A stretch of 64,000 nt of DNA from Dehalococcoidia bacterium (lineage in GTDB: Bacteria; Chloroflexota; Dehalococcoidia; Lucifugimonadales; VXLM01). Of the stretch, positions 1-64,000 are shown piece after piece. Under the pieces are notes generated by a model that was not told where the DNA came from, did not search any database, and saw only the letters and a list, made by a program, of their open reading frames with translations. The DNA lies in NCBI GenBank assembly GCA_034421575.1, contig DAOUKG010000017.1:19886-83885 (forward strand), given 5' to 3'. Positions within the stretch are counted from its first letter, which is position 1. Each line of letters begins with the position of its first letter. The translations under genes were made by a program, and so were the position numbers.

Positions 1-294
1 TTTGCGATGCCGATAAGCAAGAAGTCGGCCTAGGCACACCTAAATTCGGTGTCACTCCACCGCGAATGACACTGCACGGCTGCCCCCACCCGTCATTCCC
101 GCATAGGAGGTCTTTGCGTAACCGTTCTCCCGCTGAGAGGGTGTCGGTGAAAGGGCATCATCCAGCTTCGGAGACGTCTCTGGATTCCCGCCCCGTATCG
201 TGGTACGGGGTGACGTTCTTTCGCGGGAATGACGGTGGTTATGCAAAGGTCTCCAAAAGCGGGAATCCAGCACCTAGAACCCAACACCCAGCAC

Positions 295-630
295 CTACCC
301 GTACAGGCCGTCCGTCTTCGCGGCCATGATGAAGTCGTTGCGGTGGAGGCCGCGTATCTTGTGCGTCCACCACGCGACGTTCACCCTGCCCCACTCGGTG
401 ATGATTCGCGGGTGATGCCCCTCGTCCTCGGCGATCTCGCCAACCTTCTGAGAAAACTCCAAGGCCCCGGCGAAGTCGGAGAACTTGAAGGTCCGGTCGA
501 GCCGCTTGATCTCGTCGACTTCCGTCAACTCCCAGTCCGACACGATTGGATGAAGTTCGGCGATCTCTTCCTGTGTGACTCTCGGAGAGTCTCTCCGGCA
601 CGCAACGCACTTTTCACGAGCGAGTGTCAT
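295..630 (-). CDS. pterin-4-alpha-carbinolamine dehydratase (PCD/DCoH family)
   Basis: 111-aa ORF of the typical size. It carries the family signature ...AEDEGHHPRI...W.TH. Confidence 0.85.
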   Translation of the reverse strand: MTLAREKCVACRRDSPRVTQEEIAELHPIVSDWELTEVDEIKRLDRTFKFSDFAGALEFSQKVGEIAEDEGHHPRIITEWGRVNVAWWTHKIRGLHRNDFIMAAKTDGLYG

Positions 631-715
631 GGCGTCCTCCGTAGTCGTGATGCTAGTACCGTGTGGTTGGACTCCATACTATCACGAAGGACACGGGCGG
701 GCGGTCACTTCAATC

Positions 716-940
716 GTAACTGTTCAGACTCGGTGAGACATGCAGGAATTGTCCTGCGCTGTCATTCTGAGGGGCCCAGCGACAAAGAATCTACAATCTC
801 TCCCCCCGCCGAGGGAGATACAAAACCATCAATCTCTCCCCCGCCGAGGGAGATACAAAACCATCAATCTCTCCCCCACCGGGGGAGAGATACAGAGAGG
901 GGGTTCTTCGTCATCCACCTCACCTACTCTGAACATTCAC
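716..940 (+). mobile_element. MITE-like element, family Y, copy 1 (expanded by an internal 36-nt tandem repeat)
   Basis: The left end is gtaactgttcagactcggtgagac and the right end is ctctgaacattcac. The interior is homologous to copy 7 (51213-51359). No target duplication is evident. Confidence 0.6.
794..900 (+). repeat. tandem repeat, 2 full units (36 and 35 nt) plus a variant third unit
   Basis: The unit is caatctctcccc(c)cgccgagggagatacaaaaccat, at 794-829 and 830-864. The variant unit starts at 865. Each unit contains an imperfect hairpin tctccc...gggaga. Confidence 0.85.
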
Positions 941-1142
941 CACGCTCTTCCCCAATTTGACAAAGAAGAACACATGTACCACATTATCCATGAGCGGCTG
1001 CCGGCCGCCCACTCTCACGACAACGAGGAAGCGACACGATATGGCTCAACATGGCACAAATACAACAAGGGAAGACCTCGGAGAGCCATGCCCTTGCGCT
1101 TCTCCAACTTGCCCTGTGCCAAGCGCCCCGGGCGAAGTCGTG

Positions 1143-1211
1143 AACTTTACGATAACGAGAAAAATGCAACAGAATGCAACACCATGCAACGAATTTTCAA
1201 AAAATCTTCGG
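1143..1211 (+). repeat. phased-heptamer element, copy A (3 x ATGCAAC at exactly 10-bp spacing)
   Basis: atgcaac occurs at 1164, 1174 and 1184. It is preceded by aactttacgataacgag and followed by gaattttc. A two-unit relative (atggctcaac atggcacaaa) lies at 1041-1060. Confidence 0.7.
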
Positions 1212-1326
1212 CTGGACGGGCCCTCACCTCTCCCAGCACACCCACACATCCTGTCATTCCTCCGAAAAATTGCCCATCGCCAACCTCTCGTAGGGGCGGT
1301 TCGCGAACCGTCCCTAACCCTCACCG

Positions 1327-1335
1327 TGCTATAAT
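1327..1335 (+). promoter_or_regulatory. candidate extended -10 (TGcTATAAT) upstream of galU
   Basis: tgctataat lies 34 nt upstream of the GTG/ATG start. No convincing -35 is present. Confidence 0.3.
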
Positions 1336-1368
1336 CGCCCGCAACCGGAACTGGGAGGCCCTTAGCCG

Positions 1369-2235
1369 GTGATGAACGTGCGCAAGGCCGTCATTCCGAC
1401 GGCGGGACTCGGCACCCGCTTCCTTCCGGCGACGAAGGCCGTCCCCAAGGCGCTCCTGCCCGTGCTGGACACGCCGGTCATCCATCTCGCGGTGGAGGAG
1501 GCAGTTGCTGCCGGCATCGACCACGTGACCATCGTCGTCTCGCCGCATCAAGGGGCGATGGAAGCCTACTTCAATGGATCATCCGACGTGGCGCGGATAC
1601 TGGAGATGCAGGGGAGGTCCGCACTCCTCGAACGGGTATCCACCCTCACGAAGGCCGTGACCATCTCGTACGTCCAGCAGCCGGAGCCGCTCGGCAACGG
1701 TCACGCCGTGCTGGTCGCCCAGGAGGCGGTCGGTAACGAGCCATTCGCCGTGCTGTTCCCCGACGACGTAATCCTGGGCAGCGAGTCGACCGTCGGGCGG
1801 ATGGCTGAAGTCTATCGCGAGACTGGGGGGCCGGTCATAGGCGTGGCGGAAACGCCTGTGGAGACAATCCCGCAGAAGGGAGTCGTCACGCCCACGAGTC
1901 AGGACGGGCGGGTGTATGAGATATCAGGCATCGTCGAGAAACCGTCCATCGAGGAGGCGCCGTCGAACCTGGCCGTCGTCGGACGGTACGTGCTTCCACC
2001 TGAGATTTTCTCCGCTCTGGAGCGCACGAGACCCGGGGCAGGCGGGGAGATATGGCTGGCCGACGGGATCGCCGCGCTGCTCAAGACGCACCGGGGGACG
2101 GCGTACCGTTTCCCGGGCGAGCTGTTCGACACCGGAGTGCCCGGCGGGTTGCTGAAGGCGTCGATTCGAGAAGCTCTCGACCGCGACGACATGTCGGATG
2201 AGATCCGGGCGTACATTCGGGACTTGGCACTATAA
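1369..2235 (+). CDS. galU: UTP--glucose-1-phosphate uridylyltransferase
   Basis: The N-terminus KAVIPTAGLGTRFLPATKAVPKALLPV is the GalU nucleotide-binding motif. Length is 288 aa. The start could be GTG 1369 or ATG 1372. Confidence 0.9.
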   Translation: MMNVRKAVIPTAGLGTRFLPATKAVPKALLPVLDTPVIHLAVEEAVAAGIDHVTIVVSPHQGAMEAYFNGSSDVARILEMQGRSALLERVSTLTKAVTISYVQQPEPLGNGHAVLVAQEAVGNEPFAVLFPDDVILGSESTVGRMAEVYRETGGPVIGVAETPVETIPQKGVVTPTSQDGRVYEISGIVEKPSIEEAPSNLAVVGRYVLPPEIFSALERTRPGAGGEIWLADGIAALLKTHRGTAYRFPGELFDTGVPGGLLKASIREALDRDDMSDEIRAYIRDLAL

Positions 2236-2252
2236 GAGGAGGAGGCCGTCAC

Positions 2253-2948
2253 ATGAAGCTGGTCATCATCGGCTGCGAGTACACGGGCACGACGACGCTG
2301 GGGTTCAGGATTCGGGACTGGATACACGAGGAGCTTGGAGGTTGGGTCAAGAATGTGCACGACCACGGCAAGTTCCCGTACTCGGTGACGCACGAGCAGG
2401 AGTACACCCCCGTGCCGAGCGATTTCACCCCGGAGGAGCAGGAGCAGCTCTGGGCGTTGAGCACGCGGACGAAAGAGACGATCATGCGGCACAACGTCGT
2501 GTACCACGTATCGGGACTGTCGACGATGACGGGGATGAGGGACTCGGTGATGATCGGCCTCCACATCGAGGAGGGTATCTACGGGGAGCTATACCTGGGA
2601 TTCGAGGGACGGCGGGACTTCATGAGCCACATGGAGGACAAGATACTGAGCGGGGGCACGGATACCGTGCTCTGCCACGTTACCGCGAGACCGGAGGTGG
2701 TCCGCAGGCGGATGGCGGAGAACCCGCATCCCAACGGCATCCTCAAGGACAGGGACGTGGAGTTGGTGCTGCAGAGATTCCGGGAGGAGTTCGAGCGGTC
2801 GCGGCTGACCCGCAAGATCGCGCTCGACACGTCCGACGCCACGGTTGAAGAGACGCTACAGGACTTCGTCCGCAAGATTACCCCGCACCTATCGGAGCAG
2901 GACCGCGAGGGAATGGCCGCGGTAGCGGCTGGGAGGGGGGCGTCGTGA
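2253..2948 (+). CDS. P-loop NTPase-like protein (NadR/AAA_28-like fold suspected) with a non-canonical Walker A
   Basis: 231-aa ORF starting 18 nt after galU, preceded by aggaggagg. The N-terminus KLVIIGCEYTGTTTL resembles GxxxxGK[ST] but the lysine is replaced by Thr. The function is not recognised. Confidence 0.5.
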   Translation: MKLVIIGCEYTGTTTLGFRIRDWIHEELGGWVKNVHDHGKFPYSVTHEQEYTPVPSDFTPEEQEQLWALSTRTKETIMRHNVVYHVSGLSTMTGMRDSVMIGLHIEEGIYGELYLGFEGRRDFMSHMEDKILSGGTDTVLCHVTARPEVVRRRMAENPHPNGILKDRDVELVLQRFREEFERSRLTRKIALDTSDATVEETLQDFVRKITPHLSEQDREGMAAVAAGRGAS

Positions 2949-3055
2949 TTTGGCGGCGGGTTGCAAAGACCTCTTGAATTCTGTTTCCCATCTACAGGAC
3001 GAGGACTCTAGATTCCTCATGTCGGTTGTCACCGATGCCACGAAACATGAAAATT

Positions 3056-3124
3056 GTAGGGGCGATTCGCGAATCGCCCCTGCTTTCACCCTCACCCCAG
3101 CCCTCTCCCGCGAACGGGAGAGGG
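3056..3124. repeat. two GC-rich hairpin modules in the convergent gap between the 2253-2948 gene and panE
   Basis: ggggcgattcgcgaatcgcccc (3059-3080) and ccctctcccgcgaacgggagaggg (3101-3124) are both members of families seen elsewhere in the window. They could act as bidirectional terminators. Confidence 0.6.
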
Positions 3125-3133
3125 GGCAAATAG

Positions 3134-4072
3134 CTAGCTCCCCCGCTCTTCCATAGCGCGGGCGTGGTAGAGGGACAGGCAGGTGGCGATGAAGGAGTTG
3201 ACCGGCGTTGGGACGGACACCTCCGCGCCCATTCGGGCGACTGCGCCGTTGAGCACCTCGACCTCGATGGGGCTCCCGCGCATGAGGTCGGTGTACATGG
3301 ACGAGGTGTTCTCGCCCTTGATGCTGACGAAGTAGTCGACCGTGGTATCGACGTAGTCTGGCGGGATATCCACGCCTATGGCTTGAGATACGGCATACGC
3401 CTCGCGCATGATGCTCCGAACGAACTCCAGCGTTTCCGGCGTCAGGACGACCTGGTCGAAGGTCGAGCGGGTGATGCACGTCGAGCCGCTGAGGCCGCAG
3501 ATGTAGATGAACTTGCTCCATAGCTCCTTGGTGATGTCGTCGGCCACCTTGACGTCAATGCCCTCGACATCAAGCGCGTCACGGACGCGGGCGACGCGGT
3601 CCGACTCGCTGCCGTCCTCCTCGCCGAAGACGATGTCGGGGGCCTTGAGGCCGAACTCGCTGACGGCGCCCGGTCCCGTGCGAGTCGCGTCGATGTAGGT
3701 CAGTCCTGGGAGCACGGCTTCCTCTCCGTAGGCCGCCGTAAGGGCGTCGACGCTGCCCATGCCGTTTTGCAGCGTGAGCACCACCGTGCCGTCACCGACG
3801 GCGGAGCCAATCGTCGGCACTCCCGTGTGGTTGTCGTAGCCCTTGACGCAGTAGAGGACCAGGTCGGCTTTCCACGTTCCGTCCGGGCGCTCAACGGCGG
3901 ATGCCTGCACATTGAACGTGCCGGAAGCGTCGCTCTTGACGCTCAGGCCGTCACGGTTGATCGCCTTGAGGTGGCTGCCACGGGCAATGAAGACCACCTC
4001 GTGGCCGGCCCGACTCAGCACGCCGCCGAAGTAGCCGCCCACGGCCCCCGATCCCATTATCAGTATCTTCAT
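3134..4072 (-). CDS. panE: 2-dehydropantoate 2-reductase (ketopantoate reductase, ApbA/PanE family)
   Basis: Rossmann N-terminus MKILIMGSGAVGGYFGG. Length of 312 aa and overall layout are typical of PanE/ApbA. Confidence 0.8.
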   Translation of the reverse strand: MKILIMGSGAVGGYFGGVLSRAGHEVVFIARGSHLKAINRDGLSVKSDASGTFNVQASAVERPDGTWKADLVLYCVKGYDNHTGVPTIGSAVGDGTVVLTLQNGMGSVDALTAAYGEEAVLPGLTYIDATRTGPGAVSEFGLKAPDIVFGEEDGSESDRVARVRDALDVEGIDVKVADDITKELWSKFIYICGLSGSTCITRSTFDQVVLTPETLEFVRSIMREAYAVSQAIGVDIPPDYVDTTVDYFVSIKGENTSSMYTDLMRGSPIEVEVLNGAVARMGAEVSVPTPVNSFIATCLSLYHARAMEERGS

Positions 4073-4425
4073 GGCGTGGAATACCTCCGATGGGCAGGTA
4101 TGATATCCAGCGCAGACGGCGACCGCAAACGCCCCCTCTCAGTATCTCTCTCCCGGCGGGCTGGCAGGGACAGGTATTTGTCTATCGCCCCACTCTCCAT
4201 TGACCAGAAAGCAACCTGACTCTGTCATTCTGAGCGAAGCGGAGCGGAGTCGAAGAATCTCAAATGTCTGCCACAACGTAAGGCCAACATAGAGCGTTCT
4301 TACGCTGCTTTCACTCTCGATCACGATACAAGCGTGACTCTGGCTGTCCGGACTTGAGGTCAAACTCAATATCGAACCCTGTACGGGGTCTTGAATTCAT
4401 GCTGAAAGCATGATAACGTCATGAC

Positions 4426-4659
4426 ATGGCTAATCTTCAAGTAAAGAATGTGCCGGATGCTCTTCACGAGCGGCTCCGCCGTCATGCACGGGAGAATAAT
4501 CGCACCATAAGCGAGACTGTGCTAACTGCCGTGGAGCGCGAGCTAGCGATGTGGGAGTGGCAGACTCGTTTGGATCAGCATCCCAAGACCGATCTCGGTG
4601 TGGAGGCGGCAGTCTTGCTTCAGGAAGAACGCGCGAATCGTGACATGGAGATCGGATGA
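4426..4659 (+). CDS. ribbon-helix-helix (FitA/Arc-like) antitoxin
   Basis: 77-aa ORF. The motif LQVKNVPDALHERLRRHARENNRTISETV is typical of RHH antitoxins. It overlaps the downstream PIN gene by 4 nt. Confidence 0.75.
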   Translation: MANLQVKNVPDALHERLRRHARENNRTISETVLTAVERELAMWEWQTRLDQHPKTDLGVEAAVLLQEERANRDMEIG

Positions 4660-5057
4660 CTCGATACGTCATCGACGCGTCCGTCGCGGTCGAGTATCTT
4701 CTGAAAACGCCTCTCGGCCTGTCCGTCGCCAACCTGATTGAGTCCGACCCACTAGTCGCGCCTGAGTTGTTGGACGCAGAAGTTCTGTCTGTCCTCCGCC
4801 GGGGGGTGCTAAGGGGCTTCCTTGAGGAGGACCGAGCTCTCCTTGCCGTCAATGTTCTGCAGCATTGGCCGGTGCATCGTATCGCTCATCGGGCGCTTGC
4901 TCGCATGGCGTGGGAACATCGCCGGAATGTCAGCGCGTATGATGCCTTCTATGTCGCCGCTGCACGCCTTCACAATGTTCCCATTTTGACGGCGGACGGA
5001 CGGCTATCGAGAGCGACCGGTCTCGGTGTCGCGGTGCAGAACGTCCGGATGGGATGA
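4656..5057 (+). CDS. vapC: PIN-domain toxin (VapC family)
   Basis: 133 aa. It has the N-terminal acidic motif YVIDASVAVEYL and a distal ...ILTADGRL motif. It is translationally coupled to the antitoxin. Confidence 0.85.
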   Translation: MTRYVIDASVAVEYLLKTPLGLSVANLIESDPLVAPELLDAEVLSVLRRGVLRGFLEEDRALLAVNVLQHWPVHRIAHRALARMAWEHRRNVSAYDAFYVAAARLHNVPILTADGRLSRATGLGVAVQNVRMG

Positions 5058-5094
5058 CCCCACCGTCAGAACAGGCGTGGTCGTTCTCCTCCAG

Positions 5095-6150
5095 CTACCG
5101 TAACGGCGCGGCGTATATCTGGCCGCCCTTTGGGCAGTCGACGCAGGGAGCGTCGGCCCAGAGGGCGTTGCGTCCGCCCTCTCTCGGCAGTCCGATGCCG
5201 TCCAAACCAAGGTGGCGGTCGTAGATCTCCCCGTAGTTGCCCACCTGCGTTATGACCGCCTGGGCCACGGTCGCGTCAAGGCTGAGGTCGGCTTGGCCCC
5301 ACGATCCCTCGGCTCCGAGCAGGCGCTTGACCTTCACGTTGTCGCTCGTTGTCATCTCCGCGACGTTGCCCGAAGTCACGCCGTACGCTTCGGCGTAGAT
5401 CAGGATGGCCATCACCGACTTGACGATGTCGAACCACTGGCTGTCGCCGTGCGGCACCATTGGTGTGAGCGGCTCCTCGGATATGACCTCCGGGAGAATC
5501 ATGTGGTCATCGGGATTGGGAAGGCTGGTCCTGAGCGCCGCGAGGGCGGAGCGGTCGGTCGTGAAGACATCGCATGCCCCGCTTGTGTAGGCGTCGAGCA
5601 CCAGGTCGCTGGTCTCGAAAATCAAAGGGTTGTACTCCATCCGATTTTGACGAAAGAAGTCCTCCATGTTCAACTCGCTGGTCGTACCGGCCGTGGTGCA
5701 TACGGCTGCCCCGCCGAGGTCGTACGCGCTGGACACCCTCAGCCGTTTGGGCACCATGAATCCCTGGCCGTCGTAGAACATGGTGGGCGCGAAGTCGCCC
5801 CACGCGGCGTCACGTGAGCTTGTCCACGTCGTCACCCACACGAGGAGGTCCACCTCGCCCGCCTGCATGACCGGCCCGCGCTCGGCGGCGTCTATCGTGC
5901 GGAGCTCCACGGCGTCGGCGTCGCCGAGAGTCGCGGCCGCAACGGCGCGGCACAGGTCGATGTCGAAGCCCACATGATTGCCGCTCTCTTCCCGGAAACC
6001 GAATCCCGGGGTATCGTCGAGCGTTGCGCAGACGAGTTCGCCCCTGTCCTGCACCTTTTGTAAGCGAGACGTGGACTCATCTTCATCAGTTCTCGCACAG
6101 GATATGGCGGCCATTAGCGTAAGAAGTGCGACAATGAGAGGTAGTCTCAT
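5095..6150 (-). CDS. amino-acid ABC transporter substrate-binding protein (AapJ/BztA-like)
   Basis: It has a lipoprotein-like signal (LMAAISCAR). The stretch GELVCAT..PGFGF....G..VGFDIDLCRAVAAA is characteristic of family-3 solute-binding proteins. Confidence 0.8.
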   Translation of the reverse strand: MRLPLIVALLTLMAAISCARTDEDESTSRLQKVQDRGELVCATLDDTPGFGFREESGNHVGFDIDLCRAVAAATLGDADAVELRTIDAAERGPVMQAGEVDLLVWVTTWTSSRDAAWGDFAPTMFYDGQGFMVPKRLRVSSAYDLGGAAVCTTAGTTSELNMEDFFRQNRMEYNPLIFETSDLVLDAYTSGACDVFTTDRSALAALRTSLPNPDDHMILPEVISEEPLTPMVPHGDSQWFDIVKSVMAILIYAEAYGVTSGNVAEMTTSDNVKVKRLLGAEGSWGQADLSLDATVAQAVITQVGNYGEIYDRHLGLDGIGLPREGGRNALWADAPCVDCPKGGQIYAAPLR

Positions 6151-6533
6151 GGTAGGGCGACCTCATAGCTCAGTATGAATCGGAATGTACACCGGCATCC
6201 GCGCCAATGCAAGCCGATTCGTATAGACCCGTTTTCCAGTGTGTCCGCTGAAGCATGCCTCGCAGTGCTGCGTAACGGTAAGGGTAGTTTGACTTCCCTA
6301 TAGAGGCCCCGCCGTGAACGTGTCATTCTGCGGCGGGGCTTCGTTTGCGACAATCCAGCTTCCTGATGGCAGCCAGGCGCGCTTAATCTTGCACCTTCTC
6401 CTTCTTGCCCTTCCTTCTTCGCGCTCGGTGACGCTCTCTTTCGTCCGGGACGCCAGCTCGAAGGATCGCCTCGAACGTGTCGCGGTCACCGTCAGGGACT
6501 ACTCCCTTGGGCTTCCGTCTCTGTGGCCTTGGG

Positions 6534-8009
6534 CTAGGCATCGTCGTCCTCCATACTGCTGTCGTGGCTGTAAGAAACCCCGGTGAAGTCGCTAAAGCTG
6601 GTGGAGGAACCTTCCTGTTCCGAATCCTTAAAGTACCCCGTCACCACGGCAACGGAGCCCTCGTGCGACGAAACTAGGTCACCGCCGAGGTCAATCTGCC
6701 CGATCGGTTCATCATTCAGCAGGACCCGGAAGCCGTTGACGTGCAGCCATCCGTATTTGCCATCCACCATCAGGCTCAGGGTGTTGCTCTCCCCTTCATC
6801 TGTTAGGAGCCCCGGCACCGTACCACTCAGAGCTGCCTCGTAGGTGCCGTCGGTCTTAAAGATGCGCAGGTACCAGTTACCGGCCGAAGTGACTATGAAG
6901 TACATGTACGGGTCGTCATCTTCGCCGTTATACCCGAACCTGAACCCGTAGTTCCAGTTCTGGTCACCGCTGCCATCGTAGGGGTTGGTAAATGTAGCGG
7001 AAAGTTGGAACTCGTTAGCCGTGGCCCCAAATTCCGCGACGGCCCAAGCCTCGATGTAGTCGTCATCGTCGTGAGGCATCTCGCCGCTGAGCGGCCCAAA
7101 TTCGGCAGCCGGTCCATTGGCCCATATCCTCAGCTTCTCTTGGATGGTGGTCTCCAAGACGGAGAACGACTGATCAATGGCCTCTGCGGAACTCAAACTC
7201 AACCTCAAGGTGTTCATGGCGACGACTTGGCCGTCCGGCGTGAACAGCGGTCCTCCACTATTCCCGAAGTTTATGGCCGCGTCGGTCTGTACCAGCTCGG
7301 CATCCTTCGCCGAACTGTAGCGGAAGGCCGAGATTATGCCCGTGGTGACGGATGCTTCCCCAGGCACAATGACTCTCCCCGGCCTTAGATCTGTAGGCAT
7401 AAGGTAGTCGTTTGGGTACCCGATGGCAATAACCTCGTCCCCGGCAAAGAGCGTGTTTGAATCGGCGAAAGGGACGCTCACGAAATCGCCGCAGCAGATT
7501 CCGAGCACGGCGAGGTCGCGGCGCGGGTCGAGCCAAATGACATCGGGTTCGTACCAGTCGGTATCGTTGACCTTGACGCGAAGGTCCGTAGCCTCATCGA
7601 CGACGTGGTAGTTCGTCAATATATAGGCGGCCTCGGTGTCTGCGTCAGTATCGAATATGAACCCCGTGCCTGTCGCATAAGGCAAATGTCCGAGCTTAGA
7701 AATCTTGACCACGGCGGGCCGGACTCGCTTCACCATGTCGCTCAATGATTCAGTCGGCGGTACTGGGGTGGCAATTGGTATCTCGATGGTACCGTCATCT
7801 TCGGCGCACTCCGGCAATCGAAGGCTTGCCGAGTCGTTGTCCGCCACGTCTGCGGGGATAACCTCTCCATCTGCACACGGGCCACTTTGAGCCCATGCCG
7901 TACCGTCAAGCACGCTGATGACAGAGAAAGCCGCAATAACGGCAATGAGCAAGCCCCCAGTCACTATTCGGCCAGCCTTTTTCGCCGATCTCGCTGTCAT
8001 CTCATCCAT
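6534..8009 (-). CDS. membrane-anchored trypsin-like serine protease (S1C/HtrA-like core) with an unassigned ~200-aa C-terminal domain
   Basis: Catalytic triad context: TNYHVV, RRDLAVL, GNSGGPLF. There is an N-terminal TM helix (GGLLIAVIAAFSVISVL). I chose ATG 8009 as the start because ggagg lies 8 nt upstream. The ORF stays open to 8117. Confidence 0.8.
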   Translation of the reverse strand: MDEMTARSAKKAGRIVTGGLLIAVIAAFSVISVLDGTAWAQSGPCADGEVIPADVADNDSASLRLPECAEDDGTIEIPIATPVPPTESLSDMVKRVRPAVVKISKLGHLPYATGTGFIFDTDADTEAAYILTNYHVVDEATDLRVKVNDTDWYEPDVIWLDPRRDLAVLGICCGDFVSVPFADSNTLFAGDEVIAIGYPNDYLMPTDLRPGRVIVPGEASVTTGIISAFRYSSAKDAELVQTDAAINFGNSGGPLFTPDGQVVAMNTLRLSLSSAEAIDQSFSVLETTIQEKLRIWANGPAAEFGPLSGEMPHDDDDYIEAWAVAEFGATANEFQLSATFTNPYDGSGDQNWNYGFRFGYNGEDDDPYMYFIVTSAGNWYLRIFKTDGTYEAALSGTVPGLLTDEGESNTLSLMVDGKYGWLHVNGFRVLLNDEPIGQIDLGGDLVSSHEGSVAVVTGYFKDSEQEGSSTSFSDFTGVSYSHDSSMEDDDA

Positions 8010-8396
8010 GACGCGCCTCCAAGGTGCCCTCTCAGGGCAGGATGTTGTCACTCTCCACAAGCTCCGCCATCCATCTACATGGCTCCAAGAGGGCGCGAGG
8101 CCACCCTGCCATTCCATGTAGAATCGACAAGAAGAGCTGTGGAGAGCTAAGCGCGAAGGGTACTAGGAAGTGGCATACTTATCAACAGGAGATAATCACC
8201 TCCCGCGAAAGCGGGAAGCCATGTTCGTCTTCTAAGCGGAGACATACCCCTAAAGTAACTCCCTCTCCCCCGGTTCACGGGTTACGCAAAAGCCTCCGAA
8301 AGCGGGTATCCACAGGGATAGGGAGTGTTGGTCTCATCAACTCTGGACACTTCCAGTAACCGGCCCCGTAGGTAGAGTGACGGGTCTAGTGCAATA

Positions 8397-8587
8397 GTGA
8401 GTGTTCAGTCTTGGTGAGGGGAACACCCTCACCCCCGTTCTGCAACGGGGCAGGCTCTAGCCCTCTCCCACGAACGGGAGACGGGACTGGATACCCGCCC
8501 CGTATCGTGGTACGGGGTGACGTTCTTTTGCGGGTATGACGGTGGCTGTGTATGTGTCGAGGGATCTCACGAAGTCTGAACAGTTAC
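8397..8587 (-). mobile_element. MITE-like element, family Y, copy 2 (inverted) with a perfect 8-bp target-site duplication
   Basis: gtgagtgttcagtcttggtga (8397-) matches the reverse complement of the 8567-8587 end, gtaactgttcagacttcgtga, at 17 of 21 positions. The flanking direct repeat gtgcaata lies at 8389-8396 and 8588-8595. Confidence 0.8.
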
Positions 8588-8821
8588 GTGCAATATGGAA
8601 CGCTTTACCTCGTTCGCCCGTCTGATGTAGAGTGGAACGCATGGACTCCGATCCAGATAGACCGCCATCTACCAAGCCGGAGGCCCGGCCCATGCCGGCG
8701 CGCTTCGGCTCCCCGCTCTTGTCTCCTACTACCGTCGTCGGGTTCGACACGCCACTTTGCATCCCATGCCCAATGACTTACGGGCTTTGCATGCACGAGT
8801 TCATCTTGAGGAATTGACGCC

Positions 8822-10117
8822 ATGCCAGGTAATGAAGCTGCCAGTCTTGCTCTGCTAGTGGCCTTTCTGGTGCTGTCCGCCTTCTTTTCCAGTTCGGAAG
8901 CGGCCTTCCTCTCCCTGCAGAGGACGAGGATCGCGCACCTGCTCAGAGAAGGAGTGCCGGGCGCCCGCCGGGTCGCCGACATGCTCGATGAGCCCGAGAG
9001 GCTGCTGTCCACCATCCTGCTCGGCAACAACCTGGTCAACGTGGCATTCAGCGCGGTGATCACCGTTGTGGTCGTCGACCGCGTGGGTCAGGACAATGAA
9101 GGGCTCGGAGTGGTCATTGCCACCATACTCGGAACGGTGACGCTGCTGTTGCTGGGCGAGACGATTCCCAAGACCATTGCAGTCCGGAACTCTGAGAAAC
9201 TCGCGTTCCTGTACTCCTATCCTCTCAAGTGGGGTGAGTACCTGCTGCTGCCGTTCGTCCTGATTCTCCAAAGGATCACGAAGGTGTTCAGCAGCCGGGT
9301 GGGCGGGGCGCAGGAGGAACAGCCCTCGATTACTGAGGGGGAGTTCCGCACGCTCATCGACATAGGAGAAGGAGAGGGAGAGTTCGAGGAGGACGAGGCG
9401 GAACGTCTCAGGGGCGTGTTCCGGTTCGGAGACCGGCAGGTGCGCGACGTGATGACACCGCGCACGGAGATCGTCTTCGTCCAGCGCGGCTCCGGCGTGA
9501 AGGAGTTCCTGCAGACATACTCCGAGCACTCGCACACCCGCTTCCCCGTCTACTGGGACACGACGGACAACATTGTCGGTGTCCTGTCCCTGAAGGACAT
9601 CATGCGGTCGCTGGCCGTCAACAAGCTCTCGGACGACGATTCGGTGACCGACGTGATCCGCGACGTGCACTTCGTGCCGGAGACCAAGCGCATCGCCGAG
9701 CTCTTCGACGAGCTTCGCACTTCGGGGAACCAGATGGCGATCGCGGTCGATGAGTTCGGCGGAGTCGCCGGACTCGTCACGCTCAAGCAGCTCATCGAGG
9801 ACGTGATGGGCCGTGTCGGCGAGGAGGGTGTCGGGACCGAGGAAGAGCTGACCCTCGTCGGCCAGGACACGTATGAGGTTGACGGCGGCATGAGCATCGA
9901 CGAGGCGCGCGACAGGCTTGTGTTGGACATAGAAGAGGGAGACTTCGAGACGGTTGCCGGCTGGGCGCTCGAACGATTGGGGCACATCCCCACTGAGGGA
10001 GAAACGTTCGATGCCGACAACGTGTCCGTCGAGATCATAGAGATGGACAACCTGAAGATAGAGGGTCTCCGCCTCACCAAGCACCGCCGGACGAGCGGTA
10101 GCGCCGACCAAGACTGA
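8822..10117 (+). CDS. CNNM/DUF21-CBS-CorC_HlyC family membrane protein (hemolysin-family / divalent-cation efflux type)
   Basis: 431 aa. It has an N-terminal multi-TM DUF21-like region with LLGNNLVNV, a CBS pair region, and a C-terminal CorC/HlyC-like domain (ETVAGWALERLGHIP..GE). Confidence 0.85.
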   Translation: MPGNEAASLALLVAFLVLSAFFSSSEAAFLSLQRTRIAHLLREGVPGARRVADMLDEPERLLSTILLGNNLVNVAFSAVITVVVVDRVGQDNEGLGVVIATILGTVTLLLLGETIPKTIAVRNSEKLAFLYSYPLKWGEYLLLPFVLILQRITKVFSSRVGGAQEEQPSITEGEFRTLIDIGEGEGEFEEDEAERLRGVFRFGDRQVRDVMTPRTEIVFVQRGSGVKEFLQTYSEHSHTRFPVYWDTTDNIVGVLSLKDIMRSLAVNKLSDDDSVTDVIRDVHFVPETKRIAELFDELRTSGNQMAIAVDEFGGVAGLVTLKQLIEDVMGRVGEEGVGTEEELTLVGQDTYEVDGGMSIDEARDRLVLDIEEGDFETVAGWALERLGHIPTEGETFDADNVSVEIIEMDNLKIEGLRLTKHRRTSGSADQD

Positions 10118-10161
10118 CGCATAGCGGTATGCCAAAATCGTTCCCCCGCGAAAATTCGGTC

Positions 10162-10170
10162 TGATATAAT
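10162..10170 (+). promoter_or_regulatory. candidate extended -10 (TGaTATAAT) upstream of tig
   Basis: tgatataat lies 40 nt upstream of GTG 10210. No convincing -35 is present. Confidence 0.25.
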
Positions 10171-10209
10171 CGACCCGTACGTTTGAACGAACTCGCGCAG
10201 GGAGCCCAC

Positions 10210-11568
10210 GTGAAAGTAACTCAAGGTGAAGTCGAGGAGCGCCAAGTCACGCTCCGAATCGAGTTGGACGACGATGACCTTGAGCCGTACGTAGAGCGTG
10301 GCTATCGGCAGGTCGTCGGAAAGATGCGCATTCCCGGCTTCCGACCCGGCAAGGCCCCGCGACAAATCGTCGAGGGCATGGTCGGACGCGAAGGCCTCAT
10401 CTCCGAGTCGCTCGAGTTCCTCGTGGCCGATGTCATCAACAAGGCCGTCGAAGAGGAGGAGATCGACATCGTCGGCTTCCCTCAGATTGAGAGCTTCGAG
10501 TTCGACCCCGTGGTCGTCGAGGCCATGGTGGCTCTCAACCCCGTACTCGACCTGGGCGACTACCGGAGTATCCGCGTCGAAGAGGACCCCGTAGACGTGA
10601 GCGATGAGGATGTCCAGGACGAGCTTGAATCCCTGCGCAAGCAGCAGTCCTCCTGGGAGCCGGTCGATCGCGCCGTCGCCCTCGATGATCTGGTTACCAT
10701 GGATGTCACCGGAAGGGTCAATGGGGTGGAGATTATCGACGAGACGGACTCCCAATACCTCGTAGACCCGTCCTCCACTCTCCCCTTCCCGGGCTTTGCC
10801 GCCGAATTGGAGGGTCTGGAAGTCGACAAGCCTGCGAACTTTTCCCTTGACCTGCCCGACGACTACCCGGACAACGAGCTTGCGGAAAAGCAGGTCGAGT
10901 TTTCCGTCGTGATAACGGACGTGAAGCAGCGCCTCCTTCCCGAGCTGGACGACGAGTTCGCCCAGAGCGTAGGCGACGAGTACGAGAAGATCGAGGACCT
11001 CATAGAGCAGCTGCGGGACGACATCGAGACTGCGACAGTACGGCAGAACGAGTATGAGTACCGCGAGGTTGCGATTGAAGAGCTGGTCGTGAACGCCGAC
11101 ATGGAGATCGCGCCCGTTCTCATTCAGCAAGAGGTCGAGCAGATGGAGGGGCGGCGCGACGAGATGATGAAGCGCCTGGGCATCAGCGAGGAAGACTACA
11201 ACCGCTTCACCGGCAGGACGGCGGAGGAGATCCGCGACGATATGCGCGAGGAGGCGGTCGAGAAGCTCAACCGCGCCCATGCCATCAGCGCCTTCATCGA
11301 TATGGAGGCCCTCGAAATCTCCGATGATGAGCTCAACGACCGTCTCAAGCAGCTTGCAAGAGAGGGTGACGAGTCGACGGGGCGCAAGCTCACGAACAAG
11401 GAGCTTCGCTCCGAGCGCGTGAAATCGTCCGTCCGAGAGACGCTTCTCATCGAAAAGGCGCTGGAAAGGCTCGTGCTCATCGCCAAGGGACAGGCTGAGG
11501 AAGGTGAGGAAGAGGACTCGTCTCAAGAGGAAGACGAGGCGGAGGTCGTGGCGCAGTCACCGGCTTAG
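10210..11568 (+). CDS. tig: trigger factor
   Basis: VKVTQGEVEERQVTLRIEL... followed by RIPGFRPGKAPRQIVE, which is the trigger-factor ribosome-binding signature. The GTG 10210 start follows agggag. The ORF is open from TTG 10183. Confidence 0.9.
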   Translation: MKVTQGEVEERQVTLRIELDDDDLEPYVERGYRQVVGKMRIPGFRPGKAPRQIVEGMVGREGLISESLEFLVADVINKAVEEEEIDIVGFPQIESFEFDPVVVEAMVALNPVLDLGDYRSIRVEEDPVDVSDEDVQDELESLRKQQSSWEPVDRAVALDDLVTMDVTGRVNGVEIIDETDSQYLVDPSSTLPFPGFAAELEGLEVDKPANFSLDLPDDYPDNELAEKQVEFSVVITDVKQRLLPELDDEFAQSVGDEYEKIEDLIEQLRDDIETATVRQNEYEYREVAIEELVVNADMEIAPVLIQQEVEQMEGRRDEMMKRLGISEEDYNRFTGRTAEEIRDDMREEAVEKLNRAHAISAFIDMEALEISDDELNDRLKQLAREGDESTGRKLTNKELRSERVKSSVRETLLIEKALERLVLIAKGQAEEGEEEDSSQEEDEAEVVAQSPA

Positions 11569-11628
11569 CTGGGCGTTCGACTGCGAAGGAAATGGGCGAG
11601 CGAGGGGCGGCTCCGAGTATTCGGGACT

Positions 11629-12294
11629 ATGCGTAACGAGGAGAAATTTGTGTTGACATCTACATTCCAAAACGCCGTTCCAACGGTGGTTGAGACGAAT
11701 ACAAAGGGGAGGAAGGAAGAGTACAACATCTACTCGCTCCTTCTCCGCAAGCGAATCATCTTTCTGGGTTCGGCGATAGACGATCAGGTGGCCAACTCCG
11801 TCGTCGCGCAGCTTCTCTACCTCGACAGCGAGGACCCCGAGTCCGACATCCTCATGTACATCAACTCTCCGGGCGGAGTCATCTACTCCGGCCTGGCGAT
11901 CTACGACGCCATGCAGCTCATCAACGCCGACGTTCGCACCTACTGTGTGGGAGCGGCCGCGAGCATGGGGACCGTGCTCCTGACGGCAGGAGCCAAGGGC
12001 AAGCGCTTCGCGCTGCCGAGTTCCACCATCCACATGCACCAGCCGATAGGCGGAGCGCAGGGACAGGCGTCCGACGTTGAGATCCGCGCCCGCGAGATAC
12101 TCCGACTCAAGGACCGCCTGCGTGAGATCATCGCGGACACAACGGGGCAGCCCTACGACCGGGTCGCGCGCGACTCCGACCGCGACTTCTACATGAACGC
12201 CGAAGAGGCGAAGGAGTATGGAATCGTCGACGAGATCGTTTCGTCCATGCCCGGGGGCTATAATCCTTCATCGTCAGTGAACGGTTCAGAGTGA
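11629..12294 (+). CDS. clpP: ATP-dependent Clp protease proteolytic subunit, paralog 1
   Basis: [13 protein letters not shown], the Ser site in CVGAAASMG, the His in IHMHQP and the Asp in RDSDRDFYM are all present. Confidence 0.9.
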
Positions 12295-12339
12295 AGACCT
12301 CCCGCCTGGAGCATCCGAAAGAGCACTAAGGAGACACAC

Positions 12340-12966
12340 GTGCGGACACCGAACTTCGAAAACGTTCTGCCGATGGTGGTGGAGACCAGCGCCAGGGGCG
12401 AGCGCGCATACGATATCTACTCGCTTCTGCTTCGCAAGCGCATCATCTTCCTGGGCACTCCCATCAACGACCAGGTCGCGAACGCCATCGTCGCCCAGCT
12501 TCTGTACCTCGACAGCGAGGACCCCGACCGCGACATACTCATGTACATCAACTCTCCCGGCGGCTACATCTATGACGGCCTCGCGATCTACGACACCATG
12601 CAGCTCGTCAAGCCCGACGTGCAGACCTACTGCGTCGGGTCGGCCATGAGCATGGCGACGGTGCTCCTGACCGCGGGCGCCAAAGGCAAGCGCTTCGCGC
12701 TTCCGAACTCCACCGTCCACATGCACCAGGCGATGGGCGGGACGCAGGGCCAGGCGTCGGACATCGAGATATGGGCACGAGAGACGCTTCGGCTCGAAGA
12801 CCGGGTCCGAAGCATCATCTCGGACACGACGGGCCAGCCGTATGACCGGGTGGCCAAGGACTCCGACCGCGACTTCTTCATGAACGCGGAGGAGGCCAAG
12901 GACTACGGGATCGTCGACGAAGTAGTAACGAGCGAAGAGATGGAACAAAGGGGCGAGAAGTCCTAG
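12340..12966 (+). CDS. clpP: ATP-dependent Clp protease proteolytic subunit, paralog 2
   Basis: It shares the same catalytic contexts ([24 protein letters not shown]). It is a tandem paralog of the upstream gene. Confidence 0.9.
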
Positions 12967-12983
12967 CGCAACGATCGAAAGCA

Positions 12984-13018
12984 CCGCCCCCCGGGTAGAA
13001 CCGGGGGGCGGTTTCGTT
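12984..13018 (+). terminator. rho-independent terminator-like hairpin after clpP paralog 2
   Basis: An 11-bp perfect GC stem pairs ccgccccccgg (12984-12994) with ccggggggcgg (13001-13011). The loop is 6 nt and the tail is tttcgtt. Confidence 0.55.
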
Positions 13019-13044
13019 AGTACAGGGTTCGATTCGTTGGGAGC

Positions 13045-14370
13045 ATGGAAGAGGGGAAAATGACGACAGCACGGACAGGCGACACGAGCAACTACAAATG
13101 CTCATTCTGCGGCAAGTCGCAGCAGCAAGTTAAGCGAATATTTGCCGGACCTGACCGGGTGTTCATTTGCGATGAGTGCATAGGCCTGTGCGGACAGATC
13201 ATGACCGAGGAGAGCCAGGTTCCCGTCCGGCCGCCGACCTCCAAGGAAATCCTCTCCAAGAGCGTCACGCCGCGCTGGATCTACCGCAAGCTCGACGAGT
13301 ACGTGGTGGGACAGGAACGGTCGAAGAAGGTCCTGAGCGTGGCGGTGTACAACCACTACAAGCGGATCACGTCCAACCTCATGCCCTCGCCTGACGTGGA
13401 GCTGCAGAAGGCGAACATTCTCATGATGGGGCCTGCGGGCTCCGGCAAGACCCTCCTCGCGCAGACGCTGGCGAAGGTGCTCGACGTGCCATTCGCAATC
13501 GCGGACGCGACCTCGCTCACCGAGGCCGGGTACGTCGGTGAGGACGTGGAGAACATCCTCCTCCGGCTGATACAGGCTGCGGACTTCGACATCGAAAAGG
13601 CGCAGCAGGGCATCATCTATATCGACGAGTTCGACAAGATTGCCCGCAAGAGTCCGAACCCCTCGATAACGCGAGACGTCTCAGGCGAAGGCGTCCAGCA
13701 GGCGCTGTTGAAGATCATCGAGGGGTGCGTGTCCAACGTCCCGCCGCAGGGCGGGCGCAAGCATCCACACCAGGACTTCGTGCAGATCAAGACGGACGAC
13801 ATCCTCTTCCTGTGCGGCGGAGCGTTCGAGGGGCTGAACGAAGTCGTCGACGAACGCCTCTCCAAGGGCAGGGTCACGCTCGGCTTCAACTCCACCGGCA
13901 AGTCGGCGGACGGCCTGTCCGAGGACGGCGCGAACCTGCTCGATCACGTCATTGGCGACGACCTGCTCGACTACGGCTTCATCCCCGAGCTCGTTGGACG
14001 CCTGCCGATATCGGTCGGCCTTCAGAGCCTCGATAAGGAGGCGCTCGTTAAGGTCCTCACCGAACCGAAGAACGCCTTCGTCAAGCAGTACCAGAGCCTC
14101 TTCAAGATGGACGGCGTCGACCTGGAGTTCACGCAGGAAGCTCTCGAAGCCGCCGCCGATCAGGCCATCGAGCGGGGCACCGGCGCGCGCGGGCTCCGCG
14201 CCATTCTCGAAGAGACGCTGCTCGACGTCATGTACGAGCTTCCAACGCTCACCGGCGTTTCGCGCTGTGTGGTTGACGACGATTCCATCCGCAAGACCAA
14301 GGGCGTCCATCTCGTGCGCGAGGACGGCGAGGTCATGCCTCTCCCGCTATGGGAGCAGAAGTCGGCGTAG
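13045..14370 (+). CDS. clpX: ATP-dependent Clp protease ATP-binding subunit ClpX
   Basis: Zinc finger CSFCGK...[10 protein letters not shown], Walker [13 protein letters not shown] and Walker [11 protein letters not shown] are present. Length is 441 aa. Confidence 0.95.
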
Positions 14371-14442
14371 AGCGGGGTAAGATAGCCTAGCGCCCCCTCC
14401 TCAACCTGTAGTCGTCCCTCCGAATTCCCGACCGCCCTTCCT

Positions 14443-14592
14443 CAGAAAATAACCCCCGGCCAACCCATCGTAGGGGCAACCCTCGTGGTTGCCCGTCCCC
14501 GACACCACGCCACCACCACCCGTCATTCCGGCGAAGGCCGGAATCCAGTCCCCGGATCCTGCTGGCTCGTGCCAACCCCATTTTCATTGTTG
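14443..14592 (+). repeat. ~150-nt composite repeat, copy a
   Basis: It is near-identical to 53516-53692 apart from one nested insertion: aaaataacccccggccaacccatcgtaggggcaaccc.gtggttgcccgtcccc...cgtcattccggcg...ccggaatccagtccccggatcc.gctggctcgtgccaaccccattttcatt. Confidence 0.8.
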
Positions 14593-14653
14593 GAGGTATC
14601 GGCGGCAGCCGACATGAACGATCGCTACGAAAATAGGCCCCAATACCCCACAT

Positions 14654-14706
14654 CGTCATTCCCGCGAAAGAACGTCACCCCGTACCACGATACGGGGCGG
14701 GAATCC
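14654..14706 (+). repeat. composite hairpin unit A+B (one of six copies)
   Basis: The sequence is cgtcattcccgcgaaagaacgtcaccccgtaccacgatacggggcgggaatcc. Other copies lie at 182-235 (inverted), 8489-8542 (inverted), 17579-17627 (inverted), 22800-22842 and 52485-52537. Confidence 0.8.
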
Positions 14707-14726
14707 AGCATTCTCCTCCCTCCCGA

Positions 14727-15749
14727 TCACCTGTTGGGAGGTATCGCGCGAATGGTCTCCAGCGCATCGGCCTGGACCCTCCGGCTCCCCAACCGAAGGG
14801 CGATGGCCAGCTCCTGTCGTGCAAGCTGGTAGTTGCCTGCCTCGACATAGATCTTGCCGCGCAGAAGGTGCGCCTGGGCCGCTGCCAGGGGGTTGGACTC
14901 TATCGCCAGCGCCAGTTCGTCGAGCGCGCGGGAGATGTCGCCCTGCGAGTAGTAGCGCTCGGCGCGGAAATAGTGGGTAAATTCGTTATCCGGCAGCCTG
15001 AGGTCGGCGACGATGACTCCGAGGGCCAGAATGACCAGGGACACAGGGACGACCCACCACTTGAGGATGAGCGACCCCGTGGTGTCGACGATCACCTGGC
15101 TGCCGAACATGGTGCGAGCGCTCATGTACTGAGGCGAGAGCGTCAGCCCGAGAACGAACCCCGCTACCAGTCCGCCGCCGTGAGCCCAGTTGTCGATGCC
15201 GGGCGTCGACAGGCCGATGAATATGTTTATCGCGACGATGATTCCAACGCCGATGAGGCTTTGCTGCGCGTGTTTGCCGAACGTCTTGCGCTGCATCACG
15301 AAGTAGGCCGCGAGCGCGCCGACGATCCCGAATATCGCGCCGCTCGCCCCCGCCGCTATGGCAATCGAATTGAACAGGTAGCTCGTGACGCTGCCGGCAA
15401 GTCCTGCCAGAAAGTACAGCAAGAAGAAGCGCTGGTGACCGTACGCTCGCTCCACCGTCTGCCCGAAGATGAAGAGGCCGAGCGCGTTGAACCCCAGGTG
15501 CATGAAGCCTGAGTGAAGGAACATCGCCGTGAAGAGCCGCCAGTACTCTCCTTGCGAGATGAGCGGGCCGAACATTGCGCCGAAGTCGAGCAGGACATCG
15601 GGGTCTTCCGTCCCGCCCGCTAGGTGCGCGAGACCGAAGACGACGACGTTGATGGCCAGCAGCGCATAGGTCAGGTACGGCCTCCGCACCAGTTCCGGCA
15701 TGGGGACGTAGGATTCCGGCCGCTGGTCGTATTCGTCGCTTTCGTACAC
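14727..15749 (-). CDS. rhomboid-family intramembrane serine protease with a C-terminal TPR-like tail
   Basis: Rhomboid motifs are present: FLHSGFMHLGFNALGL and the GASGAIFG catalytic Ser. The C-terminal ~90 aa look TPR-like (AERYYSQGDISRALDELALAIESNP...). Confidence 0.85.
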   Translation of the reverse strand: MYESDEYDQRPESYVPMPELVRRPYLTYALLAINVVVFGLAHLAGGTEDPDVLLDFGAMFGPLISQGEYWRLFTAMFLHSGFMHLGFNALGLFIFGQTVERAYGHQRFFLLYFLAGLAGSVTSYLFNSIAIAAGASGAIFGIVGALAAYFVMQRKTFGKHAQQSLIGVGIIVAINIFIGLSTPGIDNWAHGGGLVAGFVLGLTLSPQYMSARTMFGSQVIVDTTGSLILKWWVVPVSLVILALGVIVADLRLPDNEFTHYFRAERYYSQGDISRALDELALAIESNPLAAAQAHLLRGKIYVEAGNYQLARQELAIALRLGSRRVQADALETIRAIPPNR

Positions 15750-15811
15750 GTGCTGTCCGGAGTGAAGTGTGTCCAGGGATACCGGACGGTGAGGCCGTCC
15801 ATGGGGTCATT

Positions 15812-15952
15812 GTAACTGTTCAGACTTCATGAGAGCACTCGACACACACAGCCCATCGTCATTCCCGCGTAGGCGGGAATCTAATCCCTCTCCCGTTCGC
15901 GGGAGAGGGCTAGGGTGAGGGTGTATTCCCCTCACCAAGACTGAACAGTTAC
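15812..15952 (+). mobile_element. MITE-like element, family Y, copy 3
   Basis: The left end is gtaactgttcagact and the right end is agactgaacagttac (14 of 15 inverted match). The flanks share only GTCAT. Confidence 0.65.
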
Positions 15953-16037
15953 TGTCATCCTTCTTCGGTGCGATGCCCCGTAGTTCTACGATACACTAGG
16001 CCCCGCGACGCACTCAACAACCACTCGGAGGGGCCTC

Positions 16038-16565
16038 GTGACGCTACTCAGCGAAGCGCTTCCCGGCAGGGACGATCTTCGCCCCGATCAGCAGGTCGAC
16101 AGCATTGCCGATATCGACGCGCGCGCCCTCTACGACCGGGGCATACGCGCCATCGGGTTCGACGCCGACCAAACGCTGTGCCGGTTCCACGGAATGGGCA
16201 TCGACGAACAACTCTTGATGAGCATCGAGGTCATGCGCGGGCTGTTCGGCGACAGGGTCTGCATCATCTCCAACTGCACGGACAGGCGGCGGGAGGAGCT
16301 TCTCGAACACTTTCCAATGCACGTGGTGCCCGTTCGCAAGCGAAAGCCCTCCCCCTTGCCATACCGCGAGGCGGAGCGACACTTCGACGTGCCGCCGGAG
16401 CAGTGGGCCTTCGTGGGCGACCGCATCCTGACCGACATCGTGGGCGCCAACCGGGCGGGCTGGCACTCGATACTCGTGCCGCCCCTAGCCCCGGAGACCG
16501 ACCCGTGGTTCATCAGCATGGCCCGTACCTATGAGCGCCTTCTCCGGCGGGCTTATGGCATGTAG
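16038..16565 (+). CDS. HAD-superfamily phosphatase, subfamily IIIA (YqeG-like)
   Basis: HAD motif I-like GFDADQTLC, motif KPSP, and motif IV FVGDRILTDIVGANRAG are present. Length is 175 aa. Confidence 0.7.
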   Translation: MTLLSEALPGRDDLRPDQQVDSIADIDARALYDRGIRAIGFDADQTLCRFHGMGIDEQLLMSIEVMRGLFGDRVCIISNCTDRRREELLEHFPMHVVPVRKRKPSPLPYREAERHFDVPPEQWAFVGDRILTDIVGANRAGWHSILVPPLAPETDPWFISMARTYERLLRRAYGM

Positions 16566-16654
16566 GGCGGCCCTTCCGCTAAGGGGGTGTTTCCGAAGTC
16601 CGTGAAATCCGTTCGTGGTGAGCTTGTCGAACCATGAACGGTTTCGGCTGACTT

Positions 16655-16808
16655 ATACCAATTCGTTTTGAATACACCATGAATTGATGGTGACACCACC
16701 ACGTCATCCGTCATTCCGGCGTAGAGCTTGCCCCGTACTCCGATACGGGGCCGGAATCCAGAAAGGCTGGTCAGTCGACAATACGGCCTCATCACACCTA
16801 ATTATTGG
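16655..16808 (+). repeat. element X copy 1 (~150 nt; CCAATT...AATTGG-type ends)
   Basis: It runs ataccaattcgttttgaatacaccatgaattg...cgtcattccggcg[nested hairpin]ccggaatccagaaag...aatacggcctcatcacacctaattattgg. It overlaps the stop of the 16798-17364 gene. Confidence 0.75.
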
Positions 16809-17364
16809 TTCGGGGCTTGGTCGCCTTCACCCTATACTGGCGATTGACTTCCGGGGACGGCTCCCCACACATGAGACCGGCGGACTCCAGCAGATCGAGC
16901 ATCTCGTCCGACGGTGCTCGATCGACCCATTGTACGACCATCAACCTGCCCCCGGGCTTGAGCAGCCGCGCGAGGTCAAGGGCCAGGGCCTGCTTCTCTT
17001 CTCTCGACTCCCGATAGTGAAACACCAGCGTACACAGGACGTGGTCTGCCACTCCCTCCGGCAACGGAGCTTCCGGCCCATCGTTGAGCAGTGACGTGAC
17101 GTTGGTGAGTCCCGCATCCGCTGCTCTCGACTCAACCAGTGACACCATGCCTTCATGGATGTCCAGTGCGTACACCATGCCGGTGGGGCCGACTGTTTCA
17201 GCTGCCGGAAGGGTCACGAGACCCGGACCGCAGCCGTAGTCCACGACTGTCATTCCGGGCCGAAGCCCTGCATCATCCAAGAGTTCTACAGGCGTCAGCC
17301 CGTTGAGTCTCCGTTCCGGGTCCAGCAGACTTGCCGTCCACTCATCGCTGTATCGATTGCTCAT
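16798..17364 (-). CDS. class I SAM-dependent methyltransferase
   Basis: SAM-binding motif VVDYGCGPGLVT. I chose ATG 17364 as the start. The last ~3 codons and the stop lie inside repeat element X copy 1. Confidence 0.75.
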   Translation of the reverse strand: MSNRYSDEWTASLLDPERRLNGLTPVELLDDAGLRPGMTVVDYGCGPGLVTLPAAETVGPTGMVYALDIHEGMVSLVESRAADAGLTNVTSLLNDGPEAPLPEGVADHVLCTLVFHYRESREEKQALALDLARLLKPGGRLMVVQWVDRAPSDEMLDLLESAGLMCGEPSPEVNRQYRVKATKPRTNN

Positions 17365-17395
17365 CCAAGTGACTCCGTCCTGTGAGATGGGACTA

Positions 17396-17545
17396 ATACC
17401 AATTCGTTTTAACCACACCGTGAATTGGCTGTGACACAACCAACTTATCCGTCATTCCGGCGTAGAGCTTGCCCCGTACTCCGATACGGGGCCGGAGTCC
17501 AGAAAGCTCAATCAGCAAGAATACGGCCTCATCACACTCAATTGG
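17396..17545 (+). repeat. element X copy 2
   Basis: It has the same architecture and orientation as copy 1. It lies immediately upstream of the start of the same gene. Confidence 0.75.
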
Positions 17546-17680
17546 TGCTGCTAATCCAAGCGATAAAGAGATTTGGGGCCAGCCCCGTATCGTGGTACGG
17601 GGTGACGTTCCTTCGCCGGTATGACGGCATTTCAAAGGTCTCTCTCTCCGCAGGAATGGCAGGGGTTGTGCAAGGGTCTC

Positions 17681-17938
17681 CTAAAACGGATCAGGCTCGG
17701 CGGGTTCAGGTTGCGACTCTCCGTAGGCCGTCTGGATCTGGGTAATCTTCAGTTCGGCCTTTGACAGGACGTCGCCGCAGAAGTTCGCAAGCCGCATCCC
17801 CCTCTCGAAGAGCGCGGTCGTCTCGTTCAGCGAGAGCTCACCCGCCTCCATGGCCCGGACCGTCTCTTCGAGCTGCTCCAACGCCTGCTCAAACGTGAGG
17901 TCTTTGAATTCGTCTTCGGCCTTGGTCATATCCTGCAT
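17681..17938 (-). CDS. xseB: exodeoxyribonuclease VII small subunit
   Basis: 85 aa with FEQALEQLEETVRAMEAGELSLNETTALFERG, the typical XseB motif. It lies directly downstream of xseA. Confidence 0.85.
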   Translation of the reverse strand: MQDMTKAEDEFKDLTFEQALEQLEETVRAMEAGELSLNETTALFERGMRLANFCGDVLSKAELKITQIQTAYGESQPEPAEPDPF

Positions 17939-17959
17939 TTGCTTTGACCGCCTATCTGG

Positions 17960-19222
17960 TTAGTCATTGAAGAGGTCCATGCTCGTCTGTCCGCTTGCGG
18001 GCGACTTCCTCGATTTAGTCCGTCGCCGCGTGGCCGGACGAGGTGCGTTCCCGGTCACCTGCGCTTTGAAGTCGCCGTCTGCCACCGTCACTCCGATGAG
18101 GTCGCCATCACCCACTTGAGACGGAGAAGTGACAACCCTGCTTCCACTATGGACGATGGCGTACCCCCGCGACAACGTATCACTGGGACTCAGGGATTCC
18201 AGCTTACCCTTAAGACCGTTCACACGCTCGCCCGCGACCTGCATTGTTCCGCGCAGATGTCCTGCCGTCGTCCGCATCATGTCGTCGATCCGAAGCCGGA
18301 GGGTGTCAAAGTCCGGCAGGCCCCGGTGGAGGCGTGGCCGGAGCGCGTCCAACTCCCAGCGCGCCCCTTCGAGGCGGCCCATGATGATGGAATCCAGCGA
18401 CCTGCGGTGCATCCCGATCTCGGCGAACAGCTCCGCCTGATCGGGCATGACGAGCTCCGCCGCGGCCGACGGCGTCGGCGCTCGAACGTCGGCAACCAGG
18501 TCGGCAATGGAGTAGTCGGTCTCATGGCCGATGGCGCTGACGACCGGCGTCTTGCTCTTGAAGATCGCCCGTGCCACGTCCTCCTCGTTGAACGGCCAGA
18601 GGTCCTCCAGGGAGCCGCCCCCGCGCGCGACGATGACCACGTCGATGTCATCGAGACGTTCCAGCGCGTCGAACGCCGCGACGATCGTGCCGACAGCCTC
18701 CTGGCCCTGCACCAATGCGGGCGCGAGGACAAGCTCCACGGCGGGGTAGCGGCGGGCCGTCACGTTCTGAATGTCGTGCCACACCGAACCCGTGGGCGAC
18801 GTGACGACCCCCACTCGCACGGGGAATCTGGGCAGCGGCCGCTTGCGCGACGGCTCGAACAGGCCCTCTTTTTCCAGCCGTAGCTTCAGCTCTTCCAGCT
18901 TCAGCTGCAGCTCGCCCACGCCCTCGGGCTGCACGATGTCGGCGATGAGTTGAAGATCGCCGCGAGGCTCGTAGAGCGCAATACGACCGTGGGCGATCAC
19001 GGCCCCGCCCTCCTCGATCAGGTCGGCTCCGACTCCGCCGCCCCGAAACATCACGCAGCGCAGCGTTGCGCTCCCATCGCGCAGGCTGAAGTACGAGTGC
19101 CCCGCCGCTGAGCGCGTCAGATTCCCGACCTCGCCCTGCACCCACACGTTCTGCAGGACGGGGTCTTCGCGGAGTATCTCCGTGAGGTACTTCGCCACCT
19201 CTGATACTGAGTAGACGGCCAT
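17960..19222 (-). CDS. xseA: exodeoxyribonuclease VII large subunit
   Basis: The N-terminal OB-fold context is YSVSEVAKYLTEILREDPVLQNVWVQGEVGN..RSAAGHSYFSLRD. The stretch ARGGGSLEDLWPFNEE is conserved in XseA. Confidence 0.9.
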   Translation of the reverse strand: MAVYSVSEVAKYLTEILREDPVLQNVWVQGEVGNLTRSAAGHSYFSLRDGSATLRCVMFRGGGVGADLIEEGGAVIAHGRIALYEPRGDLQLIADIVQPEGVGELQLKLEELKLRLEKEGLFEPSRKRPLPRFPVRVGVVTSPTGSVWHDIQNVTARRYPAVELVLAPALVQGQEAVGTIVAAFDALERLDDIDVVIVARGGGSLEDLWPFNEEDVARAIFKSKTPVVSAIGHETDYSIADLVADVRAPTPSAAAELVMPDQAELFAEIGMHRRSLDSIIMGRLEGARWELDALRPRLHRGLPDFDTLRLRIDDMMRTTAGHLRGTMQVAGERVNGLKGKLESLSPSDTLSRGYAIVHSGSRVVTSPSQVGDGDLIGVTVADGDFKAQVTGNAPRPATRRRTKSRKSPASGQTSMDLFND

Positions 19223-19231
19223 GCAATCGCC

Positions 19232-19360
19232 TTACGTTATGACTGTTCCCAACTCTTTCAACCGCGCTACCAGGTACTCCTGCGGTCGATCTCCCTTGAT
19301 GCTGTTGCAGTGGCCGCAGAGCGGTTCTTTTGCGTTATAGCGTATGTACAACAAGATGCC
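19232..19360 (-). pseudogene. 42-codon remnant ending ...EPLCGHCNSIKGDRPQEYLVARLKELG; suspected C-terminal fragment of the disrupted methyltransferase or HNH-tail protein
   Basis: My own translation of the minus strand. It is in the same frame as the HNH ORF and immediately after its TGA. The CxxCNxxKGDR tail is HNH-like. My recollection that some DNA methyltransferases end this way is unverified. Confidence 0.3.
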
Positions 19361-20446
19361 TCACTCATTCGTATTCGCCATGAGTTCTATCTGCTTGTAG
19401 GACATTCCTGTAAGCCTAAAGCCGCACTCACCGTACTCACACCAGCACTCGGTCGCACCGTTAGAGTAGTTCCCATTTCGAGAATGTGTGTGCTGCCGCC
19501 GCTTCAGTTCGATGATGTCACCTGCATAGGCACCAACAAGCTCTCTCACGTCTTTGAGATCAGCATCATTCCTGATTGCCAAAACAATCTCCCCCACTTC
19601 TTCATCCAATGCGTACCAGCGGCCCCATATATGGTCGTTCAAAGAGGACGCGAAGCCAGAGAGTCCGCCGAAGTTCCCTGCTGTCCAAGTGTCTACAGAA
19701 AAATAACGTCGGCATGGTTTGCATCCCCATACGAATGCATGGTTAAGCTCAACGTCGTAAGTGATAAGTTTGTCCTCTCTACCATACACCTTCTCCTTGA
19801 CCCGATTAACGGCCTCCCCGCACCACGGACAACTGACTGCATCACTGTCGCCCCAAATCAAACTCCCCACGATTGGGGAGAGTACAGCGTTTACCTTGTC
19901 GGTGATCTGGTCTATTCCACGCCGGCGATCCAGATATTCACGAAGTCGGTCATCAGAACCGTTGTAGTTCTTCTTGCGGGCATTACAGGTCTTGCAGGTG
20001 GCTTGAAGGTTAGAGAGGACATTCGTGCCCCCTGCCGAAACGGGAACCCTGTGGTCGATTGCTAGTGGCTCGGCCCGCAGGTCACATCCGCAGTAAACGC
20101 ACCGAAAGTTGTCTCGCTCCAAAACTTCTGACCGCTTTGTTGCTGAGACATACCGCATCTTCCGTCTTCGCTTTTGCTCAGCCTCCCAATCCCGGTCTCT
20201 CTGCTCTGCGTCAGCCTTTCCCTGAGAACCTACCGGATAGCAAGATGGTCTTCGGTAGGAACGGCCTTCCAAAATGTTTCTGATTGTAGCTGTGCTGACA
20301 TCATACTTTGATGCCAATACAGGAACTCTCACATCCATCAGAGGAACGGGGCAGTCGCTATACGACCTACTTCCGTTCAGTGCGAACGCTACCCTAATTT
20401 CAACAACTTCACTATCTTCAAGAATGCGTCCCAATTCTGCCTCCAA
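19361..20446 (-). CDS. HNH endonuclease-domain protein with N-terminal HTH-like and C-terminal Cys-rich regions
   Basis: HNH core RCVYCGCDL....IDHRVPVSAGGTNVLSNLQATCKTCNARK. HTH-like ASKYDVSTATIRNILEG. Zinc-ribbon-like CPWCG...CKPC. GC is visibly lower than in the flanks. Confidence 0.7.
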   Translation of the reverse strand: MEAELGRILEDSEVVEIRVAFALNGSRSYSDCPVPLMDVRVPVLASKYDVSTATIRNILEGRSYRRPSCYPVGSQGKADAEQRDRDWEAEQKRRRKMRYVSATKRSEVLERDNFRCVYCGCDLRAEPLAIDHRVPVSAGGTNVLSNLQATCKTCNARKKNYNGSDDRLREYLDRRRGIDQITDKVNAVLSPIVGSLIWGDSDAVSCPWCGEAVNRVKEKVYGREDKLITYDVELNHAFVWGCKPCRRYFSVDTWTAGNFGGLSGFASSLNDHIWGRWYALDEEVGEIVLAIRNDADLKDVRELVGAYAGDIIELKRRQHTHSRNGNYSNGATECWCEYGECGFRLTGMSYKQIELMANTNE

Positions 20447-20471
20447 ACAAAACCATAGACATTGCTACTCC

Positions 20472-20624
20472 CTATACGCTACAACGCAAAAGAACCCTCG
20501 TAGTCGCGTTGAAGTTGAACGGCGGATCGAGGTAGATCAAGTCCACCGACTCGGAGTTCAGGCCCCGCAGAATGTCAAGGTTCTCGCTCGTCCATATCGT
20601 CCTGTTCACGAAGTTTGCTGGCAT
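20472..20624 (-). pseudogene. N-terminal 50-codon fragment of an N4/N6 DNA methyltransferase
   Basis: MPANFVNRTIWTSENLDILRGLNSESVDLIYLDPPFNFNA..., where the DPPF motif follows the SAM-pocket loop. The fragment terminates about 10 codons later. Full-length enzymes are more than 250 aa. Confidence 0.65.
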
Positions 20625-20709
20625 GTGGGTATGATACTTAGAATGCGAACGGATGTCTAGGAACGGTACTCCATATTGGCGTCGCCCGTCCTCGACGCGC
20701 CGGATAAGA

Positions 20710-20717
20710 TGTATAAT
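20710..20717 (+). promoter_or_regulatory. candidate -10 box (TGTATAAT) upstream of the DUF104-like antitoxin
   Basis: tgtataat lies 35 nt upstream of ATG 20752. No clear -35 is present. Confidence 0.25.
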
Positions 20718-20751
20718 GGTTCCAGAGCTACATTCGCTAAGAGCGCGAACC

Positions 20752-21024
20752 ATGATAACCAACGTAAAGGCCACATACGCCAACGGCGCGCTTGTGCCGT
20801 TGCGGCCGCTCGACCTGGAAGAGGGCGCGGAAGTGACGGTGTCTGTGGAGGATGGCGCGCCCGTGAAAGATGCGCCCCCGGCCAAGCGGGGCTTGGCTGC
20901 AATCGTCGAGAGGGTCAAGGAAGCCCAGAAGTCCATGCCCCCGGATGCGTGGGATGACCTGCCAACCGATGGCGCTGAGAACTACAAGCACTACCTCTAC
21001 GGCTTCCCGAAGGAAAAGGATTGA
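20752..21024 (+). CDS. DUF104/AF2212-like antitoxin
   Basis: MITNVKATYANGALVPLRPLDLEEGAEVTVSVED matches the classic DUF104 N-terminus (xIEAxYENGVLKPLExLDLxEG). It overlaps the PIN gene by 4 nt. The ORF track starts it further upstream, at 20653. Confidence 0.7.
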   Translation: MITNVKATYANGALVPLRPLDLEEGAEVTVSVEDGAPVKDAPPAKRGLAAIVERVKEAQKSMPPDAWDDLPTDGAENYKHYLYGFPKEKD

Positions 21025-21449
21025 ACCGAACCCTTTTCGCAGACTCGGGCTACTGGATTGCGTTGTGGAACCCCGAAGATGCGCTGCACGATAGGGCGAT
21101 AACCCTTACAGAGGCTCTAAGGTCGTCCGCAGTCGTTACCACCCGGCTGGTCTTGATTGAGACTCTAAACTTCATGGCAGGGATGGGCCTCGCTCGGCGT
21201 AGGTACGCAGTCCGCATGGCGCAAGACTTGGAGGACGATCCCGACGTTGAGATAGTGCCACTGTCGGACGCTCAATTCAGAGCCGCGCTTGAGAGGTACG
21301 CCGCCCGACCTGACCAGCGATGGAGCGTCACCGACTGCGCCTGCTTCCTTGTCATGGAAGAGCGCGGCATGACCGATGCGCTTGCCCACGACCGCGATTT
21401 CGAGCAGGCCGGCTTCGCGCCCCTGCTCAGGAATAATCACCCGCGATAG
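21021..21449 (+). CDS. vapC: PIN-domain toxin (VapC family)
   Basis: 142 aa. It has the N-terminal LFADSGYWIAL motif and the distal ALAHDRDFEQAGF motif. It is coupled to the upstream antitoxin. Confidence 0.85.
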   Translation: MNRTLFADSGYWIALWNPEDALHDRAITLTEALRSSAVVTTRLVLIETLNFMAGMGLARRRYAVRMAQDLEDDPDVEIVPLSDAQFRAALERYAARPDQRWSVTDCACFLVMEERGMTDALAHDRDFEQAGFAPLLRNNHPR

Positions 21450-21587
21450 CGCACCCCGCCCCACAACGTCATTCCCGCGAAGGCGGGAATCTAAGCCCCT
21501 CTCTCGTTCGCAGGAGAGGACTGGAGCTTGCCCCGCACTTGATACGGGGGTGAGGGTAGGAGAGCGGAATTGCAGGCCGGAACGAGG

Positions 21588-22151
21588 TTACACACGCCCT
21601 GCGTATTCGCCCGTGCGGGTGTCGACCCTGATCGTCTCCCCAACGTCGATGAAGAGCGGCACCTGGACGACGAGGCCCGTCTGCACCGTGGCGGGCTTGC
21701 TGCCGCCGGTGGCCGTGTCGCCCTTGAACCCCGGATCCGTTTCGACTACCTCAAGGTCAACGTTGAGCGGTATCTCGATGCTGATCGGCTCGTCCTGGAA
21801 GAGCACCAAGTCGACGGTCGTCTGCTCGATGAGGTACGGAAGAGAGTCCGAGATCTGGTCGCCGTTCAGGGGGAACTGCTCGTAGGTCTCGTTGTCCATG
21901 AAATAGTACAGTTCGCCGTCCTGGTAGATGTACTCCGCCTTGCGGCGCTCCACGTCGGCAACGGTGAACTTCACGTCGAAGCCGTTGAAGGTACGGTCCA
22001 CGATGCGGCCCGTCCGGAGGGAGCGAAACCTGATCCGCATCACGGGAGCGCGCTGCTGCATCTTCGTCCGCTCATAATCGACGACGGCGTATGGCTCGCC
22101 GTCAAGCGAGATCGGCATTCCCTTCTTCAACTCGCCGTAGTTCAGCGTCAT
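21588..22151 (-). CDS. efp: elongation factor P
   Basis: 187 aa. The N-terminus reads MTLNYGELKKGMPISLDGEPYAVVDYERTKMQQRAPVMRIRFRSLRTG. The C-terminus KPATVQTGLVVQVPLFI is the EF-P signature. Confidence 0.95.
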   Translation of the reverse strand: MTLNYGELKKGMPISLDGEPYAVVDYERTKMQQRAPVMRIRFRSLRTGRIVDRTFNGFDVKFTVADVERRKAEYIYQDGELYYFMDNETYEQFPLNGDQISDSLPYLIEQTTVDLVLFQDEPISIEIPLNVDLEVVETDPGFKGDTATGGSKPATVQTGLVVQVPLFIDVGETIRVDTRTGEYAGRV

Positions 22152-22160
22152 TCAGTTCTC

Positions 22161-22598
22161 CTACTTCCGCTCGACGGTCTCGACAAGATAGTCAAGGGCA
22201 TAGAGGTATCCGCGCCATCCCAGGCCTGCGATCTGGCCCTTCGCAAGCGACGCCATGACCGAGTGATGCCGGAATTCCTCGCGCGCGTGGATATTGGACA
22301 GGTGCACCTCGACGAACGGGAGCCCGGTGTCCGCGATGGCGTCGCGCAGGGAGATGCCGTAGTGCGTCAGGGCTCCGGCGTTGATCACGAGGCCCGCGGC
22401 ATCTGACGCCGCGCCCTGCAGGAAGTCGACGATTTCGCCCTCGTGGTTCGACTGGAAGAAATCGACCTCGACGCCGAGCGATTCCGCGCGCTCGCTGATG
22501 CGAGTCTCGATGTCGGCAAGCGTGTCGCTCCCGTACTGGGAGGGATCGCGCATACCAAGCCTGTTCAGATTCGGGCCGTTGACGATGAGGATTCTCAT
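22161..22598 (-). CDS. aroQ: type II 3-dehydroquinate dehydratase
   Basis: MRILIVNGPNLNRLGMRDPSQYG...FFQSNHEGEIVD...VEVHLSNIHAREEFRH. I chose the start at MRILIV. The ORF is open to 22631. Confidence 0.9.
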   Translation of the reverse strand: MRILIVNGPNLNRLGMRDPSQYGSDTLADIETRISERAESLGVEVDFFQSNHEGEIVDFLQGAASDAAGLVINAGALTHYGISLRDAIADTGLPFVEVHLSNIHAREEFRHHSVMASLAKGQIAGLGWRGYLYALDYLVETVERK

Positions 22599-22756
22599 GG
22601 CACTCACACTCAGGTAGTCCGGCACGGACATTGTAATGAGAATCGCACTCCGTCTTCAACGGATTCGGGGAGTATCACAACCACGCGGCAAGGGGACTGT
22701 CCCGGAGGACATTCCCCGCTTGAGGCCATATCCTCCCGATATTCACAATACTTCAC

Positions 22757-22885
22757 GTAACTGTTCAGGCTTCGCGAGAGCGCTCAATGCACGCATCCAC
22801 CGTCATACCGTCACCCCGTACTACGATACGGGGCGGGCATCCATAGGCGCGGTGGGTGTTCACCCCATGAACCCTGAACACTCAC
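22757..22885 (+). mobile_element. MITE-like element, family Y, copy 4
   Basis: It runs gtaactgttcaggcttcgcgagag ... aaccctgaacactcac. No target duplication is seen. Confidence 0.55.
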
Positions 22886-22983
22886 TAATTCATAAGTTCT
22901 ATAGATTTCCCTTCATTTTAGTGATACATTTCCGTCCCGCGATGTCTTGAAGACTCTGACCGTAGTCGGGAGACTCAACGCGG

Positions 22984-25476
22984 ATGAGACGACTGGCCGA
23001 CTGGCGCACGATCGTTTGCGCAGCCACAGTAGCTTCAGTTTATGCATCCGGCTCAGTTGCACTCTCACACTCTTCCGCATCAGGCGTTGGAACGGGTGGC
23101 GGCGCGTCTCAGACATCGGGTCCCGCGATGCCGTCCGGCAACTTGGGGGTCTCCCCCACGCCGAAGGTCGGCGCAGAGTCTCTGGCGACGTCCGTTTCCC
23201 TGCCTGCCGGAAACTTCGGACTTACTCTCCCGCCCTCGTCCGGTCCCACTCCGACGCCGTCTCCACTCATCGGGCAGTTGTCTGTGGATGACCTGTGGCC
23301 GGACGCCAAGACAACTCCCACGCCGACACCCACGAGGAAGCCAACCCGGACGCCGATACCCACGAACACCCCAACGCCAATCTTCTTCCTGCCGACAGGC
23401 CCAAAGATCACCTCGACCCCCACGCCTACGAGAAAGCCTACCCGGACACCGGTCCCCACCAAGACTCCGAAGCCTACACCGACCTATGCGCCGCGCCCCA
23501 CGCCAAGACCCACCAACACTTCGACGCCTACACCGACCTATGCGCCGCGCCCCACGTCAAGCCCCACCGGCACACCAACGCCAACCCTCACTCCGACCCC
23601 AACCATCCTGCCGACACAGACTCCCTCACCGACGAATACTCCTCTTCCGGAGAGGCCGTCGCTCACTCTCCCCAAAGCGATACCGGCAGTGCAGGGACAG
23701 ACCGTTGCCGTGCCCATAACCTTCGACGCCGACGGCGCGACTGTGTCGGACATAACCTTCTCCGTGGACTACGACGAATCGTGTTTGGAGTTCGACGATA
23801 CGGGTCCCGGTCCAGGAGACATCCCATACTCAGTCACGTTTCCAGAACGGTTGGCACAGTTTAGAGAGAAGTTGGTCAACCACAACCCGGAAGACGCGGA
23901 CGGGGAGATCGACACCGTCATCAAGGACAATGTTGCCCCGTTTGCCGCGATGCCGGACGGAGTGATTATGAAGATCACTTTCACCGTCACCGCGGGCGCA
24001 TCATGTAGCCAAGCGGAAGCAGGAGTGCGATTTTCATCCGACCCTCCGGCGATGTACGGAAATGACAAGGGAGTCCCTCTGGATGGCACGACGGAAGACG
24101 GCTCGATACGGATCTCGACGCCCACTCCCACACCCACATCCACTGCGACCGCCACGCCCACATTCACACCTACTCCTACGCATACTCCGACCGCCACGCC
24201 GGTACCGGCCAACCCGTCGCTCAGCATCCCCGAATCGATACCCGCAATACCCGGGCAGACGGTCGTCGTGCCAATCACGTTCGATTCGGACGGCGCGGAG
24301 ATCTCCGGCGTGACCTTCTCGCTGCAATACGATCGGTCCTGCCTGAGTTTCGATCCGACTGACGACAACTTGGACGGACTCCCGGACTCCGCAAGCCTGC
24401 ACCTTCCGGCAGCGTTCCAAAGGTTGCTTGTGGCTGAAGCGCCTGAGGACTCCGACAGGGAGATCGACGTCGTCCTCACCGACCTCGTGTTTCCGTTCGA
24501 GGCCATGCCCGACGGCCTGATCGCAAGCATCGAATTGAACGTCGATGACGGTCCGGCATGTTGGGGAGAGACCATAGTTGTGGGGTTTTGGGCAGACACT
24601 CCTCCTACCTACTTCGTCACCAGCGGGGAGGAGGTGACAGGCATGACGCACGGCGGTTCCGTCACGATCTCGAATCCTCCGCCTACCGCGACTCACACGG
24701 CCACGCCGACTCACACGGCCACGCCGACTCACACGCCCACGTTCACGCCTACGCCGACTCCTACCTTCACTCCTACTCCTACAGCCACGCCTACGCCGAC
24801 TTTCACGCCCACCTTCACGCCTACGTCGACTCCCACTCACACGGCTACACCAACTCCGACATTTACGCCCACGCCTACTGCAACAGCCACTTTCACTCCT
24901 ACACCTACCGCCACCTCCACGAACACACCGACGCCCACGCCTACTCCGACGGCCACCGCGACTCCAACGTTTACGCCCACGCCTACCGCGACGGCCACCT
25001 TCACCCCCACACCTACGTCCACACAGATGCCGGTCATGGACGGTCCGTCGCTCACCATTCCAGGTGAGATCCCAGGCACACCGGGGCAGACCGTGATCGT
25101 CCCCATCTCATTCGACGCCGACGACAATGCCATCTCCGTGCTGACGTTCTCAATCGACTTCGACCAGGCGTGTCTGAGCTTTGATTCATCAACGGGAGTC
25201 GCATTCAAGGTGCCTACGTCCTTCTTGACGCAGGCGATGTACAACTCAGGCGATACCGACGGGGAGATCGACTTTACCGTGTATGGTCTGAGGGCCACTC
25301 TGCCCGACGGCGCGATTGTGGAGATCACGTTCACAGCGAGCTCCGAACAGGGCTGCCGGGGAGCGACGGCGGACGTGGGCTTTTCCGACAGCCCAAGCGC
25401 CACATTCGGGGACGATCGATTCAGGCCAGTGCAGGGCTGGACGCAGGACGGCTCCGTCAAGATCACCGACGGCTAG
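22984..25476 (+). CDS. secreted protein with three cohesin-like domains separated by Pro/Thr-rich linkers
   Basis: It has a signal-like N-terminus. There are three ~145-aa repeats (nt 23656-24117, 24214-24672, 25045-25473). Each opens PSL[TS][IL]P..IP..PGQTV.VPI[TS]FD[AS]D...[IV]...TFS[VLI].[YF]D..CL.FD and ends DGS[IV].I[ST]. Confidence 0.6.
23236..23655 (+). repeat. in-frame Pro/Thr/Lys/Arg-rich linker with internal duplications
   Basis: It encodes [12 protein letters not shown][IV]PT.TP.P twice and TPTYAPRPT twice. This is a coding low-complexity tandem repeat. Confidence 0.8.
24673..25023 (+). repeat. in-frame (P-T-x-T) microsatellite-like linker
   Basis: It encodes ~117 aa of [33 protein letters not shown].... 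The ac[gc]cc[cgt]ac nucleotide periodicity is visible. Confidence 0.8.
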
Positions 25477-25500
25477 CCCCCCGGTGCGGCAGACCTGCCA

Positions 25501-25614
25501 GTAACTGTCCAGAGTCGGTGAGACCGCTCGACACACACAGCCCACCGTCATACCCGCGAAAGCGGGTATCCATAGGGCTGGGAGATGTTCACCCCACGAA
25601 TTCTGAACACGCAC
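25501..25614 (+). mobile_element. MITE-like element, family Y, copy 5 with a perfect 8-bp target-site duplication
   Basis: It runs gtaactgtccagagtcggtgagac ... ttctgaacacgcac. The flanking acctgcca lies at 25493-25500 and 25615-25622. Confidence 0.8.
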
Positions 25615-25694
25615 ACCTGCCATTCCCAATTTGACAACACAGAACAAATAATCTATTCTCTGTTGAGAACCCGACATGAAGGACCGACGCCCGC

Positions 25695-26276
25695 ATGGAC
25701 ATAAACGAGATGAAAGCCCTCGGCTTCAACGACGAATACGACGTAGAAGCGACGGAACGAGCCCTCGGCATTCGCTTCGGCGATTTCACACCCGAAGACC
25801 GCGGAACATGGAGATTGCAGAGCCTCTGCCTCAAGCAGTACGCCCTCACGCCGAGCTACGAACGAGCGGCCCGGAGGGCGGGAGTCACCGTCGGCGACGT
25901 GAAGGCGTGGGAGCGGTTCAACGTTCTCGGCTTCGTCAAGAGAAAGGAGGTCGCCGAGCTGCAGTTCTCCGAGACGATTGAGGAAATCCTCCAAGAAATG
26001 GCCCTGAGGCCGGACTCCCATCCGTCACTCCTGTTGGCCCTCTTACGCAAGCGCATTCCGGAAAAGTACGGTCACATCAAGGTACGGCGCATGACCGAAA
26101 CAACATGGTCGACGGTCCTGAGGCAGTTGGCCGAGATGCATGGCCGCATCGTGCAGGAACGGGAACGCCTCCTCGACGAAGAGGAGCGACTCGTCAAGTC
26201 CGAGATGGAGGTCCGGGAGGTGGAGCGGGTGTCTTACCGGCAGTTGGACGACTCCGACAGGACAAGGAACAACTAG
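25695..26276 (+). CDS. hypothetical protein with an HTH-like segment (weak resemblance to phage small-terminase-type HTH proteins)
   Basis: 193-aa ORF. It has an HTH-like stretch TPSYERAARRAGVTVGDVKAWER, then LLLALLRKRIPEKYG and a coiled-coil acidic tail. The family assignment is from memory only. Confidence 0.45.
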   Translation: MDINEMKALGFNDEYDVEATERALGIRFGDFTPEDRGTWRLQSLCLKQYALTPSYERAARRAGVTVGDVKAWERFNVLGFVKRKEVAELQFSETIEEILQEMALRPDSHPSLLLALLRKRIPEKYGHIKVRRMTETTWSTVLRQLAEMHGRIVQERERLLDEEERLVKSEMEVREVERVSYRQLDDSDRTRNN

Positions 26277-26316
26277 CCGGGAACGTGGAGCGTGTATACC
26301 GAGATCAACTGAAGGG

Positions 26317-26694
26317 ATGGTGGTTCGACACATGGATGACAGCAGTGGCCCGAATATGAGCTTCAATGCGTTTCTTAAAGATCTCATGGAGGACGAAGAG
26401 GAGACCCCCGGTTGGGCAATGCCCATCTTGGCGCAAATCGCCGACCAGGATGCTCGGACCTATGACCTCTATCTTCTCAGGGCAACAGTGAGATTGGTCA
26501 AGAAGATCATGGCGGAGACAGGGCCGGAAGACATCGAACTATGGGCTAGGGATGATGAACAACTGCCCGATTGGGCGCGGGTTGCCCTGCGCAGGTTCTT
26601 GAGTGAGGGGCGGGGATTTGGGAACCGTCGTCTGATCGCTGAGTGCGACACTCTGATCAACCTCATATCGGTGCGACTGGGGTTCGATGATTGA
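26317..26694 (+). CDS. hypothetical protein
   Basis: The ORF is open from 26140. I chose ATG 26317 because it just clears the upstream gene. I recognise no motif, and the start is uncertain. Confidence 0.4.
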   Translation: MVVRHMDDSSGPNMSFNAFLKDLMEDEEETPGWAMPILAQIADQDARTYDLYLLRATVRLVKKIMAETGPEDIELWARDDEQLPDWARVALRRFLSEGRGFGNRRLIAECDTLINLISVRLGFDD

Positions 26695-26784
26695 GCGTTC
26701 CGACGGAAGTGGAGTGGCGCCAAATGACCCACGCCCAAAGAGCAATAGGCCCCCTTCCCTCCGATCTAGACCCTACGTAATTGA

Positions 26785-26887
26785 GCAACTGTTCAGATTT
26801 CGTGAGAGCTCTTCATGCACACAGTCGCCGTCATACCCGCGAAAGCGGGTATCCACAGGGGTGGGGGTATTCGTCTCATCACACTCA
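26785..26887 (+). mobile_element. MITE-like element, family Y, copy 6 (degenerate right end)
   Basis: It runs gcaactgttcagatttcgtgagagc ... ctcatcacactcac. The interior is homologous to copies 4 and 5. Confidence 0.5.
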
Positions 26888-26892
26888 CTTGG

Positions 26893-26960
26893 TATAACAA
26901 GCCAGATGTCACAAAATGTCACACCATGCCACAAATTTCGAGTTTTTCCGTGGCTATCGT
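26893..26960 (+). repeat. phased-heptamer element, copy B (ATGTCAC, ATGTCAC, ATGCCAC at 10-bp spacing)
   Basis: The heptamers start at 26906, 26916 and 26926. The flanks are tataacaagcc... and ...aaatttcgagtttttccgtggctatcgt. Confidence 0.7.
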
Positions 26961-26981
26961 TCGGTCCCCAACCGTACACAC

Positions 26982-27060
26982 AACTTTACAATAACAAGCC
27001 GAAATGGCACGAAATGGCACCCCATGGCACAAATCTCGAGTTTTTCCATGGTTATCGTAA
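26982..27060 (+). repeat. phased-heptamer element, copy C (3 x ATGGCAC at 10-bp spacing)
   Basis: The heptamers start at 27004, 27014 and 27024. The flanks are aactttacaataacaagcc... and ...aaatctcgagtttttccatggttatcgt. Confidence 0.7.
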
Positions 27061-27077
27061 CGTTGTCGGGCCCCGAG

Positions 27078-28733
27078 TCAGTCCTCCTCGATCTTCGTAC
27101 CCGACCCCTCGGTCAGCGTGACCCTCTGTCTTATGACTTGGTCCTCGAACACCTCGACCAGGCCGGAGGGCCAGCGCACCTCGATATCCACCGACCCTCC
27201 ATGGCTCCCCAACCCGAAGGTGAGCCATGGGCTGTTGGTTGAGAGGCCGGACCCGGCGGAGACCTCCTGTATGAGCACGTCGTTCCCGGCGTGTACTCGC
27301 ACCAGCGCGCCGACTCCGTCCCGGTTGCTCTCTACCCCGACCGTCTTCACGGTGACCCAGGCGTTATCGCCCCCACGGTTGTGCAGCAGCAACGGCTCGC
27401 CTGTAGCTTCTGACGACTTGCTCGACACGACGACCATATCCACGAAGCCGTCGTTGTCGTAGTCCCCGGTGGCTGCGCCTCCCGGGAAGATGACCAGGTA
27501 CTCTGCGGCCTCGAAAAACGATCCGTCCGCCCTGTTCACCCGGAGAGTGCCCAGGGGCGCGGAGTTCTCCAGGACATCGATATAGAAAACATCGGGATAG
27601 CGATCGTTGTCAAAGTCGGCGAAGCTCGCGGCCAGGCTGGCGCCAAATTCGCCGCTGACCAGTCCAACCTCCTGCTCCCCAACTGCTGTGTAGGTCCCGT
27701 CCCCGTTGTTTCTGAATATGGGCTTGTCGGTCCGCCCCGGGGCGAATATATCCAGGTCCCCGTCAAGATCATAGTCTCCGAAGGCGAGCGCCATGCGGGA
27801 GTCATGGTCATAGTCCAGCGGGTGGCCGGAGGGAGAGAAGACCAGCCCTGCCTCAAACCCCACGTCGGTGAACGTCCCGTCCCCGTTGTTGCGAAGCAGC
27901 TCCGTTCGCACCAGGTCGAAGAAGCAGTTGGCGATGAAGATGTCCGTCCATCCGTCCAGGTTGTAGTCACTGAACCGAGCGGAGCATGTCTCCAGATCGC
28001 CCTCGATGCCGGCCTTGTCGGTCACGTCGGCAAACGTGCGGTCGCCGTTGTTGAGATAGAGCCTGTCGCGGGAGTCGAAGGTGATGCCGGTTGCCACCAA
28101 CCCCGAGGCGTAGAGGTCGAGATGCCCGTCGTTGTTGACATCGCCCAGCGCCAGGCTCCACGAGACCACGGGCCTGTCTATGCCGGCCGTCTCGCTGATG
28201 TCGTCGAAAGTACCGTCACAGTTGTTGGCGTAGACCCTGAAGCCGCTTGGCTTGTTTCCCTGGAAGCCGCCGTCGCCCGCCAGTATCAGGTCTGTGCAGC
28301 CGTCGTTGTCGATGTCCCCGGCGACCACCGCCGTGTTGCCCGTCTCGCTCGTGACGCCCGCCTCCTCAGCGACGTTGGTGAAAGTGCCATCCCCGTTGTT
28401 ATGGAACAGGGCGTTCTTCGCTTCTCGCGTATTGGTGATGTACAGGTCGAGGAACCCGTCGCCGTCGTAGTCGAGCCATGCCGCGCCGCCTACTCCGTCG
28501 GAGTTCTTGTAGATGCCCTCGCGGACGAAGTCGAGCAGGTGGGACACGTCGACCAACGGCCGGTCGTCCGGTGGCTCCGGTGTGGGGGTCGGCTCATCGA
28601 CCGTGGGCGCGGGAGTCGGCGCCACCGTCGGCTCCGGTGTTGGAATTGGGGTTGGCTCCGCGGACTGACCGCAGGCCGCCGCGAGCACTGCCGAGACTAA
28701 CGCGATGAGACCGAGGAGGCTTCGGGCATCCAT
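27078..28733 (-). CDS. FG-GAP/VCBS-repeat lipoprotein with a C-terminal ASPIC/UnbV domain (CRTAC1 family)
   Basis: Lipobox-like LAAACGQ. There are multiple DxDGDGxxD calcium-type repeats (DYDGDGFLDLYITN, DIDNDGCTDLIL, DVNNDGHLDLY...). The C-terminal NRDGVGALVRV...GSGLSTNS is the UnbV/ASPIC motif. aaggag lies 7 nt upstream of ATG 28733. Confidence 0.85.
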   Translation of the reverse strand: MDARSLLGLIALVSAVLAAACGQSAEPTPIPTPEPTVAPTPAPTVDEPTPTPEPPDDRPLVDVSHLLDFVREGIYKNSDGVGGAAWLDYDGDGFLDLYITNTREAKNALFHNNGDGTFTNVAEEAGVTSETGNTAVVAGDIDNDGCTDLILAGDGGFQGNKPSGFRVYANNCDGTFDDISETAGIDRPVVSWSLALGDVNNDGHLDLYASGLVATGITFDSRDRLYLNNGDRTFADVTDKAGIEGDLETCSARFSDYNLDGWTDIFIANCFFDLVRTELLRNNGDGTFTDVGFEAGLVFSPSGHPLDYDHDSRMALAFGDYDLDGDLDIFAPGRTDKPIFRNNGDGTYTAVGEQEVGLVSGEFGASLAASFADFDNDRYPDVFYIDVLENSAPLGTLRVNRADGSFFEAAEYLVIFPGGAATGDYDNDGFVDMVVVSSKSSEATGEPLLLHNRGGDNAWVTVKTVGVESNRDGVGALVRVHAGNDVLIQEVSAGSGLSTNSPWLTFGLGSHGGSVDIEVRWPSGLVEVFEDQVIRQRVTLTEGSGTKIEED

Positions 28734-28852
28734 GCGTTGGCTCCTTGTGCGAATATCCGGTATCCTCGCCGAAGGGACGCCGCCTATCATCCCAGAATCA
28801 TGTGATTTTTCCCATTTGCAGTGACCAATATGAAGGAGAAGAAGCCGCCGCT

Positions 28853-29356
28853 GTGAACGAGCCGGAGATCGTCCAAAAGGACGCGTTCACCCTTGTCGGG
28901 ATGGAGGCGCGCTTCATCGGGGCCCTGTCGCCGGACGCCAATAACTTCAATGTGATACCGCCTCTCTGGGACCGGTTCATCAATCGGCTCGGGGAGGTCG
29001 AAGGCCGGTCGGACGAGGCGACGTATGGCCTCGTCATCACTCGACCGGAGCGGGAGCGCTCCCACCCGGATGAGCTGCTGTACGTCGCGGGCGTTGCCGT
29101 GCACGGGGTCGCCTCGCTTCCTGAAGGCATGGTCCGTCACAAGGTCCCAGCCTCAACGTTCGCGGTCTTCACGCATCGCGGTCCCATAAGCAAACTCACG
29201 GAGACGGTGCGGATGGCGGTAGACGTCTGGCTGCCTAGCTCCGGCTGCCGGTGGAACGGGATCGAGGTTGAGCGCTACGACCATCGCTTCTCCTTTGAGT
29301 CGCCCCAAGAATCGGAGATGGAGACCTGGATGGGCATCGTCCCGTCAGACCGTTGA
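28853..29356 (+). CDS. GyrI-like / AraC-effector-binding-domain small-molecule-binding protein
   Basis: It starts at GTG 28853 after gaaggag. The pattern is ...KDAFTLVGMEARF........IPPLWDRF......YGLV... ...VFTHRGP...L..T.......WLP..G, ending IEVERYD. Confidence 0.65.
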   Translation: MNEPEIVQKDAFTLVGMEARFIGALSPDANNFNVIPPLWDRFINRLGEVEGRSDEATYGLVITRPERERSHPDELLYVAGVAVHGVASLPEGMVRHKVPASTFAVFTHRGPISKLTETVRMAVDVWLPSSGCRWNGIEVERYDHRFSFESPQESEMETWMGIVPSDR

Positions 29357-29369
29357 ATGGGCGAGTTCT

Positions 29370-31364
29370 CTATCCCTCCGTAGAGTGTTGTTGAGGCCCC
29401 TGCGACAGGAGGGTATTGGCGACCTCGGAGAGTGCCAGTGGATTCCCCTTGGTCTGGGTGTAGAGTCCCTTGACGAAGGTGGGTGACAGGGAGACGCCAT
29501 AGTTGCCCTCGATCATCTCCATGATCTCATCCTCCGTGAGGTCGGAGAGCAGCACTCGCTGCAGAATCCTGCGACGCTTGAAATAGGCGAGGACCTCCGC
29601 CAAAGGATGGCTGTCCGGCATGGCGGATGTTGGCTCCATTGTCCCGATGAGGAACACCCGCATCGTATACAGCTCGGGAACGATGAAGCGCACCATTGCC
29701 AGGGTCGAATCATCGGCGCGATGGAGATCGTCGAGGACGATTACGAGAGGATTTTCCTCGGACGCCGCCTTGAGGAAGCTCGTAAACGCTTCATACAGGC
29801 GGAAGCTCGGCTGCTGAGGATCGTCCATATCGGGCGGAGGCTCAAGACCGGCGAGCTTCTGGCGAACGTCTGCCACTATCACGGCGATCTCAGCCGCGCT
29901 TTCGCCCATCTCGCGTTCGAGCTGCTCCCCATCGGTTCTCTGCACGTGGGATCGGATGGCCTGCACCCAGGGCCAGTAGGCGGTGGACGCGCCCGCCTCA
30001 TCCGCTCTGCCCCAAAGTACCTCCGCGCCCCGTTCCTCCGCGAAGACGGCCAGCTCATGGGCGATTCTGCTCTTCCCTATGCCCGGCTCGCCCTCGATCA
30101 TGAGAAAACGCCCGCGCCCGGACATGGTCTCCTCGAGGCCGGAGTGTAGTACGGCGATTTGCTCGTCCCGTCCGACGAAGACTCCGCCAACCATGTCTTC
30201 CAGCGAATCTATGCTGAGACTGGAGGTGTGCATCCCGCTTGACGAAGAGCCGTTTCCCCGGGACTGTTTCCCGCTCACCTGGATATTGTCGAGGGCCTTG
30301 ATGACTTCTGCCGCCGACTTTGGCCTTCTCTTCGGGTCCTTGGCAAGCAGGCGCAGAATGAGTGCTTCGAGCGGTCTCGGGCAGTACGGGTTGTGCCAGA
30401 CCGGGGACACCGGCTCCGTTTCCAGGTGCTGACGCACCACCGAGGGCGTGTCATATCCCATGAAGGGGGGTCTTCCACAGACCATCTCGTAGAGGACCAC
30501 ACCGAGGGCGTACAGGTCGGCGCGTGGAGTCACTTCGCTGCCGGTGATCTGCTCGGGCGACATGTAGGTCACCGTGCCGACGATGTTGCCGGACTGGGTT
30601 ACCCCGGCCCGGTTGCGCGTCTTGGCAAGTCCGAAGTCTCCGATCTTGGCCGTGCCGTCCTTGGTGAGCCAGATGTTGCCGGGCTTGACGTCACGATGCA
30701 CGATGCCGTTTGAGTGGGCGAAATCAAGGCCGCGGCATACCTGTCTCGTCAGCCGAATTACGTCGTGAAGCGGCGGCCGTCCATTTGGCGCTTCCTCTAT
30801 GAGACTCGCCACGTCACCCCGGCCCATCAATTCCGAGACCAGGTACGGGTGAGGCTCCTTTGCGTCTTTAGGCACGAACTCACCGAAATCGAACACCGTA
30901 ACGATGTGAGGGTGCGAACCGAGCCTTCCCATGGCCTGCGCTTCAAGGGTGATCCGCTGTCGCGAAACGGCGTCCAAGGTCTCGACCTTGACAACGGCAA
31001 TCGCAACGTCGCGGTCGAGGAGGGAGTCCCTGGCCTCGTATACGTGCTTCTTCGCTCCCTCGCCAATCATCCTGCCCAGCGAGTAGCGCCCGTTGATCAC
31101 GGTAGCCGACGCACCCGATAGGTCCATGGACACCGACGAGTGAGCAGCCTGTCCGGTCGCGAACTCACTGGAAGAGTCTTCGCCAAGGGCCCTTTGCGCC
31201 GCGGCTAGGAACGCCTGCGCGTCCACGTTGTTCGGTTCGAGTGCCAGCACGTCATTGCACTTTTCGCGGACGGCCTCCCACTGCCGCGAGATGACCGCCT
31301 CCTCCAACTCTTCGAGAAGCCTCACGACCTGACGCTGTACCCGCACACTGCTGACGAGAGTCAT
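29370..31364 (-). CDS. Ser/Thr protein kinase fused to an AAA_16-type P-loop ATPase module
   Basis: Kinase motifs are IGEGAKKHVYEA, VAIAVVK, HRDVKPGNIW, DFGLAK and YMSPEQ. A downstream FVGRDEQI...MIEGEPGIGKSRIAHEL P-loop and an LVIVLDDLH Walker B follow. Confidence 0.85.
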   Translation of the reverse strand: MTLVSSVRVQRQVVRLLEELEEAVISRQWEAVREKCNDVLALEPNNVDAQAFLAAAQRALGEDSSSEFATGQAAHSSVSMDLSGASATVINGRYSLGRMIGEGAKKHVYEARDSLLDRDVAIAVVKVETLDAVSRQRITLEAQAMGRLGSHPHIVTVFDFGEFVPKDAKEPHPYLVSELMGRGDVASLIEEAPNGRPPLHDVIRLTRQVCRGLDFAHSNGIVHRDVKPGNIWLTKDGTAKIGDFGLAKTRNRAGVTQSGNIVGTVTYMSPEQITGSEVTPRADLYALGVVLYEMVCGRPPFMGYDTPSVVRQHLETEPVSPVWHNPYCPRPLEALILRLLAKDPKRRPKSAAEVIKALDNIQVSGKQSRGNGSSSSGMHTSSLSIDSLEDMVGGVFVGRDEQIAVLHSGLEETMSGRGRFLMIEGEPGIGKSRIAHELAVFAEERGAEVLWGRADEAGASTAYWPWVQAIRSHVQRTDGEQLEREMGESAAEIAVIVADVRQKLAGLEPPPDMDDPQQPSFRLYEAFTSFLKAASEENPLVIVLDDLHRADDSTLAMVRFIVPELYTMRVFLIGTMEPTSAMPDSHPLAEVLAYFKRRRILQRVLLSDLTEDEIMEMIEGNYGVSLSPTFVKGLYTQTKGNPLALSEVANTLLSQGPQQHSTEG

Positions 31365-31654
31365 TGTAGCCTTTCAAAATCGGAGTGTTTTTAGATTATG
31401 ACCAAAGGAGTTTTCGACTTCTAGCGTATTTTCCCTCTTGTATTTGCAGACTTTGCGGACTCTTGCGGGAAATCGCTATCCTAATGCCCTTAGGGTGTCT
31501 AAAAGGGATTCCGTTCACCCCCGTATCAAGTACGGGGCAAGCTCTGAGCCTGTCGAAGGGTGTCAGCGTCGTTTATGGTTCGACAAGCTCACCACGAACG
31601 GTTTTGACGGGCTTTTAGGCACGCTCTTACTCCAAATCGCGAGAGGAACCAACG

Positions 31655-32128
31655 ATGGGCGACGACATAACAACAAGAAAGGCCATCCCCTCCGACTTCG
31701 ACACGCTGTTTGAGTTATTCATCGACAGCGGCGGCGGAAGGATGGGGAGCAAGCGTGACCTTCTGCGGAACGGACTCCGCAAGCTGCTGTCCTCGCCCGA
31801 GCTGGGCTTCATCATCGTCGCGGAGGCGGACGGGGCAATTGTCGGAAAGCTGCGTGTGCAGTTCGAGTGGAGCCCGTATCGCGACGGAACGTTCTGGTGG
31901 GTGGAGAACGTCTACGTGGCGCCCGAATGGAGGAGGAAGGGCGTCTACACCGCCATGCACAAGCACGTCCATGACGCGGCGGAGGCCGATCCCACAATCT
32001 GCGGCATCAGGCTATACGCAGAGGAGTACAACCACGGAGCGCGCAGGACCTACGAGAGCGTCGGGATGAACGGATTCATGGCGGAAATGTTCGAGACGGA
32101 CTTCGTGTACGGCCCGCGTCCGGCGTGA
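31655..32128 (+). CDS. GNAT-family N-acetyltransferase
   Basis: 157 aa. The acetyl-CoA pocket context is VENVYVAPEWRRKGVYTAM. Confidence 0.8.
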   Translation: MGDDITTRKAIPSDFDTLFELFIDSGGGRMGSKRDLLRNGLRKLLSSPELGFIIVAEADGAIVGKLRVQFEWSPYRDGTFWWVENVYVAPEWRRKGVYTAMHKHVHDAAEADPTICGIRLYAEEYNHGARRTYESVGMNGFMAEMFETDFVYGPRPA

Positions 32129-32150
32129 CCGAAGGGCCGTCGATGCCGCG

Positions 32151-32465
32151 CTAAGGAGTCTCGGCCAACTCATAAGGCCGGATTTTCTTTATCTGATCCG
32201 CTTCAGCACGCTGGGTACGATAAAGATCCCAGCGGAGTTGCAGGTTCATCCAAAAGTCCGGGGAGGTGCCAAAGAACCTCGAAAGGCGTATGGCCGTGCT
32301 CGGCGTGACCCCGCGACGTCCATGGACGACCTCGTTGACACGCTGGTAGGGTACCTGGATCGCGTTGGCCAAAGCCTGCTGAGTCATCCCCATGGGCAAG
32401 AGGAACTCATGCAGCAACATCTCCCCGGGATGTGTCGGTTCCCGGTCAGTTGGAATGCGAACCAT
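32151..32465 (-). CDS. higA: HigA-family HTH (XRE) antitoxin
   Basis: HPGEMLLHEFLLPMGMTQQALANAIQVPYQRVNEVVHGRRGVTPSTAIRLSRFFGTSPDFWMNLQ is the canonical HigA/VapI sequence. Confidence 0.9.
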   Translation of the reverse strand: MVRIPTDREPTHPGEMLLHEFLLPMGMTQQALANAIQVPYQRVNEVVHGRRGVTPSTAIRLSRFFGTSPDFWMNLQLRWDLYRTQRAEADQIKKIRPYELAETP

Positions 32466-32479
32466 GTGCAGCCTCCTCC

Positions 32480-32773
32480 TTAGTGGTAGTCAACTATTTC
32501 GACTCCTACGGGTCCCGGGTTCGTCCAAACGAAACAGATGCGGTACTGATCGTTGATGCGAATGCTGTATTCCCCGCTTCGGTCGCCAACCAGTCGCTCA
32601 AGCCGGTTGCCGGAAGGTACGCGAAGATCGCTCAGGACGCTGGCGGAATCGAGGAGGTCAAGCTTTCGCCGAGCTACTCTCCATATCGACTGAGGACACG
32701 TTCGCCGCGCCGTTCGAGTGGCGCGACCGTTGAAGATATCCTCCGTACCACCGTCCTCAAAAGAAACGATCAC
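32480..32773 (-). CDS. higB: HigB-family (RelE/ParE superfamily) toxin
   Basis: 97 aa with ...LDLLDSASVLSDLRVPSGNRLERLVGDRSGEYSIRINDQYRICF.W. It lies upstream of higA, which is the typical reversed TA order. Confidence 0.85.
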   Translation of the reverse strand: MIVSFEDGGTEDIFNGRATRTARRTCPQSIWRVARRKLDLLDSASVLSDLRVPSGNRLERLVGDRSGEYSIRINDQYRICFVWTNPGPVGVEIVDYH

Positions 32774-32929
32774 TATAACATAGTAGCACGGTATTCATGC
32801 TATGCCAAGCTACTAGCGAAAGCGACAGCCCGTTTCAAGTGAGAAGGTATCAAGACTGGGGCAGAACCGTGCTAACTCCCCTGCCTCTGCGCTCCTGGTT
32901 TGGTGTGAGTCGAGAGCGTGAAAGGCCGA

Positions 32930-33748
32930 CTACTTACGGACGGCTACGATGCCCAGCCAGTTCCGGGGTATCCACTCGACCTTCATCTCTTCGAACGCCT
33001 GGTTGACGCCCGCCTGCAGCGCGGCGCTGGCCTTTTCGAAAGGGACGCCCGGCAGGGAGCCCTCTATGAAGTCGGAGAAGGTGCTGATGTCGAGGAAGCC
33101 TGCGCGGGTGAACTCGACAGTCTCGATCTTCTGCTCGATGACCTCAAAGCCCTGTCGTTCCAGAAGTTCCCTGTACTCGTCGGCGGTGAGCTGTTTGCGT
33201 GCCTGGACTCTCTCCGCCTTCACAGGAGACATGCCGTACTCGCGCCTGAGGATACGGTTGGCCTTCAGCATCCACTTGCGATAGAAGATGAGGGACTCAT
33301 CAGGGAGCGAGCCTTCGTAGAAGGTCGTGTTAAACGCCAGCTTTCCACCCGGCTTCAACGTCTTTGCAATCTCCGCGACCATCGCATCCTTGTCCGGAAT
33401 GTAGTGGATCGCATTGCAGAGAATTACCGTGTCGGCCTTTTCCTTCACCGCGTCGGAGATGTTCTCCATCTGGCTCTGGACGAATTGAACGGCCGTATCG
33501 CCCCTGCCCTTCAGTTCCTCCATTGCCTGCTTGAGGGCCGAAGACGAATGGTCGATGCCGATGATGACGGAGTTCTTCGCGCCCTCCAGGCGGTCGGCGA
33601 TGATCTTGGTGACCCCGCCCGTTCCGCACGCCAGGTCGATGATTCGCTGTCCTGAACCCACGCCCGCAAGGTCGACGAGCAACGCGTTCTGCTGCCCGTA
33701 GAATTCATGCTCGGAAAATCGTTTGAAGCTGTAGTCAGTGGAGGCCAT
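32930..33748 (-). CDS. class I SAM-dependent methyltransferase
   Basis: SAM motif IIDLACGTGGVTK. Motif II-like ADTVILCNAIHYI. I chose the start at MASTDY. The ORF is open to 33769. Confidence 0.8.
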   Translation of the reverse strand: MASTDYSFKRFSEHEFYGQQNALLVDLAGVGSGQRIIDLACGTGGVTKIIADRLEGAKNSVIIGIDHSSSALKQAMEELKGRGDTAVQFVQSQMENISDAVKEKADTVILCNAIHYIPDKDAMVAEIAKTLKPGGKLAFNTTFYEGSLPDESLIFYRKWMLKANRILRREYGMSPVKAERVQARKQLTADEYRELLERQGFEVIEQKIETVEFTRAGFLDISTFSDFIEGSLPGVPFEKASAALQAGVNQAFEEMKVEWIPRNWLGIVAVRK

Positions 33749-33850
33749 GTAGCTCCCCTCTCGGCGCACCTATGACGGCGCCAATACCGGATACCCCTGC
33801 TTGAAACCAAGAATCATCGTAGCAAACCGTAGGTTGGATGTCCAACTATG

Positions 33851-34462
33851 CTATGCCGTTTTCACGGCGCCGCTGAGTGAGTATTCGCCGACCTGCAACT
33901 CCTGCCGGATGACCTTCGCCACGGCCCTGCCCAATAGGGCGTACCCCTCGGGCGTGTAGTGCAGGCCGTTCCGCGCCATGTACCGCTCCATGCCGCTCTC
34001 ACGAGTGAGCCGGTGCAGGTCCACGACCGCCACGCCGTACCTGCCCGCCAGCTCTGCCGCGCATGCGTTGTACCCCACCACGTCGGCATCCAGCCTCCCA
34101 AAGGTGTTGAGCTTGTCCCGCCGCTCGTGAAATATCGGAGTCGTATGCGCCCAGGTGATTGCGGTCTCCGTGCTCTCCCGTATGCGTCGGAATATCTCTT
34201 CGAGATTCTGTCTGAACTCCGGCAGCGGCACGGTCTGAGGGTCTCCGGGCCGGAACCGGCGAATCTCGTGGAGTCCGCAGTTGAAGTGGAAGACGTCCGG
34301 CCTGGGACCGATGACCCACTCGTCGAGCTGCGCCAGTACGTCGCGTGTCGTCTTGATGGTCTCTTCCGGCCCCCACACCTCAGCGACGTCCGCGAGCTCT
34401 TCACGCACCGTCGGCTGGTAGTCCCGTCTGATGCAGTCGCCTATCAGCGTGACCGTCTTCAT
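33851..34462 (-). CDS. SGNH/GDSL-like hydrolase (variant block I)
   Basis: I chose the start at MKTVTLIGDCIR. Block I reads GDC rather than GDS. It has the later FNCGLHE and a GLHYTPEGY C-terminal block. Confidence 0.6.
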   Translation of the reverse strand: MKTVTLIGDCIRRDYQPTVREELADVAEVWGPEETIKTTRDVLAQLDEWVIGPRPDVFHFNCGLHEIRRFRPGDPQTVPLPEFRQNLEEIFRRIRESTETAITWAHTTPIFHERRDKLNTFGRLDADVVGYNACAAELAGRYGVAVVDLHRLTRESGMERYMARNGLHYTPEGYALLGRAVAKVIRQELQVGEYSLSGAVKTA

Positions 34463-34549
34463 GGAACTCGCCTTGCGAGCCTTATCGAGCCCCGACGAGA
34501 ATCTAGGTGTAGATATTCTTGAATTTCTCATTGATATCCCCGATCAAGT

Positions 34550-34635
34550 CGTCATTCCCGCGAAAGCGGGAATCTATTCCTCATAGAGAGTATATGTGTA
34601 CCAAACTCTGGATTCCCGCTTTCGCGGGAATGACG
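34550..34635. repeat. 86-nt palindromic element built from two inverted copies of the GTCATTCCCGCGAAAGCGGGAATC hairpin module
   Basis: The left arm cgtcattcccgcgaaagcgggaatc (34550-34574) is the exact reverse complement of gattcccgctttcgcgggaatgacg (34611-34635). Confidence 0.85.
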
Positions 34636-34652
34636 AAAAATGTCAATATAAC

Positions 34653-35447
34653 CTAACCGGACGAGACCAGGTGCATGAACTCCGCACTTCTCGGCTCGCG
34701 CTCCAGAATATAGGTGATATAGGCGCTCAGGACCCGGCGCAGGTCTTCGATCATGCGCTCCGAGAGCGGCAGTTCAAGGGCTTGAGGAATGTCTGCGACC
34801 TGGAAGAACCGCAGCACCTTGATGGTGTTCAGCGAGACATGAATCAGCGCGCCGTCCGTCCGGCTTCGGCACTCCGGCCCGACCAGCCCGCCTCCGTCGC
34901 AGGAGAAGACGTGGTCGCCCGCCGCGAGCTCGGCCCCGCAGCCGACGCACTGACGCACCTCCGGGCCGAAACCTGCCACGGCCAGCATTCTTGTCTCGAA
35001 GTACCGAGCAAGCTGTTCGGGACGCTCGGTGGACTCCAACACGTTCATTGCGGCGACGAGTAGACGAAACTCGGCCGGATTGACTGCACCATCGGCGGAG
35101 AACCCGTCGACAAGCTCCGCCATATACATCCCGGTCGAGACGAGGCCGAGGTCCTCCCTCACCGTCCGAAAGCTCGCCACGGTCTCAGCTTCGACCACCT
35201 GGTCGAGGCTGCGCCCCTCCGCTATGGAGACGCGGACATGGGTGAGGGGCTGCAGGAACCCGCCCTTGCGGCTCTTCGCGCGGCGCGCGCCCTTGACGAC
35301 CGCCCGCACCTTTCCCCTATCCGGCGTGTAGAGGGTAACGATCCGGTCCGCCTCGCCGAGGCGCATGTGCTTGAGCACGAGGCCCTCGGTGTTGTATGTC
35401 TTCGGTCTCGGCAAGGATTTTGTCCTCGTCCAGATGGACAGCCTCAA
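34653..35447 (-). CDS. recO: DNA repair protein RecO
   Basis: The N-terminal OB region is EGLVLKHMRLGEADRIVTLYTPDRGKVRAVVKGARR. The zinc-binding CVGCG...C.GGGLVGPEC motif is present. It is operonic with recR. Confidence 0.85.
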   Translation of the reverse strand: MRLSIWTRTKSLPRPKTYNTEGLVLKHMRLGEADRIVTLYTPDRGKVRAVVKGARRAKSRKGGFLQPLTHVRVSIAEGRSLDQVVEAETVASFRTVREDLGLVSTGMYMAELVDGFSADGAVNPAEFRLLVAAMNVLESTERPEQLARYFETRMLAVAGFGPEVRQCVGCGAELAAGDHVFSCDGGGLVGPECRSRTDGALIHVSLNTIKVLRFFQVADIPQALELPLSERMIEDLRRVLSAYITYILEREPRSAEFMHLVSSG

Positions 35448-35477
35448 AGGCGTAGACGCTTCGCAGCGTCCGCATCG

Positions 35478-36092
35478 CTAGAATTCCTGGCGGCCTTCCA
35501 ATGCTCGTCCAAGGGTCACTTCATCGGCATACTCCAGGTCACCGCCGACCGGCAGGCCGCGAGCGGGTCGCGTCACCCTGATGCCGAGGGGAGAGATCAG
35601 ACCGTGCAGGTACATCGAGGTGGCCTCTCCCTCCAAATTGGGGTTCGTCGCGAGAACGACCTCCGTCACCTCGGACCCTTTGAGCCGCTCCAGCAGCGGG
35701 GCGATCTTGAGGTCTTCCGGGCGGATGCCGTTCATGGGCGAAATCGCCCCGTGCAGAACGTGGTACAGGCCGTTGAATGCCCCCGTGCGTTCGAGAGCGG
35801 GAACGTCCATCGGCTCCTCCACCACGCAGATCCTGGTGCGATCGCGGCTTGAGTCCTCGCAGAGACGGCACGGGTCGTTTTCCGTGATGTTGGAGCAGGC
35901 GGAACAGAGGATAATCCTCTGTTTGACGGCGAGAATGGCGTCGGCGAGGGCGCGGGAATGCTCGTCTCCCATGCGTATGAGGTGGTACGCCAGCCGCTGG
36001 GCCGACTTTGGGCCGATCCCCGGCAGCTTGTGAAGCTCTTCGACGAGCTTCCCGACGGGGTCCGCGGACGAGTATGCCCCAGGTTCGTTCAT
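35478..36092 (-). CDS. recR: recombination protein RecR
   Basis: LPGIGPKSAQRLAYHL, the zinc finger CSACSNITENDPCRLC, and the Toprim segment ICVVEEPMDV are present. Confidence 0.95.
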   Translation of the reverse strand: MNEPGAYSSADPVGKLVEELHKLPGIGPKSAQRLAYHLIRMGDEHSRALADAILAVKQRIILCSACSNITENDPCRLCEDSSRDRTRICVVEEPMDVPALERTGAFNGLYHVLHGAISPMNGIRPEDLKIAPLLERLKGSEVTEVVLATNPNLEGEATSMYLHGLISPLGIRVTRPARGLPVGGDLEYADEVTLGRALEGRQEF

Positions 36093-36312
36093 CTATCTGG
36101 AAGTCCTTGAATCCAAATCCGTTCGTCATTCCCGCGAAAAGCCTGCCCCGTACCCCGATACGGGGGAGACCTTTGCATAACCACCGTCATTCCCGCGAAA
36201 ACGGGAACCTATCCTCTTCAGTGAGCACATACGGCACCTAATCTGGATTCCGGCTCTCGCGGGAATGACGGGATACGCCGACGATAGTTGAATGCGAAGA
36301 ACTGCGGCTTCC

Positions 36313-36621
36313 CTACATCAGTCCCGGAATCTTCAGTCCGCCGGTCAGCGCGGCCATCTGCTTGCTGACGGTCTCTTCCGCTCGTCTCAGGCCGTCGTTC
36401 ACGGCGGCAAGCACCATGTCCTGCAGGAGTTCCACGTCTTCGGGATCGACGACGTCCGGGTCGATGGTGATGGAGAGGACGTGCATCTTGCCGGTAACAG
36501 TGGCGGTGACCGCGCCTCCTCCGGCCGATCCCTCGACCGTGAGGGTCTCCATCTCCTCCTGCATCTGCTCCATGCGCTTCTGGAGCTGCTGCGCCTGCTT
36601 GATCATCCTTTTATTCATCAT
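36313..36621 (-). CDS. ybaB: YbaB/EbfC-family nucleoid-associated protein
   Basis: 102 aa with MIKQAQQLQKRMEQMQEEMETLTVEGSAGGGAVTATVTGK. It sits between dnaX and recR, which is the conserved synteny. Confidence 0.9.
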   Translation of the reverse strand: MMNKRMIKQAQQLQKRMEQMQEEMETLTVEGSAGGGAVTATVTGKMHVLSITIDPDVVDPEDVELLQDMVLAAVNDGLRRAEETVSKQMAALTGGLKIPGLM

Positions 36622-38266
36622 CCGGGGATTCCTCCTTTTCGCTGACCACGCGAGCGCCCATCAAACGCGCTGCCCGCACGAGGTGGCTCTTCTGCGCTAC
36701 GCTCTGCTTGGGGCCGTTTCCGCCCCCGCCTTCAAGCGTCATCGCGATCTCGTAATCGCCTCCCATCGCCTTCTGTACCGCGTCACGAACGAGCCGCCTG
36801 CTTGCAGGGTCGTCGAATTCTTCCTGCATCCGTTCCATGTGCGCCTTGTGGGCGAACACGAGGGTGAGCTTGTCATCCTCGACGCTGCGTTCACGACAGT
36901 CGCGCAACAGGCTGCCGAGGTTGTATTTCTTGCCCTTGGCATGACGGAGCGCCCGGACGACCTGGTCCCATTCCGGGTCTGCCTGCCGTGGCGGCGACGA
37001 GGCCGCAGGCTGGCGGTATTGGGATGGGTCGCGGGCCTCGGGTGGGACGGGTCTGTTACCTGGCGGTGGGCCGCCGGCAGGGGCCGCGGGGCGGGGCTGC
37101 TGGCGTGCCGGTGCGCGAGGGGGCGCCGTACCCTGTCTCGCGGGTGCGGGGGCGGGAGCGGCCGGAGCCGGAGCCGCTTGGACGACGGTAGGCTTGGGCG
37201 CGATGCTCGATTCGACCAAGGCCATCTCCAGGGGGAGCGTCGAGACGAGATCGCGCTTCACGTCGACCGCTGAGAAGGTCTTGAGCACGTGGACGAGATG
37301 GTCCAGGGACAGGCCGTCGGCCAGCTTTCGGAGCTCAACCTTGACCTCCTCGTCAAACCCCAGCGAAGACTCGACGGACGATTTGATAAGGAGTGTCCCT
37401 CGAAGGTGGTCCATGACCATCCGGTGGAACTGCTGAAGGTCCACCCCCTGGGAGCCGACCTCATTGATTACGGCCAGCCCTTCCTTGGTCTCCTTCTTCA
37501 GGGCGTGCTGCGCCAGTTCCAGCGCGCGCTCGTCTCCCCCCAGTTCCAGCAGGTCGCGCACCTGTTCCCCCCGAAGCGGAGAGCCGTAGGACACCATCGC
37601 CTGTTCGAGCAGGTTCTCGGCGTCTCGCAGGCTGCCGGATGACGACCGCGCCAGCAGCGCCAGCGCCTCCGGCTCGACCGTGCAGCCCTCCTGCTTGGCG
37701 AGGGTGTCGAGCTGCATCTGGATGGTGTCGAGAGAGATTCGACGGAAGTCGTACCTCTGGCACCGGGAGATGATCGTGAGGGGCACCTTGTGGATCTCGG
37801 TCGTGGCGAGGATGAAGATCGCGTGATCGGGAGGCTCTTCGAGGGTCTTCAACAGCGCGTTGAAGGCCGGCTCGGTGAGCATGTGGACCTCGTCGATGAT
37901 GTAGACCTTGTACCTGCCCTCGTGGGGGGTATAGCCCACCTTGTCTCGCAGGTCGCGAATGTCGTCGATGCCGCGATTGCTGGCCGCGTCGATCTCGATG
38001 AGGTCCAGCGAGCGGCCTTCGTTTATGGATAAGCAGATGTCGCAGCAATCGTCGGGCTCTCCCTCCTGCGGATCACGGCAGTTGGCGGCCTTCGCCATGA
38101 TGCGGGCCGTGCTCGTCTTGCCCGTTCCACGAGGGCCGGTGAACAGGTAGGCATGGGCAAGCCGTCCAAGCGATACGGCATTCCGCAGCGTCTGGGTGAC
38201 GGCTTCCTGTCCGACGACCTGTTCGAGTCGCCTGGGACGCCACTTTCTGTAAAGGACCTCTGCCAT
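36611..38266 (-). CDS. dnaX: DNA polymerase III subunit gamma/tau
   Basis: YRKWRPRRLEQVVGQE, Walker A GPRGTGKTSTARI, the zinc module CRDPQEGEPDDCCDIC, and YIIDEVHML are present. A Pro/Ala-rich linker is followed by a C-terminal domain. Confidence 0.95.
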   Translation of the reverse strand: MAEVLYRKWRPRRLEQVVGQEAVTQTLRNAVSLGRLAHAYLFTGPRGTGKTSTARIMAKAANCRDPQEGEPDDCCDICLSINEGRSLDLIEIDAASNRGIDDIRDLRDKVGYTPHEGRYKVYIIDEVHMLTEPAFNALLKTLEEPPDHAIFILATTEIHKVPLTIISRCQRYDFRRISLDTIQMQLDTLAKQEGCTVEPEALALLARSSSGSLRDAENLLEQAMVSYGSPLRGEQVRDLLELGGDERALELAQHALKKETKEGLAVINEVGSQGVDLQQFHRMVMDHLRGTLLIKSSVESSLGFDEEVKVELRKLADGLSLDHLVHVLKTFSAVDVKRDLVSTLPLEMALVESSIAPKPTVVQAAPAPAAPAPAPARQGTAPPRAPARQQPRPAAPAGGPPPGNRPVPPEARDPSQYRQPAASSPPRQADPEWDQVVRALRHAKGKKYNLGSLLRDCRERSVEDDKLTLVFAHKAHMERMQEEFDDPASRRLVRDAVQKAMGGDYEIAMTLEGGGGNGPKQSVAQKSHLVRAARLMGARVVSEKEESPDDE

Positions 38267-38404
38267 GTCCCTCCAACGGCGGATGAGAACTCAGATCAGA
38301 GGGCGACAACCCTCACTTGCAACAATGCGAGGCAGACCGTGTGGTCAATCGCCGGGACACCCCGTAGTTTCTCACACAATCGGCCAGTGTGAAACCGGCA
38401 TTTC

Positions 38405-38923
38405 TCAGTTTTGCCGTGACGCCAATCGCTCCATGGCTCGCGACGCGGCCGCATTCATCACTGCCTCGTCATCCGGCTCCTCGTGGTCGTAGCCCAGGAG
38501 GTGCAGAACGCCATGCACCAGCAGGACGGTCAACTCCCGATCGACAGAATGTCCGGCGCGCTCGGCCTGACGGCTCGTTTGAGGGTGCGAGATGATGATC
38601 TCCCCAAGCGACGCTTCGTCATTTTCGGTGGGCGGGAGTACGAAGTCGATATCGGCCCCCGCTCCGCTCCGCTCTCCCTCGCCGTAATACTCTCCCTCAT
38701 GAGTGTACGAAAAGGACAGCACGTCGGTGTTCTCGTCCAGTCCCCTGTGCTGAAGGTTGAGTTCACGGACGACCACATCGTCTGCGATCACCACGCTGAC
38801 GTGGGTGTTGGGGTCGCACGACTCGGACTCCAGCGCGGCGGAGACGGCTTCCAGCACAAGGCTCTCGGAGACGACGTTCTCGAACTCGTCGAATATCTGG
38901 ACGTCAATCTGAAAGTCGGTCAA
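38405..38923 (-). CDS. ybeY: rRNA maturation endoribonuclease YbeY
   Basis: The zinc site HGVLHLLGYDHE is present. Length is 172 aa. Confidence 0.9.
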   Translation of the reverse strand: MTDFQIDVQIFDEFENVVSESLVLEAVSAALESESCDPNTHVSVVIADDVVVRELNLQHRGLDENTDVLSFSYTHEGEYYGEGERSGAGADIDFVLPPTENDEASLGEIIISHPQTSRQAERAGHSVDRELTVLLVHGVLHLLGYDHEEPDDEAVMNAAASRAMERLASRQN

Positions 38924-38963
38924 CGGATTCGAGATCCCTCATGGGCAGGTTTGAAACCTGCCC

Positions 38964-39314
38964 CTACCCAGATTCGCCGTCGGCCTCCGCCTTTCCGGCT
39001 TCGTATCCCTCCGCGTATCCCAGCCGGACCGCGTGGGCCATCGCCGGCACAAGCGCGGTAATGAAGCGGCCCAGGCTCGCCTCATCGGCCTCGTCCGGCA
39101 GTTCGCCCATTTCATTCATCATGATCTGGCCGGCAATCGAGACGTAGGGGCTGAGCCAGTCGGGAACGTAGTAGTCGACCGCCTCATTGTCTGCGGCGTC
39201 CTCGGCGAAAGTCAGCGTGCTGAGGGTCTCGTCATCTCCGCTCTGCGAGGTCAGAAAATCGAGGGCGGCTTGAAAGGACGCCTCAAACTCCTCGAACGGG
39301 TCATACTGTGCCAT
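38964..39314 (-). CDS. hypothetical acidic protein
   Basis: 116-aa ORF, strongly acidic, with no motif I recognise. It is co-directional with ybeY. Confidence 0.45.
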   Translation of the reverse strand: MAQYDPFEEFEASFQAALDFLTSQSGDDETLSTLTFAEDAADNEAVDYYVPDWLSPYVSIAGQIMMNEMGELPDEADEASLGRFITALVPAMAHAVRLGYAEGYEAGKAEADGESG

Positions 39315-39458
39315 GGCGTGACTCCTTCGACAAACCGGCTCTGCGGGCTCTCGGGATAATCCCTATCATAGCAGAATCTCTGTTCGGCAGACCGTCGCAA
39401 TCGAGGCTCGCGTGTCCTCATTCTCGATGGAGACTGTATACTTGCTGGGTGCGCACTA

Positions 39459-42400
39459 ATGCGTCAGGAGCCGTCCTTCGTGCCCGATTCCGCCTTGTAT
39501 TTCGAGCCATTTGAGCAGGCCCAAGAGCGCCTCGAACATCTGCTTGCCGAGTACCAGGCGGATGACAGCCTCGCGCCGGTCACCGTCATAGTTCCCTCAA
39601 CTTACGCCGGGCTGCATCTGCGTCGCGACATCGGGAGGCGCGGCCTCGTGAACGTGCAGTTCATGGTGCTTTCGCGCCTCGCGGAGCTGCTCGGGGCTCC
39701 AGGCCTGGCCGCCAAGGGAATGAGACCCCTGAAGCCCCTTATCGAGTCCGCCGCAGTCCGGGGCGTGGCACAGGGCGCTTCAGGACAGCTCGAACAGTTT
39801 CGCGATCATCCATCCTTCCATTCCAGCCTACGCTCAACATTCCGCGACCTACGCTACGCCACTCCATCCGCGCTTGCCGCTCTTAAGGGGCGTGGTGGGA
39901 TTTCAAGCGAGATCGTCCGGCTGTACGGACTCTATCAAGAGCGCGTCAAGACGTACTACGACCGCGAGTCGCTCACCGACGCTGCCGCCGACGCGGTGGC
40001 GAGTGGCAACGCAACGGCGCTGGCCGACCTCGGACCCGTCATCGCCTATCTCCTGCGAGCCCTCACTCCCGGCGAGCGGAGGCTGCTCGACGCCCTCAGA
40101 GAGGCGTGGACCTGCTCGACCGTCCTGGGTGTGACCGGAGAACCGCAGACCGACGAGGACGTACTGGGCATCGCCCAGCCACGGGGCACAGACCATCCTC
40201 AGCGAACAGTGCCAACGCCCCACTCCGAGACGAGCCTGCTCATAACCACAGACACGCGCGAGGAAGTGCGGAACGTGGTGAGGGGCATTGCTTCCGCCGC
40301 GCACGAGGGGACACCGTTCAATCGAATGGCCGTCCTGTACTGGCAGCGAGAGCCGTACGCCTCGCTCATAGCCGAGCAGTTCGCCATGGCAGAGGTGTCT
40401 GCGGCCGGACCGTCGGCGGGAAGGCTGGCTTCGACGCCGGTCGGACGAATGGTGAAGGGCATGGTCTCGCTTGCGGGCGGCGACCTGCCGAGAGACGAGG
40501 TCACCGGGTGGCTCACGTCGTCTCCGGTGAAGTCCACGGCGTCGGGTTTTCGACCCTCCCGTTGGGATGGGATATCTCGCGATGCGGGAGTCGTCGCCGG
40601 TATTGAGCAATGGAGCGACCGCCTTGCACGGTACGCGGGCCGCCAGGAACGAGCGGCAAAGGACCGGAGCGAGGACATCGCCGATGCAAGGCGGCTGAGA
40701 TTGGAGCGGTCCGCGAAGGAGACGTGGGCGCTGCGTCGTTTCATGTCGAAGCTTAACGACGACCTCACGCCCCCTGAGGATGGCGGGTCATGGGCGGACT
40801 TCGTTGAATGGGTCGAGGGCCTGATAGTTCGATACATGGACAGTGCCGGGCTGCCGCCAAAGGAAGCGCAAAACCTGGAAGCCCTGGAGTCCGCCGTCAG
40901 GGAGTTGGCAAGCCTGGACGACGTGGATAAGGAGGGGACGACTCTGGACGGTTTTCGCTCCGCGCTGGACGAGGCGCTCGGCAGGGCCGCCGCGCGAGAG
41001 GGCGCGTACGGAGATGGTGTGTTCGCCGGTCCCGTCGGAAACGCCGTCGGACTGCGGTTCGACCGGGTATACCTCCTGGGCATGGTCGAGGGCCTCGTGC
41101 CCCCGCGCGTACGCGACGACCCCTTGCTCCCTGAACGCGAGCGCAAGCAGGCAGGACTCCCGCAGAGGCGCAGCGTGAGCGTCGAAAGGTACGAGTTCCT
41201 TGCCGCGGCCTCATCCGGGCGCAAGAGGGTTCTCACGTTCGCGCGCGGCGATAACGCGGCAATGAGAGAGCAGCATCCATCAAGCTGGTTCCTCGCAGAG
41301 GCGTCACGACTCAACGGCGCTTCCGTCTATCCTTCCATGCTCTCCTCACCGGAAGAGCTAGCTGCCCTGAAGCAGCAACCATGGTTCGAAGAGGTGGCGT
41401 CCTCCCAGGACAGCATCGATGCCGTTTCAAATTCGCAGCCTGCCGACCTTCACGACTACGATCTCAACCGGCTCTGGCGTTGGCGACGCTCCGGCAAGCG
41501 CATCGGCGACCACTATCTCGCCGAGTCGGAGGACGTTCTGGAGAGAGCCCTGCGGATGGAGCGGGCGAGGAACTCAAGAGCGTTGACGGCTTGGGACGGA
41601 GACCTCTCGGCGACGTCTTTCTCTTCGGGACGAATCGGTCTCTCCAGCAGCGACATCTTCTCCCCGACGAGGCTTGAGACGTGGGCGACGTGTCCGTACC
41701 GCTACTTCCTCTCGAACGTCCTCGGAATCGCCGCCCTGGAGCAGCCTGAGGAAATAGCGACGATCTCTCCTCTGGAGCGAGGCTCGCTGATTCACGCCGT
41801 CCTAGAACGCTTCATTCGAGCGGCGCAGGAGCAGGGAACGCTTCCTGATCACGATCAGCCATGGACGGACGACCACCTCAGGACGCTCATGGGCATCACC
41901 GAGGAGGAGTTCCGAAATGCCGAGCAGCGCGGCATCACCGGCAAGCGGCTCCTGTGGGAGATCGCTCAGGCCGAGATCAGAACTGATCTCCAAACGTTCT
42001 TGGATGAGGACTTCATACTTCGCAAGAGGCACGGAGTCGCTCCGCATGGGGTCGAAAGCGAGTTCGGGACTTCCCGACGGCAGCCGGGGGAAGCCACCGT
42101 TCAGGGGCCCGTTGAATGGGGCACGCTCAGATTCCGCGGCGTGATCGACCGCATCGATGTCTCGCCGTTGGGCGATACCGCCCTTGTGCTCGACTACAAG
42201 ACGGGTGGAACGAGCGAATACACGAACATGACCAAAGACCCCATAAGGCGTGGGACTCGCCTGCAGTTGCCGGTGTACGGTCTCGCGGCCCGCGAGTTGC
42301 TGGGCCAAGGCATGGAAGTGCTGGTCGCCTACTGGTTCGTGTCGTCCAGGGGAGAGTTCAGAACACGCCCCCCGAAACCTGCGCACCTCGACGATATGCT

Positions 42401-42605
42401 CGATTCATTCACCGAGGCCGTGGAGACGATCACCGACGGCATCGGCAGGGGCCTCTTTCCCGCCAACCCCGGCAGGAGTGGGAACAATTGCCGGTACTGC
42501 GATTTCAAGCACCTCTGTCCCACGAGGCGCGTGAGGGACTGGGAGCGAAAGCGAGGGGACGAACGGTTGGAAGACTACGTGACGCTGGCGGAGGGCGACC
42601 AATGA
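39459..42605 (+). CDS. addB: AddB-like helicase-nuclease subunit (PD-(D/E)XK nuclease with Fe-S cluster, degenerate N-terminal ATPase)
   Basis: 1048 aa. The C-terminal RecB-type nuclease has ALVLDYKTG. The four Cys of the AddB iron staple are WATCPYRYF plus NNCRYCDFKHLC. The stop overlaps the addA start (ATGA). Confidence 0.75.
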   Translation: MRQEPSFVPDSALYFEPFEQAQERLEHLLAEYQADDSLAPVTVIVPSTYAGLHLRRDIGRRGLVNVQFMVLSRLAELLGAPGLAAKGMRPLKPLIESAAVRGVAQGASGQLEQFRDHPSFHSSLRSTFRDLRYATPSALAALKGRGGISSEIVRLYGLYQERVKTYYDRESLTDAAADAVASGNATALADLGPVIAYLLRALTPGERRLLDALREAWTCSTVLGVTGEPQTDEDVLGIAQPRGTDHPQRTVPTPHSETSLLITTDTREEVRNVVRGIASAAHEGTPFNRMAVLYWQREPYASLIAEQFAMAEVSAAGPSAGRLASTPVGRMVKGMVSLAGGDLPRDEVTGWLTSSPVKSTASGFRPSRWDGISRDAGVVAGIEQWSDRLARYAGRQERAAKDRSEDIADARRLRLERSAKETWALRRFMSKLNDDLTPPEDGGSWADFVEWVEGLIVRYMDSAGLPPKEAQNLEALESAVRELASLDDVDKEGTTLDGFRSALDEALGRAAAREGAYGDGVFAGPVGNAVGLRFDRVYLLGMVEGLVPPRVRDDPLLPERERKQAGLPQRRSVSVERYEFLAAASSGRKRVLTFARGDNAAMREQHPSSWFLAEASRLNGASVYPSMLSSPEELAALKQQPWFEEVASSQDSIDAVSNSQPADLHDYDLNRLWRWRRSGKRIGDHYLAESEDVLERALRMERARNSRALTAWDGDLSATSFSSGRIGLSSSDIFSPTRLETWATCPYRYFLSNVLGIAALEQPEEIATISPLERGSLIHAVLERFIRAAQEQGTLPDHDQPWTDDHLRTLMGITEEEFRNAEQRGITGKRLLWEIAQAEIRTDLQTFLDEDFILRKRHGVAPHGVESEFGTSRRQPGEATVQGPVEWGTLRFRGVIDRIDVSPLGDTALVLDYKTGGTSEYTNMTKDPIRRGTRLQLPVYGLAARELLGQGMEVLVAYWFVSSRGEFRTRPPKPAHLDDMLDSFTEAVETITDGIGRGLFPANPGRSGNNCRYCDFKHLCPTRRVRDWERKRGDERLEDYVTLAEGDQ

Positions 42606-45600
42606 CCATTCCTTCCGATCAGCCCGCGCGGGACGCGATCCGTAAATGCCTCGACGAGAACATGGTCGTCGAGGCGGGCGCGGGCACGGGCAAGACGACA
42701 AGCCTCGTCGAACGCATCGTCGCGCTGATAGCGACCGAAAAGGCACGGAGCATAGGCGGTATTGCAGCCATCACGTTCACCGAAGCCGCCGCCGCCGAGC
42801 TGCGCTCCCGTATTGGGGAGAGACTTGAAAGAGTCGGCAGCGATCCCAACCGTCAGCAGGTGGAGCGTTTACGCTGCGAGCGGGCGGTGGCGGACCTCGA
42901 TCAGGCCTCCATTCAGACCCTGCACAGCTTTGCAGGCAGCCTCCTGCGCGAACGGCCCCTGGAGGCCGGCCTCCCGCCGGGATTCGGCATTCGCGACGAG
43001 ATCGAGTCGGAGGTCGCATTCGAGAAATACTGGTCGGACTGGCTGGACACGACTCTCGACGACCCCGAGGGACAGGAGGCGCTTCGTCCCGCTCTTGCTG
43101 AGGGGATGACCTTGAGGCAAATCAGGGAGATAGCGCTCAAGTTTCACCAGAACTACGATCTTCTGGCCGAAGCCACGTTCGAGCTGTCTTCCGGCGAAGA
43201 GCCGGAGGGCGAGAGAGAGCACATCCTGATCCCGGTGCTCGAACTGCTTCGACGTTTTGCCCTCGACTATGCCGCCGAGCGGAAGGCGGCAGGAGAGGTC
43301 GAGTTCCAAGACCTGCTGGTGCTCGCACGCGACCTGCTGAGGGACAGTTTCGACGCCCGCGACCACTTCAGGGGGCGCTACTCCCGCATCCTCATCGACG
43401 AGGTACAGGATACCGATCCCCTGCAGGCTGAGCTTGCCATGTTCCTCGCCGAAGACGTGCCCGACGAGGCGGACACTGCCAACCGTCCAAGGGTCTGGCG
43501 CGATGTGCGTCCCCAGGCGGGAAAGCTGTTCATCGTGGGAGACCCAAAGCAGTCAATCTACCGCTTCCGGCGGGCGGACATCCAGCAGGTCGGGCAGCTG
43601 CAGGCGGCCGTGGGCGGGCCGAAGGTGGTTCTGACGCAGAACTTCCGGTCACTGCCTCCCGTCATCAAATGGGTGAACCACGTATTCCCCCAGTGGATGG
43701 CAGAAGGCGCCGAGCAACCTGGGTACTCTCCTCTCAAAGCCAAGTCGGAGCATAGCGATCCGCCCGTCGTCAGGCACATGGGAGGTGCGCTCGGCGGCAA
43801 CGTTGCGGAGGTGCGCCGGCAGGAAGCCGAGGCCATTCGGCGCACGATAGAGACCGTGGTCGCGGAGGGCTGGCCCGTCAGGCGAGAGGACGGTGCGCGG
43901 AAGCCTCCGACAGCCAGTTACCACGACATCTGCGTTCTGGCGCCGAGCCGCCTGGGGTTCGATGAGCTTGAGTCGGCATTTGAGACGGCAGGCATACCCT
44001 ACCGACTCGAAAGCGCCTCCCTCGTATACCAAACACAGGAGGCGCGAGACCTCCTGAACTGCATCTCGGCCATCGACGACCCTACCGATCAGGTCTCCGT
44101 CGTTGCCGCGCTTCGCTCTCCGGCATTCGCATGCTCGGACGAGGACCTGCTTCACTTCGTCGAAGCCGGGGGACAGTTCGACTACCTCGCCGATGAGTCA
44201 TCGGCGACGGGCAACGTTTCCGATGGCCTCGCCGTCCTGAAGGAATTCCACGAGCGGCGTCGATGGACCTCTCCGGCGGCGCTCATCGAGGAGTTCGTGA
44301 GAAATCGACGTCTCATGGAGCTTGCCCTGGACAACCGCCAGTGGCGACCTCGATGGTCGCGTTACCGGTTCCTGATTGACCGGGCGCGGGCCTTCGCCGC
44401 GTCGGGTGAAACGTCCCTGCGAGCATACATCAACTGGACGGTCCGCCAACGTGACGAGCAGGCAAGAGCGCAGGAAACGGCTGTCCCGGAGTCGGATGAG
44501 AACGCGGTGAGAGTCATGACCGTTCACGCGGCGAAGGGTCTCGAATTTCCCATCCTTATCTTGGCAGGCCTGAATGCCGGCCAATCTCAGCGAGCGGAAC
44601 CCGTGAGGTTCAACCGCGATAGCGGAAGAGTCGAAGTGAAGGTCGGCCCGAAGGACCTGGTCTTTTGTACTGGCGGATACGAAGAACTGGCAGCATACGA
44701 CAAGGAACGGGAGGAGGAGGAGGACGTGCGGCTGATGTACGTTGCGGCCACCCGCGCCCGCGATCACCTCATCGTCAGCCTATATCGGAACTCAAGGGGC
44801 AAGAACTCGGCAGCGGCACGGATTGAGGAGTTCATGACGGGGGCGGGCCGTCTATGGCAGCAGTTCGTCCCACCGGCGCCTGAGGACCTCAGCGACCCTG
44901 GACCACAGGACGAGTCTTCCGAACCCGACGTCGACACCCCCGCGATGCGAAGGCAGTGGCAAGATGCAAGGCGCGAAGTGTACGGGGCGCGGTCTCTCCC
45001 CACATCCGCTGCCGCGACCACGCTCGCCAAGGAAAAGAAGAACGAGCAGGACGTACAAGACGAACCGTGGAGACGCGGGCGGGCGGGGACTTCCATTGGC
45101 CGCGCCGTTCACGCGGTCCTGCAGGTTGTAGACCTGAAGACGGGAGACGGCCTGACCGACATTGCCTCGGCACAGGCAGCCGCCGAAGGTCTGCCCGGAC
45201 GTGCCGATGAAATCGCCCGGCTCGCGCGAAGGGCGCTCGACAGCCCGCTTGTTCATCGAGCGCTGGAATCGGGACGATGGTGGAGAGAGACGCCGGTGGC
45301 CGGACCCGTCGGAGACGGGATCGTAGAGGGCTTCATCGACCTGCTCTTCGAGGAGGAGGACGGCTACGTCGTCGTGGACTACAAGACCGACGCCGTCCGC
45401 ACCGACGAAGATATCGACAGGGCAATGGGGCGGTACCGTCTGCAGGGCGGCAGCTACGCTCTCGCATTGAGCAAAGCGACCGGCCTCAACGTGAAGGAAG
45501 TCTCATTCCTCTTCCTGGAACCGAGACGCGAGGTTGCCGTAGAAGACCTGCCCGGCGCGATGCTGGAAGCGGAGCAGGCTGCCACGGCCCTCTTCAAGGG

Positions 45601-45622
45601 CGAGACGGCTTCCACCTTGTAA
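42602..45622 (+). CDS. addA: AddA/RecB-like UvrD-family helicase-nuclease subunit
   Basis: It starts MTIPSDQPARDAI. Walker A is AGAGTGKTT and motif II is ILIDEVQDT. FIVGDPKQSIYRFRRA and VMTVHAAKGLEFP are present. The C-terminal nuclease motif is GFIDLLFEEEDGYVVVDYKTD. Confidence 0.85.
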   Translation: MTIPSDQPARDAIRKCLDENMVVEAGAGTGKTTSLVERIVALIATEKARSIGGIAAITFTEAAAAELRSRIGERLERVGSDPNRQQVERLRCERAVADLDQASIQTLHSFAGSLLRERPLEAGLPPGFGIRDEIESEVAFEKYWSDWLDTTLDDPEGQEALRPALAEGMTLRQIREIALKFHQNYDLLAEATFELSSGEEPEGEREHILIPVLELLRRFALDYAAERKAAGEVEFQDLLVLARDLLRDSFDARDHFRGRYSRILIDEVQDTDPLQAELAMFLAEDVPDEADTANRPRVWRDVRPQAGKLFIVGDPKQSIYRFRRADIQQVGQLQAAVGGPKVVLTQNFRSLPPVIKWVNHVFPQWMAEGAEQPGYSPLKAKSEHSDPPVVRHMGGALGGNVAEVRRQEAEAIRRTIETVVAEGWPVRREDGARKPPTASYHDICVLAPSRLGFDELESAFETAGIPYRLESASLVYQTQEARDLLNCISAIDDPTDQVSVVAALRSPAFACSDEDLLHFVEAGGQFDYLADESSATGNVSDGLAVLKEFHERRRWTSPAALIEEFVRNRRLMELALDNRQWRPRWSRYRFLIDRARAFAASGETSLRAYINWTVRQRDEQARAQETAVPESDENAVRVMTVHAAKGLEFPILILAGLNAGQSQRAEPVRFNRDSGRVEVKVGPKDLVFCTGGYEELAAYDKEREEEEDVRLMYVAATRARDHLIVSLYRNSRGKNSAAARIEEFMTGAGRLWQQFVPPAPEDLSDPGPQDESSEPDVDTPAMRRQWQDARREVYGARSLPTSAAATTLAKEKKNEQDVQDEPWRRGRAGTSIGRAVHAVLQVVDLKTGDGLTDIASAQAAAEGLPGRADEIARLARRALDSPLVHRALESGRWWRETPVAGPVGDGIVEGFIDLLFEEEDGYVVVDYKTDAVRTDEDIDRAMGRYRLQGGSYALALSKATGLNVKEVSFLFLEPRREVAVEDLPGAMLEAEQAATALFKGETASTL

Positions 45623-45935
45623 ATCCTTGCTTAGCCCCCTCTCCCGTTCGCGGGAGAGAGCTTGCCCCGTACTCGATACGGGGGCTGGGGTGAGGGTAAA
45701 AGGCACGACACTGCAACGTACCTCGCTTCTGCCGTATGCCTAAGAGGTCGTCTAAATGGCGCTCCGTTCACCCTGAGCTTGTCGAAGGGTGAAAGTGTAA
45801 TTCATGGTTCGACAAGCTCACCACGAACGGTTTCGATTGATTTACTCAGAGTAATTCGGCCCTAGCCGGAATGACGGTTCCGGTTGATTTGGGCTATACT
45901 CGCTTCGCCATTCCAACCCGTATCCGCTGACCGAC

Positions 45936-47210
45936 ATGACCCTCCTACGCTTCGTACATGCCGCCGACCTCCACCTCGACAGCCCCTTCAAGGGAATGAA
46001 GGCCGCCGCCCCCGATAACGTGTCAACCTCCCTTCGCGAAGCGACCTTCACGGCCTACGAGAACATCGTGAAGCTCTGCATGGAGGAGCGTGTGGACGCC
46101 CTGCTCGTCGCGGGCGACGTGTACGATTCGGCGGACCGCAGCCTCCGAGCGCAGCTCAAGTTCGTCGAGGGCCTGAAGCGTCTGGACGACGAGGGCATAC
46201 GTTCATTCATCTGCCACGGCAACCACGACCCGCTGGACGGCTGGGAGGCCAGACTGGACTATCCCGCAGGCTGTACACGCTTCGGCGCTGAGTTCGAGGC
46301 CGTGCCCGTGTTCCCGGACGATCCCCAACGCGCCGTCGTGCACGGCATCAGCTACCCGACCCGCGAAGTCAGAGACAACCTAGTTCCTCGACTTGGCCAC
46401 ATCGATCCCGACGTATTCTCAATCGGCCTGATGCACGCCAACGTCGGCAACAACCCGAATCATGACCCATATGCCCCGTGTTCGCTGGAAGACCTGAGGT
46501 CAACGGGCATCAACTACTGGGCCCTCGGTCACGTACATACACGTGAGGTACTCAACGAACGCTCGCCGACGGTGGTCTATCCTGGCAACTCCCAGGGCAG
46601 ACACGCGAACGAGACCGGAGCGCGTGGCGTATACGTCGTCGAGGTGGACGATAACCGAAACGTCCGCCTGGACTTCAGGGCCATTGACACCGTGCGGTGG
46701 GAGCGACCCGTCCTCAACATCTCCACGATGCAGACCGCGCAGGATTTGCTCAATGGCCTGCAACAAAGCACGGAAGAGGCTCTAAGCGGAGCGGATGGCC
46801 GGTCGATTGTGCTCCGGATAACGTTGGAAGGTCGGGGCGCGTTGTACGACTCTCTGCGGAAACAGGACTTCATGCAGGACCTGCTGGACGATCTCAACGG
46901 CGAGTGGTCGGGACAATCTCCATTCGCGTGGTGCGAACGCATCGAGGACGAAACGGCCCCGTCGTTCGACAGGCAGGAACGCATCCAGGGTTCCGATTTC
47001 CTGGCCGAGGTGCTCAAGACGACGGACCGGGCGAAGGACGACCCGGAGCTACGGGCCGAATTGCAAGACGGGCTCGGTGATCTCTACCAGCACCGGCGGT
47101 ATCGTCGACTCCTGGACGACTACACCCTTGGCGAGGATGAACTCCCCGCTCTGATAGACGAGGCCGAAGCCATTGTCGTGGACCTGCTTGCCGGAGAACG
47201 GGACGCATGA
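45936..47210 (+). CDS. Mre11/SbcD-like metallophosphoesterase (YhaO/SbcF type)
   Basis: LRFVHAADLHLDSPF, LLVAGDVYDS, FICHGNHDP and WALGHVH are calcineurin-type nuclease motifs. Confidence 0.85.
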   Translation: MTLLRFVHAADLHLDSPFKGMKAAAPDNVSTSLREATFTAYENIVKLCMEERVDALLVAGDVYDSADRSLRAQLKFVEGLKRLDDEGIRSFICHGNHDPLDGWEARLDYPAGCTRFGAEFEAVPVFPDDPQRAVVHGISYPTREVRDNLVPRLGHIDPDVFSIGLMHANVGNNPNHDPYAPCSLEDLRSTGINYWALGHVHTREVLNERSPTVVYPGNSQGRHANETGARGVYVVEVDDNRNVRLDFRAIDTVRWERPVLNISTMQTAQDLLNGLQQSTEEALSGADGRSIVLRITLEGRGALYDSLRKQDFMQDLLDDLNGEWSGQSPFAWCERIEDETAPSFDRQERIQGSDFLAEVLKTTDRAKDDPELRAELQDGLGDLYQHRRYRRLLDDYTLGEDELPALIDEAEAIVVDLLAGERDA

Positions 47211-50200
47211 AGATTCGGGAAATCCGCATTGACGGTTTTGGCCGGTTCGCCGGGCAGGAATTCGGCCCGTTTGAGCGTCCGGTCACGATCTTCCATGGCC
47301 CCAACGAAGCCGGAAAGAGCACGCTGCTGGAGTTCGTGCGAAGGGTGCTGTTCGGGTTTCCTCGCAGGAACGCAAGGACCAACGCGTACCCCCCTATCGC
47401 CGGTGGGAGCTATGGCGGCCTTTTGACGCTCGAAGGAACCGACGGTCGCATCTACAACGTCCGCAGAACATCAGGAAGAAGCTTCAGCGGTGAGGTCTCC
47501 GTAACATCGCAGCTGGGCGATCCGCTGCTGGAGTCGGAACTCACAACGCTGCTTGGTCATCACTCGCAGGACGTTTTCGAGCAGGTCTTCGCGTTCACGC
47601 TCGACGAGCTCTACAGCGACGACCTGCTGAGCGATGCAAACGTCAACGGCCAGATCTACAGCGCAGGGATGGGTGTGACGTCGCTGCAGGACGTGATGGC
47701 TTCTCTTGACCGGTCGAGGAACTCCATCTTCCGCAGTGGCGGGAGCACTCAGGAGATATATAGCGCCGCCAACAGACTGGACGATATCGATTCCACGCTT
47801 CGTGAGGTTGCCGACAACGCCGCGAGGTATGGAGAACTGACCGAACGTTTGCAGCAGGTCGAATCCGAGCTTGAATCCCTTGCCGACCGGCGGCGAACGC
47901 TTCAGACCCTGCATGGCCGGCAGACGAGACTGCATAGCGCCTGGGACTCATGGAACGACCTCGTATCGGCCGAGCAAGAGTTGAGCGCCCTGCCGCCAAT
48001 CGAAGACTTCCCGACCGACGGCCTGAACCGCCTGGAAAAACTCGAAGAGCGCGTGAGAATTGCGCGTCAAGAGTTGGAGATCGCGAGCAGCCGGGTGCGA
48101 GACGCTAAACAGGCGGCTGATGTCGCCGTACCGCACGTGGCCATTCTCAGAAACTCATCCGACATCCGTAGCCTGCAGAATGGACGGACCGCTTTCGACG
48201 GTTCAGTAAAGGACTTGCCGGAACGCGAGACCGAGCTTGAGGGGCACAGGAGAACCCTTGCCGAGACCCTGCAGGACCTGGGGCCTGACTGGGACGAGGT
48301 CCGGTTGGAGGAATTCGATCTCTCCATAGCTGTGCGCCAGGAGATTACCCAGTACGGCGAACGGCTCAGGGAAGCCTCCGCCGAGCTTTCGAGCCGCAGA
48401 GCAACCCTCGTTCAGGACTCCACCGCATTGGAGGAGGCCATTGAGTCCGAGGGCAGGGCCCAACGTGAGTTGGAGGCCGCTCAAAGGCCCGACCTCAATG
48501 CGGAACAGATACGGCAACGCCGGGAACTCATCAGAGAGGCGTCGGTACAGCTTGGAGTGGTCGACCGTGCAAGGCAGAATCTCTCAAACTTGCAGAGCCA
48601 ACTTGAAAGAGTTGTTGGCTCCGGCGCTCCCGTCCCGGACCGGCGAGATGCCGGCAGGATGGGAGTCCCTACTTTCGCTCTTGTGATAATGGTGCTCATC
48701 CCGGTCGGGATCGCCGTTGCTGCCTTCGCCTTTGGAGTGACTGGGCCAATTGAGTCTCTTGTCTTTGCCGGCACCCTTGTGCTTCTGGCGCTGGTTGTTC
48801 TTGCCGGATACAGGGTAATCTCAGGCAGAGTGTCCGGTAATGACCTGGTTCAGTCCAATCTCGCTGCCTCGATTCGACAGCAAATTCTCCAAGCCGAACA
48901 AGACATGTCCGCCACAGAGTCCGAATTGAGCGAGATCGCTGGACGCCTGGCCATCGATGAGGTCAATGACCGAAGCCTCATAGCCGAGGAAGGCTCGATG
49001 GATGCTGAGGCCACCAATCTTGCTGTGTGGGATTCCTTGTCGCGAACGTTGCGGGAATCCGGTGCGATTAGAGAACAGAGGAAGGCACGCAAGGCCCTGT
49101 CGGAGGGGGCCGTCGAGCGGGCATCCGAGCAACTCGGAGCCAGAAGTTCGGAGTGGCAGGAATGGCTGCAGTCGCGCGGCCTGCTGGAGTCCTTCACGCC
49201 GGAGACTGTCGATGTGCTTCAGAGACAGGTCGAGCTTGGTCGCAGCAGGCTCGAAGACGTGCGGAGCTGGCAGACGCGAATAAAGGCTATCGAGAAGGAT
49301 ATCCAGGAATACGTCGAGGCCGTAGAGCCTCTGGCGACGGCATTCGACGTCACGTTCGACGCCGGCGATTACCGGACGGTTGCTGCTGCGGCTGACAGAC
49401 TCGTCGAGCTTCTTGAGGAAGTGCAGGAGAGCGACAGGAATCGGACCGACGCCGAAGCGGAATTGGATGAGGCTGAGCGACACTTCCAAGACCGTAAGAA
49501 CGTCCTTGAAAAGGCGGAAGAGGAGCTTGCACAGCTGCTGCGATCAGGAGGAGCAGAGGAAGCCGAGGCCTTTCGTGCAAGAGCCGGTCTCTATCAAAGA
49601 CGATCCGACCTTGAAGACAAAAACCGCGCCGCCCTCGACCGTCTCCAGCGAGTCAGCGGGCCGGGCGAGGCACTCCACAGGCTGAAGAACGACCTGGCCA
49701 ACTCAGACCCTCAGTCCATGAACGACGAGATTAGCAACTTGGAACTGGAAAGAGACGCTGTGGACGCTGAGATTGAGCAACTATCGACCGAGCGCGGTTC
49801 CATTCAGAACGAACTTGACAGCCTCGTCAGCGAGGAAGAATCATCCCGGCTAAGAATGGAGAGGAACACCCTCCTTGAGCAGATCTCCGTCCATGCGCGC
49901 GACTGGGCGCGGCTCACGCTCGCGAGGGAACTGCTCGAAGAGGCGCGACGCAAGTTCGAGCGAGAGCGGCAGCCCGGCGTGGTGCGCCATGCACAGGAGT
50001 TCTTCGCCGACATCACCGAGGGGCGATATAGGCAGGTCTACGCTCCTCTCGGCGAGCAGACGATCACGGTCACGGACGCAGACGGCACCACAAAGCAGCC
50101 GTCCGAACTGAGCCGCGGCACACGGGAGCAGCTATTCCTGTCGCTGCGATTCGGGCTGATTCGCGAGCTTGGACAGCGCACCGAGCCGCTTCCCGTGATC

Positions 50201-50383
50201 GTGGACGAAGTCCTCGTGAACTTCGATCCCGAACGCGCGCTCCGTGCTGCCGTCTCCTTCGCGAAGCTCTCCGAAACGAACCAGGTGCTGGTCTTCACCT
50301 GTCATCCGTCGGTCGTCGACCTGTTTCGCACGGCAACGTCCGAGGCAGGCATAGAGGCGCCAGACGAAGTATCGATAACCTGA
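47207..50383 (+). CDS. Rad50/SbcC-like AAA ATPase (YhaN/SbcE type) with a central predicted transmembrane hairpin
   Basis: The N-terminal Walker A is FHGPNEAGKSTLLEFV. There are long coiled-coil stretches. The C-terminus has LSRGTREQLFLSLRFGL (signature) and PVIVDEVLVNFD (Walker B). Hydrophobic residues ~487-533 correspond to nt 48665-48810. Confidence 0.8.
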   Translation: MKIREIRIDGFGRFAGQEFGPFERPVTIFHGPNEAGKSTLLEFVRRVLFGFPRRNARTNAYPPIAGGSYGGLLTLEGTDGRIYNVRRTSGRSFSGEVSVTSQLGDPLLESELTTLLGHHSQDVFEQVFAFTLDELYSDDLLSDANVNGQIYSAGMGVTSLQDVMASLDRSRNSIFRSGGSTQEIYSAANRLDDIDSTLREVADNAARYGELTERLQQVESELESLADRRRTLQTLHGRQTRLHSAWDSWNDLVSAEQELSALPPIEDFPTDGLNRLEKLEERVRIARQELEIASSRVRDAKQAADVAVPHVAILRNSSDIRSLQNGRTAFDGSVKDLPERETELEGHRRTLAETLQDLGPDWDEVRLEEFDLSIAVRQEITQYGERLREASAELSSRRATLVQDSTALEEAIESEGRAQRELEAAQRPDLNAEQIRQRRELIREASVQLGVVDRARQNLSNLQSQLERVVGSGAPVPDRRDAGRMGVPTFALVIMVLIPVGIAVAAFAFGVTGPIESLVFAGTLVLLALVVLAGYRVISGRVSGNDLVQSNLAASIRQQILQAEQDMSATESELSEIAGRLAIDEVNDRSLIAEEGSMDAEATNLAVWDSLSRTLRESGAIREQRKARKALSEGAVERASEQLGARSSEWQEWLQSRGLLESFTPETVDVLQRQVELGRSRLEDVRSWQTRIKAIEKDIQEYVEAVEPLATAFDVTFDAGDYRTVAAAADRLVELLEEVQESDRNRTDAEAELDEAERHFQDRKNVLEKAEEELAQLLRSGGAEEAEAFRARAGLYQRRSDLEDKNRAALDRLQRVSGPGEALHRLKNDLANSDPQSMNDEISNLELERDAVDAEIEQLSTERGSIQNELDSLVSEEESSRLRMERNTLLEQISVHARDWARLTLARELLEEARRKFERERQPGVVRHAQEFFADITEGRYRQVYAPLGEQTITVTDADGTTKQPSELSRGTREQLFLSLRFGLIRELGQRTEPLPVIVDEVLVNFDPERALRAAVSFAKLSETNQVLVFTCHPSVVDLFRTATSEAGIEAPDEVSIT

Positions 50384-50384
50384 A

Positions 50385-51233
50385 TTGCCCGATTCTCAAG
50401 GAAGACCTGACATTTCGACTCCCGATCACTACGGTCGCCCCCGTCTCGCCTGCATCCTCCTGGACGCCCTGTCAGCCTCCGGGACTGACATCGACAACCT
50501 CAAGCCTGATGACCTGGCCCCGTTTGAGAACCTCCACATTCGAGGACGTGCCCCCACGCGCGAGCTTGCGGGACTCGCCGGAATTCGTTCCGGTATGCGA
50601 GTCCTCGATGTCGGCTGCGGCATAGGAGGCCCCGCGAGGACACTGGCGTTGAACTACGGTTGCCACGTGACCGGCATCGACATGGCCGCCAGCTACGTTG
50701 AGGCCGGTCGAATGCTGATCGAACGCCTCGGCCTCAGCGAGTCGGTATCACTATCAGTCGGTAACGCGCTCGCCCTCCCCTTCGACGACGGCACGTTCGA
50801 TGTCGTGTGGATGCAGCACATGGGTATGAACGTGGCAGACAAGGACCGCCTCTTCCGCGAAGCCCGCAGGGTGCTGCGCTCCGGCGGCAGACTCGCCCTT
50901 CACGAAATACTCGCGGGCGATGTCTCACCTCCTCACTACCCTGCGCCCTGGGCCGACGAGCCATCGTTCAGCCACCTCGTTGACGCAGACCGTCTGAGGG
51001 CGGCACTCACGGAGAGCGGCTTCCGGGAGATCACATGGCATGATGACACTCCCAAGTCCATACAGTGGGCACGAACACCGCCGGACAGGAATGCCGGCCA
51101 TGCGTCGTCGTCCGCGTTCGAAGCACTCCTCGGACCGAACTATGGGGAGCGCATCGAGAACGCCCGTCGCAACCTCATCGAAAGACGCATAGAGATAATA
51201 CAGGCGGTGTACGTAGCTGTTCAGAGTTCGTGA
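50385..51233 (+). CDS. class I SAM-dependent methyltransferase (Methyltransf_11-like, small-molecule type)
   Basis: It has VLDVGCGIGGPARTLA. The TTG start lies 2 nt after the Rad50-like stop. The last 6 codons and the stop are supplied by a MITE terminal repeat. Confidence 0.8.
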   Translation: MPDSQGRPDISTPDHYGRPRLACILLDALSASGTDIDNLKPDDLAPFENLHIRGRAPTRELAGLAGIRSGMRVLDVGCGIGGPARTLALNYGCHVTGIDMAASYVEAGRMLIERLGLSESVSLSVGNALALPFDDGTFDVVWMQHMGMNVADKDRLFREARRVLRSGGRLALHEILAGDVSPPHYPAPWADEPSFSHLVDADRLRAALTESGFREITWHDDTPKSIQWARTPPDRNAGHASSSAFEALLGPNYGERIENARRNLIERRIEIIQAVYVAVQSS

Positions 51234-51359
51234 GATATGCAGGAATTGTCTGTCATTCTGAGAAGCCCAGCGACGAAGAATCTCCAATCTCTCCCCCGCC
51301 GGGGGAGAGATACAGAGAGGGGGTCTTCGTTATCCAACTCACAGAGACTGAACACTGAC
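51213..51359 (+). mobile_element. MITE-like element, family Y, copy 7 with a perfect 8-bp target-site duplication
   Basis: It runs gtagctgttcagagttcgtgagat ... cacagagactgaacactgac. The flanking cggtgtac lies at 51205-51212 and 51360-51367. Confidence 0.8.
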
Positions 51360-51375
51360 CGGTGTACGCGGCCGC

Positions 51376-51406
51376 TTGAAAGCGGACCGCGCCCTTTTGC
51401 TATAAT
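51376..51406 (+). promoter_or_regulatory. candidate sigma70-type promoter for the BI-1 family gene
   Basis: TTGAAA (51376-51381), 19-nt spacer, then an extended -10 TGcTATAAT (51398-51406). It lies 47 nt upstream of ATG 51453. Confidence 0.35.
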
Positions 51407-51452
51407 TAAACGAGTGACGACACCTTAGTCTTTCAGGGAGAATTGCTTCGTC

Positions 51453-52181
51453 ATGTCCACACAAGAGTACTTCGGCGTACCCCTCTACGACAGAACCCGG
51501 GCGAATGCCATCTATACCGACGCGATGACCCGCATGTACGGCCTCGTCGCGCTTGGGGTAATCACGACTGGGGCGACGATCTGGATCGGCGACATGACCG
51601 GCGTGGGAGAGGTCTTCTACAGCCTCGGCTGGATCGGCTGGCTCCTGATGATCGGCATCATGTTCGGAACGCTCATGGCCGCCAGCGCCGTCGTCGCCAA
51701 GGGCAACACTGCCCTTGGGACCGTCCTCTATCTCGCCTTCACCGGCATTGAAGGACTGTTCCTCTCGCCGATACTCATCAGATTCGCCGGCGACACGATA
51801 GGCGTGGCCTTTCTGCTGACGGGCGGGCTGTTCGTCGCCATGACCGCCGTCGGCATGACCACCAAGAGGGACTTGACGAAGCTGGGGCCGATGCTGATCT
51901 TCGGCCTCATCGGGCTGGTAATCATCAGCCTCATCAACATGCTCCTGATCCAGTCAAGCGGCCTGTTCCTGCTCATCAACATCCTCCTTCTGCCCCTGTT
52001 TCTCGCGCTGACGGTATGGGAGACGAAGCAGATGAAGGAGCTGGCGCAACAAGCTGCTATGGAGGGCGACCAGAAGGGCGCCACACAGGTGGCCGTCATG
52101 GGAAGCATCGGCCTCTACCTGAACGTGCTGAACATCTTCCTCATCATCCTCAACCTGCTGGGGTTCGTCTCGAACGACTAA
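51453..52181 (+). CDS. Bax-inhibitor-1/YccA-family membrane protein
   Basis: 242 aa with about 7 TM helices. Typical motifs are MTRMYGLVALGV... and LFLALTVWETKQM...NIFL.IL. Confidence 0.85.
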   Translation: MSTQEYFGVPLYDRTRANAIYTDAMTRMYGLVALGVITTGATIWIGDMTGVGEVFYSLGWIGWLLMIGIMFGTLMAASAVVAKGNTALGTVLYLAFTGIEGLFLSPILIRFAGDTIGVAFLLTGGLFVAMTAVGMTTKRDLTKLGPMLIFGLIGLVIISLINMLLIQSSGLFLLINILLLPLFLALTVWETKQMKELAQQAAMEGDQKGATQVAVMGSIGLYLNVLNIFLIILNLLGFVSND

Positions 52182-52579
52182 GCGGGAAGAGGGCGGAGTT
52201 CAACACGAGTCCACTGGGGCAACCCCGCTAAGAGGGTGTTGCCGAATTCCGTGAACCCCGGTTCGTGGCGAGCTTTCCATGAATCCCGTTCGTGGTGAGC
52301 CTGTCAAACCATCAACCGCCCCTCGACAGGCTTTCAACTAGCTGCTCAGGACAGGATGAAGATTTACCGCAGAGAACACAGAGAGCGCAGAGGGGAAAAG
52401 AGGCCGTGCGGCCACGAGGAAATACGTTCGGCCTGAGCCTGTCGAAGGCCCTCTTATCCCCTTCACTTTGAATCTACCGCGAATCCGTCATTCCCGCGAA
52501 AGAACGTCACCCCGTACCACGATACGGGGCGGGAATCTAGGAGTATTCTCGTCCCGTTGGACCGGACCGTCGTCGGTCG

Positions 52580-53257
52580 CTACTTAGGCCCGAGAATCGC
52601 AAATCCGAGCACGATTAGCGCCACTGCGCTTGCGAACCCAATCGGACCGTACTTCGACATCCTGGCGTTGCTCGATGTGCTGAACTTGTCGATCCCCCAG
52701 GCACAGGGGCCAAACGCCACCCCTCCCAACCCAGCCCAGAACGGGAAAGCCCCCAGGAGGAGGAACGCGTTCTTGAGGCCGTAGACGAACCACAGCGCGG
52801 TGAATAGGTTGAAGAAGCTTCCCACCACGTTGGGGACGGACTTTACACTCGAAATGAAGAGGAAGAATTCCCTGGCGATAGGAAGGAATATCCCCCCGGT
52901 CAGATAGGAGTAGAACATCAAGTATCCTAGCGCCAGCAAGAGCCACACCCAGAGGCGTCGCGCGCGTCTCCCGTGTACGCTGAAGGTGGGCCTCACACCG
53001 TAGAGCCAGTATGAGACGGGACCTCCAACGAGGAGTCCTCCAATGCAACCGGCAATCCCGAAGAGCACCGCCTGCCCCGGGGGCACCCGGTCAAGGGCGC
53101 CGACACCTTCGAACTCCGTATACAGGTTGAGGATCGTCGTCGCGGCCCCGATGCCCGCGGCCATGATGCCGATGGCCAGGCCAAACCGAATGCGCGTCCA
53201 GTCACGCTGGACGATTTCCTGTTCAGACAGTCTCAGGGCCTGGGCCTGCATTGCCAT
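52580..53257 (-). CDS. hypothetical polytopic membrane protein
   Basis: I chose the start at MAMQAQ. The ORF is open to 53347. It has about 6 hydrophobic helices and I recognise no family. Confidence 0.45.
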   Translation of the reverse strand: MAMQAQALRLSEQEIVQRDWTRIRFGLAIGIMAAGIGAATTILNLYTEFEGVGALDRVPPGQAVLFGIAGCIGGLLVGGPVSYWLYGVRPTFSVHGRRARRLWVWLLLALGYLMFYSYLTGGIFLPIAREFFLFISSVKSVPNVVGSFFNLFTALWFVYGLKNAFLLLGAFPFWAGLGGVAFGPCAWGIDKFSTSSNARMSKYGPIGFASAVALIVLGFAILGPK

Positions 53258-53418
53258 TCCTACTCTCCGCGTCGCTTCCGCCGGTTGTACGGCTCTATTG
53301 AACCGTCTAGTCGAAAATCCCCGAACAAAATAATAGCACACCCTCACGTTTGCTCACTACGGACACGGACTTGCGCGTGCATCCATGACTTGGACGGAGA
53401 CGAGGCAATGCCGTTGCC

Positions 53419-53929
53419 ATAACTATTCAGACTCGGTGCCGAAACCCTCTCTATGCACATCACCGTCATACCCGCGAAAGGAGACCTTTGCGTAACCTCA
53501 GCACCCGTCACTCCTCTGAAAATAACCCCCGGCCAACCCATCGTAGGGGCAACCCTTGTGGTTGCCCGTCCCCAATACCGCGCCACCACCCGTCATTCCG
53601 GCGTAGAGCTTGCCCCGTACTCCGATACGGGGCCGGAATCCAGTCCCCGGATCCCGCTGGCTCGTGCCAACCCCATTTTCATTCCAGGTGGTGAGGGTGG
53701 CAGCCCTCATGAAATATTCCGAATGAAGCGGAGCGGTATGAGGAATCTAGGGTTACTGTCCTCGAAGCGGAGTTCCGTAGCTGGTACGGCACGAATGAGG
53801 ACGGCAGGGCATCTTAGATTCCTCGCTGCGCTCGGAATGACAGGCTGCTACGTACGTTACGCAAAGGTCTCCGAAAGCGGGTATCCACTGGGGTAAGGGG
53901 CGTTCGCCTCATCCAGACTGAACGCTCAC
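53419..53929 (+). mobile_element. MITE-like element, family Y, copy 8, swollen to ~510 nt by nested repeat modules
   Basis: It runs ataactattcagactcggtg ... cagactgaacgctcac. The flanks share cgttgcc (53412-53418 and 53930-53936; 7 of 8). Confidence 0.65.
53516..53692 (+). repeat. ~177-nt composite repeat, copy b (inside family-Y copy 8)
   Basis: It is the same as 14443-14592. The gaag loop of the ccggc/gccgg hairpin is replaced by gtagagcttgccccgtactccgatacgggg. Confidence 0.8.
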
Positions 53930-54062
53930 CGTTGCCGTCGGCATTTGAGGTTTGCGAGTCCGCATGGTACGCTCAAACGGAAATCCTGACCGTCACGCTA
54001 TGGGGAGACCCTCGGACAAAGTGACTCCGAAGCGATCGAGTTCCAATACGTCGGTGGAGGCC

Positions 54063-54746
54063 ATGCGGCTCTCCATGGCTGCCGAGAACTACCTGCTCTC
54101 GATCTACCAGTTGGAAGAGCTTGGTCGTCGTGTGACGCCGTCTCAGCTAGCCGAGCAGCTCAAGCGTCTGCCGGAGGGTGAGGGGCTGGGAACGTCCCTG
54201 CCTTCGGTGACGGGCATGCTCCGGCGGCTCTCTCGCGAAAAGCTCATCGAGATGGACAAGAACAAGGAGATCGACCTGACCAAGCTCGGTCGAAAAGCGG
54301 CGGAGAGCATAGTCCGACGGCATCGACTGGCAGAGCTTCTCGTCGTGAACCTTCTCGATGTCCATCTCTACAACGCTCACGAGGAGGCGCACCGGCTGGA
54401 GCACGCGATGTCTCCGCTGCTGGAGGAGAAGATCAGACGGAAGCTTGGCAATCCGATGACATCCCCGTTCGGCGATCCCATACCCGGCAGCGGGCACGCG
54501 GTCTCGAACGACTCCATTCTCCTGAGCGCGGCCAAGCAGGGACATGAATACACGGTCGATAGGATTCCCGAGGACGACCAGGCGCTGCTCGAGTACCTCG
54601 TACCCTACGGATTCATCCCTGGGCGCAGGGTGAAGATCACCGAGGCCGCGCCCTATCGCGGGGTCATCAGGCTGGAGTGCGACGGTGAGGAAATCGTGGT
54701 GGGCTACGAGGTTGCCGAACGCATCTGGCTCGGCCGGACGGAGTAG
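54063..54746 (+). CDS. DtxR/MntR-family metal-dependent transcriptional regulator with a FeoA-like C-terminal domain
   Basis: AENYLLSIYQLEE, RRHRLAELLV and EEAHRLEHAMSP are metal-site motifs. The C-terminal SH3-like FeoA region is EYTVDRIPEDD...GRRVKI. Confidence 0.85.
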   Translation: MRLSMAAENYLLSIYQLEELGRRVTPSQLAEQLKRLPEGEGLGTSLPSVTGMLRRLSREKLIEMDKNKEIDLTKLGRKAAESIVRRHRLAELLVVNLLDVHLYNAHEEAHRLEHAMSPLLEEKIRRKLGNPMTSPFGDPIPGSGHAVSNDSILLSAAKQGHEYTVDRIPEDDQALLEYLVPYGFIPGRRVKITEAAPYRGVIRLECDGEEIVVGYEVAERIWLGRTE

Positions 54747-54789
54747 CGCCAGCGGACCACAGAGCCTTTCCCACTCCAGTCGAGGCAGA

Positions 54790-55041
54790 ATGGCATTGAT
54801 CTCCGGTTCTCGCTCACGCTTACGAGACATTCTCAACGGCTGGCTTACGTTCGCGCATCTCCTCGGAACCGTCCAGATGGTTGTCCTGCTCACAGTCGTG
54901 TACTGGGTGTTCATTCCGCTCATGTATGTCCCCTTCGGCCTCATCGCCGATCCGCTCCGTCTCCGCCGCTCGGCAGGGAGTTGGTGGCGGAAGCGCGAAG
55001 CCCCCGACGACGCGACGGAATTCATGCGGCGGCAGTGGTGA
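54790..55041 (+). CDS. small membrane protein (possibly SxtJ-like) preceding the carbamoyltransferase
   Basis: 83 aa. It has one or two TM helices (LLGTVQMVVLLTVVYWVFIPLMYVPFGLI). It ends 11 nt before the carbamoyltransferase start. The family assignment is tentative. Confidence 0.45.
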   Translation: MALISGSRSRLRDILNGWLTFAHLLGTVQMVVLLTVVYWVFIPLMYVPFGLIADPLRLRRSAGSWWRKREAPDDATEFMRRQW

Positions 55042-55052
55042 CCGGTCTCCCC

Positions 55053-56828
55053 ATGCGAGTCCTCGGCATCTCCTGCTACTTCCACGACGCGGCAGCCTGC
55101 CTTCTTGAGGACGGAAAGCTCATCGCCGCCGCAGAGGAAGAACGTTTCACCCGCATCAAGCACGATCCGAGCTTTCCCACGAACGCCATACGCTTCTGTC
55201 TCGAACAGGGCGGCATCGACGGCCCCGATCTCGACTACGTGGTGTTCTTCGAGAAGCCCTTCGTGAAGTTCGAGCGGCTGCTGCTGACGGCCGTGTCCGG
55301 CTTTCCCAAGACCTACATGCAGTTCGTACACAGCATGAGATCGTGGCTCTTCGACAAGCTGTGGGTCAAGAGCCGCATCGAGAGCGAGTTGGGCATCGAC
55401 AAGGAACGCATCCTGTTCTCCGATCATCACTTGTCACATGCCGCCAGCGCGTACTTCTGCTCTCCGTTCGACAGGGCCGCCGTGCTGACATTCGACGGCG
55501 TGGGCGAATGGGCAACCGCCTCCATGGGCGTGGGAGACGGACACTCGCTGTCCGTCAAGCGAGAGCTGCGCTTCCCCCATTCCCTCGGACTACTCTACAG
55601 CGCTTTCACGGCGTTTCTTGGCTTCGAGGTCAATGAGGGGGAGTACAAGGTCATGGGGATGGCCCCCTACGGTACTCCCCGGTACGCCGACCGCATCCGG
55701 GAAATCGTGGAGCAGCGCGACGACGGCTCCATCTGGACCGACAACCGCTACTTCTCGTTCCACCACAGCACGCACCGCTCGTTCACGTCGAGATTCGAGA
55801 AGTTCTTCGGGAAGCCCCGCGATCCCGGCGTCCCATTCGTCACCGCCGAAACGGGCTGGCCCGCGTACTACGGGCAGAAGCCTGCCAATCATCAGGAACT
55901 GCTGGAATACAACCGGCGCTACGCCGACATCGCCGCGAGCATCCAGCACGTGACCGAGGAACTCGTGCTGAATCTGGCGAACGAGGCGCACCGGGAGACC
56001 GGCCTGACAAAGCTGTGCATGGCGGGCGGCGTGGCCCTGAACGCGGTGGCCAACGGACGCATTCTTGCTGAGACGCCGTTCGAGGATGTCTATATCCAGC
56101 CGTCCGCAGGGGACGGGGGCGGATCGCTGGGGGCCGCCCTCTACGCCTGGCACTGCGCTCTCGGCAACGAGGAACGGTTCGTCATGGACCACGCCTACTG
56201 GGGCCAAGAGTACGACCACGACGCCATACGGACGGCCCTCGAAGGGTCAGGCCGCACATGGACGCGGTTCGAGGACGAGTCAAAACTCCTGGACGCGACC
56301 GTCGACCTCCTCGTGGAAGGGGAAGTCGTGGGCTGGTTCCAGGGGCGTTTCGAATGGGGGCCGCGCGCGTTGGGCAATCGGAGTATCCTTGCCGACCCGC
56401 GAAGGGCCGAGATGAAGGACATTGTCAACGGCAAGGTCAAGTTCCGCGAGCCGTTTCGTCCGTTTGCACCCTCGGTGTTGGCAGACGCGGCAGCGGACTA
56501 CTTTGGTCTGCCGAACGGGGCCGGGGGGATGCCGGAGCGCTTCATGCTGGTCGTCGCCCCTATAGAGGACTCCAAGCGCGACGCCATTCCCGCCGTCGAC
56601 CACGTGGGCACGGCTCGACCCCAGACCGTATACAAGGAGACCAACCCTCGCTACCATGAGTTGATCAGGAGGTTCGGGGAGGCCACCGGGGAGCCGGTCC
56701 TGTTGAATACATCCCTCAACGTTCGCGGCGACCCCATAGTCGCATCGCCGGAGGACGCGCTCGACACCCTTCAAAAGAGCGGCCTCGACGCGCTCGTCAT
56801 CGGCGACTTCCTGGTCACCAAGAAGTAG
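55053..56828 (+). CDS. carbamoyltransferase (NodU/CmcH family)
   Basis: MRVLGISCYFHDAAACLLEDGKLIAAAEEERFTRIKHD, HHLSHAASAY, MAGGVALN and the C-terminal LLNTSLNVRGDPIV are present. Confidence 0.9.
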   Translation: MRVLGISCYFHDAAACLLEDGKLIAAAEEERFTRIKHDPSFPTNAIRFCLEQGGIDGPDLDYVVFFEKPFVKFERLLLTAVSGFPKTYMQFVHSMRSWLFDKLWVKSRIESELGIDKERILFSDHHLSHAASAYFCSPFDRAAVLTFDGVGEWATASMGVGDGHSLSVKRELRFPHSLGLLYSAFTAFLGFEVNEGEYKVMGMAPYGTPRYADRIREIVEQRDDGSIWTDNRYFSFHHSTHRSFTSRFEKFFGKPRDPGVPFVTAETGWPAYYGQKPANHQELLEYNRRYADIAASIQHVTEELVLNLANEAHRETGLTKLCMAGGVALNAVANGRILAETPFEDVYIQPSAGDGGGSLGAALYAWHCALGNEERFVMDHAYWGQEYDHDAIRTALEGSGRTWTRFEDESKLLDATVDLLVEGEVVGWFQGRFEWGPRALGNRSILADPRRAEMKDIVNGKVKFREPFRPFAPSVLADAAADYFGLPNGAGGMPERFMLVVAPIEDSKRDAIPAVDHVGTARPQTVYKETNPRYHELIRRFGEATGEPVLLNTSLNVRGDPIVASPEDALDTLQKSGLDALVIGDFLVTKK

Positions 56829-56845
56829 ACGGAAGCGGGTCCAAC

Positions 56846-57025
56846 TTGAAGATCGTTAGAGAAACAAGCGCAAAGCTGGGAATCGCGGGGGAGCTCATCG
56901 TCTTCCTCTGGAAGCGCAAGCTCTGGTGGCTGATCCCGATGGTCGCCGTGCTTCTGGCCTTCGGCATCGTCATCGTCGTCGGTGGATCGACGGGCGCAGG
57001 CCCGTTCGTCTACACGCTGTTCTAA
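56846..57025 (+). CDS. DUF5989-like 59-aa membrane peptide (absent from the supplied ORF track, below its size cut-off)
   Basis: My own translation from TTG 56846 gives LKIVRETSAKLGIAGELIVFLWKRKLWWLIPMVAVLLAFGIVIVVGGSTGAGPFVYTLF*. The ...RKKFWLLP...(TM)...APFIYTLF pattern is the family hallmark as I remember it. Confidence 0.6.
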   Translation: MKIVRETSAKLGIAGELIVFLWKRKLWWLIPMVAVLLAFGIVIVVGGSTGAGPFVYTLF

Positions 57026-57065
57026 CGGGCAGGGAGATTCGTCGTAGAGAGCGCAGAGAGTGTAT

Positions 57066-57192
57066 ATTACCAGTACGTTTTGACTACGCCATGAATTGGC
57101 CGGGGGACAGCCAAATCACCCGTCATTCCGGCGAAGGCCGGAATCCAGAAAGTCCGGTCAGTCGAGAATACGGCCTCATCACAAGCAATTGG
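57066..57192 (+). repeat. element X copy 3 (lacks the nested hairpin)
   Basis: It runs attaccagtacgttttgactacgccatgaattgg...cgtcattccggcgaaggccggaatccagaaag...aatacggcctcatcacaagcaattgg. It abuts the toxin remnant. Confidence 0.75.
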
Positions 57193-57279
57193 GATAAAAA
57201 GATGCGTCAGCAGAAGGACATCGAGGATGCCCGTGACCTTTGGCAAGAGTACAAGCGTCGCAAGCGGCAGGAGGTATGA
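57190..57279 (+). pseudogene. 3' remnant (~29 codons) of a RelE-like addiction-module killer toxin
   Basis: WDKKMRQQKDIEDARDLWQEYKRRKRQEV* matches the conserved toxin C-terminus ...GGDK.TQ.KDI..A.... Everything upstream is repeat element X copy 3. Confidence 0.55.
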
Positions 57280-57282
57280 ACC

Positions 57283-57600
57283 ATGGCGCTCACCCGCGAT
57301 TTCAAGGAGACCGTACAGGCCCGCGCTCAGCGCGACCCCGCCTTTCGAGAAGGGCTGCTGAAAGAAGGCGTCGAGTGCCTGCTGGCCGGAGATGTCGATG
57401 CGGGCAAGATTGTGCTGCGTGACTATATCAACGCGACCATCGGGTTCGAGGAGCTTGGGTCCCTAACGGATAAGCCGCCCAAGAGCCTCATGCGCATGTT
57501 TGGCCCGGCCGGCAATCCCCACGCCCGCAATCTCTTCGAGGTCATCAGCCGCATTCAGCAGCACGAGGGCATCCAACTCGAAGTGAAGACCGTTCGATAG
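57283..57600 (+). CDS. addiction-module antidote protein (HTH, partner of the RelE-like killer family)
   Basis: 105 aa. MALTRDFKETVQARAQRDPAFREGLLKEGVECLLAGDVDAGKIVLRDYINATIGF...L....G....SLMRM....GNP is the typical antidote sequence. Confidence 0.8.
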   Translation: MALTRDFKETVQARAQRDPAFREGLLKEGVECLLAGDVDAGKIVLRDYINATIGFEELGSLTDKPPKSLMRMFGPAGNPHARNLFEVISRIQQHEGIQLEVKTVR

Positions 57601-57625
57601 TCGGGTTGTCTCCGATTGGCCCGGC

Positions 57626-58252
57626 CTACTGCCCTCGGAGGTACTTGACCAGCGCCCAGCGGTCTTCTTCGGACAGGAGGTACTTGAAGGCGGGCATGGG
57701 GGAGTTCGAAGGCTGCCCTGCCTCTATCAGCGCGTAGCCCTGGCGGCCTCCCTCGCCTATGAAGGCGAATATCTCCCCGTCGGTCGAGTTCTGGGTCGCG
57801 TCGCTGTTGAGGTTGGCCGGCAACACGCCGCTTGTCATGTACGGGACGACCAGTCCATCACCCGCGAGACTTGCCCCGTGACACACTTGGCAGTTCACCC
57901 GGTACACCTCGGCGGCGTGCGACCTGTCATACCCTTGCGAGACGCCTTCGGGCGCCGTGGCCGCCCTGTATTCTTCGAGCGATGCGTACTGGATCTCGCG
58001 TCCCGTCACGGGCACGGAGCCGGGTGGCGGAAGCAGTCGCGGCACGTCCTGGGAGTCGAACTTGGGCTGATAGTGCATCTCGGAAAAGACCATCACCTTG
58101 TGCGACCCCGTTTCCGGCACCACCGGCAGCTTGAACCTGGCGACGCCGTACACCTCTGTGTCGCCCGTCTTGGCGTTGTAGCACGCCATCGCCATCAGCG
58201 ACATGACGACCGCTATGGCGACTACTGCTATATGGCGTGGGTTTCGAGGCAT
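57626..58252 (-). CDS. membrane-anchored monoheme cytochrome c (ActE-like)
   Basis: It has a single CQVCHG heme motif, the distal Met ligand context SPMPAF, and an N-terminal TM/signal anchor. Confidence 0.75.
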   Translation of the reverse strand: MPRNPRHIAVVAIAVVMSLMAMACYNAKTGDTEVYGVARFKLPVVPETGSHKVMVFSEMHYQPKFDSQDVPRLLPPPGSVPVTGREIQYASLEEYRAATAPEGVSQGYDRSHAAEVYRVNCQVCHGASLAGDGLVVPYMTSGVLPANLNSDATQNSTDGEIFAFIGEGGRQGYALIEAGQPSNSPMPAFKYLLSEEDRWALVKYLRGQ

Positions 58253-58291
58253 CTATCCTGACTCTATCGTGTGTACTCGTGTTTCGATTGG

Positions 58292-58831
58292 TTAGAAGTC
58301 GGTCTGTTCCCAGCCGCGCTTGATCTCCTCAGCGCCTGCGCTCTTCAGCGTCTCCTCGGCGTGTTCCATCTTGGACTCGTCCGCCGTGATCGTGATGCCG
58401 ATGTATCCCTCGGTGATGCGGGTGTCGTAGGCGCCCATGAACAGGCGTGGGAGCCTTGATTCGAAGATGATGCCCACGACCGTGAAGAGGATCGCGCCGA
58501 GCATCGTTCCCTCGTACATGATGATCGCCATCGGCGGGATTGACAGAAGCGGCTTTCCGCCTGCGACCAGCGGATAGGCAAGCTGAGTGCCCACGGTCAG
58601 GAGCAGGCCGACGGTGAAACCGCAGGCCGCGCCGATCAGCGGGAACCGGTAGAGCTTGTGCACCGGCTCCTCCTCGCCGAACGTGCCCTCGGGATAGGGG
58701 GTGCCCGTGAGTATCTCGTATTCGCCCTGGCCGTAACCGGCCCCGGCGACCGCGTCGAGCGCGTTCGCCGCCGTGTCCTCGTCCGTGTATAGACCTATGA
58801 CGCTTCGCAGTGCCACAGCATCACCTCGCAT
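58292..58831 (-). CDS. DUF3341-type membrane subunit (ActD-like)
   Basis: 179 aa. It has a soluble N-terminal part, then two TM helices (FPLIGAACGFTVGLLL, MLGAILFTVVGIIF). It sits directly after the NrfD-type genes. Confidence 0.7.
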   Translation of the reverse strand: MRGDAVALRSVIGLYTDEDTAANALDAVAGAGYGQGEYEILTGTPYPEGTFGEEEPVHKLYRFPLIGAACGFTVGLLLTVGTQLAYPLVAGGKPLLSIPPMAIIMYEGTMLGAILFTVVGIIFESRLPRLFMGAYDTRITEGYIGITITADESKMEHAEETLKSAGAEEIKRGWEQTDF

Positions 58832-60207
58832 TACTCTCTAATCGAGGCGGGAACTATCCGCCTGCCGATTCGTATCTCGTCGCGTCCCACCATGCCCTCC
58901 TTGACGTCGAACAGCGGGATGAGCGGGAACAGTTTCGTGAAGACCAACATGCCCAGGACCACCCAGGCGAACGTCATTATCACCATCAGGATTTCCACCA
59001 GGCTCGGATGGTAGCTGCCCCAGTCGAAGATGAACTCGCTCCGGCGCATCGTCCCCGGCACGATGATGAGGAAGCGTTCCAGCCACATCCCGATGTTGAC
59101 CAGGATCGTCGTCACGAACATCCAGAAGTAGCTCCTCCGAACGCTCTTGAACAGCCACATGGGCACCGGTATGAAGTAGGCCGTTACCAGGAATACGATG
59201 AACAGCGCGCTCCACGGCCACTGGAAGACCTGGAGATCGCGCATCGCGAGCTCCGCGTCCTCCAGCGTGTACAGCGCGTACACCCACTCCAGGAAGAAGA
59301 AGAAGAACCACGTCGTCGCCACGATGATGAGCAGTCGCCCGATGGCGTCGAGATGGTCGGGCTTGAGGTACTTGTCCCATCCCCAGACCCAGACCATGAT
59401 GACCATCAGGGTCGCCACGGCCGAGACACCGGAGTGGATCGCGCCGATGATGAAGTACGGAGCGAAGATGGTCGAGTGCCACGCTTCCGGCGCGATCTGC
59501 ACCGCGAAGTCCCAGGACACGATGCTGTGGACCGAGACGAAGACCGGCAGCACCAGGGCCGACAGCAGGATTCCCGCTACCGCCTGAAGCTTCCACTGGC
59601 GCGGTGTTCCCCTCCAGCCCATCGCCATCACCGCGTAGAACTTGCGCGTGAACCCTGTCGCCCGGTCTCGCACGACTGCGAGGTCGGGGATCAGCGCGAT
59701 GAAGACGAACAGCGAGCTCGCCGTCAGGTAGGTCATCACTGCGCTCGGGTCCCAGATGAACGGGGAGCGGATGTTGATCCACACGCCGCGCGCGATATCG
59801 TAGGGGAATACCCACAGGTCGGCGCGCCACGGGCGACCGACGTGAACCAGCGGCGCCGCCATGAGGGCGGACATGAGCGAGAACACCGTCAACACCTCGG
59901 CGGCGCGTGTGACGGGACGCCGCCACTCGGCTTGCGTCAGGCGCAGGATGGCCGAGATCATGATCCCCGCGTGGCTGATGCCGATGAAGAAGACGAAGTT
60001 CACCATGTACACGCCCCAGAACACGGGACGGTTGAGTCCGGTCACTCCGACCCCTTGGTTGAGCATGTAGCCGAACGCGCCCATGCCGGTGAGGAATATC
60101 ACCGTCGTGACGATTACGGCCGGCCACCACCACCTCGGCGTGTGAAGCACCGAGCTGAGGAGGTCGTCGTTGATCTGTTTCTGTGTTAGCTGTACGTGTT
60201 CTTGCAT
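58831..60207 (-). CDS. NrfD/PsrC-family polytopic quinone-interacting membrane subunit (ActC/ActF-like), copy 2
   Basis: 458 aa with about 10 TM helices. WGVYMVNFVFFIGISHAGIMISAILRLTQAEWRRPVTRAAE is the NrfD-family signature region. Confidence 0.85.
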   Translation of the reverse strand: MQEHVQLTQKQINDDLLSSVLHTPRWWWPAVIVTTVIFLTGMGAFGYMLNQGVGVTGLNRPVFWGVYMVNFVFFIGISHAGIMISAILRLTQAEWRRPVTRAAEVLTVFSLMSALMAAPLVHVGRPWRADLWVFPYDIARGVWINIRSPFIWDPSAVMTYLTASSLFVFIALIPDLAVVRDRATGFTRKFYAVMAMGWRGTPRQWKLQAVAGILLSALVLPVFVSVHSIVSWDFAVQIAPEAWHSTIFAPYFIIGAIHSGVSAVATLMVIMVWVWGWDKYLKPDHLDAIGRLLIIVATTWFFFFFLEWVYALYTLEDAELAMRDLQVFQWPWSALFIVFLVTAYFIPVPMWLFKSVRRSYFWMFVTTILVNIGMWLERFLIIVPGTMRRSEFIFDWGSYHPSLVEILMVIMTFAWVVLGMLVFTKLFPLIPLFDVKEGMVGRDEIRIGRRIVPASIRE

Positions 60208-60226
60208 GGCTATGCGTTCTGCCGCG

Positions 60227-61621
60227 CTACTCCGGCTTGCCGAGTACCTGCACCTCCGTCCGGTGGAACGGCTTGTGGATGCGGTACAGCAATACTTCCT
60301 TCTGCTCCCAGATATTGATCGGCGGGATTATGCGCGTTCCCAGCATGTAGATGAGTATGCAGGCCGATATGCCTCCCACCCAGATGAGCACGTCCGCCAC
60401 GTCCGGCAGGACGGCGTCGGGTATCTCTTCCATCAGGTGGTTATTTGTCAAATTCAACTCCGAAACCGAGAATGCCGCGACGTACACGCGAACCCTGTCC
60501 AGGAGCGTCGCGACCAGCACGCCGCACGAGATGACGACCGGTCCCCACACGCTCTTTCGCAGCGGGTTCCAGATCATCGCCCACAGGGGAACGAGGAACG
60601 CGAAGGTGAAGATGATGAAGAATATCGGCAGATATGGCCCTACGAACAGCAGGTCGAGGACCGCCTCCTCGGCAGGCTTCGCGCCGAACCAGAAGATGAT
60701 GAAGCTCGAGAACCAGAACCAGAACCACAGGAGAGACAGGGCGAACAGGAGCTTGCCCAGTCCCCAGAACTGGTCGAGGTTGATGTAGTCCTTGTAGCCG
60801 CCGAAGCGATACATGACGAACATCGTTACCAGTGTGATCGCCACTCCCGCCTGCAGCGAGTTGTGGGCGTGCGTGGCAGGATAGAGCGCGTCGATCCAGC
60901 CCGGAACGAGCGACATGCCGAAGTCCATGCTGACTGCGAAGTGCGCCGTAACGAGCATCATGAAGTAGAACGCCCCAAGGATGCCCAGCCGGTGCTTCTG
61001 CCAGTTCCACTGGCCGGACGTGCCGACCCATCCTCTCGCCAGGCGGCCGAACCAGACCTTCTTCTTCCCTGTCGAGCGGTCGCGCAGCATCGCGAAGTCC
61101 GGCATTGCCGAGACCCAGAGGAGCCACAGGCCATTCACGGTCAGCGCCAGGAGCACGAGCGTCGTCGCGATCTCCGGCATGTGGGCGGGCATGTTCAACT
61201 CGCCGTAGAACCAGAGCGTCCGCCTGCCGTCCTCCATGCTGGGCAGGGCCCACGCCACAGGGATGTATATCACGAAGCTCACGATTCCGACGAGACTGAA
61301 CAGTTCCGCGACGCGCGAGATCGACCGCCGCCAGTGCGCGTTGGCTATCCTCGGAGCGATGGCCACCATGGGAGCGCCCTGCGCCGCCGTCAGGATGAAC
61401 GCGAACAGGGCAGCGTGATACCCCCAGACGGGCGTATTGGCAAAGCCGTCGGTCAATCGCATCACGAATCCGACGACTCCCAGCACCGACAGGACGGCGA
61501 AGACTATCGCCGCCATGCGGAACGTGGAGCCGGGCAGCCTGCCCTTTTCGAGGAGGTCGTCCTCGACGGCTTTCGGCGTCGTCAGCGCGCCGTGACCGTT
61601 ATGTGATGCGCCGTTATTCAT
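60227..61621 (-). CDS. NrfD/PsrC-family polytopic membrane subunit (ActC/ActF-like), copy 1
   Basis: 464 aa. WGYHAALFAFILTAAQGAPMVAIAPRIANAHWRRSISRVAE is homologous to the same region of copy 2 but divergent. Confidence 0.8.
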   Translation of the reverse strand: MNNGASHNGHGALTTPKAVEDDLLEKGRLPGSTFRMAAIVFAVLSVLGVVGFVMRLTDGFANTPVWGYHAALFAFILTAAQGAPMVAIAPRIANAHWRRSISRVAELFSLVGIVSFVIYIPVAWALPSMEDGRRTLWFYGELNMPAHMPEIATTLVLLALTVNGLWLLWVSAMPDFAMLRDRSTGKKKVWFGRLARGWVGTSGQWNWQKHRLGILGAFYFMMLVTAHFAVSMDFGMSLVPGWIDALYPATHAHNSLQAGVAITLVTMFVMYRFGGYKDYINLDQFWGLGKLLFALSLLWFWFWFSSFIIFWFGAKPAEEAVLDLLFVGPYLPIFFIIFTFAFLVPLWAMIWNPLRKSVWGPVVISCGVLVATLLDRVRVYVAAFSVSELNLTNNHLMEEIPDAVLPDVADVLIWVGGISACILIYMLGTRIIPPINIWEQKEVLLYRIHKPFHRTEVQVLGKPE

Positions 61622-62366
61622 GCGAGCCGTTCTTCTCTGCGGCGGACTCGTCCACCTTCTTCAGATAGATCACGTTGGGCGACGTGCCGTACTGCGGCAT
61701 CAGGTGGTAGCCACGACCGTGATCGTCGTCCATCTCTTCCTTTGCCAACTTCGAGACCTTGCTGTTCGGGTCGTTCATATCACCGAATACCAGGGTATCC
61801 GTCGGGCAGGCGTTCACGCAGGCCGGATTCAACTCCCGCGAGTTGTCCGACAATTCCTCGCCGTCCCGCGCAGCCTCTCGACTCGTGCGGCGAATGCGCT
61901 GGATGCAGAACGTGCACTTCTCCATGATCCCGCGACTGCGGACCGTCACGTCGGGATTGAGCTGGTTCGTGAGGGTCTCCGGCCACTCCGGCTCCCAGAA
62001 GTTGAAGTACCGGACGTGGTACGGGCAGTTGTTGGCGCAGAACCGCGTGCCGATGCAGCGGTTGTACACCTGGACGTTCATGCCCTCGTTGTTGTGATAC
62101 GTGGCGAACACGGGACAGACCGGCTCGCACGGGGCGTCGTTGCAGTGCTGGCACAGGATCGGTATGAACCGCGCCTTGACGTCAGGGAACTCGCCCTCCC
62201 AGTACCGCTCGACGCGAATCCACTCGATCGCGCGACGCTGGTTGAAGATGTCCTCGGTGTTGATGGGGATGTTGTTCTCGGACTGGCATGCGACAACGCA
62301 GCCCTGACAGCCGATGCACTTATCGACGTCTACCACCATGCCCCATTTCGGGTTTGCGCTTACCAT
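61614..62366 (-). CDS. 4Fe-4S ferredoxin-type iron-sulfur subunit of a CISM-type oxidoreductase (ActB2-like)
   Basis: Four Cys clusters are present: CIGCQGCVVAC, CQHCNDAPCEPVCP, CIGTRFCANNCP and CTFC.... Length is 250 aa. Confidence 0.9.
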   Translation of the reverse strand: MVSANPKWGMVVDVDKCIGCQGCVVACQSENNIPINTEDIFNQRRAIEWIRVERYWEGEFPDVKARFIPILCQHCNDAPCEPVCPVFATYHNNEGMNVQVYNRCIGTRFCANNCPYHVRYFNFWEPEWPETLTNQLNPDVTVRSRGIMEKCTFCIQRIRRTSREAARDGEELSDNSRELNPACVNACPTDTLVFGDMNDPNSKVSKLAKEEMDDDHGRGYHLMPQYGTSPNVIYLKKVDESAAEKNGSHE

Positions 62367-62388
62367 ATTGCTAAGGCTCCGTTTCCCC

Positions 62389-64000
62389 TTACCCCGATGT
62401 CAGCGGGATTATTCTTCGATGTCCGTCTTCTGCGAGGTCCGGCGCGGTGTTCTCGAACTTCGGCAGGCGGATCCACTCGCCCGTCCGTCGCACGTCCACG
62501 CGCGTCGCCGCCCAGGCCAGCGCCCCGGTCTCCGAGTCCGTGACCGGCGAGAGTATCGACAGCACGTTCGCGCCCCGGTCCTTGGCGTACCGTCCGCCTC
62601 CCTTGTGGCCCTGTCCGACAGGTATCGCCACAACGTCGGGCGATATCCCCGGATGAGGATAGGCGAGGGCCTCGATGGAACCGTGCTCCGAGGACACTTC
62701 AACGACGTCGCCCTCCTTGATGCCCATCTCCTCGGCCTTCTTCAAATTGATTTCGACCCACGTCTGCCATGTTGCCGTCGTGATCGGGTCGGGCGTGGCC
62801 TGCAGCCACGGAAGGTCTGCGCCCCTGCCGTCCGTCAACCCGGTCGTCTCGAACGGTATCAAGTGGAAATTCCCGCCGCCGCGCGATGACGGCGCTTGAG
62901 CGGCGGTCGGGAACGAGTAGGTCGGGCTGGGGTCTCCCCCGTCGTAGGTCTCATTGATGTCCCACCAGCCGCCGCGCTGAAGGACGGTATTCCAAAACAG
63001 CTTGGCATTTGCGGCCTGTACCGACCCCCGTCCCATGTCCTGCAGCCGGGAGGCGTCGTTCTCGATCAGCTCCTTGAAGTTGTCGGCGTCGAGACCGAGG
63101 TCCTTCTCAAGCACCTGCGCCATTGCCATCAGCACGTCGCCGAGGTTCTTGGTCCCAAGATGGGGGCCTCTCGGCTCGAAGAACGGACGGACGACAGGCT
63201 GCTGGAATCCAATCGTCTGGTAGCCGGGGCCGGGATCGGGTATGTCAGTTCCCCAGTCTTCGAGGTAGTGGTTCTCCGGCAGGATGATGTCGGCCATCAT
63301 CGTCGTGTCGTCGAAGTGGTTCGAGAAGCTGACGATGAGCGGCACATTGAAGCTGGCCTGTTTGATCGCAATGTTCTCCGGGAGGCCGTAGAAGGGGTCG
63401 GCGTTGCGTACCAGCAGCGCCTTGACCTGCCCTGCGGACATCCTGCCTGCGAGGCTGTGGAAGTCCGAGAACGACGTTGCGTCCGGCGCAGTCGGAAGGT
63501 CGGCAATGGGCGGAGCCGGATTGAAGATGACCCCCCCCTCTTTGCCCACGCTTCCCGACAAATAGTTCAGTGCATAGATGGCGTTCAAATTGAACAGGCC
63601 GTTGGAATGCGCTCCGGCCGAGCCGCCTCCGATGGCGAGACCCGGCGGGTGCTCCAGGAAGTCGCGCGCTATCCTGACTATCTTCTCCGGCGCGACCCCG
63701 GCCCTGCTTCCGACGGCATCCGGCGTGAACTGCTGCAGACGGTTGGAACCGTCTCGCGTCAGAGCTTGGAGACCTGGCGAATTCGGCAGGCCGGCGGTGA
63801 TCATGACGTTCGCTATGGCCAACGCCACTTCGCCCTCATACCCGGGCTTGACGTAGACCCACTCATCGGCGTTCGCCGCGGTCATCGAGAAGCGGGAGTC
63901 GAAGTGCACGAGCTTCCCGCGCTTCCTGCCCTCGCCCTGCCTGAAGTGGCCGTAGCCCCTTGCATACCGGACGGAGGAACCCCACGTGTTCAGGAAGTCC
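62389..64000 (-). CDS. molybdopterin-oxidoreductase-family large subunit (ActB1-like), 5' end outside the window
   Basis: My translation stays open from 63909 up to the window edge (DFLNTWGSSVRYARGYGHFRQGEGRKRGKLVHFDSRF...). The C-terminal barrel motif is TWVEINLKKAEEMGIKEGDVVEVSSEHGSIEA. Confidence 0.8.
   Translation of the reverse strand, partial: DFLNTWGSSVRYARGYGHFRQGEGRKRGKLVHFDSRFSMTAANADEWVYVKPGYEGEVALAIANVMITAGLPNSPGLQALTRDGSNRLQQFTPDAVGSRAGVAPEKIVRIARDFLEHPPGLAIGGGSAGAHSNGLFNLNAIYALNYLSGSVGKEGGVIFNPAPPIADLPTAPDATSFSDFHSLAGRMSAGQVKALLVRNADPFYGLPENIAIKQASFNVPLIVSFSNHFDDTTMMADIILPENHYLEDWGTDIPDPGPGYQTIGFQQPVVRPFFEPRGPHLGTKNLGDVLMAMAQVLEKDLGLDADNFKELIENDASRLQDMGRGSVQAANAKLFWNTVLQRGGWWDINETYDGGDPSPTYSFPTAAQAPSSRGGGNFHLIPFETTGLTDGRGADLPWLQATPDPITTATWQTWVEINLKKAEEMGIKEGDVVEVSSEHGSIEALAYPHPGISPDVVAIPVGQGHKGGGRYAKDRGANVLSILSPVTDSETGALAWAATRVDVRRTGEWIRLPKFENTAPDLAEDGHRRIIPLTSG

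Follow-up and report, generated by a model that had tools for sequence, protein, structure and literature searches.

Insertion sequences (IS) of the IS66 family have terminal inverted repeats (TIRs) that start with 5'-GTAA (the ISfinder rule). Within this family, the ISBst12 group is recognised by ends that open with GTAAC... together with duplications of 8 bp and a transposase of the DDE_Tnp_IS66 type; we know of no report of active transposition in the group before 2026. Its members, such as ISBst12 of Geobacillus stearothermophilus and ISDge4 of Deinococcus geothermalis, carry one DDE_Tnp_IS66 ORF of ~450 aa and neither tnpA nor tnpB. In ISDge4 the TIRs are GTGACTACTCAGCA and GTAACTGCTCAGCA, the transposase has 449 aa and the DR measures 8 bp (PMC12898284); IS66-family ISs of Paracoccus have 8-bp DRs too (PMC3281130). 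Canonical IS66 elements (IS679, ISPpa5a, ISPpa7) have the organisation tnpA-tnpB-tnpC and measure ~2.5-2.8 kb. Classical MITEs, such as Correia/NEMIS of Neisseria, RUP of Streptococcus pneumoniae and MITEPsy1/2 of Pseudomonas syringae, are short (~100-500 bp), non-coding, multi-copy and mostly intergenic; they have TIRs, target-site duplications (TSDs) and the ends of an autonomous IS, and fall into subfamilies with different interiors.

The window analysed here, 64,000 nucleotides of DNA from an uncultured Dehalococcoidia bacterium, contains eight repeats that, as a family, share these MITE traits. They are very probably MITEs that arose by internal deletion from a single-ORF IS of the ISBst12 group (IS66 family) and have no coding capacity. 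They thus add a new member to an established class of mobile DNA and do not found a class of their own. Unlike the classical MITEs, they have a TSD of 8 bp rather than TA or another short duplication, a partner in the IS66 family, and a central hairpin that seems to serve as a landing site for further small elements. The window differs from the described ISBst12 systems in its host and in holding non-autonomous derivatives only.

The end pattern GTRASTGTTCAGWCTTNGTGA, with at most 3 mismatches, matches the window 13 times, against 0.02 in shuffled sequence. These matches are both ends of E1, E2, E3, E5 and E7, the left ends of E4 and E6 and the right end of E8; all eight elements lie where the first-pass annotation had placed them. 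Profile HMMs trained solely on copies from other genomes retrieve 8 of the 8, plus one extra half-copy. The two ends are not equivalent, an L-type (GTAACTGTTCAGACTTCGTGAGA) being distinguished from an R-type (GTGAGTGTTCAGTCTTGGTGAGG). The best TIR pair in the window belongs to E3 (18/21) rather than, as first proposed, to E2 (17/21). The elements are 103-511 bp long, share 74-92% pairwise identity and are all located between genes or at gene ends; mechanical ORFs overlapping E1, E2, E4 and E8 gave no match in Pfam.

Six of the eight are type-1 MITEs. The canonical form is represented by E5 (25501-25614, + strand, 114 bp), with a perfect TSD ACCTGCCA at 25493-25500 and 25615-25622 (8/8). E2 (8397-8587, - strand) is inverted and carries extra hairpin modules; its TSD GTGCAATA, at 8389-8396 and 8588-8595, is also perfect (8/8). 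The half-copy, a ninth and partial one at 8294-8352 (+ strand), represents the right-hand half of a type-1 element and covers profile positions 53-110 (nhmmer E = 6e-11); the end of an M2 comes before it. E3 (15812-15952, + strand) includes a CTCTCCCGTTCGCGGGAGAG hairpin and has a degenerate TSD. E4 (22757-22885, + strand) has a CCCCGTA..TACGGGG hairpin within its central loop, a right TIR matching at 15/21 and no TSD; E6 (26785-26887, + strand; profile E = 8e-27) also has none, and its right TIR bears an 8-nt internal deletion (CTCATCA^CACTCAC). E8 (53419-53929, + strand) has a mutated left end, ATAACTATTCAG, and contains a nested insertion, M2. Its TSD is 7/8 (CGTTGCC), or 8/8 (CCGTTGCC) if each boundary is shifted by 1 nt, and the element without its nested insertion and one CGAAAG measures 114 bp.

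The two type-2 MITEs are E1 (716-940, + strand) and E7 (51213-51359, + strand). The interior of E1 reads GTCATTCTGAG...AGAATC and continues with a CTCTCCCCCGCCGGGGGAGAG hairpin; it contains a 35-bp unit repeated 2.7 times (794-888), and the element is without TSD. E7 is flanked by a perfect TSD CGGTGTAC at 51205-51212 and 51360-51367 (8/8). Its insertion site is 3 codons ahead of where a methyltransferase gene originally stopped; the last 6 codons and the stop (..TCG TGA) of that gene now come from the TIR of E7. The TSD is thus absent or degenerate in 4 of the 8 window copies, and the earlier reading of three perfect duplications and a fourth at 7/8 agrees with the sequence.

A pattern scan of related DNA found the family in at least 100 stretches from at least 43 assemblies; among the matches listed (100 stretches, 43 assemblies), 41 are labelled Dehalococcoidia. 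We compared the flanks of 69 end-pairs from the window and 100 related loci with 205 shifted controls. The flanks match at 7/8 or better in 40 of the 69 (25 at 8/8, 15 at 7/8), whereas none of the 205 controls reaches 7/8, their maximum being 6/8. The duplicated 8-mers have a different sequence at each site and therefore lie outside the repeat itself, which disposes of the possibility that they are a conserved part of it. Being 8 bp long and varied, they also do not correspond to the TA target duplication of IS630/Tc1-mariner-type elements.

An autonomous partner with the same ends occurs in related genomes. At locus L049 (1128-2580), a 1453-bp element with GTAACTGTTCAG... ends is bounded on both sides by a perfect TSD, GAAAACGC, and is filled by a single 451-aa ORF (1217-2572). 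Beyond L049, 8 further loci hold IS copies, some intact, some frameshifted or nested; the elements at L085 and L060 measure 1503 bp and 1500 bp. In Pfam, the L049 ORF matches DDE_Tnp_IS66 (1e-42) and zf-IS66 (2e-6); with the NCBIfam model transpos_IS66, whose cut-off is 180 bits, it scores 276.5 bits and the L085 ORF 248.8 bits. The transposase contains the motifs VHADETGW, LVSDFY, CWAHLLRD and NNPAERSLR. Its identity to the IS66-family transposases of sequenced plasmids stays below 32% in every case, so that the family placement is based on the profile scores together with the anatomy of the element. The ends of the IS, GTAACTGTTCAGACTTGGTGAGG and GTAACAGTTCAGACTTGGGGGG, start with GTAA, and the partner thus combines the TnpC-type DDE domain, the 8-bp TSD and the GTAA ends of the IS66 family. 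A homologous transposase and 8-bp DR are found in canonical IS66 elements (PMC3281130), but the partner lacks their two accessory genes; its single ORF, without tnpA/tnpB, and its size are those of the ISBst12 group, with ~1.45-1.6 kb and an 8-bp duplication (PMC12898284). The TIRs of both start with GTAAC or GTGAC, followed by ..TCAG. The termini, which the first-pass annotation could not match to any described IS family, are therefore of the IS66/ISBst12 type: GTAACTGTTCAGAC here is close to GTAACTGCTCAGCA of ISDge4 (PMC12898284).

The left end of the IS, GTAACTGTTCAGACTTGGTGAGGTGAAT, matches the R-type ends of the MITEs over about 28 nt. The type-1 consensus (111 nt) matches only nt 1-28 (26/28) and nt 1433-1503 (64/71) of the L085 element, its first 28 and last 71 nt, and is therefore an internal-deletion derivative. 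We propose that the DDE transposase of ~450 aa, encoded by full-length copies in other genomes, would bind the terminal repeats of ~25-30 nt that the MITE retains and join the ends to a target whose two strands are cut 8 bp apart; repair of the gaps would then yield the 8-bp duplication. A type-1 MITE (~113 bp) retains 28 nt from the start of the IS and ~71 nt from its end, and the other subfamilies have the same ends with unrelated interiors. A tblastn search with the transposase found neither a transposase nor a remnant of one within the 64-kb window, as had been noted before. For this reason we infer mobilisation of the MITEs in trans by the partner transposase. Any current activity of the family would be an inference too, and the partner IS is presumed to reside within this particular genome. 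The source IS is common in uncultured Dehalococcoidia.

Comparison with relatives, those with empty sites being about 90% identical, reveals differences in presence and absence. E1 is absent from relative L103. E2 has a clean empty site with a single target copy in L104 (GTGCAACA) and is empty in L103 too; E3 is absent from L103, where its flanks abut. The junction of E4 is empty in L107, an exact empty site though E4 itself has no duplication. In the opposite case, a copy in L104 occupies a site that is empty in the window. Both E7 and E8 are shared with L101, at 86-94% DNA identity, the E8 orthologue being without the nested M2. The TSD excess, the partner with the same ends and the empty sites of E2, E3 and E4 with a single target copy bear out the initial view of these repeats as transposase-mobilised non-autonomous elements.

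The density of copies had also been read as suggesting a large genome-wide burst, but a recent burst is not supported. Since window copies are just 74-92% identical, their accumulation points to an old and lineage-wide process, not a recent one; moreover, L101 has both E7 and E8, half of the copies have lost their TSD and at least 43 assemblies are concerned. A lineage-specific enrichment is plausible, the relative LUOR22 (~90% identical) being without E1-E4 and E7.

Three other explanations were weighed against derivation from an IS66-family element. The interiors are a mosaic of small hairpins, also found solo or as inverted doublets without TIR. Like many solo intergenic repeats of this genome, they are built from short, GC-rich hairpin units, in which they resemble enterobacterial BIMEs and REPs and the NIMEs and dRS3 of Neisseria. 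In the central unit, ATTCCCGCGAAAGCGGGAAT, the form is ATTCCC-N8-GGGAAT, which we take to be that of dRS3. The elements could accordingly be REP/BIME-like mosaics, in which hairpin modules are spread by a Y1 transposase (RAYT or IS200/IS605-type) or by recombination and the TIRs are merely the outer palindromic modules; the presence of small units at one exact position of the central loop, without duplication, would agree with this. We nevertheless find it very unlikely for the elements as a whole: Y1-type insertion, as in REP/REPIN-RAYT systems, makes no target duplication, yet 8-bp TSDs occur family-wide; the ends identify a DDE element of the IS66 family; and the central hairpin is itself part of the 3' subterminal region of the full-length IS. 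Units of the REP, BIME and NIME kinds are not bounded by TIRs and TSDs, nor do they derive from a DDE transposon. Such an origin may well fit the solo hairpin modules, but not the TIR-bounded elements.

The short copies could alternatively be remnants of full-length IS that decayed independently by deletion in place and were never mobile as short elements. Related genomes do hold frameshifted and truncated IS copies, and in the window several copies lack a TSD and show damage at their ends. In-place decay would leave random junctions, however, whereas the elements fall into discrete length classes (~113, 125 and 154 bp) whose deletion junctions recur unchanged in dozens of species. Intact TSDs directly flank short copies, the empty sites of relatives fit the short element exactly, and at the six sites compared no full-length IS is found at the orthologous position of a MITE; we regard this origin as highly improbable.

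That the repeats are structured regulatory elements selected by the host (sRNA, terminator or insulator), with a functional terminal complementarity and no transposon ancestry, is hardly credible: they do fold better than shuffled sequence (z -2.4 to -9.3), each lies between genes or at the end of one and some keep a constant distance to a promoter-like motif, but TIRs and internal palindromes predict good folding anyway, an Rfam search gave no match, close relatives differ in sites, subfamily interiors are unrelated despite the same ends, and TSDs and a transposase partner explain those ends.

The IS66-type transposon does not explain all repeats of the window, which also contains solo hairpin modules. 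Interior modules occur outside the TIR-bounded elements, for example as an inverted doublet at 34549-34576 and 34609-34636. The central hairpin (GTCATACCCGCGAAAGCGGGTATCC), which lies within the 3' subterminal part of the full-length IS, seems to be favoured for insertion. Hairpin units of ~25 nt are found in its loop exactly after GAAAG or GAAG, in one orientation and without duplication, and at two loci two of them stand in tandem. M2 (53481-53871, unstranded), an unrelated second MITE-like element, sits in the central hairpin loop of E8; it has a 16-bp TIR, GAGACCTTTGCGTAAC, and a 6-bp duplication, CGAAAG, at 53475-53480 and 53872-53877. A second case of M2, in L041, has the duplication TACAAG and lies in a different hairpin loop. 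Finally, a promoter-like motif, TTGACAAnnnAGAAC, stands 14-16 nt from an IS or MITE in one orientation 8 times, against ~0.05 expected. From these observations we tentatively raise an idea that we consider rather unlikely: the IS66-type MITE would be only the outermost level of a nested arrangement, with a hairpin landing pad, M2 and placement beside a promoter-like motif.

No earlier description of MITEs derived from the ISBst12 group was found in the literature searched. With the present assignment, a repeat family of intergenic DNA in many uncultured Dehalococcoidia gains a name and a partner, and the ISBst12 group of IS66 is extended to a new phylum-level host. The family can be masked and labelled in annotation, is an expected repeat hazard in assembly and binning, and is usable as a source of presence/absence markers between closely related MAGs. 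The six terminal codons and stop supplied by E7 are a small, direct effect on coding sequence. Surprises could remain in the nested hairpins and the promoter-adjacent insertion: if the targeting is real, it would mean structure-directed insertion into hairpin loops, or the guidance of a DDE transposase to a promoter occupied by protein, and either route, if true, would be a mechanism undescribed for the IS66 family.

The window is an ordinary bacterial chromosome of about 60% G+C, with genes that include those for trigger factor, ClpX, exonuclease VII, DnaX and an SMC-like ATPase. The eight elements placed in it by the first-pass annotation are E1 (716-940), E2 (8397-8587, inverted), E3 (15812-15952), E4 (22757-22885), E5 (25501-25614), E6 (26785-26887), E7 (51213-51359) and E8 (53419-53929). 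All eight regions were read and every coordinate is right. With up to three mismatches, the degenerate terminus matches 13 times in the window, against 0.02 in dinucleotide-preserving shuffles. Five elements (E1, E2, E3, E5 and E7) have two recognisable ends; the right end of E4 is weaker (15/21), the left end of E8 is mutated and the right end of E6 carries an 8-nt internal deletion. All eight are also detected by profile HMMs whose training copies come solely from other genomes, and so is a ninth, half-length copy at 8294-8352. The two ends of an element are not equivalent: the L-type reads GTAACTGTTCAGACTTCGTGAGA and the R-type GTGAGTGTTCAGTCTTGGTGAGG. The description of the elements as non-coding holds, the overlapping mechanical ORFs having no Pfam match.

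Three copies, E2, E5 and E7, are flanked by perfect 8-bp target-site duplications (TSDs; GTGCAATA, ACCTGCCA and CGGTGTAC), exactly where they had been reported, and the flanks of E8 agree at 7 of 8 positions, again as reported. A hidden TSD of E4, sought with the empty site in a relative (L107), was not found. A scan for the terminal pattern, with one genome per species, returned at least 100 stretches from at least 43 assemblies; among the matches listed, the assembly labels are 41 Dehalococcoidia, one Chloroflexota and one Chthonomonadales. The copy in the Chthonomonadales-labelled MAG (JBBROJ010000064.1, L030:412-587) is a 176-bp element with the same terminal inverted repeats (TIRs) and a perfect TSD, CTTTCTGG; its presence there is due to horizontal transfer or else to a binning error.

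In the window and 100 of these loci, every forward end was paired with the reverse end that follows it, giving 69 pairs. The 8-mers directly outside the ends are identical in 25 pairs and match at 7 of 8 positions in 15 more. At least 7/8 is thus reached in 40 of 69 pairs and in none of the 205 controls, which lie 20-40 nt farther from the ends and reach 6/8 at most: the 8-bp duplication is a property of the family. The first-pass annotation had considered that the octamers might be part of the repeat; they vary from site to site, and are therefore target DNA. The observation is confirmed, and its interpretation as a family of MITEs is supported.

Four of the end-pairs lie about 1.45-1.5 kb apart. 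One of them, L049:1128-2580, is a 1453-bp element within a perfect GAAAACGC duplication, filled by a single 451-aa ORF. The ORF matches Pfam DDE_Tnp_IS66 (1e-42) and zf-IS66, and scores 276 bits on NCBIfam transpos_IS66 (cut-off 180). A second element, L085 (1503 bp, 469-aa ORF), behaves in the same way. An ORF bounded by termini of this type (GTAACTGTTCAG), which had been suggested as the autonomous partner to look for, is thus present in related genomes. The window itself contains no transposase, as first read, nor any remnant of one: tblastn with the L049 protein gives chance-level matches only, all with E > 0.5. Further tblastn hits, at L015, L017, L021, L033, L058, L060 and L092, are intact, frameshifted, truncated or nested IS copies. 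At L021:1341-4145, an IS copy is split by a related one, 72% identical in protein, so the family has been active there more than once. The 1490-bp TIR pair at L065:3752-5241 was considered as another autonomous element; it has a perfect TSD, but its ORF is an IS4-family transposase, so it is a MITE that contains a nested IS of another family.

Within the IS66 family, this layout of a single ORF in 1.5 kb is that of the ISBst12 group. A published member of the group, ISDge4 (PMC12898284), combines TIRs GTGACTACTCAGCA and GTAACTGCTCAGCA with an 8-bp direct repeat and encodes a 449-aa transposase; the comparable end in our elements is GTAACTGTTCAGAC. Classical IS66 members generate 8-bp repeats too (PMC3281130). 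The termini had not been recognised as those of a described IS family. The transposase profiles, the single-ORF anatomy, the likeness to ISDge4 TIRs and the 8-bp repeat place them in one, and we identify the family as IS66/ISBst12-derived. Compared with plasmid-borne IS66 transposases the protein is distant, with <32% identity to any. A search of the literature on IS66-derived MITEs, and on MITEs in Dehalococcoidia, found nothing relevant.

The intergenic DNA of the window is also full of short GC-rich hairpin modules without TIRs, including GTCATTCCCGCGAAAGCGGGAATCC, CCCCGTAnnnnnnTACGGGG and CTCTCCCGnnnnCGGGAGAG (180-269, 14439-14708, 16708-16761, 17449-17627, 21467-21519, 34549-34636, 36124-36205, 45637-45683, 52485-52537 and 57117-57140). 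Like the units of BIME/NIME mosaics they are strung together; they also occur solo or as inverted doublets. A REP/BIME-type origin agrees with these mosaics and fits them only, being at odds with the TSDs and the DDE partner of the elements.

The type-1 MITEs, described below, have a central hairpin. Among 101 hairpins of this type, 63 have a simple loop and about 20 an added hairpin unit of ~25 nt (AACGTCACCCCGTAC..GGGG or AGCTTGCCCCGTAC..GGGG). The unit sits at one precise loop point after GAAAG or GAAG, in a single orientation and without duplication; the receiving hairpin is GTCAT..CCCGCGAAAG^CGGG.., where ^ marks the insertion point. Such sites lie at 14660-14708, 52485-52537 and, inside E2, 8483-8545, and also in L020, L050, L061, L080 and L101, with two units in series in L050 and L080. 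They result from either site-specific insertion or the spread of pre-formed composite units. A second, unrelated MITE-like family, M2, with TIR GAGACCTTTGCRTAAC, occupies the loop of the E8 central hairpin (53481-53871) and another hairpin loop at L041:2535-2860, with 6-bp duplications CGAAAG and TACAAG, respectively. Further M2 ends lie at 238-254, 8281-8297 and 36170-36186.

The relation of the MITEs to the IS is direct. At its left end, which precedes the transposase gene, the IS reads GTAACTGTTCAGACTTGGTGAGGTGAATTGG and matches the R-type ends of the MITEs over ~28 nt. A 111-nt consensus of twenty short copies from many species is collinear with both ends of L085 (26/28 with nt 1-28 and 64/71 with nt 1433-1503); the type-1 MITE (~113 bp) is thus derived from the IS by internal deletion. 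The hairpin at its centre, GTCATACCCGCGAAAGCGGGTATCC, originates in the 3' subterminal part of L085, overlapping the transposase stop codon. Other subfamilies combine the same ends with unrelated interiors: the ~154-bp type 2 (E1, E7) and classes of ~125, 159 and 175-190 bp. That each MITE is an IS copy decayed independently in place does not fit, since the length classes are discrete with common junctions and intact TSDs surround short copies. Two other repeat families, at 4132-4362 (copies in L020, L043, L048, L079, L080 and L098) and 57055-57205 (copies in L009 and L091), have hairpin modules in common with the type-2 MITE, but not its TIRs.

Standard DDE transposition is the best-supported mechanism. 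An IS66-type transposase would bind the retained MITE ends, target DNA would be cut with an 8-bp stagger, and repair would produce the 8-bp duplication. The anatomy of the elements, the partner in related genomes and the differences in site occupancy are demonstrated; the action of the partner in trans, and its existence in the source genome, we infer.

Insertion may follow a preference. A promoter-like motif, TTGACAAnnnAGAAC (TTGAC[AG]A), occurs 14-16 nt outside eight R-type (that is, IS left) or unclassified ends (953-971, 25627-25645 and L107:13635-13653; also L005, L015, L066, L073 and L088), against ~0.05 expected, and at this distance from none of the L-type ends. In E5 the perfect TSD separates element and motif, which makes the motif part of the target DNA; its fixed distance may reflect an insertion preference. 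We considered the flank motif TTGACAAnnnAGAACAcATGTaC as a LexA (Cheo) box and do not claim it, the second half-site being poorly conserved. Often 150-250 nt past the TTGACAA motif, and close to MITEs, lies a recurrent conserved unit of AACTTTACAATAACGAG followed by three AATGCAACA-like 9-mers, with no Rfam match (1120-1200, 26895-26935 and 26990-27035; L005, L007, L045, L073, L106 and L107).

The closest genome compared, a 3.48-Mb Dehalococcoidia MAG (OZ244816.1, L101), is syntenic with the window over 41-62.5 kb at 86-94% DNA identity. A second relative, LUOR22 scaffold_224 (L102, L103 and L107), covers most of the window at ~80-93%. Empty sites, which the first-pass annotation had proposed to look for, are seen for three elements. 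The E2 site in L104 reads ...gacgggtctaGTGCAACAtggaacgc..., with one target copy and no element, and is empty in L103 too; the flanks of E3 are joined directly in L103, and those of E4 abut in L107. E1 is missing from L103, where the spacer has diverged, and L102 lacks E7 in a spacer too diverged to serve as a clean empty site. The reverse case is a copy that L104 carries between its CNNM and trigger-factor genes, at a place unoccupied in the window.

E1-E8 fold better than shuffled sequence (z -2.4 to -9.3), as expected for palindrome-containing TIR elements; a selected structured RNA is contradicted by the site polymorphism, and no known RNA family is supported, since scanning the window for Rfam families and tRNAs gave no match.

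Two larger differences were also seen. The ~300 bp at 52240-52545, from the Bax-inhibitor gene to the next gene, are missing in L101 and hold further short repeats. A 2.1-kb segment with a trypsin-like protease gene (6223-8355) is missing in both L103 and L104; its junctions are ..attcGTA|tagacc.. and ..ttccaGTA|accggcc..., and its right edge adjoins the half-MITE at 8294-8352.

Some sites have changed content. At the E7 site, window and L101 (9797-9930) have the same TSD and rare GTAGCTG end variant around unrelated interiors; at the E5 site, L107 has a type-2 copy (13663-13850) a few bp away. Both cases suggest that copies have converted one another or that one spot has been hit repeatedly. 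At the E8 site, L101:11689-11990 holds two tandem MITEs with one copy of the target octamer between them, which looks like a second insertion reusing the duplicated target.

E7 and E8 are occupied at the same sites in L101, so both insertions predate the split of the two lineages. All window copies are intergenic except E7, inserted in a methyltransferase gene (50385-51233) three codons ahead of its former stop; the E7 TIR now provides this gene with six codons and a stop codon, and likewise in L101. Among themselves the window copies share 74-92% identity, no more than they share with copies of other species (84-90%), and half of them are without a TSD now. A large genome-wide burst had been suggested; these figures argue against a recent one. 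LUOR22 is without E1-E4 and E7 and has one MITE only across the ~50 kb compared. The data are compatible with accumulation in this lineage.

Follow-up and report, generated by a model that had tools for sequence, protein, structure and literature searches.

A probable IS6/IS26-derived insertion cassette with an HNH nuclease gene inside a disrupted methyltransferase-HNH gene of an uncultivated Dehalococcoidia bacterium

Positions 19323–20496 of the window (the whole 64,000-nucleotide stretch of DNA analysed here) most probably represent a mobile insertion cassette of IS6/IS26 descent that has no transposase gene, carries an HNH nuclease gene as its passenger, and sits inside an acquired methyltransferase-HNH gene, most of which has been replaced. 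Because the ends are of IS6/IS26 type and the methyltransferase is mostly replaced, the locus is best read as ordinary transposon damage within an accessory islet and not as nuclease 'homing'. This reading starts from what is seen directly: the terminal repeats, an 11-nt identity between their tips and the ends of a resident insertion sequence (IS), the missing target duplication, flanks that belong to one protein family, and the absence of the islet from relatives. The junctions are given as they stand in the 82 contigs of a metagenome-assembled genome. The features are as follows.

19242..21582, no strand: accessory islet of ~2.3 kb (methyltransferase wreck, cassette and toxin-antitoxin pair)
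19232..19321, minus strand: 3′ remnant of the methyltransferase-HNH gene, its last 29 codons and stop, LCGHCNSIKGDRPQEYLVARLKELGTVIT, the end of the HNH domain
19323..20496, minus strand: whole cassette, 1174 bp, with an inverted repeat pair at its ends and low GC
19323..19345, plus strand: right terminal inverted repeat, GGTTCTTTTGCGTTATAGCGTAT (plus-strand reading)
19361..20446, minus strand: HNH nuclease gene, 361 aa from TTG 20446, Pfam HNH
20474..20496, minus strand: left terminal inverted repeat, GGTTCTTTTGCGTTGTAGCGTAT (minus-strand reading)
20497..20624, minus strand: 5′ remnant of the methyltransferase-HNH gene, about 41–43 codons, up to motif IV (DPPFN)
20631..20659, minus strand: predicted sigma-70-like promoter, TAGACA-17-TATCAT, 10/12, a consensus match only
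20752..21024, plus strand: AF2212-like antitoxin, PF01954, E 4.8e-7
21021..21449, plus strand: PIN/VapC-like toxin, PF01850, E 6.7e-10

The cassette reads, in order, as left inverted repeat, leader with a GGAGG, HNH open reading frame (ORF), 15-nt spacer, and right inverted repeat. Its two 23-nt arms (19323–19345 and 20474–20496) are complementary at 22 of 23 positions, bracket the HNH ORF exactly, and abut the methyltransferase fragments on both sides; by our own arithmetic, such a pair is expected by chance roughly 2e-6 times in 2 kb. No transposase gene lies within 19323–20496, where the HNH gene is the sole ORF with a family match. The initial annotation had described an AT-richer HNH ORF between the N- and C-terminal fragments of a methyltransferase, with a PIN toxin-antitoxin pair next to it, and every one of these elements is found where it was placed. 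When the genome is cut into 1174-bp windows, the cassette GC of 0.507 compares with a mean of 0.606 ± 0.029 (z = −3.4) and only 0.5% of windows are as low, so that the GC comparison does not speak against that description. The cassette DNA is compositionally foreign.

The cassette ends, GGTTCTTTTGCGTT, begin with GG and match the IS6/IS26 terminal-repeat consensus GGTTCTGTTGCAAA (PMC6807381) at 10 of 14 positions. Members of the family such as IS26, IS257/IS431, and ISDsp3 have terminal repeats that start GGTTCT.TTGC, as here. Position 7 of the repeat is T both in the window cassette and in the copies at the resident IS, unlike the near-invariant G that the consensus gives for the short bacterial members of the IS6 family (PMC6807381).

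The tip of the cassette repeat is the 11-mer GGTTCTTTTGC, of which the 3.35-Mb assembly has just four copies: one at each end of the cassette and one at each end of an IS on contig C27. The C27 element is the genome's one IS6-family IS; its transposase matches PF13610 (DDE_Tnp_IS240, E 5.5e-18 / 1.7e-17), and it has 24-nt terminal repeats that agree with the consensus at 13 of 14 positions and a perfect 8-bp target duplication, CGTCATTT (8/8). The cassette and C27 repeats are identical over their first 11 nt and differ in the remainder, and mobilisation of the cassette by the C27 transposase is therefore not assured. Contig C15 holds a second transposase-less cassette with IS6-type ends (12/14 against the consensus) and a perfect 8-bp duplication, CGGGAGAG (8/8). 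Three IS6-type forms are thus present in this genome, namely a passenger-carrying IS, the HNH cassette, and a membrane-protein cassette; the passengers of the C27 IS and the C15 cassette are unrelated to the HNH gene and occupy the same position.

Two homologous loci elsewhere tie the HNH gene to IS6-type elements. In the closest homologue, L017 (73% amino acid and 77% nucleotide identity), the HNH stop codon and the start codon region of an IS6-family transposase gene overlap (ATGAGTGA); the product of the latter gene is 41% identical to the C27 transposase. The window keeps ATGAGTGA as in L017, and its right repeat starts 15 nt past the stop codon. The ends of the L017 element were not located, an 18-nt pair at 2924/7402 being only 78% complementary and lacking a duplication. 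The second locus, L021/L022 (57% amino acid identity), is set between housekeeping genes and carries related repeats (GGGTTCTGTCGCATTTCGG... / GGGTTCTGTTGCGATTTGG...; 12/14 for L021 against the consensus), with flanks CTTGGATG / CTCGGATG that form an 8-bp target duplication matching at 7 of 8 positions. A related cassette at an unrelated site with a duplication is evidence of past mobility, in a single case and at 57% protein identity.

Such ends are not general in the family. A search for flanking repeats, ungapped and gapped over 13 loci, found none of IS6 type at the five hsdM-linked loci and several others, and only 2 of the ~14 HNH-family loci examined (the window and L021/L022) have them. 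A 15/20 repeat-like stretch upstream of the gene in L020 was set aside as not significant after multiple testing. In a tree of the family, the IS6-type ends are found in two distinct branches, one with the window and L017 and the other with L021, and no flanking DNA outside the ORF is shared between the cassette and 11 homologous loci, with the exception of L017.

The gene that received the cassette can be reconstructed from its two ends. The fragment at 20472–20624 (minus strand) reads MPANFVNRTIWTSENLDILRGLNSESVDLIYLDPPFNFNATT with a stop seven codons further on, and matches the methyltransferase models NF008572 (E 8e-6) and CcrM (E 2.6e-4). What had been taken as 50 N-terminal methyltransferase codons is so only for the first ~41–43, the rest (VLLRCSV*) being a translation of the left inverted repeat. 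The 42-codon tail at 19232–19360 (minus strand), in the same frame as the HNH ORF and directly past its TGA, divides likewise: its last 29 codons (LCGHCNSIKGDRPQEYLVARLKELGTVIT) derive from the methyltransferase, and its first 13 (GILLYIRYNAKEP) translate the right end of the cassette. Both remnants align to the same intact proteins, and this second check on the initial description does not refute it either. In one of these, L029, residues 13–50 are matched by the 5′ remnant (31/38 identical) and residues 467–493 by the 3′ remnant (18/27), which puts the two edges of the cassette at about residue 50 and about residue 467 of a single protein; six further intact proteins give similar colinear alignments. 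Homology of the 5′ remnant stops within 5 nt of the left repeat, and that of the 3′ remnant begins 1 nt past the right repeat.

Intact proteins of this kind are beta-class N4/N6 methyltransferases of 450–520 aa with a C-terminal HNH domain (PF01555 and PF01844, with E-values of 1.9e-40 and 7e-14 for the intact L029 protein). They share with the remnants the N-terminal pattern NF(A/V)NRT.WTG.NLDILRG.NS..VDLIYLDPPFNSN and the C-terminal pattern LQLLC..CN..KGDR.QEYL. These alignments identify both fragments as the ends of one beta-class N4/N6 DNA methyltransferase gene with a C-terminal HNH domain. The earlier suggestion that the tail belonged to a different protein accordingly falls away, a methyltransferase fused to an HNH domain being what the destroyed gene encoded. 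Only ~72 of about 450–500 codons survive, and nothing is left of the catalytic and AdoMet-binding regions beyond motif IV. About 370–425 codons (~1.1–1.3 kb) are lost, and the 'larger insertion plus deletion' offered as one reading of the locus is borne out.

The 8-bp target duplication typical of the IS6/IS26 family (PMC7986276) is present at the related C27, C15, and L021 copies but not at the window cassette, the flanks of which are actacgag and gctctgcg. Its absence fits an IS6-type adjacent deletion or recombination between two copies. Intramolecular replicative transposition classically leaves a lone copy with no duplication and a deletion next to it (PMC7986276, PMC6807381), and replicative, deletion-forming movement is suggested here by the missing duplication, the 370–425 lost codons, and that literature (PMC7986276). 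The cassette would descend from an IS arranged like L017, where the HNH gene precedes the transposase gene; it would have lost the latter and would move by means of an IS6-family transposase acting in trans. The missing ~1.1–1.3 kb may then have been removed by intramolecular replicative transposition, that is, an IS26-type adjacent deletion, or alternatively by recombination between two cassette copies. A second copy was not found in this genome, and no empty-site allele of the insertion was seen.

The methyltransferase-HNH gene was most probably acquired horizontally. The initial annotation had called it resident; however, the whole block 19242–21582 (GC 0.550) is missing in six same-genus genomes, in which ~118 nt separate xseA (in the window up to 19241) from efp (from 21583). 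The toxin-antitoxin pair is a neighbour within the islet and lies outside the cassette; a paralogous pair is present on contig C57, and no linkage of the pair to methyltransferase-HNH genes was found elsewhere.

The predicted promoter at 20631..20659 stands just upstream of the methyltransferase remnant's ATG and could read into the cassette; transcription of the HNH gene may now be driven by the promoter of the defunct methyltransferase gene. Within the gene, a TTG at 20434 (357 aa) is the likelier start, given the GGAGG upstream of it and homologues that begin MGRIL at the same place. A read-through product, with the TGA decoded and the tail joined in frame to the HNH ORF, was considered and rejected: the closest homologue also ends ...TNE-TGA, and the 13 codons that follow translate the inverted repeat. 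The protein comprises N-terminal helix-turn-helix-like helices, an HNH core at aa 116–160 (PF01844, E 2.2e-11), a Cys4 ribbon (CPWC...CxxC), and a C-terminal RRRHxH...CWCEYG module. About 20 full-length homologues (45–73% identity) conserve the C-terminal motifs, the N-terminal helix-turn-helix-like region is conserved, and residues C112, C115, D127, H128, N151, and C147/C150 are invariant or nearly so. The protein thereby has the beta-beta-alpha-metal core of the HNH nuclease superfamily, including its catalytic His and its Cys/Asn ligands. Values of dN/dS (0.21 against L017; 0.21–0.28 in six comparisons) show purifying selection on the gene. In fold searches (PDB, viral) with an AlphaFold model (pLDDT 83), the HNH core alone finds matches, among them 4h9d and EcoKMcrA, and the C-terminal half finds none. 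Most likely, the HNH protein is a DNA nuclease carried as a passenger, defensive or selfish in role, and was not the agent of the insertion.

Family members occupy at least six unrelated genomic contexts across ~14 loci. Defence islands are a frequent setting: the gene recurs in type I restriction operons, where it lies between hsdM and hsdS and is accompanied by AbiE and TIR-domain genes, and it is also found beside GmrSD_C and ThiF/DUF6527 genes; recurrence between hsdM and hsdS makes the family a candidate defence gene. It is conceivable, albeit unlikely, that the protein is a restriction-type and possibly modification-dependent defence nuclease, and that loss of the methyltransferase was selected for incompatibility instead of being a random transposon accident. 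These restriction contexts and the resemblance of the core to McrA-type enzymes would fit such a role. The resemblance, however, is limited to the generic HNH core, with a TM-score against the query of at most 0.2, and no PADLOC defence model matches the whole protein, hits being confined to about 55–80 residues of the core (DpdF, PtuB, and type II REase models; best E 9e-8). At five loci, too, a family member stands alongside an HsdM methyltransferase that is intact.

A functional role for the HNH protein within the element, either as a second-strand nuclease alongside the DDE transposase or as a repeat-recognising nuclease acting through its helix-turn-helix, is very unlikely. Translational coupling to the transposase gene in L017, the occurrence of IS6-type ends on two tree branches, the conserved N-terminal region, and purifying selection are all consistent with this; yet most family members have neither IS6 ends nor a transposase nearby, the place of the HNH gene is taken by unrelated passengers in both the C27 IS and the C15 cassette, and none of the 60 relatives searched has a homologue (across 400 genomes of the class there is one distant homologue, at 35% identity). 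As a functional partner of this branch of IS6-family elements, which is just as improbable, the protein would recognise the terminal repeats by way of its N-terminal helix-turn-helix and add a second DNA cleavage, a role like that of TnsA in Tn7. Were this true, it would change how a normally copy-in, cointegrate-forming transposon moves, and a cassette without a transposase could persist or home.

The simplest reading in the initial annotation was that a free-standing homing-type HNH gene, or a larger insertion plus deletion, had destroyed the methyltransferase. On the homing view, the endonuclease would have cleaved the methyltransferase gene, its own gene would have been copied in at the break, and neighbouring sequence would have been lost in the process. 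The HNH core, the presence of phage HNH homing endonucleases among its best structural matches, and the methyltransferase genes adjoining several homologues (hsdM in five loci, N6_Mtase in L025) lend this some appeal, but it is highly improbable. The ORF is enclosed by IS6-type terminal inverted repeats that match the resident IS; one homologue (L021/L022) has the 8-bp duplication typical of transposition, and another (L017) abuts an IS6-family transposase gene. Homologues stand at unrelated sites with no recurrent target gene, and hsdM beside a family member is intact and not interrupted. Moreover, no intron or intein signature is present (an Rfam search gave no match at E <= 0.1), the 5′ fragment and the HNH ORF are read in different frames, the host gene lacks ~400 codons, and JGI metagenome and viral contigs yielded HNH-core matches only and no full-length family members.

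A collapsed assembly, in which the real genome would have two identical cassettes in direct orientation around an intact methyltransferase middle and the assembler would have merged them into a false deletion, deserves equally little credence: the shortest of the 82 contigs are about 2.4 kb, so that a 1.2-kb piece could have been dropped, but no contig carries a sufficiently similar copy of the missing middle, the closest of the remaining methyltransferases in the assembly being 30–46% identical and without an HNH tail, a cassette present in single copy would have had to enter one gene twice in the same orientation, and the gene is disrupted either way.

The preferred reading, a transposase-less IS6/IS26-derived cassette, has parallels in several known systems. 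Mobile insertion cassettes (MICs), such as MIC231 of the Bacillus cereus group, carry passenger genes between IS ends, and those described derive from IS231 (IS4 family). MICs and MITEs resemble the window cassette in having IS ends around transposase-less DNA, and the C27 IS is a candidate for the cognate autonomous IS that accompanies them in a genome. The window cassette differs from described MICs in being of IS6 type and in carrying an HNH nuclease. It differs from IS6/IS26 elements in lacking a transposase gene and in having T, not G, at repeat position 7; in addition, the transposases nearby or in trans are long and zinc-finger-bearing (295–335 aa), in contrast to the 220–250 aa of the IS26 type. 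With phage free-standing HNH homing endonucleases it shares a stand-alone, lower-GC HNH gene that interrupts another gene, and it is unlike them in its transposon ends, its lack of a conserved target gene, and the absence of full-length relatives in viral contigs.

For annotation, the 154-aa and 40-aa ORFs that flank the cassette are pseudogene pieces and not genes. An account in which a homing nuclease killed a methyltransferase is replaced by a checkable one of IS6/IS26 type, in an uncultivated member of the Dehalococcoidia. Elements of this type are best known from antibiotic-resistance plasmids; here, such a cassette, with a nuclease gene as its load, is eroding a gene of restriction-modification-like type. 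A small, conserved, and uncharacterised family of HNH proteins is also defined. Catalogues of the IS6 family list hardly any members that carry a passenger or lack a transposase, the 2021 review giving only two ORF-less MITEs and one passenger-carrying IS (PMC7986276), the latter being ISDsp3 from Dehalococcoides sp. BAV1 of the same class (PMC7986276, PMC6807381), and this one genome holds three related forms.

The locus is a real feature and largely explained: a mobile insertion cassette of IS6/IS26 type, with an HNH gene as its passenger, is seated in what is left of a methyltransferase-HNH gene inside a strain-specific islet. The cassette (19323–20496, minus strand) and the gene remnants around it are laid out as follows.

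20659–20631, minus strand: putative sigma-70-like promoter, by match to the consensus
20624–20472, minus strand: N-terminal methyltransferase fragment, from ATG 20624 (opening MPANFVNRTIWTSENLDILRGLNSESVDLIYLDPPFNFNATT...) to a stop at 20472
20446–19361, minus strand: HNH ORF, from TTG 20446 (361 aa) to a TGA; the alternative TTG 20434 gives 357 aa
To 19232, minus strand: tail of 42 codons in the frame of the HNH ORF, past its TGA, ending in TAA 9 bases ahead of the xseA start

The start at TTG 20434, which is preceded by GGAGG, is more likely than that at TTG 20446. The initial annotation had placed an AT-richer HNH ORF between methyltransferase fragments, and both points hold: the ORF carries a PF01844 HNH core (aa 116–160, E 2.2e-11), and GC is 0.50–0.55 across 19200–20800 versus 0.60–0.68 on both flanks. 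Among all 1174-bp windows of the assembly (3.35 Mb), which average 0.606 ± 0.029 GC, the cassette falls in the lowest 0.5% with 0.507 (z = −3.4). Extended upstream, the methyltransferase fragment becomes a 154-aa minus-strand ORF (20472–20936); this runs into the antitoxin gene and is almost certainly spurious. For the antitoxin, a start at 20752 is more likely than one at the beginning of the long plus-strand ORF 20653–21024, since the AF2212-like domain of that ORF starts only at residue 36.

When 400 genomes of the phylum were searched with the 42-aa tail, it was matched at residues 12–40 in 26 other genomes. The top matches, once extracted, lay at the C-terminal end of open frames, mostly of 450–540 aa, whose proteins start ...PNFANRTIWTGDNLDILRGLNSNCVDLIYLDPPFNSNRTY... 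and finish ...DHLDNLQLLCGHCNRTKGDRPQEYLVNEL.... One of these intact proteins (L029) combines PF01555 N6_N4_Mtase (residues 29–377, E 1.9e-40) with PF01844 HNH (residues 426–471, E 7e-14); the N-terminal fragment matches its residues 13–50 with 31/38 identities, and the tail its residues 467–493 with 18/27. Judged by these alignments, both fragments derive from a single gene, of which they are the two ends, and the gene that was destroyed was a methyltransferase that itself carried an HNH domain at its C terminus. The disruption proposed initially is upheld; the initial assignment of the tail to a different HNH or methyltransferase protein is not supported. Between the fragments 368–425 residues are absent (range across seven intact fusion proteins), and this missing middle was found on no other contig of the assembly. 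Some Chloroflexota genomes carry several copies of the fusion family: one (G256) has three identical 217-aa C-terminal pieces and another (G305) two 451-aa copies, which suggests that the family is itself carried on a repeated or mobile element.

The cassette is bounded by a 23-nt inverted repeat (22/23 matched; arms 20474–20496 and 19323–19345), the left arm 27 nt upstream of the HNH start codon. On the left, methyltransferase homology stops within 5 nt of the repeat arm; on the right, it restarts 1 nt beyond the arm. The final 7 of the 50 codons initially ascribed to the methyltransferase in the N-terminal fragment, and the initial 13 of the tail, are translated repeat. The repeat tip, the 11-mer GGTTCTTTTGC, occurs four times in the whole assembly: at both cassette ends and at both ends of an IS element on contig C27. 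IS6/IS26-family ends have the published consensus GGTTCTGTTGCAAA, with target duplications of 8 bp (Harmer and Hall 2019, PMC6807381; Varani et al. 2021, PMC7986276); the repeat differs from it at position 7. The cassette is present once in this genome, which contains two further elements with ends of matching types.

C27:24924–26508 (L150:602–2186), 1585 bp: the assembly's only IS6-family IS
C15:1495–2160, 666 bp: element with ends GGTTCTGTTGCACTTG... forming IS6-type inverted repeats

In the C27 element, the inverted repeats are 24 nt long (GGTTCTTTTGCAAAATAGGGTTTC) and the 8-bp target duplication is perfect (CGTCATTT). The element carries the gene of a 335-aa transposase (zinc-finger N-terminus, PF13610 DDE_Tnp_IS240 domain) and, overlapping this gene (ATGA), a 161-aa passenger ORF without known family; its layout resembles that described for ISDsp3 of Dehalococcoides. 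The C15 element, flanked by a perfect 8-bp duplication (CGGGAGAG), contains solely an ORF for a predicted membrane protein of ~120 aa and is thus a second transposase-less cassette. The genome therefore has, besides its single autonomous IS6-family IS, two cassettes that lack a transposase, with ends of matching types.

Such repeats were seen at just two HNH-family members, the window copy and L021/L022. At L021/L022 (57% identity), the HNH gene has AIM24 genes on one side and a DAO-family oxidoreductase gene on the other; it is enclosed by inverted repeats of 28–32 nt (GGGTTCTGTCGCATTTCGGCGGGG... / GGGTTCTGTTGCGATTTGGCGGGG...) with flanks CTTGGATG and CTCGGATG and is a simple IS6-type insertion. 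The tree places L017 (73% identity) as sister to the window copy; there, the HNH gene is interrupted by an IS66-family element and terminates in ATGAGTGA, at which point begins the gene of an IS6-family transposase that shares 41% identity with the one on C27 (PF13610, E 4e-16). The window shares ATGAGTGA, its right repeat then beginning 15 nt past the stop codon, which is the product expected from transposase-gene loss in an L017-like element.

The cassette flanks, actacgag and gctctgcg, are not a duplication, and their ancestral positions lie ~1.1–1.3 kb apart in the methyltransferase-HNH gene. The stretch between them was probably lost either by intramolecular replicative transposition (IS26-type adjacent deletion) or by recombination of two co-oriented cassette copies, which would give the identical product; the transposase would have to be supplied from elsewhere, the C27 element being the candidate source. 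The assembly being a metagenome bin, there is a small probability that the locus is a repeat-collapse artefact.

In six same-genus genomes (xseA 87–97% identical) the xseA-efp spacer is ~118 nt, and window 19242–21582 has no counterpart, so that the methyltransferase-HNH gene makes up, together with the AF2212-like/PIN pair, an accessory islet of 2.3 kb. No integrase was seen in this islet, nor any direct repeats flanking it. Elsewhere in the window, at 16684–17745, spurious ORFs at 16684 and 17425 encode near-identical peptides (…SFRRRACPVLRYGAG(I/V)QK…) and mark a short repeated element, present as two copies that flank a methyltransferase-like gene (16798–17439); fragments of this element also occur in intergenic regions of the relatives.

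Full-length homologues of the HNH protein number ~20 (45–73% identity), all from metagenome assemblies and two from Dehalococcoidia genome bins; searches of viral contigs and of 60 relatives gave none, and a single distant homologue turned up among 400 genomes of the class. The protein is conserved end to end (helix-turn-helix-like N-terminus, HNH, CPWC...CxxC ribbon, RRRHxH...CWCEYG) and under selection (dN/dS 0.21–0.28), with extra domains of no recognised fold: matches of its confident AlphaFold model (pLDDT 83) to known structures are limited to the HNH core.

At five loci (L018, L019, L020, L146, and L210) the gene follows hsdM, with a spacing of 4–5 nt in four, within type I restriction operons that carry AbiE, TIR-domain, and other genes ahead of hsdS. 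The variable defence set between hsdM (unusually long, at 706 aa) and hsdS comprises the HNH gene, AbiEi/AbiEii, ThsB-like TIR proteins, pP_pnuc_1, and DUF3644. The remaining homologues adjoin IS elements, serine recombinases, an integrase islet, DUF6791-ThiF/DUF6527 genes, or GmrSD_C and M78-peptidase genes; neither these nor the hsdM-linked loci showed IS6-type repeats. The HNH protein is unnecessary for explaining the insertion, and is best read as a DNA nuclease carried as cargo; less probably, it would be a modification-dependent restriction enzyme or a transposition partner. Its function is probably defensive or selfish, because the gene recurs in defence islands and type I restriction operons.
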